The notes under the pieces were generated by a model. That model had not been told where the DNA came from. It was given only the letters and a program-made list of their open reading frames with translations, and searched no databases. A stretch of 64,000 bases of DNA from Macrostomum hystrix. Taxonomy: Eukaryota; Animalia; Platyhelminthes. This document shows positions 1 through 64,000 of the stretch, piece after piece. Every line of letters starts with the position of its first letter. Position 1 is the first letter of the stretch. The translations under genes and the position numbers were made by a program. The stretch covers positions 4,464,001 through 4,528,000 of the forward strand of contig CATNEN010000025.1 in assembly GCA_950097015.1 (NCBI GenBank), given 5' to 3'.

Positions 1-76
1 TCGTTCAGCACCGTGCGGACCCGCGTGGCCTTGCTGTTGTCCTTGGCGCCGGAACCGGTGGCTTTGCCGCGCTTGA

Positions 77-115
<39 letters not shown>

Positions 116-3100
116 TGCCCCCACCACCGACAACGCCCGGCTGCGCCGTTGTTGTTGATGTGGACTCTGAGGCGGCAGTCGATTGGCTGGACGAATCGTC
201 GTCATTACCTGCGCTTGTGCGGTGGTTTTGAAATTATACTTTTATTCAGTCTACGAGCTACTGTAAACATTCAAATTCGCGCCAAGAAAAAAGTCGTGAC
301 CTTCGGAACCCGAGGACCCTATCATTATTGTTTAGTTTTCCTGCCGCCCACCCAAAAGCCATTCGTTACGAAAAGAACTCCGCGCAGAGCCAAATACGAA
401 TGGGAAAGCAAAGCTTTCTTTGCAAAAGAAAGCTTGTCTGCTGCATGGCATCCGGGCATGCTGGTGCCCCGTCCACCTTAATCCCGGACTTAAACAACAT
501 GCGCATCAGCAGCCGGAGCCGCCACCGCAGCCGCCGCCGCCAGGAAGTCCCGCCAGAAATGGGAAGGCCGCACAGCGAGGCTCTCAGAAACTGCATGGAT
601 TCCCCAAGTGAAAGGAACGGGGCACATCTAGGCACATCTTGTCTTCCAACAGTCCGGGTGGTCCTGTCAAGAGGAGGCCGCGGATTCGAGTGGAGTGGGG
701 TGGGTGAGTGGGCGTAGGCGGAGACTGCTTGGGGAATTAGTTTGACTGCAGGATGCCAGTGTGGTGTTACAAAGACTCGCAATAATCCCGGGGTAGGTAG
801 GTAGGTTCGGCAGAACGTGTCTGTCAATCGCAGTTGTTGTGGGGTGGGTGAATTTCTGTTTGGTCAGATTAAATTATAAAATTTCATCGTTCAAAATTTC
901 TGCTAAAACGATTCAAAACCTTCTACTTCTTCGAGTGATGAAATTTTTATTGCATCATAAATGCTTCTCTTTTGATTGATTGACCGGATCGATAGAGAGA
1001 GTGAGATCATAAGTATCGCCTCTCTAATCTAGTCACGTACTGATCCGCGGAATGCCAAGTTTGGGATAAAAGGCGCGGATTTGAATGATGGGATAATCCT
1101 TCAGCTTCTAGCTCTAGTCATATCCCTCGCTATTTCGTTCCCGATTGCTTTCGAAAACTTACTCATCAGACCCGCAACAGAGTGACACTTTTATGCATCA
1201 TGCGTGGTCCTTAAGCAAAGAGCTATTTTTGTGTTGATAATTGAATTGGCCTGACTAAAAGCCTTCATTTCAAAAAGCTGTCAGTTTTACACCTGTATGA
1301 GCCAATCAGAATCCGAATTGTTTACCTGTAATCTCCTGGTGCAGCTGGTTGATTCCCAAGCGGCCGCTGCCGCTGCTGTCTCCTGGACTGCCGCCGAAGC
1401 CGCCGCCGCCAGCAGTCAGTGGCGAAGTTGTCTCGTGGGCGGCTGCGGCCGTTGTCAGCAGGGTGTCGAAGTCGGCCCGGCAGTAGATGCCGCCGTCGTC
1501 GCGTCGGACTCCGAATTCTTCGCCGGGCAGCAGCTGCCTGGAGCATGTCTGGCAGCGGAAGCAGGTCACGTGATACAGGCGGGAACAGGCCCGCATCACC
1601 GGCTCCGATCTGGAGAGGGCGACGTTGCAACTGGCGCAACGGCTGCCGAAGAGCCTGGCGAGTAGGGGTGAGGCAGAGTGAAGCAGAGTGAGGCAGAGTG
1701 AGGCAGAGTGAGGGAGAGTGAAGCAGAGTGAAGGAGAGTGAGGCAGAGTGAGGGAGAGTGAGGCAGAGTGAGGCAGAGTGAGGCAGGGTGAAGCAGAGTG
1801 AAGGAGAGTGAGGCAGAGTGAGGGAGAGTGAGGCAGAGTGAGGCAGAGTGAGGGAGAGTGAGGCAGAGTGAGGCAGAGTGAGGCAGAGTGAGGCAGAGTG
1901 AGGCAGAGTGAGGCAGAGTGAGGGAGAGTGAGGCAGAGTGAGGCAGAGTGAGGCAGAGTGAGGCAGAGTGAGGGAGAGTGAGGCAGAGTGAGGCAGAGTG
2001 AGGCAGGGTGAAGCAGAGTGAAGGAGAGTGAGGCAGAGTGAGGGAGAGTGAGGCAGAGTGAGGCAGAGTGAGGGAGAGTGAGGCAGAGTGAGGCAGAGTG
2101 AGGCAGGGTGAAGCAGAGTGAAGGAGAGTGAGGCAGAGTGAGGGAGAGTGAGGCAGAGTGAGGCAGAGTGAGGGAGAGTGAGGCAGAGTGAGGCAGAGTG
2201 AGGCAGAGTGAGGCAGAGTGAGGCAGAGTGAGGCAGAGTGAGGGAGAGTGAGGCAGAGTGAGGCAGAGTGAGGCAGAGTGAGGCAGAGTGAGGGAGAGTG
2301 AGGGAGAGTGAGGCAGAGTGAGGCAGAGTGAAGGAGAGTGAAGCAGAGTGAGGCAGAGTGAGGCAGAGTGAGGCAGGGTGAGGCAGAGTGAGGGAGAGTG
2401 AGGCAGAGTGAGGCAGAGTGAGGCAGAGTGAGGGAGAGTGAGGCAGAGTGAGGCAGAGTGAGGCAGAGTGAGGCAGAGTGAGGCAGAGTGAGGCAGAGTG
2501 AGGGAGAGTGAGGCAGAGTGAGGCAGAGTGAGGCAGAGTGAGGCAGAGTGAGGGAGAGTGAGGGAGAGTGAGGCAGAGTGAGGCAGAGTGAAGGAGAGTG
2601 AAGCAGAGTGAGGCAGAGTGAGGCAGAGTGAGGCAGGGTGAGGCAGAGTGAGGCAGAGTGAGGCAGAGTGAGGCAGAGTGAGGCAGAGTGAGGGAGAGTG
2701 AGGCAGAGTGAGGCAGAGTGAGGCAGAGTGAGGCAGAGTGAGGCAGAGTGAAGCAGAGTGAGGCAGAGTGAAGCAGAGTGAGGCAGAGTGAGGCAGAGTG
2801 AGGGAGAGTGAGGCAGAGTGAGGCAGAGTGAGGCAGGGTGAGGTAGAGTGAGGCAGGGTGAGGTAGAGTGAGGCAGAGTGAGGCAGAGTGAGGCAGAGTG
2901 AGGCAGAGTGAGGCAGAGTGAGGCAGAGTGAGGCAGAGTGAGGCAGAGTGAAGCAGAGTGAGGCAGAGTGAAGCAGAGTGAGGCAGAGTGAGGCAGAGTG
3001 AGGGAGAGTGAGGCAGAGTGAGGCAGAGTGAGGCAGAGTGAGGCAGAGTGAGGCAGAGTGAGGCAGAGTGAGGCAGAGTGAGGCAGAGTGAGGCAGAGTG

Positions 3101-5230
3101 AGGGAGAGTGAGGCAGAGTGAGGCAGAGTGAGGGAGAGTGAGGCAGAGTGAGGGAGAGTGAGGCAGAGTGAGGCAGAGTGAGGCAGAGTGAGGCAGAGTG
3201 AGGCAGAGTGAAGCAGAGTGAGGCAGAGTGAAGCAGAGTGAGGCAGAGTGAGGCAGAGTGAAGCAGAGTCATCGCTGATAAAAAACTAATAATTATTCTC
3301 CGCAAATAAGGTAGCGATGAGCAACCTCGCGAACGGTCAGAGAAGAGACAGCATTTGGCCTGAACAGAAGAATCAGACTATAAGGGGCCAAAACGTCCTC
3401 TGTTGTGGATGAGGTCGAAGACTCAAGCTCCCGAGGCACCGTCCACCACTTCAGACCTACTCGCAAGGAAATTTCAATAGAGAGAGGGGGAGAACACGCC
3501 CGGAGGACTATCAGGGGGGTTGGGGTTGTCGGGTAGGGACAAGAGGGTCTGCAGGGCAGAAGTCTTTAGGCTTTCGGATGCCGGAAGCATTTTTCAAAGA
3601 CCAAAAATTTGTTGAAGGATGCGTGGTTTTGGGCCCGGCCAGAGAGGAATGGGCTATTATCCAGTTTATAGCTGCATATGGGCAGGTACGAAATGGTTTA
3701 GGTGAAAGCTGACAATGCCTAGATTATATATAAGCGTATATGTATGTAGATCACGAGGTATCCGATAGCAAACAATGGCCCGCATCCTGCTTGGCATCTG
3801 TCGGGTATAGAAACTGCGGCCAAACTCACGCTAATGCGTAATAATTCTATTAAGAGAGCCTTTTTTAACATTGGCGTGCTCGGGCTAATGGCGCGAATTC
3901 AAATTGGCACCTTCTTTGTATATAGAGTGTGTAATCCGTTTTTAATCTGTAATTCAGGCCTGCAGAAAGTATTTTGGTTTAAAATGTGTAGCAAGCTCTA
4001 GTTTGTATGTAGTATAATTATATATATATTTATCTCAAAGTAGCATCTAAGGAGTGCTCAGAATGACAACCAAGGAGTGCTCAGAATGACAACCAAGGAG
4101 TGCTCAGAATGACACCCAAGGAGTGCTCAGAATGACACCCAAGGAGTGCTCAGAATGACACCCAAGGAGTGCTCAGAATGACAACCAAGGAGTGCTCAGA
4201 ATGACAACCAATGAGTGCTCAGAATGACAACCAAGGAGTGCTCAGAATGACAACCAAGGAGTGCTCAGAATGACAACCAAGGAGTGCTCAGAATGACACC
4301 CAAGGAGTGCTCAGAATGACAACCAAGGAGTGCTCAGAATGACAACCAATGAGTGCTCAGAATGACAACCAAGGAGTGCTCAGAATGACACCCAAGGAGT
4401 GCTCAAAGACACCCAAGGAGTACTCAGAATGGCACAAAGAGAGTGCTCAAAATTGACACATAAGGAGTGCTCAGAATGTTATCTAGAGAATGCTCAGAAT
4501 GGTATCTAGAGAATGCTCAGAATGGTATCTAGAGAATGCTCAGAATGGTATCTAGAGAATGCTCAGAATGGTATCTAGAGAATGCTCAGAATGGTATCTA
4601 GAGAATGCTCAGAATGGTATCTAGAGAATGCTCAGAATGGTATCTAGAGAATGCTCAGAATGGTATCTAGAGAATTCTCAGAATGGTATCTAGAGAATGC
4701 TCAGAATGGTATCTAGAGAATGCTCAGAATGGTATCTAGAGAATGCTCAGAATGGTATCTAGAGAATGCTCAGAATGGTATCTAGAGAATGCTCAGAATG
4801 GTATGTATCAGAATCGTCAAAGTCGAGTTGTCAAGTCAAACATTCAAAGCATACCAAGTTACCTGGCATAATCCTCTCTGCAGTAGGTTTTCCCGTCTCG
4901 CACGAAGCAGGTTCGCGCCTGAGTGAGCTCAGCTGAGCACTCGGCGCACTTCAAACAGCCGGCGTGCCATTCCAGGTCCGGCTGCACGCGCAGTATGTAC
5001 GGGTCCGTGATGTCGCAGCCACAGCCAGAGCACACTGAGGGTCGCTGCTGTTGCTGATGTTGCTGTTGCTGCTGGTGCTGAAGATGATGCTGATGATGTT
5101 GAAGAGGATGGCGTTGAGCTGAACTTGTCGACCACCACTGACAGCCACTGCCGCTGCCGTTGCTGCCAGCGCCGCCGCCGCCACTGTCATCGGTGTTGCC
5201 ATCGGTAAATTCCATTGTTCCCATTGTCAT
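1..5230 (-). CDS. islet: Islet-class LIM-homeodomain transcription factor (3 exons seen; homeodomain runs off the window start)
   Basis: Exons 5230-4863 (LIM1: [32 protein letters not shown]...[17 protein letters not shown]), 1654-1326 (LIM2: LFGSRCASC...[21 protein letters not shown]...YCRADF) and 208-1 (ends [11 protein letters not shown], the Islet homeodomain start). GT/AG junctions have matching phases (2, then 1). The start ATG at 5230 is the first in-frame ATG; an upstream exon cannot be excluded. Confidence 0.95.
1667..3268. repeat. 10-bp tandem repeat (AGGCAGAGTG and variants), about 160 units, in Islet intron 1 abutting the acceptor
   Basis: Directly visible periodicity of 10. Confidence 0.98.
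4025..4800. repeat. Two adjacent 23-bp minisatellites (GACAACCAAGGAGTGCTCAGAAT then GGTATCTAGAGAATGCTCAGAAT)
   Basis: Both units are 23 bp and share TGCTCAGAATG; transitional units lie at about 4405-4490. Confidence 0.95.
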
Positions 5231-5574
5231 GATCGCCGGCTTCGCTGTCTGCTTTCTTTTAGAATATTCTTTCACACGAATCTGTCGATCTGTCGTTCCT
5301 TAATTTATAATGATTTTTTAACCATATTCCCATGGCTGTGGAGCCGCTGTCTGGCCCAACAAACCCCACCCCTTAAGCCCCCCTGCCATCGCACGTGGCT
5401 GATTTGTCTCCGGCTTCCAGGATTGGCTGGCTTAGTGCGCTAGCTCGCAGCCAATCCGAAGAGATAGAGACTCGAGACTTCTCTATGCCAACTTGCTGTT
5501 GGCTTTGCCATAGCTGGCTTATCTATAAGAATCTGCAGTAGAAAACGCATTGCGTTAGACATCAGTGAGTTTTT

Positions 5575-7000
5575 ATCCCAATGAGACCTCAGATACTTCT
5601 TATCCCAATGAGACCTCAGATACTTCTTACCCCAATGAGACCTCAGATACTTCTTACCCCAATGAGACCTCAGATACTTCTTATCCCAATGAGACCTCAG
5701 ATACTTCTTATCCCAATGAGACCTCAGATACTTCTTATCCCAAATGAGACCTCAGATACTTCTTATCCCAATGAGACCTCAGATACTTCTTATCCCAATG
5801 AGACCTCAGATACTTCTTATCCCAAATGAGACCTCAGATACTTCTTATCCCAAATGAGACCTCAGATACTTCTTATCCCAATGAGACCTCAAATACTTCT
5901 TATCCCAATGAGACCTCAGATACTTCTTATCCCAATGAGACCTCAAATACTTCTTATCCCAATGAGACCTCAGATACTTCTTATCCCAATGAGACCTCAG
6001 ATACTTCTTATCCCAATGAGACCTCAGATACTTCTTATCCCAATGAGACCTCAGATACTTCTTATCCCAATGAGACCTCAGATACTTCTTATCCCAAATG
6101 AGACCTCAGATACTTCTTATCCCAATAAAACCTCAGATACTTCTTATCCCAATGAGACCTCAGATACTTCTTATCCCAATGAGACCTCAGATACTTCTTA
6201 TCCCAAATGAGACCTCAGATACTTCTTATCCCAATGAGACCTCAGATAATTCTTATCCCAATGAGACCTCAGATACTTCTTATCCCAATGAGACCTCAGA
6301 TACTTCTTATCCCAAATGAGACCTCAGATACTTCTTATCCCAGTGAGACCTCAGATACTTCTTATCCCAAATGAGACCTCAGATACTTCTTATCCCAATG
6401 AGACCTCAGATACTTCTTATCCCAATGAGACCTCAGATACTTCTTATCCCAAATGAGACCTCAGATACTTCTTATCCCAAATGAGACCTCAGATACTTCT
6501 TATCCCAATGAGACCTCAAATACTTCTTATCCCAATGAGACCTCAGATACTTCTTATCCCAATGAGACCTCAAATACTTCTTATCCCAATGAGACCTCAG
6601 ATACTTCTTATCCCAATGAGACCTCAGATACTTCTTATCCCAATGAGACCTCAGATACTTCTTATCCCAATGAGACCTCAGATACTTCTTATCCCAATGA
6701 GACCTCAGATACTTCTTATCCCAAATGAGACCTCAGATACTTCTTATCCCAATGAGACCTCAGATACTTCTTATCCCAAATGAGACCTCAGATACTTCTT
6801 ATCCCAATGAGACCTCAGATACTTCTTATCCCAAATGAGACCTCAGATACTTCTTATCCCAATGAGACCTCAGATACTTCTTATCCCAATGAGACTTCAG
6901 ATACTTCTTATCCTAAATGAGACCTCAGATACTTCTTATCCCAATGAGACCTCAGATACTTCTTATCACAATGAGACCTCAGATACTTCTTATCCCAGTA
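5575..7000. repeat. 27-bp minisatellite (AATGAGACCTCAGATACTTCTTATCCC) with 28-bp variants, upstream of Islet
   Basis: Direct periodicity; source of the NETSDTSYP and MRPQILLIP pseudo-ORFs. Confidence 0.97.
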
Positions 7001-8514
7001 AGACCCGAAAAATTGCTTTGCCTTAAAAACGGTCACAGATAGTTTTTTAAGTTTTTCGTTGTCCTCGCGACCCGGATGATTCTACACGCACTCGAACCAA
7101 TTTAGCTTCGCGGGGGGTCCCAGTTCGGCCACTGATTACCAGCCACGTCATCGATAGATAGAGAGCGATCAGGCTAACTAGACAGATATGTATGTGGCTA
7201 AGCACCTGCATATCATCTGTGGATAAAACCCACTTGGTTTTTGGAACATTTTTTCTTAACTATATGGGGTTAATATATACGATATTGCCCTCAGCAAAAC
7301 AAAACGCATTGAATAGTGAATCAGTTTCAGTGGCCAGCTACTTTTAGCCAACCGGATATAATGATATAATGATATAATGGATATAATGAATTTTCTCTTT
7401 TGGTCTGGCAGACAGACCACTCCTATTAGTAAGATTTATCAAAGAACAGATACATTTTGGGATTTTAATTTTAAATTTAGGCATCTCAAGCTTATGATCT
7501 TGAATTGGGTGCTTGGGGATTTAGAAATTAGGGAATCCTAATTTTGGAGATCTTAACATTTTGGGATCTAGCGATTTCGAGGTGTCAATTGAGGAATACA
7601 GACATTTTGAGCTCTAGATAGTTTAGGACCTTCAAAGCTTGGGATATTAAATGTGGGGTTCTAGAAACTCAGGGACTTTGAAATTTGGGGATTTTTAATG
7701 TTCATTTTGACGTCTAAAGATTTTTAGATAGAGAACTTTTCGAGTCCTGAGAGCTTGGGATATTTTTAAAAGTGTAAATTAAGTAGTCTTGGAATCTTAA
7801 AAGTTTAGGATCCTTAAAATTTGGGATATTTAATTTAGGCTAAATCCCATTTAACAATCCAACTATAGTGAGTTTAAAATTAAGTTTAGAATCTAAAAGG
7901 TGAGCATTTCTTATCCGTAGATTATATATCTTTTCCATCAAGAAAGCTTACATGTACGAGCCGAGTTTTATCTGCTGAGGTGCATCTTTGCATATCAACT
8001 GGGAATAAGTCGGTTCCTATATATTCCAGCATATAAGTTCGGCAGTAAATATGACCGATATCTACCTGCTGATCGTGCGTGCATATATTGACCCGCGCAG
8101 CCATCGCAAGCCATACAGAAGCAACCGGATGTGAAGAGCGGCTGACAGATATTTTGGCTTGATCGCGACTGAGGGGGTTTTGTGGGTCCCGTACAGGCTC
8201 CTATATCCATCTACACCGCGGGATAAATAAGCTCCCTAACTGTCTCGGTGTTCTCAAATTTGGCGGCATTGAAAATAATTCTACTCCAATATATTTCTGT
8301 ACGCTATCTAAAGTGTACATTTCGGTAATCTGCTTGCAAAGCAACGACTCTGACAGGGCGAATACATTCAATAAACATTTCAAATCTAATTAGCTTATCA
8401 ATCGCATGTGCCTGCATTATCCCAGTGTTTATTGTCTATGGCACAAGTTCTTTATTGAGAAGGAATTGCGTTAGTTTAATAAAAAAAATTCAGGAGGGCC
8501 TGTGAGCAGTAGTC

Positions 8515-9160
8515 AGTAGACCCGCAGCCAGGGAGCAGGCAATTCTGCCCATTTCGCTGACTCCTGTGAACACACACAGAAACCATACACAGGCTCACGC
8601 TCACACAGGTGTGTACATCTGCCCTGACTTTCTCATCGTCAGGCAAGTGTACGCTCTAATAATTAATAATAATTGATTACACCTGCCCCAATTGGGTCAG
8701 ATGTGCAGCCGACAGCACAGCCGCAACTAATGCGCGGCGCATCTGAATGCTGCGTACAACTGTTCAGTCCATGGACTGGGGGGACGCCACACCCACCTTC
8801 AATTATCCCAGCTGATGCTGGTACCCATTTAACAGCTGGGTGAACTAAGGCAATCCAGAGTTAAGTGTCTTGCTAAAGGACACAAATTGTTCCAGTGGAG
8901 TCGGGAATCGAACCCCCGACCTTCAAGTCGTGAGTCCGACGCCCTAACCAATAGGCTACAACCTCTTGTAGCCTCTTCTCAACGCATCACCAATCCAACC
9001 TCTTGTACGCTCTCACTGTGCCTTGAAGGTTGGCCCTCAAAAGCGTAACAAGACAAGCCCCCAACCAAGCCTTCTCTCCGCGGCTGCGCCCCTAATGAAT
9101 GTGGCCTCGCCGCGGAATCGAGTTCAGGGACCTTGGTGCGAGGGCCAAGCGCATTACTTG
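8515..9160 (-). mobile_element. tRNA-derived SINE family B copy, interrupted by a family A SINE
   Basis: Head and body (9160-9004) and tail (8657-8515) join into the sequence seen intact at 11790-12010 and 40780-40969. Confidence 0.8.
8658..9003 (-). mobile_element. tRNA-derived SINE family A (A/B boxes, CORE-like central domain, ATT-rich tail), nested in SINE B
   Basis: Minus strand reads TAGCCTATTGG (A box), GGTTCGATTCC (B box), then TGTGTCCTTTAGCAAGACACTTAAC...CACCCAGCTGTTAAATGGGTACC, resembling the MIR/CORE-SINE core. Flanked by a 10-bp direct repeat TGTACGCTCT (8648-8657, 9004-9013). Confidence 0.85.
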
Positions 9161-10987
9161 CGTTTGCTTCAATTTGTTTGATTTTTTGGCATTTTCCTTC
9201 GTACAAAAATGCCGCATTTCTACTGCTAATCATTGTAAATAGGGCTGGCTTCGAGTCGAGTCGTGCCTACGTGAGCTGTTCCTGTGACACTCTATGTATA
9301 TTGAGGGCCAGTAAGGCATGTTCGGCTGGACAGAACACGTGTCCAACTTAAGCCTAGTAGACCTCGCCGTCAAACTGGCTAGCGGCCTCTCCCTTCTCCT
9401 TCCGGAGCAGGCCCGTCGAGTCCGCGATTCTCTCTCCTGGAGCTCTTTCGAATATGCCAGAAACAACACAGAGCGGATCTATCCCAGTTGGGGTTTGCAG
9501 GAAGTATAGGGACAATGTTGACTGAGAATCAGAGCTCTGCACCCACCCCTCACCAGCTGGACGATTTTCGACGCGAGCAACTTTTCGAAACGAGAAACCG
9601 CGGCCGCGCCCGACCGAAGAGGCAACCAAAGGTTCATGGTTTGTCCTGGACAAACAGAGACACTGACGGGGGCCGGATTGATGATGCGTTGAGAAGTCGA
9701 GCAGCAGAAAGGAAGTGTGCCGTGCGGAATTCCCCCTCCATAATCTCAAGATTTTTCCGCTCATCCCTATATACGAATCTCAGGTCGATTGTTGGGATTT
9801 AAAATAAATCTGAGTCGAGCCTCTCGAGGCAAAACTATTCCGTTGCTATGGAGCTTTGAAAGTGGCTTGTGTCACACCTGAAATCGCTGATTGCGCGAGC
9901 CAGCGACTCCACTTTTAGTTGGAGGATAATTGCCGAGACGGGTAAAAAACTAGAGCGAATAGAAACATGAGAGAGGAGATTGTGCGCAGACAAATGAGGC
10001 AATCAAAAAGCCAGAATAAATGACAGGAAATGGGATAATTTTTGCATTCTATATAGCTGCATCCTGAGCTTTCTCTCTCTCAATTTTATACTTGTTCCCT
10101 CGCAGCAGAAAGCATCGGATGGGTCACCTTGCAATTTTGCCATCATCCTGCAGCATTCAGGAAAGACGGCAAATGCTTTGAGCGGAGCCAACACTGACAA
10201 ACTCATGTTGGACACGAGCCTCTCTATCAACTGTCCAGGAAATTTTCGGCTTCCCGGGACCATCAAATATATTGCGGGAGGAAATATTATCCGCATAGGG
10301 CCCGCTGAGACACACAAGGAAGCCTTGTGCCTACCTGTAATGCCACCTTTTGACAGATACGAACCCAGGCTGGTGGGGTGGTTTAGTCACTGAGACAAAG
10401 ACTGCCCTCAGGAAGACAGGCATATAACCTGTACGGGCACTGCCAGTGTGTTCGGGAAATGATCTGCCAGCTTCCTGCTCTGGAACTGCTCTCCTCTGAC
10501 AGACATGTCAAAATGTTTCTTCTCTATATATTATATATGGAAAAATTTGCTTGGATATTTTAAGCAGGGTTTTCAGTGCGCACCTGAGCTCGAATCCGCT
10601 TGTTCTAATGACGAAAATAGGCACAAAAGATAAAAGTGAAACTACACCGCCCTCTATAGATGGGTGAGTCAATTGTGGCTACGAGTACTTCCGTTCTCCC
10701 GCCCGACATTTTTCCAAGATTAAAGGCTTGCTGGACGGAAGAGAAATAGGATAAGCAGCCTTTCTTTACTCGAAGGAAGCCACCTTTGATCGAAAAAACC
10801 ACCCGGTGCCAATCTTCAACGGAAGACAGTGCTCTTGGGCGCGTGCAGACAAGCAATTTTTGAGTAGTTTTTTTGAGTCGGGTAGGCAAGATCAAAGTTG
10901 CGGATGTGACAAAAATCCAATTGTCTCTGTATGCATCAAATATGCTATCGTAAAAACAAAGCTTGACAACAAATAAAGACAAAAAAA

Positions 10988-11275
10988 CTAGAGTGAAGAG
11001 TGAAGGGATGAGAGGTAGAGTGAAGGGATGAGAGGTAGAGTGAAGGGATGAGAGGTAGAGTGAAGGGATGAGAGGTAGAGTGAAGGGATGAGAGGTAGAG
11101 TGAAGGGATGAGAGGTAGAGTGAAGGGATGAGAGGTAGAGTGAAGGGATGAGAGGTAGAGTGAAGGGATGAGAGGTAGAGTGAAGGGATGAGAGGTAGAG
11201 TGAAGGGATGAGAGGTAGAGTGAAGGGATGAGAGGTAGAGTGAAGGGATGAGAGGTAGAGTGAAGGGATGAGAGT
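10988..11275. repeat. 20-bp purine-rich minisatellite (GAGTGAAGGGATGAGAGGTA)
   Basis: Direct periodicity. Confidence 0.97.
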
Positions 11276-11789
11276 GAAGAGAAAAGAACTGGAGTCAGGT
11301 TATAATGGCAACAAAAACATTCGCTGATAGCAGAATGTCCAACAAAAAATATCGAACGGGGCATTCTTTCGCTCCCATGTCTTTATCCCTCGGTTCGGCG
11401 GCTAAGGAGGAAGGGAGCCAGGTTGTCGCGACAGTCCGGCTTGTTCTGGCGACATGTCTGCCCCTGGCATCAACGGGAAGATCAGCAACTGTCTGTTCTG
11501 CTTCAGCCCAGCTAGACAGAAGAGAATTGGGATCTGGGAGACAAAGGGGCCTTGCTGGAATCTGCAATACTGACTAGCTTTAGTTGGTTGTTGGATGTTG
11601 GTTTTTTTTAAATAATATGATGTATTGCGGGATGTCCTGACCATCAGGACCTGTTACCGATGCACAGTGAGATATACACTGTCGTCTGATGATGAGAAAG
11701 TTCATGCACATGTCCATTAACAAATAATATTCACAGGAGGGTGAGTGGGCAATGGCACAACATTTGGTGACACTAGACTCGCCGCTATA

Positions 11790-12010
11790 GGATGCAATTC
11801 TGCCCTTCTCGTGTACTCCTGAGCACACACGCACACAGATACAGTACACAGGGGTGTACATCTGCCCGACTTTCTCATCGTCAGGCAGTGTACACTCACT
11901 GTGCCTTCTTCTACGCGGCTGTGCCCCAAATGAATGTGGCCTCGCCGCGGAATCGAGCTCAGGGACCTTGGTGCGAGAGGCAAACGCGTTGACCGCTCTG
12001 CCACTAGTCT
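11790..12010 (-). mobile_element. SINE family B copy
   Basis: Minus strand TGGCAGAGCGGTCAACGCG...GCTCGATTCCG (Pol III A/B-box-like), followed by the body shared with other copies. Confidence 0.8.
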
Positions 12011-13134
12011 CCCAGCTCTGGGAAACAATTTATGTCTTTTAGCAAGACACTATTGCTGGCCCCCTGTCCATGGACTGTACAGTTGTACACAGCCTTTGGA
12101 CAGTATATATGCCCTGCGGCTGTACTACTGACTGCAGTTCGATCGAATGACTTGAATTATAATGTTTGAGAGTCACTTTCAGTGCTGTCACAAGTGTATT
12201 TTAAAGCACTACAATGTGTTAATTCTAGCTTTCTTACTGGATACATCCAATGCTGCATAGAGCCTTCTCAGCGAATCATCTTGCTGATGGGCATTGTGAA
12301 GTGTACTCAGAGCCATCAGTACTATGGCTGCATTGTCAAGGCTGTTAAAAAAAACTGAACGTTAAATGCTTGCGCTTTTTGACAACAATGGCAAAGCAAT
12401 TAAGTCTCTGGGGCCATTTTAGGAGACTCAGAATCCACTTAGGAGTTCGCGTTATGGCCCTGTTGTATTTGGAAACAATCGGTTTAGATTGAGTAAGCTG
12501 GTACCACCAGTAAGCAGCAACACCATTTCACAGTTTATAACTAATAGTTTTATACTTGTGCCATTAGGGCCGACTAGTCCTTTGTTTGTCTCTGTGCAGG
12601 TACCGCCGACATTTTGGCTGCTCATTGTTTTTTGCTTTGTTCTACTGCAGTTCGTGGTTTAATTGCTTTTTTTTCAGACTGCCTGGAAGCAATGCAGGCT
12701 TGGAAATCTGTTTGGGATGTGATTTGGTGTCGTGAACTGTAATGCTTGACATGAGGAATACAATTCAGAAGGTACCAGTCAAGAAGGGCTAATGTTTCTA
12801 ATGATTTTGGCTGTGTCTAACGTTTTTAATGTTTTTGGCTGATTCAATTTGCGATTAAGTGTACTCGCAGTAGCACACAACATTTTTTGACGTTGAGAAA
12901 TTTTGAAGTTTTGGGTAGTTTTGGGTACTAGGACTACTTAATCAGCAGCAGTAGAAAAAATATGTGTCTTTGTATGAGGCTTGGCCATAGAACAATATAG
13001 ATTTAGACAAGCCTTCTACTTTTTTCGCCATTATTTGGCTCGTTTTCCGTCCTAATTGATTAAATTGTCCTCGCTTCGACAAAGTCAAACTCGTACGATA
13101 CAAACTGAATACCCTATGATTATATAGTCTATGG

Positions 13135-13924
13135 CAGGGGTCGGCAAACTCCGGCCCGCGGGCCAGATGCGCCCACCGAAGCTCCCAAATCCGGCCCGTT
13201 GCCCATTCCGAGACCTACAGTATCCTGTCTCATCTCTCCCCTGTCAGATCTCTCCCCTGTCTCATCGCTCCCCTGTCCCCTGTGTCCTTTCTCTCCCGTG
13301 TCTCATCTCTCACGTGTCTCATCTCTCCCCTGTCCCCATCTCTCCCCTGTCTCATCTCACCCCTGTCTCATCTCTCCCGTGTCTCGTCTCTCCTGTGTCT
13401 CATCTCTCCCCTGTCTCATCGCTCCCCTGTCCCCTGTGTCCTTTCTCTCCCGTGTCTCATCTCTCACGTGTCTCATCTCTCCCCTGTCCCCTGTGTCCTT
13501 TCTCTCCCGTATCTCATCTCTCCCCTGTCTCAACTCTCCCGCGTCTCATCTCTCCCGTGTCTCATCTCTCCCGTGTCTCATCTCTCCCCTGTCTCAACTC
13601 TCGCGCGTCTCATCTCTCCCGTGTCTCATCTCTCCCGTGTCTCATCTCTCCCGTCTCATCTCTCCAGTGTCTCGTCTCTTCCCTGTCCCCATCTCTCCCC
13701 TGTCTCATCTCACCCCTGTCTCATCTCTCCCGTGTCTCGTCTCTCCTGTGTCTCATCTCTCCCCTGTCTCATCTCTCCCGTGTCTCATCTCTCCTGTGTC
13801 TCATCTCTCCCGTGTCTCATCTCTCCCGTGTCTAATCTCTTCATTGTCTCATATTTTTACAGTCAATGCGGCCCGCTGTCGTCTTTTAGGTTCTCTATTT
13901 GGCTAATAAGTTTGCCGACCCCAG
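13135..13924. mobile_element. Non-autonomous hAT (Charlie-like) element with an internal CT-rich tandem expansion (about 13225-13845)
   Basis: Left end CAGGGGTCGGCAAACT...GGCCCGCGGGCC; right end AGTTTGCCGACCCCAG (one mismatch). The 8-mer GTCTATGG is at 13127-13134 and again at 13943-13950. Confidence 0.8.
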
Positions 13925-14235
13925 TTTGTTATTGTCGTCGTAGTCTATGGTAGAAAGTCCGATAAGAATAAACATTAATAGCCGACATATGGTTACATAA
14001 TGAAATTTTGTGAGCAGAAATATTAAACTTATTTTGATGGTTTTTGCCACCAGCCACCACGACGACAATTGTTGAATCTTTGTGATTCTGGAAGATGCTG
14101 ATTAATCGGATATAGCGGAAAATTTTAGGCCATGTTCTGAATTTTCATGGCGATCGGTTAAATAGTTTGGGAGTTACAGAGAAAAAAAAATTGTGGCTAA
14201 TTGAAATACCCCCTTGGTATTTTTACTGTTAATTA

Positions 14236-14547
14236 GTATTTCTTTTCTCAACCTATCTCAGCCTACGAGCATCCGAACTCAGCTACCCCTAGAAATCAAT
14301 GGTGGCAAAGATGGGGGTTTGGCCCATAGACTGTCTCTTCGTGACAACCAAACTCAGCAGTGAGCAACCAAACTCAGCCATATGCGTTTTCCCTTGCCTA
14401 GCAGACCATATTTTGTTGCTCACTGCTGAGTTTGATTGTCACGAAGAGACAGTCTATGGGCCAAACCCCCATCTTTGCCACCATTGATTTCTATGGGTGG
14501 CTGAGATTGGATGCTCGTAAGCTGAGATAGGTTAAGAAAAGGAATAC
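14236..14547. mobile_element. Foldback / palindromic MITE-like element, about 135-bp arms
   Basis: 14236-14371 is nearly the reverse complement of about 14415-14547; no clear TSD. Confidence 0.75.
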
Positions 14548-14947
14548 ATCCAGGCTGCTAATAGTATTTTTCTTGCATAGATGTCTATGGCCACTCGTGG
14601 CCTGACAACTTACGCAGTCAAACACGGACTACATGTATTGAACCCAATTTCTTCATGCGAATGAAACAGCTCGTAAAGCTGCTTAGATGCTTATAGAAAA
14701 AAACATTAAGCAGACAAAGTGCTGTAAGCATCAGTTTTTACCATAGAGCTATCCCTAAGACTTCACACAGTAATCTGGCAAGATTTTAACTTGCAAATAT
14801 ACATCGGCTTGAAATTTTAACCATAGACAAGACTGTTCACAAAGAATCTAAATCTTCTCTCTTCTCACTTCTTGTGCTTCGATCCCATGTTAAATTTCTA
14901 GGCTAGAAGTTTAGCTACGAGCGCGTATATGCATTTACAAAGAATCA

Positions 14948-17609
14948 ATGAGTTGCCACGCTTCTACACTTGTTAAATCCTCCGGCGATCGAGAAGAGGC
15001 CAAACAGATCATGAAAGAATCAGCGGCTGCAGAGATCGATCAGGTCCCCAGCTGTGCTGGTCGATGTGAGACTGTGCTCTATGCTGTCGTCTTCGCAGCC
15101 GCCTTCGTGTATTCGGCGAATGACTTCTACTGGGAGATTGGGAGACAGCCTCAGAAGCGTGAGTTGATATCAATCTTTGGAGCCGAGCACATTTGAGTAT
15201 CGGATGATGAATACGAACCTGCCTACCACAACGCTTCGACGTGACTTTATTACTCCATTTTAATTGCAGATATCCCGATTGTACTTACTGAATCCAGGAT
15301 GGCTTACAGAATGGACTGTGAGTTCTCTGCCATCGTTATTCTATACTTTCGAATCATGATCTTGAAAATTAGCATAGTAACTATCTTTAGTCGTTAAGTG
15401 GTTTGGAGTGAGACAGAGAGTAGCACTGCCAGACAAAAGCTTTGCCCTTTTAAAAGAAATGTTTTAGCAATTAAATTTTATCAGCCCTCTCCATTTATCG
15501 ACAGGAATCGACTGAAGAAAGTGAAGAATCTATTTTGATAAAATACAGCAATAATTTCTTTGCTATGAGCATCGTGTTCCTATTGGTCAGCCGTGCGTCG
15601 ATACGGTTGCTACCCAGATCGGTGAGCGCCTATTAAGCGATCATATCTGTGCAGGAGAGGACTTAATATTATTATAGCAAAAGGGTGTGTTAGCATTGGC
15701 ACATCCTTTGGTGACAATGGACCCCGAGCCAGCGGGGAGGCAATTCTGCCTATTCCCCTGACTCCTGAGCACACACGAACACAGCTAGACCTGGCTTTCT
15801 CATTGTCAGGCAGTGTACTACGCCTTGGAGGTTGGCCCTCGTGTGCGCAGACTGCACGACCAGCCCTCTCTGCGGCTGCGCCCCCAAATGAATGCGGCCT
15901 CGCCTAGGAATCGAGCTCGGGGACCTTGGTGTTTGAGACAGAGCCATCCATGCTGACGAAAGTCGACGGAATGCTTGACAAATCACTGCGATACTCTAGA
16001 GACTGATAGTAGGTCGAAATTTGTATTTCGAAGACTAAGCTAATAAATATAAAGTCACAAACTGTAATTATAGTATTTCATTAAAATTAAATACGCACCT
16101 GGGCCAATCATCAGTAGTTTTTCATAATTTTCATTTTCATAGTTTTATTAAACTGCAGACTCACTACCTGATCACTGGAGGTTACACACTGGCCCTGACT
16201 GCTGCTATAACTGGACCCAGGGCGATGGTTTACATGCTACTGCTTCATTGCGGTGCAGTCATCATGGGATATTTCTCCCTCATTGGCGTCTGGCTACTAG
16301 TCTTGTGTGCAATGATCCTGCACAACAATCAATCAGAACGGTTGCTAAACATCTTTCTGAATATGAATGTCGATCAGACGTACTATTTCTATCCGATCAT
16401 TGGCTATCTGTACTGTCGGTCCATCTCAGCCGGTCACAGTCTCAACAAGATGCTGCGGCAGCAGAGACAGGAGACTCCGAACGAGGCTCCGAGTAGTCTG
16501 CTCAGCTTTCTCCGCCTCCACCTGCCGCGTGCCGTCGCCTACGGATTCTACATGCCCTGGCACTTCGCCGGTCCGATCCTCACGTTTTCCGAGTTCTGTC
16601 GGGAGGCCGAGAAAGCTGACAGACTTGCGTGGGACCGGAAGCTGGTGCTGCGTCTGCTGTGGAGAGCAGCTCGCTTGCTGTTGTGGTTGCTGCTCGTTCA
16701 GGCGCTGCACCACTTCCTTCCAGTCGGAGCGTTTCTCAGCAGCATTCAAAACCTCGACGCTGTACCCTACAACCAACTTGTGTTCGCTATGTACCTGTAC
16801 GGCCACAACTTCATGCTGCTGCACGTGCAGTTGTACGGATGGCCGGGACTCGTAGCCAGGATTGACGGACTCGAGCTGCCGCACTGGCCAGACTGCGTCA
16901 GCCGCGTCTACACCTACAGGCAGATGTGGCGAGTGTTCGACAGAGGACTCGCCGCATTCATGCACGAACACATCTACATCCCCATGGGAGGCAGCCGTCG
17001 AGGTCTCGTCAGGCAGGTGTCCGCTGTGATAGCCAGTTTCGCTTTCGTCTCGGTCTACCACGGCGATACGTACGGCATGCGGGTGTGGGCAGCGTTGAAT
17101 GCCCTACAGCTGCTCATGGAGAGGATGGTCTGCGCTCTGTACAGGGCAAAGCTCAAGGATTGGCTGGTGAGCGTTTTAGTTCTTCTATTTGATAAAGGCG
17201 ACGGTTTAGACGGTTTATAAGAAAGCATATATTTTTTTCTTATTCAGAGCAGATTTTTGCCTCCGAAGATTCACCAACGTCTGATTGCGTACATTGTTGG
17301 ATGCAACCTCATAATTACATCCAGCTTTATCTTCGTTTTCTTCTTAAACGGAGCTCATGCATTATTGCTAGTTGTGGAGATTTTGAAACCTGTGTGTTTA
17401 TACAGTAAGTTTAATACATTTATTTTGCAAAATTCGGTTAAAAAATTCTACTAGCTGAAAAATATATTTGTCTCTTATTAACGTGCACATCAAATCCAGG
17501 GCCATGGTGGTATCTTCTGCTGACTTTGGCCTTGTCCTACTGCAGCGTTCAGATTTCACTGTTCTATGAGAGCGCAACGGAGTGCAAAACGAAAACTAAG
17601 ATAGCCTAA
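14948..17609 (+). CDS. HHAT: Hedgehog acyltransferase-like MBOAT protein, copy 1 (6 exons; apparent 1-nt frameshift across the exon 1/2 junction)
   Basis: Exons 14948-15158, 15270-15317, 15505-15621, 16159-17166, 17248-17404, 17500-17609. HHAT/Rasp-like motifs GPILTFSEF, MWRVFDRGL, YIPMGGS, FVSVYHG (catalytic His), WAALN. Exon layout matches copy 2. Start codon uncertain. Confidence 0.85.
15722..15955 (-). mobile_element. SINE family B copy in HHAT-like copy 1 intron 3
   Basis: Shares GGCAATTCTGCC, TTTCTCAT.GTCAGGCAGTGTAC and GGAATCGAGCTC.GGGACCTTGGTG with other B copies. Confidence 0.75.
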
Positions 17610-18400
17610 ATTTAATATTACTATAGTCTGCAGACGAAGCGAAACGGAAGGCAATGTGGCATTATTCTGTTTAGATTGAAATTCAGTTACATAGTTTTAC
17701 TTCTGCCTGCATTTTTTCTCTTTTAATGTTTGACTTTGCTCGACAAGTGCACGAATTTTTCGCGATAGTTGCGCACTACTGTTATGTCTGATGTAAAATA
17801 AAAATTATATAAAAAACTAAAAATTAAATGATCTGAAATTTAAAATCTTAATCGTTAACGCTGAATATTTAACGATTTGTGCAACTCACTCAGTTATTTA
17901 CTGGGACAATTTATTTTATTAAGATTAATAAAAAAGAAAATATACGATAACAGAATATAAATTAGGCATCGTTTTTGTTTTTCTACTTAAACTGTTTCGT
18001 TGCAAAATTTAACATATAATCATAAAAGGACTGATTTTAAAAAGACTTTAAAAAGACTGTTAAATTACAAATTTAAAAGTTTTGAAATCGATATTTGATG
18101 TTAATCAAAGACAGTTTTTTATATTTTAATAGTTGTTTAAGATAGATGTTTGGGATTGCTTGGCATTGTACGAAATTTGTGACCTACGTAATAAAGCAGT
18201 GGCTAATAATTTACTAATAATAATTAATATTCATTCACAACTTATGTAATTATTATAATCTAGGACCATATTAGCTATTGTACTTTTGTAATAAGTAAAG
18301 TTATTGTCTCTTTAAACGGTTTTAGATTGATATTATATATCCAATTTGTCCTGTTGTTGTCACTGTCGTGAATTCGTTAAATATTTAGGCTATAAAAAAA

Positions 18401-19041
18401 GGCAGAGCATATTCCCACGGTCCCATGCCGATAATTTCAATTTTATCCACACGGATCCGTGCCGATAATTTTCTGCTTATCCACACGGCAGCTTGTATAA
18501 ATAGGTCTACAACTCTTTATATATGCCGTGCCGTTAATTTCAATTGTATCCACACGGTTCTGTTCTTTGAAACGAGGCCCTTTCAGATTTGAACGTTTTG
18601 TTGAACCCTCGAGCCAATAGATCGACAAAGTTGCCAGTGTGTTACGACAGTGTTCTACATTTCGACCTACACATTAATTAACCGACATTAATGTCATCCT
18701 CTTTAATTATTTTAATAACAACTTACTAAATCTTTTGTCATCGTTACGTGTTTTCATTCGAATTGTATTGACTTAAAAAGTAAAAAGTCTATCAAAGAAA
18801 ATCATACGAGTCAACCAGCAGAATTCTAGTCAGCACCAAACTCGTCACACATTATACATCATTGTTATTCTTTTACACTATTCATTGATAGTGTACACTA
18901 TACACTATACTCTGAAGCAAAAGCCTTATGCTCAGAGACGAATTAGAATAGGTAGGGACTTGAAAGTAGACCCATTCATACAAGCTGCCGTGTGGATAAG
19001 CAGAAAATTATTGGCACGGGACCGTGGGAATAAGCACTTCC
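18401..19041. mobile_element. Non-autonomous TIR element, Mutator/MULE-like
   Basis: About 90-bp imperfect terminal inverted repeats starting GG (…TATTCCCACGGTCCC…CTTATCCACACGGCAGCTTGTAT…). 9-bp direct repeat ATAAAAAAA at 18392-18400 and 19042-19050. Superfamily inferred from TSD length. Confidence 0.7.
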
Positions 19042-20654
19042 ATAAAAAAAGGCTTATGTGCCCTATCTGACTTTTTTGGTCTGTTACATTTTTACTAAGT
19101 TTGACAGTAAGTTTGAGTTGTGTTTGTATTGCACTTAAGCTTAAAACAAAAGTTTAATAAATGATTATATACCAATTTTTTTTATATTTTAGTTCTTTAA
19201 ATAGGGGCCTATGTGAATTTCAAGAAGAAAAATAATGTACAGTAAGGCTTAAACAAACCTCCAGCCTATGGGCCAGATACAACCCTTAAAGCTCAAAAAT
19301 CTAGCTCCCTTTTAACATATATTCATAGGTCTACTCTGCTCTGCCTCATCTCCAGTGAAATTGGAGCTAGCTAGGAAGTAACAACTGTCTAATGTCTCAT
19401 CTCTCCCCAGTCTCATCTCTTCCCTGTCCTATCTCCCAATTTCTCACCTCACTTGACACTTTTTGTCTTAATTCTTCTATCTGAACTATAAAATTCATTG
19501 CAATAACCATTCTAGCCTCCTATGAGTGAGTCATTGGGAGTGAAGGACTCTAATTAGTTAATATGATCCACAAAGTTAAACTAATTTATTCAACTTATCT
19601 AGTGTCAAACATGAATATTAAAAAGTTTATATACAGCTAAAAATGTAAATATTAGTAACAAAATAAGCAGTTTTTAATTAGTAAATTTTTTTTCAAGTTT
19701 ACTTTTAAGCAAACTTTTTAAACATAATTTACAAATGAAAACTTCAATTTTCTGCTTAATTTCAGTATTGTGATGCAATAAGTGAGTGACAAGCGCTATC
19801 TTTGTTTTCCAGTGGTCACTGAAATGGATAAAAATATGCTACTTGTTGGACGGGTGAGTCTTTGATACATTTTACTTTTTTTCTGTATGGAATTATTTGT
19901 AAATTAGAAAAATGAATTAGAAAACTATTAAATGAAATTCTATGTAAATTGAAATATTAGTAGTTTTGTTAAGTTCAATTTTATTTTAGATACTGCATAC
20001 TAAATATTTCAATCCCTTTCAAATTTTCTAACTTTGTTGATTGCAAGGATAGCTATAAAGCAATTTTCGTCTATGTTTGTTACTTCTCTTTTAGAATCTG
20101 CACCTTTGATCTGTGATCGCATTGATTTTTACTCAATATTTTCTGTTGTATTTACTAAAGTAAGTGATTTATAGTTTACCTTTCTAGGCGTATTTTAAAA
20201 GAAAGCTTAAAAAATTGTTCCAAAAGAAAGTTTTGCTTATAATACTAATTATTTAGGCTAAAACTATTATTAACCCACTAAGAGTGCATTGCACAAAATT
20301 AATTAATGCATTTGATGTGCTAAGAGCCCAACTTACCTTTCAATAATTGCGTGCCATTTTGTACTGGTTAACTAACACTAGCCAGGGAATCGAACTTCGA
20401 ACTTTTCACATTTATTAGGATTTTATTGCAATGTTTTTCATCGGCCTGTCGTATTGCAGTTGTGCGAGAGCGCCTATCCGGCTATCAACAGCTCAGCCCT
20501 GCCGCGCTCCGTCAGTTTTCCACGCGAGATGGCCGAATCTACGGCTCAGGATTTGGCCTACGATGAGGACTTTATGCAGCCATTCGAGCCGCTAGCCTGT
20601 TAGTGATGCCTTTCTCTTGATTTTTTTGCGAACAACTGCAGGAACCGGAAGACG

Positions 20655-21168
20655 AAAGGAATGAACAGAATGAGAGTGTGACAAGAAAGAAATGAACAGA
20701 ATGAGAGTGTGACAAGAAAGAAATGAACAGAATGAGAGTGTGACAAGAAAGGAATGAACAGAATGAGAGTGTGACAAGAAAGAAATGAACAGAATGAGAG
20801 TGTGACAAGAAAGGAATGAACAGAATGAGAGTGTGACAAGAAGAGAATGAACAGAATGAGAGTGTGACAAGAAGGGAATGAACAGAATGAGAGTGTGACA
20901 AGAAGGGAATGAACAGAATGAGAGTGTGACAAGAAGAGAATGAACAGAATGAGAGTGTGACAAGAAGGAAATGAACAGAATGAGAGTGTGACAAGAAGGA
21001 AATGAACAGAATGAGAGTGTGACAAGAAGGAAATGAACAGAATGAGAGTGTGACAAGAAGGAAATGAACAGAATGAGAGTGTGACAAGAAGGAAATGAAC
21101 AGAATGAGAGTGTGACAAGAAGGAAATGAACAGAATGAGAGTGTGACAAGAAGGAAATGAACAGAATG
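20655..21168. repeat. 31-bp minisatellite (GAACAGAATGAGAGTGTGACAAGAAGGAAAT)
   Basis: Direct periodicity. Confidence 0.96.
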
Positions 21169-21411
21169 GCGAGAGTTTAGCAAAATCAAAATAAGAAAGT
21201 ACGCGTACAACGGTCTATCTACGATAAAACGATATGACGAAACGTGGGAGAGATTACAGATAAGTCGACAGTTAGTGCATTGTGTTCGTTCACTTGCCCA
21301 TTGCCGACGCCGCAGATCACTCAGGCAGTCGGGCTGGTCATCACTCCGGCCTGGACTCGGCTGTATCCAACTTGGACCTGTTTGCCCAGCTCGAGCTAGC
21401 CCAGCACCTAG

Positions 21412-24400
21412 GACTACGTACGCTCCGGTGCCAATCGATTTTCTTCAGCAAATGCCGCGGCTGCTGCTGCTGCTGCTGGCTTTGCTGTTGCTGCGGCCGC
21501 AGGGGGTTCGCCAGCACGCTTAGCCAACTCGTCAATGTCTGACCAGATGTCGCGCAGTGATTCGTGTTTAGCTGCCGTCGCGGCCGCGGCTGCCGACGCC
21601 GAAGCAGCCGGTGTCGGTAAGCCGCTATTTGATCCCGAGGACGATGCGGCCGTCGCCTTAGCAACTAACATTGACGGCGGCATGGCAATCAGCATCGGGC
21701 AGAGCCAATCATCGGCTAATGTACGCCAGATCCTAGGCAAGAGCGCCAGTCCCAACTATCAGGTTGTGGTTGGCATGGACGCTTCCGTTGCTATGAGCGG
21801 GACCAGCGCCGGCAGTAACATGAGCACCTGGATGGCTCTGGCAAAATCTAATAAACGGTTTGTCAGCACCAGCGATCTCGAGGCCAGCGACGCCACTGTT
21901 GACGAAGCCAGGCCGACTGCCGCAGCCGCCGCGCCCACCAAGCCACCTATGACCACCTGGACTGCTGTGCGCACCTCCTCTATTAAGGATATCGCCGCGG
22001 CCTCCAGCTCCGCCGGTGCCACTAAAACCTGGGCGGGTCAGCAACAGCAGCAGCAGCCATCTAATAACTCAGGCGGGGAGAGCGCTTGGCGTCAATTGAA
22101 ATCAGCCGGTGGTAGTCGCCTAGTTTCCTGGCAAGAGTTAAACAGAATTGTGCGAGACGCAAGACCGTTGGACGCCGCTGATCAGGTGAGAGTACGGGAG
22201 ATCCGATTAGCCTCTGTTATTATATATAATAAGCCAGTAGACGCAGCAGTTGAAAAAACATAGGCTGCGGGTCTGGTGTCACCAAATGATGTGCCATTGC
22301 CCACAGCCCTTATTATTTATGTTTTTGTATTATGCACCAACTCACCGTTCCACACAGAAATCTCGTCACGAGATGTCATCAAGCACTACCCAGCAGACCG
22401 CCGTTGCCTGGCGCAAGCAACAGCAGCCGGAGCAGCCCAAGCAAGCTCAACAGCAGACTGAGGAGGAACAGCTGCTGCTACAACAGCAACAGCTGCGCCA
22501 ACAGCAGCAGCAGAATCGGTATTCTGGCACACTGTTGGAATTATTCAAACGCGCCACTAATACTCCAACGGCATCGTCTATGGCAACTGCTCCGGCTGCT
22601 CACAACCAGGCGGCCGCGGTGCTAGCGGCTCAGCCGGAATCCACTTTGCGTTTCCTACACGGCGGCGGGCCCGGCTTTCGCGAATTTCGCCGACGCGCCC
22701 GCGAACTAGTGGATCATCAGCAGCAGTTCCCGACTGGCGCGCGTCGATCACTCAACTCCCGCGGCTCCGGCGTCGGCCGTAGCAACTCAGATCTTCAGCA
22801 CGGTAGGCGCGCTGGCGCCGCGCACGAGCATCTTCCCAGTTTGGGATTTCTGCGCGACTCCCTGCCGCTGGGAGAACCGTCAACTTCGGCGTCTATTTTC
22901 GATCCAGCCGGCGACTCGGGCATCGGGACGGCAGTCGGCGATGGCAGCGTGTCAACACCTGCAGCTAGCTCCGGTGGACCAAGCTTCGTCTGTAGAAATT
23001 GCGGCCATCCGCAGCATCAGCAGCAGCAGTCCAAGCGAGGATCCGGCGTCAAACAGAAAAGATCGCAATCGTTGGACACAACCGCTGTTGTCCGCAGGCC
23101 GCCGCTGCTGCCGCCAGCCGCTGACGAGGTAAGTCAACGCTATCGACGTGTAGTGTGGCAGTGCAGTTTTCATGAGAAGTATCTATATACATATATAAAT
23201 GCGCAATGAGAGAGAAGTGCAGCAAAGCCTAATTCGCCCTAGCGCGCACGCGTTCGCTAAACAGAAGTGAGGGGCAAGTCATGCTGGAATGAGGGCAGAG
23301 CCCAAATGGCCTGCAAATCAGCCACCAGAGAAGGAGTTCGGCCTTCGTCACGGCGTAGCCGCTCAGGAGGCTGGTGCAGGAGGACCAGCGACAGCGGGTT
23401 CTGGTCGCCGCGGCCATGGCTTCGCAGACAATAATAGCCCAGCAGCATTTGACGCCGCCGGCGCCGGGTGTTGCTCAGGGCTGGGACACCAGCGCGGGCC
23501 ATCAGGTCTCTGGACGGCAGTTTCTCCGAGTAGCGCAGTACGGAGCTACTGCCTATGCTGCTCTGACTTCACTCATAATGCCAATGGTTAACTTTTTCAA
23601 CGGTAACTGATTTAACAATCAATATTTTGACTTAGCTTTGAAATAATTTATCACCAAAACTACTAATTAACCAGGCCGATGGCAAATCCGCCGAGCGACA
23701 TCGACGCGCCGCTGCTCGACGCCGGCTGGCGGCGGCGGCTGATTCGGCAGGCAAAAAGCAGCGGGCTCTAGGCGGAGGCGCTAAGCGGACGCGCAGCGAG
23801 CCGCACCGTCTGGCTGGCGCCGCCGGCCTGTCCGGTGTGTACGAGATGACGCAAAGCCTCACAGACTCGCAGGAAGATGAGGCTGCGGCGGCGTCGACAA
23901 ATGCCGACGATCGGCAGCAACGATCGAACAAGAACTCGTCGGCTGGGCAGCGAGACTACGCCGACGATGACGACGAAGGTGGGGGCGGTTTTCGCGCCAA
24001 GAAGTCTGTATCATTCTGCGACCGGATTCAGTTTCACAGTCCGAAGGGCAGAGCGCCTGGCAGTCCAACTGGTGGTCAGGTTTGGCGCGCTGTCGGCTCC
24101 ACAGCCGATCTTGGCGGCGTTGGTGCAGGCCAGCCAGCCAATTTCGGCGACGCGCCTCACCGGCAGCAGACCCTGCTGCGTAGGCCGCTTAGCTTGCAAT
24201 TGAACTACGATGTGCAGGTTTGTTTTCTTAGCTAGTTTTTAGAGGCTCGTTGCCATTGCGAAAAGCACATAATAAACGTCAATTTTTTCATTTGAACGTG
24301 TCCCTTTCATTTTCTTGTGCAAACAATTCTATCCAGTTTTTCATGCTTTTAAAGTATTCGTGAACTTTAAAAATTAGTCCTGAAATTTAAACGAACTCGC

Positions 24401-26320
24401 GAAATTTAAAAGTACATAAAAGTATTAAAAGTACATTTAAAGTACACGTGAACTTAAAAAGTACATATACAATTTAAAGTACACGTGAACATAAAAATTA
24501 CACTAAACGTAAAAAGTACACGTGAACTTAAGAAGTACATGTGAACTTAAAAGTACTCCTGAACTTAAAAAGTACTCGTATAAATTTGTGCCATCCCGTC
24601 TCCAATTGCACTCAGGTAATTCCACAACAGGTAGGCCTCTACGGTGACAACGATAGTCCGCCGTTGGTTTTCTGCGGCTCCCCGGTCGGCTCGCCCAGGC
24701 GAAGCCACGACGCCGCTGCGGCTGCGGCAGCTTCCAGCCAGCTGCAGCAAACTCGGTTAGACAAACTCGGCCGTCTGGTCACTGACGCCATTCGTGGCGT
24801 CAACGATCTGATCCTAGCTGCCACAGCTTCCCCATTGGCCGCAGCGGCAGCTGCCGACGCTTCGGATCAGCAGCGCCAGCAGCAGCGGCTGGCTAGCGTG
24901 CTAGCTCAGAGCCTCTGCCCGCCTTTGCATGGCCTGCTGACTGACGAACTGGTGATCTCTGGCGGCGGCGGCAGCGTCAGCGGCGGCAGTCGGCTGTCGT
25001 TTGTTCGCAATAGGTCGCAGCTCTGGCAGCTGATTGAGGAGACCTGCAAGCCGGGCAGCCAGCCGGCTAGCCGACGCTTAAACGAGTGCCTGCGACTTGT
25101 GCGCTCCGTCAACGGCCTGTCTACTGAGAGACTCAAGTTTAACGCGTTTGTGGCGGCTTGTCTGAAGTGAGTGGCTGGACTTTAGTGCTGTGATTCCTAA
25201 TCCCCTTCATACATTTAATTAAATTATATTACTTGGTTAGATTCGTACACTAGGGGTTGTAGCCTAGTGGTTAGGGCGTCGGACTAACAACTTGAAGGTC
25301 GGGGGTTCGATTCCCAACTCCAATGGAATAATTTGTGTCCTTTAGCAAGGCACTTAATTCTGCATTGCTTCAGTTCACCCAGCTGTTAAATGGCTACCAG
25401 CATTATTAGCTGGGTTAATTGAGGGTGGGTGTGGCGTCCACCCAGTCCATGGACTGAACAGCCGTACGCAGCCTTCAGATGCGCCGCGCAATAGCTGCGG
25501 CTGTGCTGTCGGCTGATAGGGGCAAGTGTAATCGATTGATTTTGTTTAAATTGTTTCAATTTTGTCCTGATGATCCTCAATATTGGGATCTCGGCGTGGT
25601 TGATTTTTATCCCAGCTGCTTTGGTTACCAATGCGATACTATTAATCTCTGATCCAAAAAATTCGTTCGATACCGATAAAAGAAGTTCCTATTTGGGATC
25701 TAATTCAAACCATCTATGATCCGATTCCAACTGCCCGCAGCTCCAAGCAGTTGAGCGCCTGGTTCCACCACGCCACAGCCAGTGAGTCAATTCTCAAGCG
25801 CTACTACAAGCCCAGCGCGTTTTTGCGCAGCGCCCAGACTGTGCACTGCGAACTGTTCGCCGACCTGTCAACCTCCCTGGAGCTGCTCAACTCGCACTCG
25901 TTCTCTATCGACCTGACCGCCGCCGGTTCGGCTTCGTCTTCAACTTCGTCAACATCGGTGTCTCGCAAGTCGATTGGCCAGCAGCCGTTGAAGGCTAGGC
26001 ACGACATCAAGGCCACGCCGCCTCCGCCGCCGCCGCAGCATCAGCGAGCTTCGGCTCCGGCCCCGCCGCCGCGCGTTCAAAGCCGCCTGCCGCGACCTAC
26101 CGGGCCGGATTATTCCTCTGCCTCCTCCGTGGCCAGCTCGGCGACATCGGCCACCTCGCCAGCTCCGTCTGTGGCCCCGGCTTTCGGTGGAAAATCTTCC
26201 ACTAAATCAGGCGGCGGCGTTGGCGGCATTCGCTCCACCTTGTCCGGCCTGATGCGTCGGCCAGGCTCATCTTCTTCTTCTAGTAGCAAGCAGCAGCAGA
26301 GCTCTACTGGCAAGCGCTAG
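21412..26320 (+). CDS. RUN-domain protein, RUSC1/RUSC2-like, with a long low-complexity N-terminus
   Basis: Phase-compatible exons about 21412-22185, 22358-23128, 23359-23586, 23675-24217, 24616-25166, 25741-26320. RUN domain LCPPLHGLLTD...WQLIEETCKPG...RLKFNAFVAACLN|SKQLSAWF...YYKPSAFL...LELLNSHSFSIDL resembles RUSC proteins. 5' end unresolved (possible ATG exon at 20529-20598). Confidence 0.8.
24350..24575. repeat. Degenerate ~20-bp AT-rich repeat (AAAGTACACGTGAACTTAA) in a RUN-gene intron
   Basis: Recurring GTACACGTGAAC / AAAGTAC motifs. Confidence 0.7.
25251..25535 (+). mobile_element. SINE family A copy in the intron splitting the RUN domain
   Basis: TAGGGGTTGTAGCCTAGTGGTTAGGGCG...GGTTCGATTCCC, then CORE-like domain and body matching 8690-8960. 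Confidence 0.85.
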
Positions 26321-26974
26321 GTTGTCAATGGCGTCAACTTTCCTTAGGGTTTGTTTTTTTAAAAGACACTATCGGACTATCTTTCCCATTTCCTGTGTTG
26401 TTTTCTGCTTCTAAAATAGTTGTTTTTGTCTTGTTGCTTTTAACATTAAAAAATGACCACTCTATTTCCTAGGGAGAGACCACGGGGCTATTTCAAATAC
26501 CCGCTGCCTACTTCACCATAGCTCCCAAATCGAATGAAAAATTACGCCCCGTGGTATTTTCTACTGTTTACAGTCAATTTATTTTATTAACGCAAAGCGC
26601 AAAGGTACTTAAGCGTTGCGTCTCCGTTGTTTTGATTTTGTGGTTGGAATATCTTACAAGAAATCTTTGGAGAAAAACTTATTAAGAGTATATTCCTACG
26701 TGACTACTAGTGACAAGCGTCAGTAGCATCTAAGTGTTTATTTTATGTTGTTTATTTCACAAGCATAGTAAATTCCCTAATGTTTCAATATCCTCTGCTG
26801 ATAAGCATGTTTTCAGAAATTTCTATCATTTCGTAGTTCACAATCTTTCATCGTTACAGCTTCGTGTTATAATTATTGTTGTCTTTTTGTCAGTTTTTTA
26901 CACCAACTCTCATCGTATCGGAATCTCATTTTGCGACATTTTTCAACTCTTGTGAGTTCCTTCAGTGTTTTTCA

Positions 26975-28525
26975 GTAGGTCATTTTTCTCAGTGAGAAGG
27001 TCATTTCCCTCAGTGAGTAGGTCATTTCCCTCAGTGAGTATGTCATTTCCTTCAGTGAGAAGGTCATTTCCCTCAGTGAGAAGGTCATTTCCCTCAGTGA
27101 GAAGGTCATTTCCCTCAGTGAGTAGGTCATTTCCCTCAGTGAGTATGTCATTTCCTTCAGTGAGAAGGTCATTTCCCTCAGTGAGAAGGTCATTTCCCTC
27201 AGTGAGAAGGTCATTTCCCTCAGTGAGCAGGTCATTTCCCTCAGTGAGAAGGTCATTTCCCTCAGTGAGAAGGTCATTTCCCTCAGTGAGCAGGTCATTT
27301 CCTTCAGTGAGAAGGTCATTTCCCTCAGTGAGCAGGTCATTTCCCTCAGTGAGCAGGTCATTTCCTTCAGTGAGAAGGTCATTTCCCTCAGTGAGCAGGT
27401 CATTTCCCTCAGTGAGAAGGTCATTTCCCTCAGTGAGAAGGTCATTTCCCTCAGTGAGAAGGTCATTTCCCTCAGTGAGAAGGTCATTTCCCTCAGTGAG
27501 CAGGTCATTTCCCTCAGTGAGAAGGTCATTTCCCTCAGTGAGAAGGTCATTTCCCTCAGTGAGAAGGTCATTTCCCTCAGTGAGCAGGTCATTTCCCTCA
27601 GTGAGAAGGTCATTTCCCTCAGTGAGCAGGTCATTTCCCTCAGTGAGCAGGTCATTTCCCTCAGTGAGAAGGTCATTTCCCTCAGTGAGAAGGTCATTTC
27701 CCTCAGTGAGAAGGTCATTTCCCTCAGTGAGAAGGTCATTTCCCTCAGTGAGCAGGTCATTTCCCTCAGTGAGAAGGTCATTTCCCTCAGTGAGAAGGTC
27801 ATTTCCCTCAGTGAGAAGGTCATTTCCCTCAGTGAGTAGGTCATTTCCCTCAGTGAGTATGTCATTTCCTTCAGTGAGAAGGTCATTTCCCTCAGTGAGT
27901 AGGTCATTTCCCTCAGTGAGAAGGTCATTTCCCTCAGTGAGTATGTCATTTCCTTCAGTGAGAAGGTCATTTCCCTCAGTGAGTAGGTCATTTCCCTCAG
28001 TGAGAAGGTCATTTCCCTCAGTGAGTATGTCATTTCCTTCAGTGAGAAGGTCATTTCCCTCAGTGAGAAGGTCATTTCCCTCAGTGAGTAGGTCATTTCC
28101 CTCAGTGAGAAGGTCATTTCCCTCAGTGAGAAGGTCATTTCCCTCAGTGAGTATGTCATTTCCTTCAGTGAGAAGGTCATTTCCCTCAGTGAGTAGGTCA
28201 TTTCCCTCAGTGAGAAGGTCATTTCCCTCAGTGAGAAGGTCATTTCCTCCAGTGAGAAGGTCATTTCCCTCAGTGAGAAGGTCATTTCCCTCAGTGAGAA
28301 GGTCATTTCCCTCAGTGAGAAGGTCATTTCCCTCAGTGAGCAGGTCATTTCCCTCAGTGAGAAGGTCATTTCCCTCAGTGAGCAGGTCATTTCCTTCAGT
28401 GAGAAGGTCATTTCCCTCAGTGAGCAGGTCATTTCCCTCAGTGAGCAGGTCATTTCCCTCAGTGAGCAGGTCATTTCCCTCAGTGAGCAGGTCATTTCCC
28501 TCAGTGAGAAGGTCATTTCCCTCCG
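26975..28525. repeat. 21-bp minisatellite (GTCATTTCCCTCAGTGAGAAG)
   Basis: Direct periodicity; a unit divisible by 3 produces the long SVRRSFP and MTFSLRE pseudo-ORFs. Confidence 0.98.
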
Positions 28526-29439
28526 TTCCTTCAGGGCATTGCTTGTCTCTACAATTTTAAGCTTGCCCTGTTCTTGCTATAATGACTAACTGTTTGTTTT
28601 TTCTCTTAACATTTAGTTTTTTTTCTGATTACTCCAGAAGCTTAGCAACTGCCTTTAAAATCAAAGTTCTTTTTAATGCTATTTTACTAGTACATTAAAT
28701 TTAGTTTTTCTGAAATACAAAAGTCATTAATCATAATAGAATTTTGTTTATTAAATTTCAATAGCAAATTTTATTATTGAGGAAATAAATGTTGCTATAA
28801 TTGTTTCAGCTTGTAATCGCACAGATTGACATGTTTACTACCCAGTCTAGTCAATTTCTGCCCTAGTATATGCTTATTTATATTTATTATCGCACTAATT
28901 TTATTTTTATCGTCTGCGAACTGTTTTGTAAAACAAAAAGTTATTAATATAGTTGCTACCTTATCACTGCTATTGATAATGTCAATGTTTCCAAATCAAT
29001 TTTCCTAGTGAGCGACTGAAATGAACGAAGTATTCTATAAACTATAAATGCATAAATATTCATTGCGAAAGTTTATCTATTCTCTTATGCTGATGATTTT
29101 GTGTCCTATAAATTTTCTTTTACTCGTTCGAATTTTATCAACTCTTGCTGTCCTATTGTTGTTAAATTTGTTTTATCTGATTATATAGGAGCGCTATACA
29201 GGAGAATTATTCATTATTTATATTAAAAGTACATGCCTCTGCACCGAAATTATTGACCAAGGCACCGCTACTCGAGACTTGTTTCTGCTAGACGATGAAA
29301 CTTTATAATTATAGTTTCATCTATTTCTGTTATTTTCAACGTCACTTGGTTGTACTAGTACAGGTATTACAGGTACATGACTCCTAGCTCATAATGGGTG
29401 TTGGTCATTAGGTTAGCTCATTCAATTCAGTTTATGAGG

Positions 29440-30090
29440 GGTCAAAGTCATAAGGTTTAGATGATGAGAGTTGTGGGTCATTAGATTTAGGTCATTAGGT
29501 TTAACTCATGATGGGTTTAGATCATGAGAGTGTGGGTCATTAGATTTAGGTCATTAGGTTTAAGTCATGATGGGTTTAGATCATGAGAGTGTGGGTCATT
29601 AGATTTAGGTCATTAGGTTTAACTCATGATGGGTTTAGATCATGAGAGTGTGGGTCATTAGATTTAGGTCATTAGGTTTAGGTCATGATGGGTTTAGATC
29701 ATGAGAGTGTGGGTCATTAGATTTAGGTCATTAGGTTTAGGTCATGATGGGTTTAGATCATGAGAGTTGTGGGTCATTAGATTTAGGTCATTGAGGTTTA
29801 ACTCATGATGGGTTTAGATCATGAGAGTGTGGGTCATTAGATTTAGGTCATTAGGTTTAAGTCATGATGGGTTTAGATCATGAGAGTGTGGGTCATTAGA
29901 TTTAGGTCATTGAGGTTTAGGTCATGAAGGGTGTAGGTCATTAAGGTGTAGGTAATTTAGTTTAGGTCAATAATGGTGTAGGTCATTTTGGCGTGTTGGT
30001 CATTAGGTTTAGGTCATTCAGGGTGTGGGTCATTAGATTTAGGTCATGAATGTAGCTGGCCATGCGAGTGTAGGTCATAATGGGTAGGTC
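29440..30090. repeat. ~59-bp composite repeat built from GGTCAT / TTTAGG sub-units
   Basis: ATCATGAGAG recurs every 59 bp (29521, 29580...) and decays toward both ends. Confidence 0.9.
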
Positions 30091-30714
30091 ATTTCTTCAG
30101 AGTGTGTTGCTGCAGCGACTAAAGCAAATCTGCTTTAATATAACTGGTTTCTCTATGAACAATTAATACTACTATAAGATTAAGTAGTACGGTCAAGTAG
30201 GATTATTCGTTTCTTATCAGAAACCCGATTTGCATAGATAGACAGTGTCAAAAGTATAAATTTGCTTTGCATGCGGGCGGGCGGGCGTATATAATTATTT
30301 ACTTTTATTCTTTGTCAGACAGATAGATAAGGCCCGGACAGCAAAGCCATGGTCTGTTTGTCTAATCTAGTTCAAATTTATACAGCACAAAAGCTTGCCT
30401 TTATTGTTCCTTCCTTGGGAAAGTGTGTAATTAGCACTGCCCGCCAATCTCATTACTCTGCTGCAAACTGTGGCCCCTTAAACATTGCAGACTGACACGG
30501 CTAACAATTAATATTTATTACAGTTGCTTCGTGTTTAGCTGACCCTCAACTAGTGCCAGTCAATAAATAGGCTTTGATTTTCTGAGCGACTGTGCAAAAC
30601 GTTTACGTTTTATGAGTGGTAGAGTTTTTGGACTCATTTTCAAGACTTCATTTGGGTTCGCCAATGCCATAAAACGAAATTTTTATTCCTGGTTTTCAAT
30701 TCAAAGAATCTCGA

Positions 30715-33700
30715 CGCTGTCGATTCCTGATCCCAAATCCCTACTGCGATCTCGATGCTGTCGATTCCTGATCCCAAATCCCTACTGGGATCTCGATGCT
30801 GTCGATTCCTGATCCCAAATCCCTACTGCGAACTCGATGCTGTCGATTCCTGATCCCAAATCCCTACTGCGAACTCGATGCTGTCGATTCCTGATCCCAA
30901 ATCCCTACTGGGATCTCGATGCTGTCGATTCCTGATCCCAAATCCCTACTGGGATCTCGATGCTGTCGATTCCTGATCCCAAATCCATACTGGGATCTCG
31001 ATGCTGTCAACTCCTGATCCCAAATCCCTACTGGGATCTCGATGCTGTCGATTCCTGATCCCAAATCCCTACTGGGATCTCGATGCTGTCAACTCCTGAT
31101 CCCAAATCCATACTGGGATCTCGATGCTGTCGACTCCTGATCCCAAATCCCTACTGGGATCTCGATGCTGTCGATTCCTGATCCCAAATCCCTACTGGGA
31201 TCTCGATGCTGTCGATTCCTGATCCCAAATCCCTACTGCGATCTCGATGCTGTCGATTCCTGATCCCAAATCCCTACTGGGATCTCGATGCTGTCGATTC
31301 GTGATCCCAAATCCCTACTGGGATCTCGATGCTGTCGATTCCTGATCCCAAATCCCTACTGGGATCTCGATGCTGTCGATTCCTGATCCCAAATCCCTAC
31401 TGCGAACTCGATGCTGTCGATTCCTGATCCCAAATCCCTACTGCGAACTCGATGCTGTCGATTCCTGATCCCAAATCCCTACTGGGATCTCGATGCTGTC
31501 GATTCCTGATCCCAAATCCCTACTGGGATCTCGATGCTGTCGATTCCTGATCCCAAATCCATACTGGGATCTCGATGCTGTCAACTCCTGATCCCAAATC
31601 CCTACTGGGATCTCGATGCTGTCGATTCCTGATCCCAAATCCCTACTGGGATCTCGATGCTGTCAACTCCTGATCCCAATCCATACTGGGATCTCGATGC
31701 TGTCGACTCCTGATCCCAAATCCCTACTGGGATCTCGATGCTGTCGATTCCTGATCCCAAATCCCTACTGGGATCTCGATGCTGTCGATTCCTGATCCCA
31801 AATCCCTACTGCGATCTCGATGCTGTCGATTCCTGATCCCAAATCCCTACTGGGATCTCGATGCTGTCGATTCGTGATCCCAAATCCCTACTGGGATCTC
31901 GATGCTGTCGATTCCTGATCCCAAATCCCTACTGGGATCTCGATGCTGTCGATTCCTGATCCCAAATCCCTACTGCGAACTCGATGCTGTCGATTCCTGA
32001 TCCCAAATCCATACTGGGATCTCGATGCTGTCAACTCCTGATCCCAAATCCCTACTGGGATCTCGATGCTGTCGATTCCTGATCCCAAATCCCTACTGGG
32101 ATCTCGATGCTGTCAACTCCTGATCCCAAATCCATACTGGGATCTCGATGCTGTCGACTCCTGATCCCAAATCCCTACTGGGATCTCGATGCTGTCGATT
32201 CCTGATCCCAAATCCCTACTGGGATCTCGATGCTGTCGATTCCTGATCCCAAATCCCTACTGCGATCTCGATGCTGTCGATTCCTGATCCCAAATCCCTA
32301 CTGGGATCTCGATGCTGTCGATTCGTGATCCCAAATCCCTACTGGGATCTCGATGCTGTCGATTCCTGATCCCAAATCCCTACTGGGATCTCGATGCTGT
32401 CGATTCCTGATCCCAAATCCCTACTGGGATCTCGATGCTGTCAACTCCTGATCCCAAATCCCTACTGGGATCTCGATGCTGTCGATTCCTGATCCCAAAT
32501 CCCTACTGCGAACTCGATGCTGTCGATTCCTGATCCCAAATCCCTACTGCGAACTCGATGCTGTCGATTCCTGATCCCAAATCCCTACTGGGATCTCGAT
32601 GCTGTCGATTCCTGATCCCAAATCCCTACTGCGAACTCGATGCTGTCGATTCCTGATCCCAAATCCATACTGGGATCTCGATGCTGTCAACTCCTGATCC
32701 CAAATCCCTACTGGGATCTCGATGCTGTCGATTCCTGATCCCAAATCCCTACTGGGATCTCGATGCTGTCAACTCCTGATCCCAAATCCATACTGGGATC
32801 TCGATGCTGTCGACTCCTGATCCCAAATCCCTACTGGGATCTCGATGCTGTCGATTCCTGATCCCAAATCCCTACTGGGATCTCGATGCTGTCGATTCCT
32901 GATCCCAAATCCCTACTGCGATCTCGATGCTGTCGATTCCTGATCCCAAATCCCTACTGGGATCTCGATGCTGTCGATTCGTGATCCCAAATCCCTACTG
33001 GGATCTCGATGCTGTCGATTCCTGATCCCAAATCCCTACTGGGATCTCGATGCTGTCGATTCCTGATCCCAAATCCCTACTGCGAACTCGATGCTGTCGA
33101 TTCCTGATCCCAAATCCCTACTGCGAACTCGATGCTGTCGATTCCTGATCCCAAAATCCCTACTGGGATCTCGATGCTGTCGATTCCTGATCCCAAATCC
33201 CTACTGGGATCTCGATGCTGTCGATTCCTGATCCCAAATCCATACTGGGATCTCGATGCTGTCAACTCCTGATCCCAAATCCCTACTGGGATCTCGATGC
33301 TGTCGATTCCTGATCCCAAATCCCTACTGGGATCTCGATGCTGTCAACTCCTGATCCCAAATCCATACTGGGATCTCGATGCTGTCGACTCCTGATCCCA
33401 AATCCCTACTGGGATCTCGATGCTGTCGATTCCTGATCCCAAATCCCTACTGGGATCTCGATGCTGTCGATTCCTGATCCCAAATCCCTACTGCGATCTC
33501 GATGCTGTCGATTCCTGATCCCAAATCCCTACTGGGATCTCGATGCTGTCGATTCGTGATCCCAAATCCCTACTGGGATCTCGATGCTGTCGATTCCTGA
33601 TCCCAAATCCCTACTGGGATCTCGATGCTGTCGATTCCTGATCCCAAATCCCTACTGCGAACTCGATGCTGTCGATTCCTGATCCCAAATCCATACTGGG

Positions 33701-34915
33701 ATCTCGATGCTGTCAACTCCTGATCCCAAATCCCTACTGGGATCTCGATGCTGTCGATTCCTGATCCCAAATCCCTACTGGGATCTCGATGCTGTCAACT
33801 CCTGATCCCAAATCCATACTGGGATCTCGATGCTGTCGACTCCTGATCCCAAATCCCTACTGGGATCTCGATGCTGTCGATTCCTGATCCCAAATCCCTA
33901 CTGGGATCTCGATGCTGTCGATTCCTGATCCCAAATCCCTACTGCGATCTCGATGCTGTCGATTCCTGATCCCAAATCCCTACTGGGATCTCGATGCTGT
34001 CGATTCGTGATCCCAAATCCCTACTGGGATCTCGATGCTGTCGATTCCTGATCCCAAATCCCTACTGGGATCTCGATGCTGTCGATTCCTGATCCCAAAT
34101 CCCTACTGCGAACTCGATGCTGTCGATTCCTGATCCCAAATCCCTACTGCGAACTCGATGCTGTCGATTCCTGATCCCAAATCCCTACTGGGATCTCGAT
34201 GCTGTCGATTCCTGATCCCAAATCCCTACTGGGATCTCGATGCTGTCGATTCCTGATCCCAAATCCATACTGGGATCTCGATGCTGTCAACTCCTGATCC
34301 CAAATCCCTACTGGGATCTCGATGCTGTCGATTCCTGATCCCAAATCCCTACTGGGATCTCGATGCTGTCAACTCCTGATCCCAAATCCATACTGGGATC
34401 TCGATGCTGTCGACTCCTGATCCCAAATCCCTACTGGGATCTCGATGCTGTCGATTCCTGATCCCAAATCCCTACTGGGATCTCGATGCTGTCGATTCCT
34501 GATCCCAAATCCCTACTGCGATCTCGATGCTGTCGATTCCTGATCCCAAATCCCTACTGGGATCTCGATGCTGTCGATTCGTGATCCCAAATCCCTACTG
34601 GGATCTCGATGCTGTCGATTCCTGATCCCAAATCCCTACTGGGATCTCGATGCTGTCGATTCCTGATCCCAAATCCCTACTGCGAACTCGATGCTGTCGA
34701 TTCCTGATCCCAAATCCATACTGGGATCTCGATGCTGTCAACTCCTGATCCCAAATCCCTACTGGGATCTCGATGCTGTCAACTCCTGATCCCAAATCCC
34801 TACTGGGATCTCGATGCTGTCAACTCCTGATCCCAAATCCCTACTGGGATCTCGATGCTGTCGACTCCTGATCCCAAATCCCTACTGGGATCTCGATGCT
34901 ATCGATTCCTGATCC
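30715..34915. repeat. 41-bp satellite (GATCTCGATGCTGTCGATTCCTGATCCCAAATCCCTACTGG), about 100 units, with higher-order structure
   Basis: Direct periodicity; diagnostic variants recur at 11/14/16-unit spacings. Confidence 0.98.
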
Positions 34916-35419
34916 CCGATTCCTAGAATCCCAAATTCGTGATAGTAGTTTCTAATTAACGGTTGCCATAGAAGCCTTTCAATCTCTATTGTCGCATTGT
35001 CAGTGCAGCTATTCCAGTAATTAGAGTTCAAGGGAACAGATACCTTACAAAGCAAGTTTTACATTTTTATAGCTTGATATTTTCCCATTCTAATCCCCTT
35101 ATAGAGTCTTTATTCTGAAGAAATTCTCCACTTGAAGCGGTTTTCTTGGCTTCAATATATATATACATTATACATTTACGTACAAACGTATACCTGGTCG
35201 CACAGCAGTCTCAACAATGCCAAAAAAGACTCGACAGACAAGAGCCATCAAAGTGGGCAGAGGAAAATTCGATAAGCAGCTTGCCCCCTTCCCATTCCCC
35301 ACTTCCCGGCAGCAACTTCTTCCGCTCAGCTGGAGATCTTCAACTACTTGAGCTTGATATGTGAGCACTGTGTCTCAGACTAAGCACTTGTTTAAAATGC
35401 TTTTAAATATCTATATCAC

Positions 35420-35434
35420 TGACTTGCTTACTTG

Positions 35435-35465
<31 letters not shown>

Positions 35466-36066
35466 GCTTACTTGCTTCCTTACTTGCTTACTTATTGCTT
35501 ACTTACTTGCTTGCTTACTTACTTACTTGCTTACTTACTTACTTGCTTACTTGCTTACTTGCTTACTTACTTGCTTACTTACTTGCTTACTTACTTACTT
35601 GCTTACTTGCTTACTTGCTTACTTACTTGCTTGCTTAATTACTTGCTTACTTACTTGCTTACTTGCTTACTTACTTGCTTACTTACTTGCTTACTTGCTT
35701 ACTTGCTTACTTACTTGCTTACTTACTTGCTTACTTACTTACTTGCTTACTTGCTTACTTGCTTACTTACTTGCTTGCTTAATTACTTGCTTACTTACTT
35801 ACTTGCTTACTTGCTTACTTGCTTACTTACTTGCTTACTTACTTACTTGCTTCCTTACTTGCTTACTTACTTACTTACTTGCTTACTTACTTGCTTACTT
35901 GCTTACTTACTTGCTTACTTACTTACTTACTTGCTTACTTACTTGCTTACTTACTTACTTGCTTACTTGCTTACTTGCTTACTTACTTGCTTACTTACTT
36001 GCTTACTTACTTGCTTACTTACTTGCTTACTTACTTGCTTACTTACTTGCTTACTTACTTGCTTAC
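35420..36066. repeat. (ACTT/GCTT)n tetranucleotide microsatellite
   Basis: Direct. Confidence 0.97.
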
Positions 36067-37384
36067 ATATCCAACTTTTGTTTACTTCCAAGAGCAGCCA
36101 GTTTTTCAGTCCTAGAATGTCACCTTTACGGGGCAAAGTTGTCCAATTTTGAGCCGTAAAATTTCCATAATTTATTCTTGGACTATGCAGCCTCAGTTCT
36201 GCAAGCAACAGTTGAGATGAGGATCCGGGATGGAAGGGAGGCAGGAAGAAGCTCGAAGCGGCTAAATAAAATTATCCGCCCGAATTGACTGTCCCGCACA
36301 ATGAGAGAAAGAAGAGGCCGGGAAGGGGAGCAGGCGGGGGGCCAGGCAGAAGGAGGCGCTGACAGAGAGAGGAGAAGTTAGTTCAGAGGCAGCGGTCGGC
36401 TAATTGCTTTCTGCAAAGTCCCTCACGGCCCATCGCACACGAGGGCCGAGTCAGAGATGGAAAGACAGATAGAGAGAGAGAGAGCGAGGCCGAATCTCAT
36501 CTCTCTATTTCCGTGTTTCCGTGTTCGTGCGTTGTATGTGTTGTCAGCGATACCCTGACAATGCCGATGTCAGCTACTAAAGGTAGCAGTCAGGGAATGC
36601 ACATATATATTATGCGTTATATTTGCTATACTCGGTTCACCTACAAGCAGGGCATACCGCTAGGAATGGAACAGGGGGGGCGGTGGCAGGCAAGTTCTTC
36701 AGAAAGAAACTTTTTTTGCCTAACCATTTCTGCCTTTTGGGAGCGGACAGGAAGAGAAAATGGGAATAAAGAGGCCTTCCCATTTCCTCTATTCCCTTCC
36801 TCCACCATCTCCTCTCTCTGCAGTTCCTTAGCTAGCCTGACTGGCTGGTCTGGGAGATGATTTGAACAGCGGGGTCGCCAAGGGGACTACGCTAATCCAT
36901 TCACATTTGCACAGTCGCGCTACACTAACTAAAAGCCTGGATAGAATTTAAGGCTGGATAGAGGGAGCTGGGGTGTGCGGGGTACCGGTGGGGGCCGCAT
37001 TCCAGTTGAGGCACCAATGCCGACTGTACTTATTTCTGGTTTCTAGCCGGCTGACCGACCAACCAAACTAAACGCGGACCCACCCCCAGGCTTTGGTGAG
37101 TGGGGGTGGTGGCGCTGGTTCCCTCTTTGGTCCGACTGCTTCCACGCTCGGCTCCGCCCTCTCCCCCCCCCCCTACCCCCCGCTCCCTGTCCCGCCACCC
37201 CAGAAGAAGTGTTTCGCTAAAAGCCGGGCAAGGGGGCCTCTGAGTGTGCGCATATTTGAACTGTAACTGATTTCACACCGCGGTCCAAGCTGCGCAAGAA
37301 AGCCAGAACTAGCAGAGAGCTAGCAGACTAGAAAGCTAATTCAATTCCACTAGCCGCCATAACCAAAGCCAAGGTTACTGCACG

Positions 37385-38545
37385 ATGAGCGGCAAGAAGG
37401 TGGTGCAGATCCCTCCGGGCTTCAAGGACCTGCTGCAGGACTTCACTGTGGCCGTGCTCAAAGAGGCGCCGGACGATGTTGTTGATTTCGCCGTCGAGTA
37501 CTTCACAAGACTGCGCATGGAACGGCATCAGCAGCAGGAGGATGAAGCAGAAGCTGCCGCTGAGGCCGCCGAGGCAGACTCGGACGTCGATGACGAGCCG
37601 ATGCAGGCGCCGCCGCCGCGCCGCGGTCCCCGCCGAGTTGCAGTCGCCGGCGAGAGCTTCGATCCGGAGAAGGAGGACGATGAACCAGTTGAAGTGGTTG
37701 TGCATCAAAAGACGGAGGAGCAGCACCAGAGGCTCAGCGAGGCGGTCAAGCACATCCTGCTTTTCCGCTGTCTGGACGAGGACCAGATGCGTGACGTCAT
37801 CAACGCTATGTTCGAGCGGCGCTGCGAGCCGGGCGACAAGATCATCACCCAGGGCGAGGACGGCGACAATTTCTACGTTATCGAATCCGGCGTCTACGAT
37901 ATCTATGTACTGATCAACGGCCAGGACACCAAGGTCGGCCAGTACGACAACAAGGGCTCGTTTGGGGAGCTGGCGCTGATGTACAATGCGCCCAGGGCCG
38001 CCACAATCCAGTGCGCCTCGCCTGGCAGCATCTGGGCCATGGACCGGGACACCTTCCGCCGCCTGGTGCTGAAGAAGGCCTTCCAGAAGCGCGTCATGTA
38101 CGAGAACCTCATCGACTCCGTGCCGCTGCTGAAGGAGCTGGCGCCCTACGAGCGGATGAGCATCGCCGACGCGTTGAAGTCGCGCGTATACGAAGACGGC
38201 GATAGTATCATTGTGCAAGGCGACGTTGGCAATGAGATGTACTTTATTGAGGACGGCGAGGTGCGCATCACGCGCAAAACTCAGGACGGCAGCGGCGAAA
38301 TGGAGCTCTCCCGGCTGCACAAGGGCGGCTACTTCGGCGAGCTCGCCCTGCTGACCAAGCAGCCTCGGGCCGCCAACGTCTACGCCTGCGGCGGCCGCTG
38401 CAAGGTGGCCGTCCTGGACGTCGGCTCGTTTGAGCGCCTCCTCGGCCCCTGCCTGGACATCATGCGGCGATCCATTGACAGCTACCAGCAGCAGCTCACC
38501 AGCCTCTTTGGCAGCATGGAAGCTGTGCCGGATCTGCGGGCCTGA
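37385..38545 (+). CDS. PRKAR2: cAMP-dependent protein kinase type II regulatory subunit, single coding exon, 386 aa
   Basis: RIIa D/D domain ([32 protein letters not shown]), inhibitor segment [13 protein letters not shown], and two cNMP domains with PBCs [16 protein letters not shown] and [16 protein letters not shown]. Confidence 0.96.
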
Positions 38546-40249
38546 ATAATGGAGCCACAGCCGCAGGAGGAGGACATTTGACGTCAATTTTAGCTGCTTT
38601 TCTATTCTAAGAGTGTCTTTAATCCACTTTCTCTGCTTTGTTCTAATGAAACCAGCATTACTCATCCCCATCCCTTTCCTACCTCACCATCTTCTCTGTC
38701 ACTTTTCTCTGCAATCTCGCAGTCTTCTTCACCGTTCTTCACTGCTAACACAAAGACTGCGATCTAGCCATGCTCCCAGTAACTAGAAAATAGTCTTTGT
38801 CTATTTTTTAAAATAGGAATAAACTGGATCTGGGTGAACATGTTGACGCCTAGCTTTAAATCTACACGCGTTCCTACTTCCTGCTTTTGCGAGTGTTTGT
38901 TTGTTTGTCCGACTGTTTGTTTGGTTGTTTGTTTGTTTGTTTGTTTGTTTGGTTGTTTGTCTGGTTTTTAGCTTGCAGCCTATCTTCGGGTGGGACTCCC
39001 AGTAATTAGTAAATTATTGTGCATCAGTGAATATATTAATTTGCACTTTATTTTAACTAACAGCTAAATACATGTATTTCCTATAGACTATCAAGTTAAT
39101 TAATTCTGTATTTAAATAAACAATTAGAAAGACATAATATATTTGAAAAGCGCACCCTACTGTTGTAATTGCCTTTTCATAATCCAGTAGTAATGATTTA
39201 TTATATTTTTAATCAATAGGCGCACAATGTACTTTAACTCTATAATCACTATCCGCTAGTTGCAAAGCCATTCAAATCCTTTTCTACCTTGAAATAAATG
39301 ACAGGCGAGTCTTAGAGAAAAAGAGTGGATTCTTGCCACACGTGCCCTAAAAGAAAAATGACAATATAATGAATTACTAGACTCGCTTTTTCTTAAAGCT
39401 TTAGACCTCCCAAAGTGCTTATTATTATTTTATCTAGAGGTTAAAAGTGCATGCTCAGCGAACGAGTTTACTATTCTGTTATTCATTTTTTTGTAGAAAC
39501 GGTCGTTCAAATATAAATAAGTCTAAATTGTACTTTTGCCATATCGGATCTATAGAGTCTCAATGACAGCATCTGCTCACACTCATATTTGAGTTTCATT
39601 TGAGTTGTTTTTGTTCGCAAAAAAAAATTACTTGAGAAACTGTGAAAAATAAGGCCGTGAGGAAATAAGCTTTTGGACGAAAACTTTTCGGATACGGGCC
39701 TAATCCGAATGGCACTCCGCTAGATTAAGTTTGAGGGAAATGGGAAAAGGGAAATGGAAAGAGGAGAGGAGGGAAGGGAATACGCGCTTCCCCGTTTTGC
39801 CGTCCCAAGTAGATATGCGAAATGGGACTAATAAATATGGCTATATAGCATGAAGGCAGCCCTACTTACTGGCCAGCAACACACTGCCCCGGCCTCCTTA
39901 TCCCCTATTCCCCAGGAGAAAAAGGTGCCGCCCAAGGCTGTTCGGCCTAAATACCGTACCGTCCATCTGTCTGCGTCTGTCTATTTTGAGTTTAAATCAA
40001 TTCTTCTAGTAGGGGCGGTAGAGGCGGGCGTACAAAGGCAGACAGTACAGTCAGCCAGTCTCTTATCTGTGCGTGCTGGTGTGTGTGCAGTGTAAGTACA
40101 TTACACGAGTATTAAATGTACATGCGGCACTACCCGGCGCAGTTAAACATGGATATGCCTTGGTTTATAACTAATTAGCATCTTAGCCTCTTTCAGTCAT
40201 TAGTGAAAAAAGGAATCCAACGATTTACTACAGCAGCCCCCCGCTTCTT

Positions 40250-43200
40250 TCATTCGTCCTTGACGACATCATCGTCGATTTGTCTCTCTCCAACGCGGCC
40301 AGTCTTTGTCGCGGGACAGCCGCTGCTGCTTTCATGTTTAAACGACAGTTGCACAATGCAGTAGCTGACAAGCAGTGTTAACAGATAATACCAGAGTGGC
40401 TCTGAAAGGTGGCGAGTGATCAGACGGTAACTAGCTAGCTACCTATTCAATCTGTGATTAATTTCACTTCATTTTGAGCGGTTAACGCGTCTGGCTCTCG
40501 CACCAAGGTCGATTCCGCGGCGAGGTCACATTCATTTGGATTAGGGGGCTTAACACAAATTAGGGCCAACCTTCATGGCACAGTGAGGGTGTACACTGCC
40601 TGACGATGAGAAAGTCAGGACAGATGTACACACCTGTGTGAGTGTGTGCCTGAGTACGGTATCTGTGTACTCAGCACAGCCGCAGCTACTGCACGGCGCA
40701 TCTGAAGGCTGCGTAAGGCTGTTCAGTCCATGGACTGAAACTGAAACTGAACTGAAAAAATGCAGAATTCAGTGTCTTTTCCTGACTTTCTCAACGTCAG
40801 GCAGTGTACACTCTCACTGTGCCTTGGAGGTTGGCCCTCAAGGGCGCAAATTGCGCGACAAGCCACCAAGCCTTCTCGCCGTGGCTGCACCCCAAATAAA
40901 TGTGGCCTCGCCGCGGAATCGACCTTGGTGCGAGAAGCAAACGCGTTAACCGCTCTGCCACTCAGCCCCTATTATGTATGATAGATTAAGATTATTCTAT
41001 TGGTTTTTAAAGTCCTTTTACGCAAATTCATTTAAAATCCCTTTAAACATGACATTACAGTGCTATGACTACAGAGAATACCACATTTTAAAATATATAA
41101 TTGGGCCATAGACAAAACTTGCCAAAATTATAGCCCTGACCTTCAAGTGTTAGCGGCTTGACCAGAGTCGACATAATTAGCGTTGAACTTCTGGAAAAGA
41201 AGAAAATGAAGATGGTCCAGGAGGACAGGAACAGGTTGTGCGCTATGACCGCCGCCACAATGCGCTGATGAAGCGAAGGGCCGAGTGCTCGATTCTGAAA
41301 GACGCGTTTTAGGTGAGGTGTAATTTTTGTGGTTCAGGAAACATCGGATAGAGCGAGAAATTTCAGCACGTTTTCTGGATTTTCACTGCGATTGGTTGAA
41401 TATTTTAATAGAAAAAAGGAAAATGTGGGTAAACCCTGGGTCCTTCTACTGTCAATATCAACTAAACGCTCACCAGCCAATCCTTGAGCTTTGCCCTGTA
41501 CAGAGCGCAGACCATTCTCTCCATGAGCAGCTGAAGGGCATTCAACGCTGCCCAAACCCGCACGCCGTACGTATCGCCGTGGTAGACCGAGACGAAAGCG
41601 AAGCTGGCTATCACAGCGGACACCTGCCTGACGAGACCTCGACGGCTGCCTCCCATAGGGATGTAGATGTGTTCGTGCATGAATGCGGCGAGTCCTCTGT
41701 CGAACACTCGCCACATCTGCCTGTAGGTGTAGACGCGGCTGACGCAGTCTGGCCAGTGAGGCAGCTCGAGTCCGTCAATCCTGGCTACGAGTCCCGGCCA
41801 TCCGTACAACTGCACGTGCAGCAGCATGAAGTTGTGGCCGTACAGGTACATAGCGAACACAAGTTGGTTGTAGGGCACAGCGTCGAGGTTTTGAATGCTG
41901 CTGAGAAACGCTCCGACTGGAAGGAAGTGGTGCAGCGCCTGAACGAGCAGCAACCACAACAGCAAGCGAGCTGCTCTCCACAGCAGACGCAGCACCAGCT
42001 TCCGGTCCCACGCAAGTCTGTCAGCTTTCTCGGCCTCCTGACAGAACTCGGAAAACGTGAGGATCGGACCGGCGAAGTGCCAGGGCATGTAGAATCCGTA
42101 GGCGACGGCACGCGGCAGGTGGAGGCGGAGAAAGTTGAGCAGACTACTCGGAGCCTCGTTCGGAGTCTCCTGTCTCTGCTGCCGCAGCATCTTGTTGAGA
42201 CTGTGACCGGCTGAGATGGACCGGCAGTACAGATAGCCAATGATCGGGTAGAACATCAGTATATTTGTATTTGTTCCGTATAGTGTCAGATGCTTATAGA
42301 GCCAAACACTCCAACTCGAGTTCAGCAGTGTGATTGCAGCCAAAACCAGCAGCCAGACGCCAGCTAAGGAGAAATATCCCATGCAGATGGCACCGCAATG
42401 CAGCAGCAACATATAGACCGTGGTGCGAACTCCAACAATCGACGCCGTCACTGCCAGCGTGTAGCCTGCTGTCACCAGGTAGTGTATCTGAATGTTTGAG
42501 TTAGTATTTTAGAACACCTGGTCAACGAAGCCTTCACACTGTATCCTCGCTTCAATCAATCACACTGCATAATCCAAGTCAGCTCCTGAACGACCACTCC
42601 CACACATATTCTACCTTGATCGACAATTCAACCAAACAAACACCAACTTGATCGACCACTATACCACACAAACACCAACTTGATCGATCACTATACCACA
42701 CAAATACCAACTTGATCGACCACTATACCACACAAATACCAACTTGATCGACCACTATACCACACAAATACCAACTTGATCGACCACTATACCACACAAA
42801 TACCAACTTGATCGACTACTATACCACACAAATACCAACTTGATCGACTACTATACCACACAAATACCAACTTGATCGACCACTATACCACACAAATACC
42901 AACTTGATCGACTACTATACCACACAAATACCAACCTTGGTCGACTACTATACCACACAAATACCAACTTGATCGACTACTATACCACACAAATACCAAC
43001 TTGATCGACTACTATACCACACAAATACCAACATTGGTCGACTACTATACCACACAAATACCAACATTGGTCGACTACTATACCACACAAATACCAACAT
43101 TGGTCGACTACTATACCACACAAATACCAACATTGGTCGACTACTATACCACACAAATACCAACTTGATCGACTACTATACCACACAAATACCAACATTG

Positions 43201-45337
43201 GTCGACTACTATACCACACAAATACCAACATTGGTCGACTACTATACCACACAAATACCAACATTGGTCGACTACTATACCACACAAATACCAACTTGAT
43301 CGACTACTATACCACACAAATACCAACATTGGTCGACTACTATACCACACAAATACCAACATTGGTCGACTACTATACCACACAAACACCAACTTGATCG
43401 ACTACTATACCACACAAATACCAACATTGGTCGACTACTATACCACACAAATACCAACTTGATCGACCACTATACCACACACAAATACCAACATTGGCCG
43501 ACCACTATACCACACAAATACCAACATTGGTCGACTACTATACCACACAAATACCAACATTGGTCGACTACTATACCACACAAATACCAACTTGATCGAC
43601 TACTATACCACACAAATACCAACTTGATCGACTACTATACCACACAAATACCAACTTGATCGACCACTATACCACACAAATACCAACTTGATCGACTACT
43701 ATACCACACAAATACCAACTTGATCGACTACTATACCACACAAATACCAACATTGGTCGACTACTATACCACACAAATACCAACTTGATCGATCACTATA
43801 CCACACAAATACCAACTTGATCGACCACTATACCACACAAATACCAACTTGATCGACCACTATACCACACACAAATACCAACATTGGCCGACCACTATAC
43901 CACACAAATACCAACATTGGCCGACCACTATACCACACAAATACCAACATTGGCCGACCACTATACCACACAAATACCAACATTGGTCGACCACTCAGCC
44001 ACACCAGTGCACTCCTAATTGACCAATGAAAGCCCGCATGACCCACTCCAATACTCACATTTTTTCTACAGCATCTCAAACTGATGTGGCTGGTTAGCAG
44101 AAAGCCCAAGTAGATGATGATTAATTTCTTATAGTTGTCCAGCATAAATTTGAGGACAAAATCGTCATATTCCTGACGAAGGTGTGTAAAATGTGCGATA
44201 GAATCACAACCTAAAAATGAACTACATTGTAAAAAAATAACTACCTACCTTATAGTCAGCCAGCCAACCTTCCGTCATGTAAGGTAAAAGTGGAGCTAAA
44301 AAGATGTTTTCTTGCCTTTAATTTTTAATTCGCATTGGGTATACGTCATTTAACTACTTTAAGTAGAGCTATAAATTGTTGTCAATAAATAAGGACAAAA
44401 TTATGTCCCACTTCAAGCACAAGATTGACATACACACAAACCAACTGTACCTCCTTAAAAATTACAAAATAGTTCTACCTTGATTCTGCAAATTGATCCC
44501 GCTTCGATTCCGAATATAGATCCTGCTTCGATTCCGAATATAGATCCTGCTTCGATTCCGAATATAGATCCTGCTTCGATTCTGACAACTGATCCTGCTT
44601 CGATTCCAACTGCAGATCCTACTTCGATACTGACTATTGATGCTGCTATGTATCCTGCTTCGATTCTGACTATAGATCCTGCTTCGATTCCGACTATAGA
44701 TCCTGCTTCGATTCTGACTATAGACCCTGCTTTGATTCTGACTATAGATCCTGCTTCGATTCTGACTATAGATCCTGCTTCGATTCTGACTATTGATGCT
44801 GCTATGTATCCTGCTTTGATTCCGACTATAGATTCTGCTTCGATTCTGACTATAGATCCTGCTTCGATTCTGACAACTGATCCTGCTTCGATTCCAACTG
44901 CAGATCCTACTTCGATACTGACTATTGATGCTGCTATGTATCCTGCTTCGATTCTGACTATAGATCCTGCTTCGATTCCGACTATAGATCCTGCTTCGAT
45001 TCTGACTATAGACCCTGCTTTGATTCTGACTATGTATCCTGCTTCGATTCTGACTATAGATCCTGCTTCGATTCTGACTATTGATGCTGCTATGTATCCT
45101 GCTTTGATTCCGACTATAGATTCTGCTTCGATTCTGACTATAGATCCTGCTTCGATTCTGACTATAGACCCTGCTTCGATTCCAACTTTGTTTATAGCGC
45201 GATTCAGCGAACTCACAATCAGGTCGATAGGTTTGACCGTAGGCCTTATAAAAATTCAAACCCGAGTAGAAAATAGCGGCCGCAAAGGTTAGGCCATAGA
45301 CAGTCAGCTCCAGGTTACTGGGCAGCCGATAATCCAT
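40250..45337 (-). CDS. HHAT: Hedgehog acyltransferase-like MBOAT protein, copy 2 (6 exons, intact, 533 aa)
   Basis: Exons 45337-45217, 44295-44249, 44172-44059, 42487-41474, 41294-41141, 40401-40250; all GT-AG with compatible phases, total 1602 nt. Same motifs and catalytic His (VYHG) as copy 1. Confidence 0.9.
40476..40969. mobile_element. Tail-to-tail pair of SINE B copies (40476-40660 plus; 40780-40969 minus) with a SINE A fragment between them
   Basis: Arms are reverse complements of each other and match other B copies; lies in the last intron of HHAT-like copy 2. Confidence 0.85.
42640..43990. repeat. 32/33-bp minisatellite (CCAACTTGATCGACTACTATACCACACAAATA) in HHAT-like copy 2 intron 3
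   Basis: Direct periodicity. Confidence 0.97.
44490..45185. repeat. 24-bp minisatellite (GATCCTGCTTCGATTCTGACTATA) with a 288-bp (12-unit) duplication, in HHAT-like copy 2 intron 1
   Basis: Variant TCTGACAACT occurs at 44581 and 44869. Confidence 0.95.
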
Positions 45338-45979
45338 TGCTGTAGATCTTTGCAAAGATTTTGGGGAAAGGAAAAAATTTTCTGACGAAGTGGAAGTAAT
45401 ATTTTTTTATTTACCTTGTTGATTTATATTCAGAACACAGCCGTGTTCGGTGTGCTCGTGTGTTTTTTTTATAACAAAAATGTTCTCAATCTAGGACAAC
45501 AAGTCTTTCAACATTTTCAAGGAATTCCAATTTTACATAACGAGATCCTGTTACGAGACACAGGTGTCTTTTTACAATATTTTCTGTGCATTTTTCTATG
45601 ACTAATTTGTACGAGCCGTATACTAACAAGAAATTAAAAAGAACATTTTCTTCCGGATTTTAGCTCACGAATACGGAGGGAAGCAATCAAACAAATTTAA
45701 TTGACTGCGCCAGCTACGAGTAAATGAGCTTTGCATAAAATCAATCGATTTCCGGAGTGTGACCTCAGAGCCAAGTGCTCAGCAGGCTGCATCAATATTT
45801 ATAATATTCGCCAAGTAGCGAGGCGTATTTTACTCGTAATTACATTTTTTCTATTTCCCTTGCGAAAAAGGAGGCTTGGCAAGTTTATCGGGAATACGGT
45901 GGTCAGGTGAGCTGCGAGCCATTGATTTTTATAGGGAAATAATAAGACACAAATATACTTATAGAGTATGCTAGAAAAG

Positions 45980-46215
45980 AGGAGAATGAGGAGAGGAGAG
46001 CACAGGAGAGGCGAGGAGAGGAAAGGGGAGGAGAGGAGAGGACAGGAGAGGACAGGAGAGGACAGGAGAGGAGAGGAGAGGAGAGGAGAGGAGAGGAGAG
46101 GAGAGGAGAGGAGAGGAGAGGAGAGGAGAGGAGAGGAGAGGAGAGGATAGGAGAGGAGAGGAGAGGAGAGAACAGGACAGAAGAGGAGAGGACAGGAGAG
46201 GAGAGGAGAGGAGAG
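45980..46215. repeat. (GGAGA)n pentanucleotide microsatellite
   Basis: Direct. Confidence 0.95.
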
Positions 46216-46351
46216 AAGCATGTTGATTTGTTGTGTGCATAAATAAAAAACAAGAACAAACAATTTTTTAGCAATCAAATCAGGCAGTACAGCTTGCAAA
46301 AACTCAATTGACTTTCATGCAGTGAATTCCAGCACTAAATTCGTTTAAAAC

Positions 46352-49300
46352 TTAATTATTTTGTTTTAAATTGCCAACGCCGCCACCGCCAACGCCGCCA
46401 CCGGCGCCGCCGGCAGCGCGGCAGTTGGCTTCGACAACAAAGTGCAGAAGGTGGTCAATGAACTTCGCCCATGTCGCGTGGCCCTCTTGGCTGGACTGCA
46501 GCACGTGGTCAAGAGTTTGCAGCAGTGCTTGTCGCATGCACTGCGGGAGATAAGAGAGTTTTTAAAGGCCGGGTTAATTCAAAAATAAAATAAATTAAAT
46601 TAATTTTAAAACATACGAGCGTATTTTGGTATTGATGATTCAATTTATTGAAATCCACAATGCATGAAATCACAATTTGGAGTATCGTAATTACGCTTTG
46701 CTGCATACTTTTTCCAAGAAATCAGAAAAGAAGTCCGGATTCTTGGAAATCTATATTATAAGAAAACCACAATCTAAAAAAGGACTTGAAGGAAGAAAAA
46801 AAAATATGAATTCGCTAAATAGGGATTTCTTAGAAAAAGTTGTACTACACTCTTAGAATCTCATAGAATCCGGAATCTTTGAAGACAAAGATTTCTTAGA
46901 TTCATAACTTCTTAGGATCAAGCGCCCAAAAAGTCAATACTTCTTTAAACTTGTCTTTTTTAGAATCTATACTTCTTAAAATGAGGATTTCTTAATATAT
47001 CTGAATTTCTTAGAATCGTGATTTCTTAGAACTTATGATTTTTTTAAATCAAGATTTTTAATATAATGATTTCTATGAATCTTGACTTCTAGAGAATCTA
47101 GATTACTTAGAAAAATATTTTGGTAGAATAAGTTCTTTTTAGAATCGGGATTTATTAGAATCGTGACTTCGTAGAAGTAAAATTTTCTAAATATTGACTT
47201 CAAAGAATGTTGAAGTTTTTAAGTTTAGACTTCTTAGAATGTGGATTTCTTAGAATGTGGATTTCTTAGAATGTGGATTTCTTAGAATGTGGATTTCTTA
47301 GAATGTGGATTTCTTAGAATGTGGATTTCTTAGAATGTGGATTTCTTAGAATGTGGATTTCTTAGGATGTGGATCTCTTAGAATGTGGATCACTTAGAAT
47401 TCAGATTTTCTGCAATTGGGTTGCACCAAACCCAATGGCCCTTAAAGTTTTCGCACTGACCACAAAGTGCTGCTCGGTGACGCCCATCGTTCGATGCGAC
47501 TGTCCAATCATGCGTAGCACGCCGACGTCCAGACTGTCAGAGCCGGCGGCTAAGTCGTTGACAGCTGCGCCGATGACGGCCAGGACTCGGAGGCCGTGAG
47601 TGCGCAACGGCGCCGACCGCACGAGATCCGATTGGCTCTGGCCGCGAAAGCGAGGAAACAGAGACTGCGTCACGGGCGATTCGTCGAACATCCTTTAGGA
47701 AGGGAAAAATTCGACAATCAAACATCTATGCAATCAGGAAGGGATTCCCCTTCAGCATCAAACATCTATGCAATCATGAAGGGATTCCCCTTCAGCAACA
47801 AACATCTATGCAATCAGGAAGGGATTCCCCTTCAGAATCAAACATCTATGCAATCATGAAGGGATTCCCCTTCAGCAACAAACATCTATGCAATCAGGAA
47901 GGGATTACCCTTCAGCATCAAACATCTATGCAATCATGAAGGGATTCCCCTTCAGCAACAAACATCTATGCAATCAGGAAGGGATTCCCCTTCAGAATCA
48001 AACATCTATGCAATCATGAAGGGATTCCCCTTCAGCAACAAACATCTATGCAATCATGAAGGGATTCCCCTTCAGCATCAAACATCTATGCAATCATGAA
48101 GGGATTCCCCTTCAGCATCAAACATCTATGAGATCAGGGAGGGATTCCCCTTCAGCATCAAACATCTATGCAATCATGAAGGGATTCCCCTTCAGCATCA
48201 AACATCTATGCAATCAGGAAGGGATTCCCCTTCAGCATCAAACATCTATGAGATCAGGGAGGGATTCCCTTCAGCATCAAACATCTATGAGATCAGGGAG
48301 GGATTCCCCATCAGCATCAAACATCTATGCAATCAGGAAGGGATTCCCCTTCAGCATCAATCATCCATGAGATCATGGAGAGATTCCCCTTGAGAATTAT
48401 TTATCTTTGGGAAAAGGGAGGAGGTCCCATGAAAATAATGTGCCAACGTAATGAATAATGATTAGTCTTCTGAACCAAAAATAGAAGCAAAAGTCTTAGC
48501 CTAGTATACTAATTCTATAGTTTCAAGATCCACACGTCTTCTTTTTATAGGAATTGTGGAAAACTTATTTGATTTTTGCCAGTAACCCAGGAAGCTGCAC
48601 AGCTATAAGGACAAGTTCTGAGCGAGGCGGGCAAAATGAGCTTTCCTTGGCGATGAGATCGGTTGGGAAGTAGTCAATGGGGGCTAATAATCCATATAAC
48701 AAGATGAAGGCCCGCAATATATTGGGAAATTCTGTTAGCCAAAGCAAGTCTTCCTTTGAGAGGCCTGTTTTCAGAGGCTAGGTTGCGGAAATTTTAGACA
48801 AGATAAGAGTCCTTCAATCAGACGGGAAAAAGACGGGAAATAGGGGCGGAGGAAGAAATTTCCTTGCCGAAATTTTGACTTCCAAGCAAGTGAGTTTGTA
48901 GCTGCTTTACCTTTTCCGTGTGAAAATCCTATGCACACTGAAAATGGCGCCTTTCATTACCTAAAGTGCGCAAATAGTTATGGAATCCAAAAGAGAGAAA
49001 AAATGAGAAGCTACAGGCAAAATCTTCTTCTCTGGCCGCTTTATTTGAAGACTCAAACGAAAAATCCCACAGGAGCAGCAATTTTCCTCCGCAATCCTGT
49101 TTGAGAACAACGATTTTCAAGCTAGTTTCAAGCTAATTAGATGCAATTAGGCTGTGGACTAATTGTAGACAGCAGTAGCAGCAGTATGTAGGAAGCTGCA
49201 GTGAAATTCTTTCCTGTTTCATATACTTCATCAATAGCTTTGTCCAAAGCAGCAACGCGTTTTCTTCTTTCTAGCTGACAAGAACATTTCCATCATGGAG

Positions 49301-51753
49301 AGATTCTCAAATGGGAATCCCCAGTTATAAGTCCATGAAGGGATTCCCGATGGAAATTCCAATCGAGCAGATCAAGAAGAGATTCCTACTTGGCATTCCC
49401 CAGCAATAGGGCCATAGAGGGATTCCCACTTAAGGATTCCTATCGGTTAAATATTTGAAGTTTACCACTTGGGATTCCCCATCTATCAATTGGATCATGG
49501 GGGGATTCCCAATTCAAATTTCCTATCTTTCAATTAGATCACAATGGGATTCCCACTTGGGATTCTCTATCTTTATATAGGGTCGTGGAGGAATTCCTTC
49601 TTGGGATTCCCAATCTTTCAATTGGATCACAGAGCATCACTGTGGTTGTAGCCTAGTAGGGTAGCCTGGTACGGGGTTTCAGCCTCGTGTGGGGTTGTAG
49701 TCTAGTAGGGGGTTGCAGTCTATTTAAGGGTTTTAGCTTAGTAGGGGTTTTAGCCTAGTAGGGTGTTGTAGCCACGTAAGGGGTTGTAGCCACGTAGGGG
49801 TTGTAGTCTCGTAGGGGGTAAAGTCTACTAGGGGGTTGTTGCCTTGTAGGGGGTAGCCTGGTAAGGGGTTGTAGCCTAGTAGGGGTTGTAGTCTCGTAGG
49901 GGGTTAAGTCTACTAGGGGGTTGTTGCCTTGTAGGGGGTAGCCTGGTAAGGGGTTGTAGCCTAGTAGGGGTTGTAGCCTAGTAGGGGTTGTAGCCTAGTA
50001 GGGGGTTGTAGCCTAGTAGGGGGTTGCAGCCTATTAAGGGTTTTAGCCTAGTAGGGGGTTGTAGTCTCGTAGGGGGTAAAGTCTACTAGGGGGTTGTTGC
50101 CTTGTAGGGGGTAGCCTGGTATGGGGTTGTAGCCTAGTAGGGGTTGTAGCCTAGTAGGGGTTGTAGCCTAGTAGGGGGTTGTAGCTTAATAGGGGGTTGT
50201 AGCCTAGTAGTGGGTTTTAGCCTAGTATGGGGTTGTAGCCTCGTTGGGGGCTAAAGTCTACTAGGGGGTTGTTGCCTTGTAGGGGGTTGCAGTCTAGTAG
50301 GTGGTAGTAGTCTAGTAGGGGGTTGTAGCCTAATTTATATTTAAATCTGAGTGACAAACAGGTTGAAATCAGAGACAGTTGTATGTCAGATAGGCAATGC
50401 ACACAAATGAAAACACGGCAGTGAAATCACCTTAGAAATAGGATGACCGCCACCTGATCTCGTCTGGCATTAACCAGGCGCCAGTCTTCAATGATAATTA
50501 GCTTCTCACGACTGCTCAACTGCAGCATGCCGAAGCTCGATTCCGGTTGCTGTCGAGGGCTGTGTTAATATCTAACAAAGGCTCGCCGCTATGCAAGCCG
50601 CTCAACGACAAGAAATATATTCAGCTGGCAAGCATTTGGACATGCGGGAATGAGAAAATCGCTGAGCTTATATCTGAAGAATCACTGTCAAACCTTCCGA
50701 AGGGCTCATCCGCCCGCGGGTGGGGATTATTTAGCAGCGCGGAGTCTTGGCCAATGCAGATTTGGATTGGGCCAGCCTAGGTGAGCTGCATGGACTATAG
50801 CGGAAGCAGAGTGTGAGGGCTGCTTGCAAGTGCCGCACTGTCCAACCCCAGCTGCATGGGCCAAGCCAAGCTTCTTCTAGTGAGAAGTTCTTTTAGCGGC
50901 TGTGTCGTGTAGTGAATAATCAATGAGGCAAATTTTCAAGCTAAGGTAGCTAGAGTTACCCTAAATTCTCAGGTAAGAGTCTAATTAATATCAACACAGA
51001 ATCGTAGCAGATTCTACAGTTCCCTATCTAGAATCGTCGCAAGATCCGCAGTTGGAATCGTCGCAATATCCGCAGTTAGAATCGTCGCAAGATCCGCAGT
51101 TGGAATCGTAGCAACATCCGCAGTTGGAATCGTCGCAACATCCGCAGTTGGAATCGTCGCAAGATCCGCAGTTGGAATCGTCGCAAGATCCGCAGTTGGA
51201 ATCGTCGCAAGATCCGCAGTTGGAATCTTCGCAAGATCCGCAGTTGGAATCGTGGCTAGATCCGCAGTTGGAATCGTGGCAAGATCCGCAGTTGGAATCG
51301 TGGCAAGATCCGCAGTTGGAATTGTGGCAAGATCCGCAGTTGGAATCGTGGCTAGATCCGCAGTTGGAATTGTGGCAAGATCCGCAGTTGGAATCGTGGC
51401 TAGATCCGCAGTTGGAATCGTGGCTAGATCCGCAGTTGGAATCGTGGCCAGATCCGCAGTGGGAATTGTGGCTAGATCCGCAGTTGGAATTGTGGCAAGA
51501 TCCGCAGTTGGAATCGTGGCTTGATCCGCAGTTGGAATCGTGGCTAGATCCGCAGTTGGAATTGTGGCTAGATCCGCAGTTGGAATCGTGGCTAGATCCG
51601 CAGTTGGAATTGTGGCTAGATCCAAAGCTAGAAAAAACTAATACAAAATCCAGTCTCTATTAAACCCAATAGACGCCAGACTAATTACGCAGCTGCACCT
51701 CTCTCACCCCGCAATCGGAATCAAGCCTACCTGGAGATTCGATTTCTTGCCAT
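46352..51753 (-). CDS. Single-domain 3/3 globin (neuroglobin-like invertebrate type), about 190 aa
   Basis: Exons 50559-50431 (LSSREKLIIIEDWRLV...VAVILFLR), 47692-47461 (MFDESPVTQSLFPRF...LRTHGLRVLAVIGAAV...IGQSHRTMGVTEQHFV), 46540-46352 (CMRQALLQTL...WAKFIDHLLHFV). Introns at B12.2 and G7.0; CD1 Phe, E7 His and F8 His present. The 23-nt first exon 51753-51731 is tentative. Confidence 0.88.
47228..47398. repeat. 17-bp minisatellite (TTCTTAGAATGTGGATT), preceded by a degenerate related tract (46730-47228)
   Basis: Direct; lies in the globin G7.0 intron. Confidence 0.9.
47715..48395. repeat. 40-bp minisatellite (CAAACATCTATGCAATCATGAAGGGATTCCCCTTCAGCAT)
   Basis: Direct periodicity; ends about 25 nt before the globin exon acceptor. 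Confidence 0.96.
49643..50332. repeat. 17/18-bp minisatellite (TAGGGGTTGTAGCCTAG) matching the SINE A 5' end
   Basis: Unit shares TAGGGGTTGTAGCCTAGT exactly with 25251-25268. Confidence 0.9.
51025..51625. repeat. 24-bp minisatellite (AGATCCGCAGTTGGAATCGTGGCT)
   Basis: Direct periodicity. Confidence 0.96.
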
Positions 51754-53108
51754 CCTAAGCTCTAGTTCTAATCGATTTTTTGGCCCGTCAGTGAAGTCCG
51801 TCTCTTCCATAAGCTAAGCAGAGTGATCGAATGGAAGCTCCATTTATACATTCGAGCCAAATTTGCCTGCATACTGTATCTATAGGCTATAATTATACTT
51901 GATTAGTGGGCTCACTAGTGGGAGCCAGTGGGCTCAGATGACGGTTGAGATCTGATAACAATCGGTTTTTATGCATCTTATTGATTTATTGGTAAGCCAA
52001 TTGGTGAACTAATCGCTGACTTTGACGCATTTAGATCGTAAATGGAAGAAAATAAACTACAAAGCTAGAAACTATGCGAAAAGCACAAACAAGAAATAAG
52101 TCTTCTGATTATTTTTCGGCCGCAACTACAATGCCATTAGATCCTACTACTAGTAGGATGAAATGAACATGTGAAATTAACTGGCAAAAAAACAATTTAT
52201 TTCACATTATATTGCACTTTGAAGTGGCAAATCAACTTAGTAATAAGAATGCCGAAGTTTTTTATCAATTACAGAAGCAAGTCAATTTATTTTTAATTTA
52301 ATTTAATTAAACTAGACTAGCATAGAATTGACTCATGGGTCACGTGAGCACAAAGTCAATATAATTAAAAAACTAAGATAAATTAAATACTTACAAACAT
52401 GCTTAAAGTGCAAGCCTAAAAGTAACAAGAAAATTTCTGTATTTACGAGCTGAGTATAAGTAGTTGGAAGCAGCAATATTATAACCAAGATTAATACAAA
52501 TAAGATGCATGGTGGTTTGCAAAAATGAAAAGTATGCGGGGGGTTAAAAGAACACAGAAGAACTCCAGAATTAAGCCTGTGCTTGTCAACTGTGGCCCTG
52601 AAAAATAAACAAAATGGCAAAAATAGAAACATTTTTATGAAACAAGTATTGCTTGTCAAGAAAATGAAAACAATGATAATTAAAAAACTATATCAAGGTA
52701 ACACATAAAATGAGTTGGAATGTCATTGTCAATGTTGCTGACATGAGGAATGTGTTTAGTGCATGGTGATAAAATTTAGTGCTTACTAAAAATAACAATA
52801 TTGGAAGTTGCTTCACTAGCTAGTCAAGTTTTAAGATTTGCTGTGCACAAATGTAAACTATTTTTTAGTTAGGTTCTGAAATAGTCAGCTATTTTTTGTT
52901 TGTTTATAAATATATTTTATGAGTGATGTAGTTACTTTATAGGGTCCGATGCATAATAACTACAAACAAATCATATCTTTCTGCTACAATTTCATATCAT
53001 AAGCTACGCTTAAAGTGCAAACTAAATGCAGTAACTTCAAGATTAATGCATAATTTACTTACCGCTTATTTACATTTCAGATTCTAATTATTTCGTTAAC
53101 TTAGATGT

Positions 53109-53420
53109 TCATTTGATTTTTGCATACACACAGCCTCGAAATGAGTTGTACCTTACGTCTATCTCATCTTCTTCTAATTCGTCAAAACCATAAATTTCAT
53201 TGTAGCACTCTTTCGAAGCACATTCACGAACGCACTTCTCGCGCTGTAAGAAGTCACTTATATGAGAACAGCCAGGTCTGCATTCATTTATTCTATCGTT
53301 AACTTTTCGTTGATATTTTTGTTTCGATTTAAGAGAGTAACGGGGGAAGGCAAATTGAGGTTGACAATAATATAGTTCCAGAAGAAGCAAAAATGACAGA
53401 AATACATATATACTACGCAT
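53109..53420 (-). CDS. Small secreted Cys-rich protein, DUF4787-like, single exon, 103 aa
   Basis: Hydrophobic N-terminus (MRSIYVFLSFLLLLELYYC), then CVRECASKECYNEIYGFDELEEDEIDVRYNSFRGC, a pattern recalled from DUF4787 proteins. First ATG at 53420. Confidence 0.8.
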   Translation of the reverse strand: MRSIYVFLSFLLLLELYYCQPQFAFPRYSLKSKQKYQRKVNDRINECRPGCSHISDFLQREKCVRECASKECYNEIYGFDELEEDEIDVRYNSFRGCVYAKIK

Positions 53421-54654
53421 GGCATAGAAAATCAAAGCCTTACAGCGAACAACTCTGACTTTAGAATTAAAATAAAAAACTCGAGAAACAAATGGAGACT
53501 ACGAAATTTATATTAGAGAAGTGAGATCCTGCGTAGTAAAAATATTATATTTCAACTCAGTCAAGGTTTCTTTCTTGGAATTTTGAGATCTCAAATCTAC
53601 GTGTGTTCACGCAAACGATTTAAACTTTCGCGACAGCCCGGAAAAGTAATGAATAGCATAAAATGATGATAATTTACTTTAATTGCCAAAGATTATTTAC
53701 TTTGAGATCTATTCTGTGTAAAAATTATCTAAATGCAAGCGTCTATCTGCTTCCAAAAGGCAAAATTTATTGACGGCATTCCTATTGGCATACACATAAA
53801 GAAACTCTGCGTTGAAAATCTTCAAATCGTTCAAAGTCTTCAAATCATGTCATCTAAGTTGCTCTGCTTCAGCTTTCATGGAAATTGCTACTTTAAAAGA
53901 AGTAGATGCGTGTTCTTCGACTTAATACGAGAAGTAAACTTCGAAAAAATATCGAAAAAGGAAAACATAGCATAATAAATTCCTAGTAACGATAATTCAT
54001 TTCTCTCTAAAAAAATTCACCTTTGTTCTTTGCTTGGCTAGCCTCTTTTTCTGCCCACAGCACTATTTTGACATCAATCGATGGCATTGACCGAGTCAAT
54101 CAAATCAGCTCTCATTGCTCTCGAGTCTTCCCCATTTGCTCTCTCTCATAAATCAGTCATTTTCCGTCTGAAAATTTGTCCCCATCGCTAAGGGGGAGAG
54201 CGATTTTCCTGGAATTCCTTCGAATCTCGATTTTTTATAAATCGCCGAACGGATGAAATTCGTTCTTTATCCAACTTCACTTATTGGGGGGAGATGGGAG
54301 CATTTGGGATCGGACACTGGCGCGGCTAAGAAATAGAGCACGAGACGCGAGGATAAGGGGTGGGGGAAAGAGGCGAATTCCCCGAAGGGATCGGAGCGGG
54401 ATTTTTCGTCACTCAATCGGGCATCGATTATTGGAGTCCATGGCAAGCCGCTGCCATTGAAGAAGGAAACGACCGTTCGATGCCGCAGCTGAAAATGAGA
54501 TGGGAATTCGATAAGGAGAGGGGAGGCAGGAATGCTGATTAGAGAGGGAAAAACTCTGTGCTTATATATTTTTAAACAAAAACTCAACTGAAGATGAACT
54601 TAACTCAGCGCAAAAAAATCATTAAGGTGTGGTAGTTTAAGGGGGAGACTAAGT

Positions 54655-55010
54655 AAGAGTGTGAGTGGGAAGGTGAGAGGGAGGGTGAGAGGGAGGGTGA
54701 GAGGGAGCGTGAGAGGGAGGGTGAGAGGGAGGGTGAGAGGGAGGGTGAGAGGGAGCGTGAGAGGGAGGGTGAGAGGGAGGGTGAGAGGGAGGGTGAGAGG
54801 GAGGGTGAGAGGGAGGGTGAGTGGGAGGGTGAGAGGGAGGGTGAGAGGGAGGGTGAGAGGGAGGGTGAGAGGGAGCGTGAGAGGGAGGGTGAGTGGGAGG
54901 GTGAAAGGGAGGGTGAGATGTAGAGTTGGTAAGAGTGCTAGTGGGAGGAGGGTGAGTGGGAGGGTGAAAGGGAGGGTGAGATGTAGAGTTGGTAAGAGTG
55001 CTAGTGGGAG
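54655..55010. repeat. 12-bp G-rich repeat (GAGGGAGGGTGA)
   Basis: Direct; dense GGG runs. Confidence 0.95.
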
Positions 55011-55516
55011 GTGCATTAGTGAAGAGAAAATACTCACTGAGAAGGTATTTTATTGCCGTAAAACTTAACAACGACTTTAGCTTGAGAAAATCCGATTTTT
55101 TGCTTCATAGCTCAATTTCGGCAGAAAATCCGTAGAACTAACAATTTTACCTATAATTTTAGAAGCTTGTACAGTTCTGCTTTATTTCAGACTATGAAAG
55201 TAACTTTGCCCCTCCCCATTTTCATCCTTCAGCCCTTGTTCTCAATAGATGTCAATTTTGTTCACAGTTTTGAGTTTGCCAAAACGGCATCAAGTCTAAT
55301 GCAGGCTCTTCTAGTAGCGCGAAGCCCCTTCTTACCTCCAAAATAGGGCTTGGCACACATGCAGCTCCCGCCAAGCCATCTCCTCCTTGCCATTGTTGCC
55401 TATTGTTTCGCCCCACCACCCCATGCTACCAGATTGGGAGAATTTTCTGAGCGACCTGAGCCCAATATTGATTTGGGGGTAACTGCTTTCGTTCGTTAGC
55501 TGTGGGGCGGGGTAAC

Positions 55517-55633
<117 letters not shown>

Positions 55634-55864
55634 ACTTTCACTCTTCCCCTCGTCTGTAAACTCATTCCCTTTGTGCATCGAAATACCAGCTGCTATCACC
55701 AGCTGGGCTAGTTGAATGGTTTTGCCTGTACGGCAGGTGTAAAAAAGTTATTTTATCGATCAAAGAGATTTAATTCCCATCTCATCGTATCTCATTTCAT
55801 TCTACCGCGTGTGTTTTCAGAATGCTTTTTGCATGGCGATTGGAGAGCAAAGGATTCTTTAGGA

Positions 55865-56475
55865 CTTGCAATAATCTCATAGCTGCTTGACAATAATCTC
55901 ATAGCGGCTTTGCAATAATCTCATAGCGGCTTGACAATAATCTCATAGCAGCTTTGCAATAATCTCATAGCGGCTTTACAATAATCTCATAGCAGCTTTG
56001 CAATAATCTCATAGCGGCTTTGCAATAATCTCATAGCAGCTTTGCAATAATCTCATAGCGGCTTTGCAATAATCTCATAGCAACTTTGCAATAATCTCAT
56101 AGCGGCTTTGCAATAATCTCATAGCGTCTTTGCAATAATCTCATAGCAGCTTTGCAATAATCTCATAGCAGCTTTGCAATAATCTCATAGCAGATTTGCA
56201 ATAATCTCATAGCAGATTTGCAATAATCTCATAGCAGATTTGCAATAATCTCATAGCGTCTTTGCAATAATCTCATAGCAGATTTGCAATAATCTCATAG
56301 CAACTTTGCAATAATCTCATAGCGGCTTTGCAATAATCTCATAGCGGCTTTGCAATAATCTCATAGCGGCTTTGCAATAATCTCATAGCAGATTTGCAAT
56401 AATCTCATAGCAGATTTGCAATAATCTCATAGCAGATTTGCAATAATCTCACAGCAGATTTGCAATAATCTCATA
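55865..56475. repeat. 22-bp minisatellite (ATAATCTCATAGCAGCTTTGCA)
   Basis: Direct periodicity. Confidence 0.96.
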
Positions 56476-57020
56476 AACTGCACAGTTCAACTGCTCAATA
56501 GAAAACTTGTGGCTCAGCTAGCAGTCGATACTGCACAGTGAATAGAAATCAATTATTGAACTAAGGAGCCAGTGTATCAGTGTCCCACACGGCCGCCCCT
56601 ACTCATGCATTTATTGATTTGTAGCAGCCTCACGGGGCAAGCATAATCAGGAGGTGGGGGGGGAAATTGCTGGCCAAACTGCTGCCTAAAAAATCGATCG
56701 ATCAGACCCAATCTGCTAGCAGAAAGGATGAAAGCCAATAACTATTTCATGTGTTCATAAATATATACGCATGCATTAAAGATTCATCCTAAGCTACTCA
56801 GGATTACTCGTATGATCGATTTGAGCAGTGGGGCAGCTACAAGGAGACTTGTGCATTAATTATTTCACTCCGAATCAATAACCAATAATCAACATCGATT
56901 TCCATTCGCCAGCAAACAAAAATAGATCAAATCTCTTGCCTTGATCTGTTGCCTTGCCGCGGAATCGAACTCACAGACCTTGCGTTAAATAACCTAGCCA
57001 TCCAGCTCAAAGCAGCCGGT

Positions 57021-57077
<57 letters not shown>

Positions 57078-57104
57078 TGTAGTAGCAGTAGTAACGATAC
57101 TAAA

Positions 57105-57185
57105 TGACAAATTGTTCCATTGGAATCGAACCACAGACCTTCAAATCACGAGTCCGACGCTCTAACCGCTAGGCTACAATCCCTG
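57105..57185 (-). mobile_element. SINE A tRNA-like head fragment next to a (TAA)n tract (57025-57078)
   Basis: Minus strand GATTGTAGCCTAGCGGTTAGAGCGTCGGACT...GGTTCGATTCCAATGGAACAATTTGTC. Confidence 0.7.
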
Positions 57186-59065
57186 GTATTCTAGTTATTA
57201 AATAACCTTTCATTGATGCGGCCACTGCGGGTCCGGTGCACGTGCAGTCTGTGTACACCTAATAGCGCATGTGCGGCCTGTACAAGATTGTGGATCATTG
57301 GCCGCGGCAAAAGCCCTGGCGGTTGGCTCCGTAGGGTAGCTAGGAGGGGTTCGGCGACTCGTCCGGGTCGCCCGACGATGCCTGGCTTCAAGGCATCGGA
57401 ACGTCGACCGCCTGATCCCGTCCGGACTGCCCCCCCGCGCCATAGCCGACTCCCCCCCGCAACTCCCCATCGGAGCAGGGATAAAAAGAAACGGAATAAA
57501 ATTTGCTGCCGGCTTCGGATGGAGAACAGGGAAAGACGCTGCAGAGAGAAGAAAAGCTGACTTCAATGAAGGGGTTGCGCGGGTCGGGGCAGGGAACGAT
57601 CGCGAAGGGATTCAGGGGTTGGCTGCCGGATGACTGTAGACTTTAAAGGATTCAGGAGGCTGGGAGATGGGTTGGGGAGGTGTGCGGCCGCGGCAAACAT
57701 GCCTAGGTGCGGGTAGAGCGGAGGGGAGAGAAATGGGAGACTTTGCGGGGACTGACTGGGTACGTTGAAGTGAAGGGGATTTCATTCCAGTAGGAAAACA
57801 CGGGAGAAAAATCGATAGCAGATAATCAGGGATCGCTGCGCCAACCCCAACCTCCGCCACTGTAGTTGCAGGCGCCAGCCTTTCCAGCCTACCCAATGTC
57901 CTCGCCACTCCCAGCCTCCCCGCAGCCTCATCACTATAACTCCCAATGCAGGAAATCCATTCCTGTAGGATTTAAAAAAATTACGGACCTTGTGAGTAAA
58001 AACTGAGTTGAGAAAAATTGACCGAATTCCAATCGTTGATTAAAAAACCCGATCAATTTTTTGTCCCAACGTCATTCGGAGCTGGTAAAGAAATAATCGA
58101 TAATCGATCGATTGGGGAAACTGTGCAAAACTAAAGTGCATTAGTGGCCGCATGAACTGGTTTGGAGCTGCAACTGCAGCCGAGACAGCCGAAACTGCGG
58201 ACTCCAGCGAAGCGGAGCCGATGACGCCGGAAGGCCAAGGCCAGATTGGGTCGAGGTGCGAAGTGCCAATTTTCGTTCCGTTCTTAAAATCGATTCCCTA
58301 CTCCAATTGTTCCCATTTGTACCTACGCGACTGTCTATTGTTTGTTTGTAGCCACCCGCCCCCCCCGCCTGACTCAGCGATCGAACCCACCCGCCACCTG
58401 TAAAACCCGATCGATAATTGCTCACCGAGATGGGAGAGAGGAGAGATGACTAGAACAAACCTAGCCTGGCTGAGAATGGGAGATTGGGATCAGATTCTTT
58501 TGCAGCTGCAACTGACCGGGAAGGATTTGGTCGGGGAGGATAAGAGCATTGGGGGACAGGGGAGGTGGTTGGGGAGAATTCTCCCGGCCCTCATCCGCCA
58601 TCCATCTTCCCCAGACCCTCTGCCCCGCCGGCCGCCACCCCCCCCATTCAGACCGCCTCGTCAGCTTCTGCTGAGCACTCCTCCCAGCCTCCCGTCTTCC
58701 AATCTCTCTTTGATCAGCGAAGGGATTTTTGGTTATCGATCCGGGTCTGAACGACTGATTTCCCAACCCCCAGCCAATGCCGAGTACAGTCTTTCCACCG
58801 CCCGCTGCCTCCAGTGTGCATCATCGGTTAGACTTCTTACTTTGCCAACTGGTGTTGCTAAATCAGCCTCCCGCCCCCCTAACCCGGTCTCCAGGCGCAA
58901 GTTTCAGTGCTAATCCAATAGCTTAAAACTTACACATTCCACAGAGACAGCTCTGCACTGGATTTGGATAATAACAATTATCAGGTGAGCTGACTTTTCA
59001 AGTAATAAATGGACTAATAATCAGTGTGCAATTTTTAATTCCTAGATGCAATTTCCTTTCGACAG

Positions 59066-62000
59066 GATTTGCAACGAATGGAGTCGGAATTGTTGCTTCT
59101 AGAATCATCCGTTGGCGGCGATAGTGAGGTAGGCGCGCTGTTTTTGTAGGCTCAAGTCTTTGTTATCTGCGTTTGACTTTTTTCAATTGCAATTTCATGA
59201 TTTAAACAATTTTTTCAGATACACCAGCTTACTGCTATGGTTGCCAGTCTAAAAGAGAGCGTTGGCAACAAGGTGAGAGAATATTTATTTACCAGCTCTT
59301 AGTCTTTAATCCTTAACGATAATCCTGTCCCTAACTCGCCCATAAACAAAGATCAAAGCTATGGAGGAGGAGCTGGCCGCCAAAGATGAGATCATCAGTC
59401 AGCTCAGAGCGGAGCTGCGGCATTGTACAGGCTGTGCGGGCATCAAGGAGCGATTGGACAGGTATAATAAAATTTGGTAACAGTTGACTTGCAGCCAGCG
59501 AGGAGGCAATTCTGCCCATTCCGCTGACTTCTGAGCACAGCCACTTAGATACTCAAACGGGTGTGCACATCTGCCCTGACATTCTCATTTCTCATGTGGC
59601 TGGAAATGCCGCGAATTCGAGCTCCGGACCACTCCAAGCCCACTCCGATTGGACCAACAGCCAAATCTTCTTTCCATTGCAGGCTGGAGCAATCGGCCCA
59701 GACCGAAGACCCCAGATGCCACTGGAAACAGGCGAACAGTGACTCTCTGCTGTTGCTGGGCTCAGCGGAGAGAGCCACCTGCTCCATCGACATTGGTGCG
59801 TCTGGACAGCCGGGGCTCTGCGCATCGGTTGGGCGGCAAAGACGGCGGCGGAAAGGGAGGGGGAGAGGGGAAGAGAAAAATGGAGACAGAGAGGGAGAGG
59901 GAGAGATTGGAAGAGGGAGGAGAGGAAGAGAGAGGGAGTGGAAAGGTGAGGGAGGGAAAGGGAGAGAGAGGGAGTTAGGGGAAGAGAGAGATAAGGAGAG
60001 AGAGGGAGTTAGGGGAAGAGAGAGATAAGGAGAGAGAGGGAGTTAGGGGAAGAGAGAGATAAGAAGAGTGAGGGAGTTAGGGGAAGAGAGAGATAAGGAG
60101 AGAGAGGGAGTTAGGGGAAGAGAGAGATAAGGAGAGAGAGGGAGTTAGGGGAAGAGAGAGATAAGGAGAGAGAGGGAGTTAGGGGAAGAGAGAGATAAGG
60201 AGAGAGAGGGAGTTAGGGGAAGAGAGAGATAAGGAGAGAGAGGGAGTTAGGGGAAGAGAGAGATAAGGAGAGAGAGGGAGTTAGGGGAAGAGAGAGATAA
60301 GGAGAGAGAGGGAGTTAGGGGAAGAGAGAGATAAGGAGAGAGAGGGAGTTAGGGGAAGAGAGAGATAAGAAGAGTGAGGGAGTTAGGGGAAGAGAGAGAT
60401 AAGGAGAGAGAGGGAGTTAGGGGAAGAGAGAGATAAGGAGAGAGACGGAGTTAGGGGAAGAGAGAGATAAGGAGAGAGAGGGAGTTAGGGGAAGAGAGAG
60501 ATAAGGAGAGAGAGGGAGTTAGGGGAAGAGAGAGATAAGGAGAGAGAGGGAGTTAGGGGAAGAGAGAGATAAGGAGAGAGAGGGAGTTAGGGGAAGAGAG
60601 AGATAAGGAGAGAGAGGGAGTTAGGGGAAGAGAGAGATAAGGAGAGAGAGGGAGTTAGGGGAAGAGAGAGATAAGGAGAGAGAGGGAGTTAGGTGAAGAG
60701 AGAGATAAGGAGAGAGAGGGAGTTAGGTGAAGAGAGAGATAAGGAGAGAGAGGGAGTTAGGGGAAGAGAGAGATAAGGAGAGAGAGGGAGTTAGGGGAAG
60801 AGAGAGATAAGAAGAGTGAGGGAGTTAGGGGAAGAGAGAGATAAGGAGAGAGAGGGAGTTAGGGGAAGAGAGAGATAAGGAGAGAGACGGAGTTAGGGGA
60901 AGAGAGAGATAAGGAGAGAGAGGGAGTTAGGGGAAGAGAGAGATAAGGAGAGAGAGGGAGTTAGGGGAAGAGAGAGATAAGGAGAGAGAGGGAGTTAGGG
61001 GAAGAGAGAGATAAGGAGAGAGAGGGAGTTAGGGGAAGAGAGAGATAAGGAGAGAGAGGGAGTTAGGGGAAGAGAGAGATAAGGAGAGAGAGGGAGTTAG
61101 GGGAAGAGAGAGATAAGGAGAGAGAGGGAGTTAGGTGAAGAGAGAGATAAGGAGAGAGAGGGAGTTAGGGGAAGAGAGAGATAAGGAGAGAGAGGGAGTT
61201 AGGGGAAGAGAGAGATAAGGAGAGAGAGGGAGTTAGGGGAAGAGAGAGATAAGGAGAGAGAGGGAGTTAGGTGAAGAGAGAGATAAGGAGAGAGAGGGAG
61301 TTAGGGGAAGAGAGAGATAAGGAGAGAGAGGGAGTTAGGGGAAGAGAGAGATAAGGAGAGAGAGGGAGTTAGGTGAAGAGAGAGATAAGGAGAGAGAGGG
61401 AGTTAGGGAAAGAGAGAGATAGGGAGAGAGACGGAGTTAGGGGAAGAGAGAGATAAGGAGAGAGAGGGAGTTAGGGAAAGAGAGAGATAGGGAGAGAGAC
61501 GGAGTTAGGGAAAGAGAGAGATAGGGAGAGAGACGGAGTTAGGGAAAGAGAGAGATAAGGAGAGAGAGGGAGTTAGGGAAAGAGAGAGATAAGGAGAGAG
61601 AGAGGGAGAGGCTTGTCCAAACTTTGAAGTGTGAAATTCTAATGAAAACGATTCATTAGAATCGTTAGACTCGGGCTAATAGCTGTCTGCAGCTCCATCC
61701 CCATCGTATCCGTGCCGCAACAGCAGGCTCAAGTGCCAATACTCGACCAGCCGGACTATTGCTCGGGTGCGGCAGTGACGCCGTACAACAGCCGGCCATT
61801 GTCATCGCTCATCGCAGCGGCGTCAGCATCTGCAGCACCGGCTGTGGCGCCCCGACCGCCCAGTATCTAGTATCGACGGCTCCCTCGCTGCAGCTGACTC
61901 TGCAGCCCATTCAGCAGCCGCCGCCGCCACCACCGCCGCCGCCGCCGCCACCGCCGCCTCTTCCTCCGCTGACGTCGACATCGCCAGCTTCTCCGGCGCA

Positions 62001-63968
62001 GTCAGCGAAGACGTCGGCGGACCAGTCGCCGCCCATTGTGGCCGAGGGCAGCAGCCTGGACACGAACCGGATCGCAGGGCAGGTGCGCGACCTCCTCAGC
62101 TCGCACGGCATCGGGCAGCGGCTGTTCGCCAGACACGTGCTCGGCCTTTCGCAGGGCACCGTCTCAGAGCTGCTGAGCAAGCCGAAGCCATGGGAGAAGC
62201 TGACGGAGAAGGGCCGCGAGAGCTACAGGAAGATGAGCGGCTGGGCAGCCAGCTCGGACAATGTGGCCTCGCTCAAGGCGTTGAGTCCGCCAAAGAAGGC
62301 GGCGCCAACTGGTTGGTTGCCATGGAAACAGCCAAGATTAGTTTTTGAAAGTAGAAAGGCCAATCGCCATGAAAATCCTGAGCAAATTTTCCGCTCTATT
62401 GAATGAAACAACTTCCAGAATCACAAAACATCGGCATCGTCAAGATATTCAACGATTCTCGTCGGGGTGTCTGGTGGCAAAAAACACGAATATCGGCATA
62501 ATTTTCTGCTCTCCGACAAGAATCGCTGCTGAATATCTCGACGATGGCGATGTTTTGTGATTCTGGGGAATCAGGGGGAAAAATAGCGTGGTTGCATCAT
62601 CTAAACCCATTTGGGCCACACACTGCAGCTGCTGAGCTGTGTACTGCTGTTCAGTCCATGGACCGATGCACCCACACAAAATCAAGGTTGATGCATTTTT
62701 TCATTGGGCATTCCCCTGAGCACAGACTCACATGTCCTTTGTAACTAAAACTCTAATGAGTCACCATGCAACAATCATTTTCATACTCAATATTTATTGC
62801 AGTCTCCATGGCAACACCAACCACGCCAGGTTCTCCTCAATCGTCACCGCTCTCTCCTCCGCCGCCTTTGCTGCCGCAGTCGCAGATTCAGCCACAGCCA
62901 CAGCCACAGCCACAGCCACAGCCACTGACACAGCCACAGCAGCAGCAGCAGCAGCAGCAGCAAGCAACAGTTCAGACGTCGCCTTCGTCAGTAATTTTTG
63001 TCAGCGGAGGCGCCGGACAGCCAGCGGGCACTCGGGAGGCCGCTGAGACCGAGGAGAAAATCTGCCGAATCCTTCGAGAAGCCAAGGCTGCCATGGAAGG
63101 AGCCGCTGCCGCAGCCGCAGCCGCTGCTTCAACGACCTCAACGCCGACGACAACAACATCGGCACTCAGTGTGACATCAGCTTCAACGGATGACATTGGC
63201 ACAGCGACAACGACAATAATTGCCCGTCAGCAGCAGCAGCAGGTTTGCCTTGTTGCAAAGAAATCAGTGCCCCAGTCCACCTCAGCGCCAATTCAGCAGC
63301 AGCAGCATCAGCCACTGACTGAGAACCAAGCAGCCAGTTGCATCACGACAGTGAAACGGCTGATAGAGACAACATCGGACGATGCCAATATTACCAAAGG
63401 AATTGTGAGGAGAATCTACTACGAACAATTAATAAAGGCGCTTGCGCAGGTGAGAAAACTCATGTCGGCAACTAGCTACTATCAGTAGGGTAATGCGGAG
63501 AAAAACAGAATGAAAATTATATTCGAATGTTTCCAGGCCGAGAGCTCGCCTGTCCCAGTGGGCGACGCGGCTGCCGCCACAGTTGAGAAGCTTCGCTGTG
63601 AGATTCGCGAATTGGAAGCCGCCCATCCGGAGCTCAAGGAGACCAAGCGGCTGAACTCAACGGCTGCCGGTGCCACCGCTGCGCCGAAGCCTCTACTGCA
63701 TCAGCAGCCGCAGCAGCAGCAGCCCGTGATTCTTCAGCAGACAAGGCCAACAATCTCATTGATTGCTCCAAAGTCGGAGCCGCGACTTGCCACGCCGCTA
63801 GCGTCGTCTGCGTCAAGCGCATCCGGGATGTCGGTGCCAGCAGCCCGACTGACGGCCAGCCCGCCTGTCACCGAGGCCGCGAGAGTCATCGACACCGAAG
63901 ACCTAGTCCGCCGGATCAAGGAGGTGCTGGGCCAGCATTCGATCAGCCAGCGACTGTTTGGAGAGCAC
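59066..63968 (+). CDS. CUT-domain transcription factor (Cux/cut-like: N-terminal coiled coil plus at least two CUT domains); continues past the window end
   Basis: Phase-compatible exons 59066-59128, 59219-59272, 59352-59461, 59683-59795, about 61727-62311 (CUT1: LDTNRIAGQVRDLLSSHGIGQRLFARHVLGLSQGTVSELLSKPKPWEKL), 62803-63449, 63537-63968 (CUT2 start: IDTEDLVRRIKEVLGQHSISQRLFGEH). 5' start unresolved. Confidence 0.88.
59490..59630 (-). mobile_element. Degenerate SINE B copy in a CUT-gene intron
   Basis: GGCAATTCTGCCCATT...CATCTGCCCTGAC shared with other B copies. Confidence 0.6.
59940..61610. repeat. 34-bp purine-rich minisatellite (GGGAGTTAGGGGAAGAGAGAGATAAGGAGAGAGA) in a CUT-gene intron
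   Basis: Direct periodicity. Confidence 0.97.
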
Positions 63969-64000
63969 GTAAGAGCCGAGATAATTATTAGCGCTGAGAA

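What the first reader, a model, noticed from the sequence alone, without database searches (positions are those of the whole stretch)
16387..42253. Inverted HHAT paralogs: divergent ends but a near-identical ~790-bp catalytic core (gene-conversion tract)
16387-~17180 and 42253-~41463 differ by about a dozen bases by eye (3 residue changes in 260 aa: S/N, R/Q, M/V). Identity continues about 12 nt into the next intron. The first part of the same exon and exons 1-3 and 5-6 are strongly diverged (e.g. SRFLPPKIHQRLIAY vs NRALGPSLHQRIVAA). The abrupt mid-exon step is the signature of recent interlocus conversion over the acyl-CoA/catalytic region (MWRVFD, YHG). Both copies keep the catalytic His, unlike vertebrate HHATL.
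Basis: partly seen in the sequence, partly recalled or inferred. Interest (0 to 1): 0.75.

Follow-up and report, generated by a model that had tools for sequence, protein, structure and literature searches.

The report
Paired flatworm HHAT genes share core
Two old, tail-to-tail copies of a Hedgehog-acyltransferase-like gene in a Macrostomum flatworm have had their catalytic middle made almost identical by DNA copying between them while both ends stay very different, and the same mosaic occurs in a second Macrostomum species; it is a clean case of a known process, not a new mechanism.

Summary
Arms 16387-17176 (+) and 41464-42253 (-) are 790 nt with 12 differences: 9 synonymous and 3 replacements (S/N, R/Q, M/V).

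The tract is the last 260 codons of exon 4, plus 10-15 nt of intron 4, in two convergent six-exon HHAT-like MBOAT genes 22.6 kb apart. Synonymous divergence (dS) is 0.05 in the tract. It is about 1.2 in the first 76 codons of the same exon and saturated in exons 1-3 and 5-6. Selection on the protein cannot produce that step; non-allelic gene conversion can.

The genome (220 Mb, 42 contigs) fits Macrostomum hystrix. It is not human.

New here: the two co-located M. lignano homologues show the same mosaic at protein level, starting within one codon of the same place. In the core, 63 residues differ between species but are shared by both paralogs within each species; none follows an orthology pattern. 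The likeliest reading is long-lived or repeated concerted evolution of the catalytic part. Whether the duplication predates the species split is unresolved.

Both copies keep the Asp/His dyad and the haem Cys.

This is a new member of a known kind, of moderate interest. Earlier scan notes, which I did not check, report similar inverted mosaic pairs (TEP, cGLR) elsewhere in this genome.

The parts
14948..17609 (+). Gene A, HHAT-like MBOAT, six exons by my reading: e1 14948-15158, e2 15298-15317 (uncertain), e3 15505-15621, e4 16159-17166, e5 17248-17404, e6 17500-17609; 540 aa
   Evidence: tblastn of M. lignano P0001/P0002. GT-AG sites and phases read from the sequence. The joined frame is open to a stop at 17609. 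The exon 2 acceptor homologous to copy B's is 1 nt out of frame; only a 20-nt microexon keeps the frame.
40250..45337 (-). Gene B, HHAT-like MBOAT, six exons: e1 45337-45217, e2 44295-44249, e3 44172-44059, e4 42487-41474, e5 41294-41141, e6 40401-40250; 533 aa; same intron phases as A (1,0,0,0,1)
16387..17176 (+). Converted tract in A: last 260 codons of exon 4 (16387-17166) plus the first 10 nt of intron 4
   Evidence: dS 0.051, dN 0.005. It holds the MWRVFD (Asp) and YHG (His) motifs and the haem-Cys equivalent.
41464..42253 (-). Converted tract in B: last 260 codons of exon 4 (42253-41474) plus the first 10 nt of intron 4
16159..16386 (+). Diverged 5' part of exon 4 in A (76 codons: two to three helices, then a variable loop)
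   Evidence: dS 1.18, dN 0.43 against B. Codons 1-53: dS about 1.0; loop codons 54-76: dS 2.6, with a 2-codon indel.
42254..42487 (-). Diverged 5' part of exon 4 in B (78 codons)
   Evidence: repeat I3 at 72%.
17610..40249 (.). 22.6-kb spacer between the two 3' ends: RUN-domain gene (about 21.5-26.3 kb, +), intronless PKA RII subunit gene (37385-38545, +), several satellite arrays
   Evidence: No A/B homology apart from a short mobile-element fragment.

Best explanation
A and B are an old pair of convergent HHAT-like acyltransferase genes. Non-allelic (interlocus) gene conversion has copied the segment for the catalytic part of the enzyme from one copy onto the other. That segment is the last 260 codons of exon 4, roughly human HHAT residues 167-415, and holds the Asp/His dyad, the acyl-CoA site residues and the haem Cys. 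The N-terminal helices (exons 1-3 and the first 76 codons of exon 4) and the C-terminal helices (exons 5-6) evolve separately.

Shown: the step in identity, the 20-fold or greater drop in dS, intact frames, and the same protein mosaic in M. lignano.

Inferred: the process is repeated or long-lived (concerted evolution). Its edges are held where alignable, constrained sequence ends: a fast-evolving loop with indels on the 5' side and an intron on the 3' side. There heteroduplex can no longer form, so the island of homology renews itself while the flanks drift or specialise. Both proteins are probably active acyltransferases with the same catalytic engine and different peripheral helices. Their substrates are unknown.
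For: The two arms are 790 nt and 98% identical, with only two copies in the 220-Mb assembly.

Core dS is 0.051 and dN 0.005. The 5' part of the same exon has dS 1.18, and the other exons have pS 0.78-0.88, which is saturated. Fisher p = 1e-51. Identity crosses the splice site by 10-15 nt, then the introns are unalignable.

M. lignano P0001-type and P0002-type proteins are identical from the LFYPISG motif to RIWAALNA apart from private single-residue changes, and are 45-64% identical outside it. Each of three M. lignano contigs carries one gene of each type with consecutive accession numbers.

Four-taxon site patterns in the core: 63 sites group by species and 0 by either orthology scheme. In the flanks the counts are 6, 4 and 1. 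The core tree groups by species (support 96/93 and 98/97), and orthology topologies cost 216 lnL units (p-AU 0.001 or less).

The tract starts at the first turn of a helix after a loop in the AlphaFold model of P0001.

After the last conversion, 9 synonymous against 3 replacement changes suggest purifying selection on both copies.
Against: The second-species evidence is therefore protein only, and orientation and dS there are unknown.

Flank trees do not recover the (A,P0001),(B,P0002) orthology expected for one ancestral duplication. The best tree is B,(A,(P0001,P0002)), with support 66-91. The AU test gives p = 0.043 for (B,P0002) and p = 0.23 for (A,B). Lineage-specific duplications, or older conversion of the flanks, therefore stay open.

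GC3 is raised in the core (0.72-0.78 against 0.52-0.58), as GC-biased conversion would predict. But the unpaired paralogs on C39 and C1 also have high core GC3 (0.64 and 0.77), so this is not diagnostic.

No reads, population data or expression data were available. Copy A has an unresolved 1-nt frame problem at exon 2.
Confidence: 0.8

Rival explanations
1. One-off events: each species had a single recent conversion (or each duplicated the gene on its own and then had one conversion). The matching 5' edge merely reflects where alignable sequence stops. There is no sustained concerted evolution.
For: The flank trees do not reject species-wise grouping of the paralogs (AU p = 0.23 for A+B; P0001+P0002 are joined at 91/91). 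The 3' edges differ between species: the exon end in this genome, about 22 codons earlier in M. lignano. With 12 differences and a longest perfect run of 162 nt, conversion may already be dying out here.
Against: The 5' edges coincide within one codon in two species. All 63 species-specific core substitutions are shared by both paralogs, with none left over from before a supposed single event. One gene of each type sits on the same contig in both species, which fits an inherited pair.
Confidence: 0.15
2. Assembly or polishing artefact: short-read polishing or a collapsed repeat made the two cores look alike.
For: The published M. hystrix assembly that matches this genome was built with canu and polished with Arrow and Pilon (PMC10468722). 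Short reads can be placed on the wrong paralog. Scan notes list other mosaic inverted pairs in this genome.
Against: Twelve copy-specific bases survive. A 790-nt repeat is far shorter than long reads, and both copies sit in unique flanks on one contig. Mis-polishing cannot turn about 60-70% identity into 98% with knife-sharp edges. An independent species, assembly and annotation shows the same mosaic.
Confidence: 0.03
3. Protein-level purifying selection alone keeps the cores alike, without any DNA exchange.
For: The core carries the catalytic and cofactor residues and is the best conserved part of the family. The M. lignano pair P0004/P0005, which lies on separate contigs, is also more alike in the core (87%) than in the N flank (71%).
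Against: Synonymous sites are also nearly identical (9 differences in 182 synonymous sites, against pS 0.55-0.88 elsewhere). Identity continues into the intron. The core differs by 27% in protein between species while being 97-99% identical within each species.
Confidence: 0.02

Closest known systems
Human Hedgehog acyltransferase HHAT (PDB 7Q1U, 7MHY, 7URF)
   Same: It is the best solved relative by sequence (E 3e-30 for exon 4; E 1e-28 for full-length P0001). It is also the best by fold: the model of P0001 gives TM 0.74/0.83 over about 523 columns, against about 0.5 for DltB, PORCN and LPCAT3. Asp339, His379 and the haem ligand Cys324 are conserved. The plan of a conserved MBOAT core plus family-specific N- and C-terminal helices matches the description of HHAT (PMC8693861).
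   Different: Protein identity is only about 24-35%. This genome has four HHAT-like loci and one-to-one orthology was not established. Substrate and activity are untested. Human HHAT is a single gene with no conversion partner.
Mammalian HHATL (GUP1 homologue)
   Same: Same GUP1/HHAT clade of MBOATs. Automatic names of the M. lignano relatives include 'HHAT-like'.
   Different: HHATL has Leu in place of the catalytic His (PMC5831804). A, B and the two other paralogs here all keep Asp and His.
Partial concerted evolution of duplicated genes by interlocus gene conversion (for example Caenorhabditis paralogs, PMC3966223; copepod GOT1 paralogs with islands of divergence, PMC3728101)
   Same: A non-reciprocal tract of near-identity inside otherwise diverged paralogs, low dS confined to the tract, and diverged islands that persist beside it.
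   Different: Here the homogenised part is the catalytic portion of a multi-pass membrane enzyme, the pair is convergent with a 22.6-kb spacer, and the same 5' edge recurs in a second species. I saw only the titles and abstracts of those papers.
Other inverted mosaic pairs noted in this genome by the scan (TEP pair s1-351194; cGLR pair s1-310560)
   Same: They are described as tail-to-tail or inverted paralogs with near-identical tracts next to deeply diverged segments.
   Different: They are different gene families on other contigs. Those notes were not checked here.

Membership tests
MBOAT superfamily, HHAT/GUP1 clade | MBOAT domain above Pfam's gathering score | tested here: met
   PF03062 scores 89.7 and 91.5 bits against a cut-off of 27, for exon 4 of A and of B.
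MBOAT superfamily, HHAT/GUP1 clade | Closest solved relatives are HHAT, by sequence and by fold, including the HHAT-specific terminal helices | tested here: met
   Only HHAT chains match, at E 3e-30. The fold of the M. lignano homologue P0001 aligns over its full length with HHAT (TM 0.74/0.83) and much less well with other MBOATs. The fold was tested on the homologue, not on A or B themselves.
MBOAT superfamily, HHAT/GUP1 clade | Catalytic Asp339 and His379 equivalents | tested here: met
   MWRVFD aligns with human MWRYFD, and VYHG with YWHG. Both lie in the converted tract, so they are the same in A and B.
MBOAT superfamily, HHAT/GUP1 clade | Haem-ligand Cys324 equivalent (described as unique to HHAT in PMC8693861) | tested here: met
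   The Cys in the PDCVS motif aligns with human C324. It is invariant in alignment A2 (C377 of P0001).
MBOAT superfamily, HHAT/GUP1 clade | N-palmitoylation of Hedgehog (the function that names HHAT), and one-to-one orthology with HHAT | not testable with these tools
Four HHAT-like loci in this genome all match HHAT at similar strength.
Interlocus gene conversion / partial concerted evolution | Abrupt step in paralog identity that does not follow exon structure alone | tested here: met
   The step lies mid-exon at 16387 / 42253: 61% identity on one side, 98.5% on the other.
Interlocus gene conversion / partial concerted evolution | Synonymous divergence in the tract far below that of the flanks | tested here: met
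   dS is 0.051 against 1.18 in the same exon, and saturated in the other exons.
Interlocus gene conversion / partial concerted evolution | Phylogenetic incongruence: the tract groups paralogs by species, the flanks do not | tested here: inconclusive
   The core groups by species with strong support, and orthology topologies are rejected. The flank tree is weakly resolved and does not reject species-wise grouping. Site patterns are 63:0:0 in the core and 6:4:1 in the flanks.
Interlocus gene conversion / partial concerted evolution | Both loci and the tract confirmed by single long reads; tract edges polymorphic in populations | not testable with these tools
   No reads or population data could be reached.

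The most novel reading that the evidence does not exclude
The pair is a long-lived 'shared engine, private shell' arrangement, inherited from before the M. hystrix / M. lignano split. Conversion has kept the catalytic portion of two HHAT-like enzymes identical over a long period. Selection for different N- and C-terminal helices fixes the tract edges; in human HHAT these helices shape the gate and the haem pocket. Because the repeats are inverted, an occasional crossover inside the core would flip the 24-kb spacer and swap the C-terminal modules between the two genes, giving a natural domain-shuffling switch.
Probability: 0.2. Interest if true: 0.6.

Novelty: new member of a known kind. Interest (0 to 1): 0.42.

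Why it matters
It is a well-delimited natural example of how gene conversion can hold the catalytic part of a duplicated membrane enzyme identical while the peripheral helices diverge. The same edge is seen in two species, so it can serve as a marker system for conversion-tract rules in flatworms.

There is a practical warning too. Trees or orthology calls built on the conserved core of these genes will wrongly suggest recent, species-specific duplications.

It also shows that Macrostomum has an expanded set of HHAT-like enzymes that all look catalytically competent: four loci here. This raises the question of what they acylate besides Hedgehog, if anything. A and B are natural chimeras for asking what the terminal helices of HHAT do.

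Tried and rejected
Cross-species dS, orientation and DNA-level edges could not be obtained.

2. GC-biased conversion signature. GC3 is higher in the tract, but the unpaired paralogs show it too, so I dropped it as evidence.

3. Orthology of the flanks. ML trees and AU tests on the N, C and joined flanks were unresolved.

4. An older, wider tract over the first 53 codons of exon 4. A and B match at 38/53 residues against 33/53 across species, with dS about 1.0. This is suggestive only.

5. Swapped C-terminal modules, as a sign of a past inversion. A is nearest to P0001 in both flanks, so there is no sign of it.

6. Literature. No paper links Macrostomum or flatworm HHAT genes with gene conversion.

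7. P0021, a 43-aa metagenome fragment filed in a M. lignano cluster, is unrelated sequence.

8. The large representative protein search was not used. The family was already clear and the claim does not rest on absence of relatives.

9. No database search or fold was run on the joined six-exon models of A and B, because they have no reference. Searches used exon 4 by reference, and the fold used the M. lignano protein P0001. The joined models were built only inside scripts, for alignment, dN/dS and trees.
Full report
**What is there.** The window holds two inverted arms, 16387-17176 (+) and 41464-42253 (-), 790 nt long and 98% complementary. A pairwise alignment of 2.7 kb around each arm shows a block of near-identity with abrupt collapse on both sides. 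A base-by-base count gives 12 differences (9 transitions, 3 transversions), with a longest perfect run of 162 nt. The whole 220-Mb assembly contains only these two copies of the block, plus one 70% match on another contig.

**Organism.** The closest proteins in the public collection are from Macrostomum lignano, at 65-68% identity. The assembly has 220,453,370 bases in 42 contigs. That matches the published M. hystrix assembly of about 220 Mb in 42 contigs, built from an inbred line with canu and polished with Arrow and Pilon (PMC10468722). The contig is flatworm, not human. The species name is an inference from those numbers.

**Gene models.** Each arm lies in the large fourth exon of a six-exon gene. 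I placed the exons by tblastn with the M. lignano proteins and by reading GT-AG sites and phases.
- Gene A (+): e1 14948-15158, e2 15298-15317, e3 15505-15621, e4 16159-17166, e5 17248-17404, e6 17500-17609; 540 aa.
- Gene B (-): e1 45337-45217, e2 44295-44249, e3 44172-44059, e4 42487-41474, e5 41294-41141, e6 40401-40250; 533 aa.
- Intron phases are the same in both (1,0,0,0,1), and the joined frames are open.
- The genes are convergent, with their 3' ends 22.6 kb apart.
- The spacer holds a RUN-domain gene, an intronless PKA RII subunit gene and several satellite arrays.
- One uncertainty: in A, the acceptor that corresponds to B's exon 2 is 1 nt out of frame. Only a 20-nt microexon keeps the frame.

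**Family.** Exon 4 of each copy hits Pfam MBOAT (E 1e-25). Among solved structures it hits only human HHAT (E 3e-30). In that alignment the catalytic Asp339 and His379 and the haem ligand Cys324 of HHAT are conserved. Their roles are described in PMC8693861.

An AlphaFold model of the full-length M. lignano homologue P0001 (pLDDT 72, pTM 0.72) superposes on human HHAT over its whole length (TM 0.74/0.83). It fits other MBOATs much less well (about 0.5).

The genome has four HHAT-like loci: A, B, one on C39 and one on C1. All keep Asp and His, and all match HHAT at similar strength. Which of them, if any, is the Hedgehog enzyme is open.

**The step in divergence.** I made codon alignments and Nei-Gojobori estimates in scripts.

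| Region | dS | dN | Note |
|---|---|---|---|
| Tract, 260 codons | 0.051 | 0.005 | 9 synonymous and 3 replacement differences |
| First 76 codons of exon 4 | 1.18 | 0.43 | codons 1-53 about 1.0; loop codons 54-76 2.6, with an indel |
| Exons 1-3 and 5-6 | saturated (pS 0.78-0.88) | 0.81 and 0.63 | |

- Differing sites are 90 of 228 beside the tract against 12 of 780 inside it (Fisher p = 1e-51).
- Identity continues 10 nt into intron 4, and 14-15 nt if a 1-nt indel is allowed. After that the introns cannot be aligned.
- Protein-level selection cannot explain near-identity at synonymous and intronic sites. A non-reciprocal DNA transfer between the loci can.
- The 3:9 ratio of replacement to synonymous changes since the last transfer suggests both copies are under purifying selection, although the counts are small.

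**Second species.** The two M. lignano relatives, P0001 (556 aa) and P0002 (573 aa), show the same mosaic in protein.
- They are identical from the LFYPISG motif to RIWAALNA apart from private single changes.
- They are 45% identical in the N flank and 64% in the C flank.
- The start of identity is within one codon of the start in this window.
- The end is about 22 codons before the exon end, so the 3' edge differs between species.
- Cluster look-up shows three M. lignano contigs (56, 70 and 97 kb). Each carries one gene of each type with consecutive accession numbers, so the two genes sit together there too.
- In a four-sequence comparison, 63 core positions differ between species but are shared by both paralogs within each species. 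None follows either orthology pattern. In the flanks the counts are 6, 4 and 1.
- The core tree groups by species (96/93 and 98/97). Forcing orthology costs 216 lnL units (p-AU 0.001 or less).

**What remains open.**
- The flank tree is B,(A,(P0001,P0002)) with support 66-91. The AU test gives p = 0.043 for (B,P0002), 0.07 for (A,P0001) and 0.23 for (A,B).
- Three histories therefore remain possible: one ancestral duplication with sustained conversion, older conversion reaching into the flanks, or separate duplications in each lineage.
- I favour an inherited pair, because the two gene types sit together in both species and the 5' edge coincides. This is inference.
- GC3 is higher in the tract (0.72-0.78 against 0.52-0.58). 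The unpaired paralogs show the same trend, so it is not evidence for biased conversion.

**Mechanism proposed.**
- The tract corresponds to about residues 167-415 of human HHAT (alignment). This covers most, but not all, of the conserved MBOAT helices, with the dyad, the acyl-CoA gate residues and the haem Cys.
- In the model of P0001 the tract starts at residue 206, the first turn of helix 204-233, after a poorly conserved loop.
- The N flank is helices 45-196. The C flank is helices 473-555.
- In human HHAT the terminal helices are the family-specific parts that close the lateral gate and form the haem pocket (PMC8693861).
- My reading is that conversion needs alignable sequence. On the 5' side it stops at a loop that diverges fast and carries indels. 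On the 3' side it stops in the intron. Each conversion restores the homology that allows the next one, while the flanks are out of reach and diverge or specialise.
- This part is inferred, not shown.

**Artefact check.**
- A collapsed repeat is unlikely for 790 nt set in unique flanks on one contig.
- Mis-polishing cannot raise 60-70% identity to 98% with sharp edges while leaving 12 copy-specific bases.
- An independent species, assembly and annotation shows the same pattern.
- Raw reads were not available, so a small residual doubt remains.

**Known or new.** Interlocus gene conversion with islands of divergence is well documented (for example PMC3966223 and PMC3728101, seen). No paper in the library links it to flatworm HHAT genes. 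Earlier notes of this scan describe two other inverted mosaic pairs in the same genome, TEP and cGLR. I did not check them, but they suggest the pattern is common here. I class the finding as a new member of a known kind. The added point is that the same edge recurs in a second species.

**Limits of method.** No search or fold was run on the joined spliced models of A and B, which have no reference. Exon 4 was searched by reference and P0001 was folded instead. The joined models were used only inside scripts.

Noticed in passing
window 15159-15317: Copy A exon 2: the acceptor that corresponds to copy B's (exon from 15270) is 1 nt out of frame with exon 1's phase-1 donor. Only the acceptor at 15296-97 keeps the frame, giving a 20-nt microexon and about 10 fewer residues. 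It could be a real acceptor shift, a 1-nt assembly error, or early decay of A's 5' end.
   Followed up: partly
window 42600-43995 and 44495-45190: A 32-bp satellite (43 copies, 95% matches) fills most of intron 3 of gene B. A 24-bp-based array fills intron 1. Gene A's matching introns have neither.
   Followed up: partly
window 30708-34916, 26977-28523, 20656-21168, 35418-36066, 13226-13852: The spacer and flanks hold many long tandem arrays: 41 bp x 103, 21 bp x 74, 31 bp x 17, 8/12/32 bp x 20-80, and 16 bp x 40.
   Followed up: no
window 15750-15990, 25443-25508, 40476-40955: A short mobile-element-like repeat occurs in intron 3 of A, in the spacer, and as nested inverted copies in intron 5 of B (arms 92-95% alike). 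It is not part of the A/B homology.
   Followed up: no
window 14236-14547: A near-perfect hairpin (137-nt arms, 93%, 38-nt loop) lies about 400 nt upstream of gene A's start codon.
   Followed up: no
window 37385-38545 (+): An intronless 386-aa PKA regulatory subunit gene (RIIa dimerisation domain plus two cNMP-binding domains) lies between the two HHAT-like genes. An earlier scan note comments on its inhibitor site.
   Followed up: partly
L006 (G000:C39:10877395-10881378) and L007 (G000:C1:24482935-24486342): Two further HHAT-like loci exist in the same genome: 42% identity, and 51% over part of the core. Both keep the Asp and His motifs. The C1 copy has an intron inside the region that is a single exon in A and B, and it is followed by a long tandem array.
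   Followed up: partly
M. lignano proteins P0004 / P0005: A second M. lignano HHAT-like pair, on separate contigs, is 71% identical in the N flank and 87% in the core and C flank. This is a much milder gradient, probably homeologues from the genome duplication.
   Followed up: no
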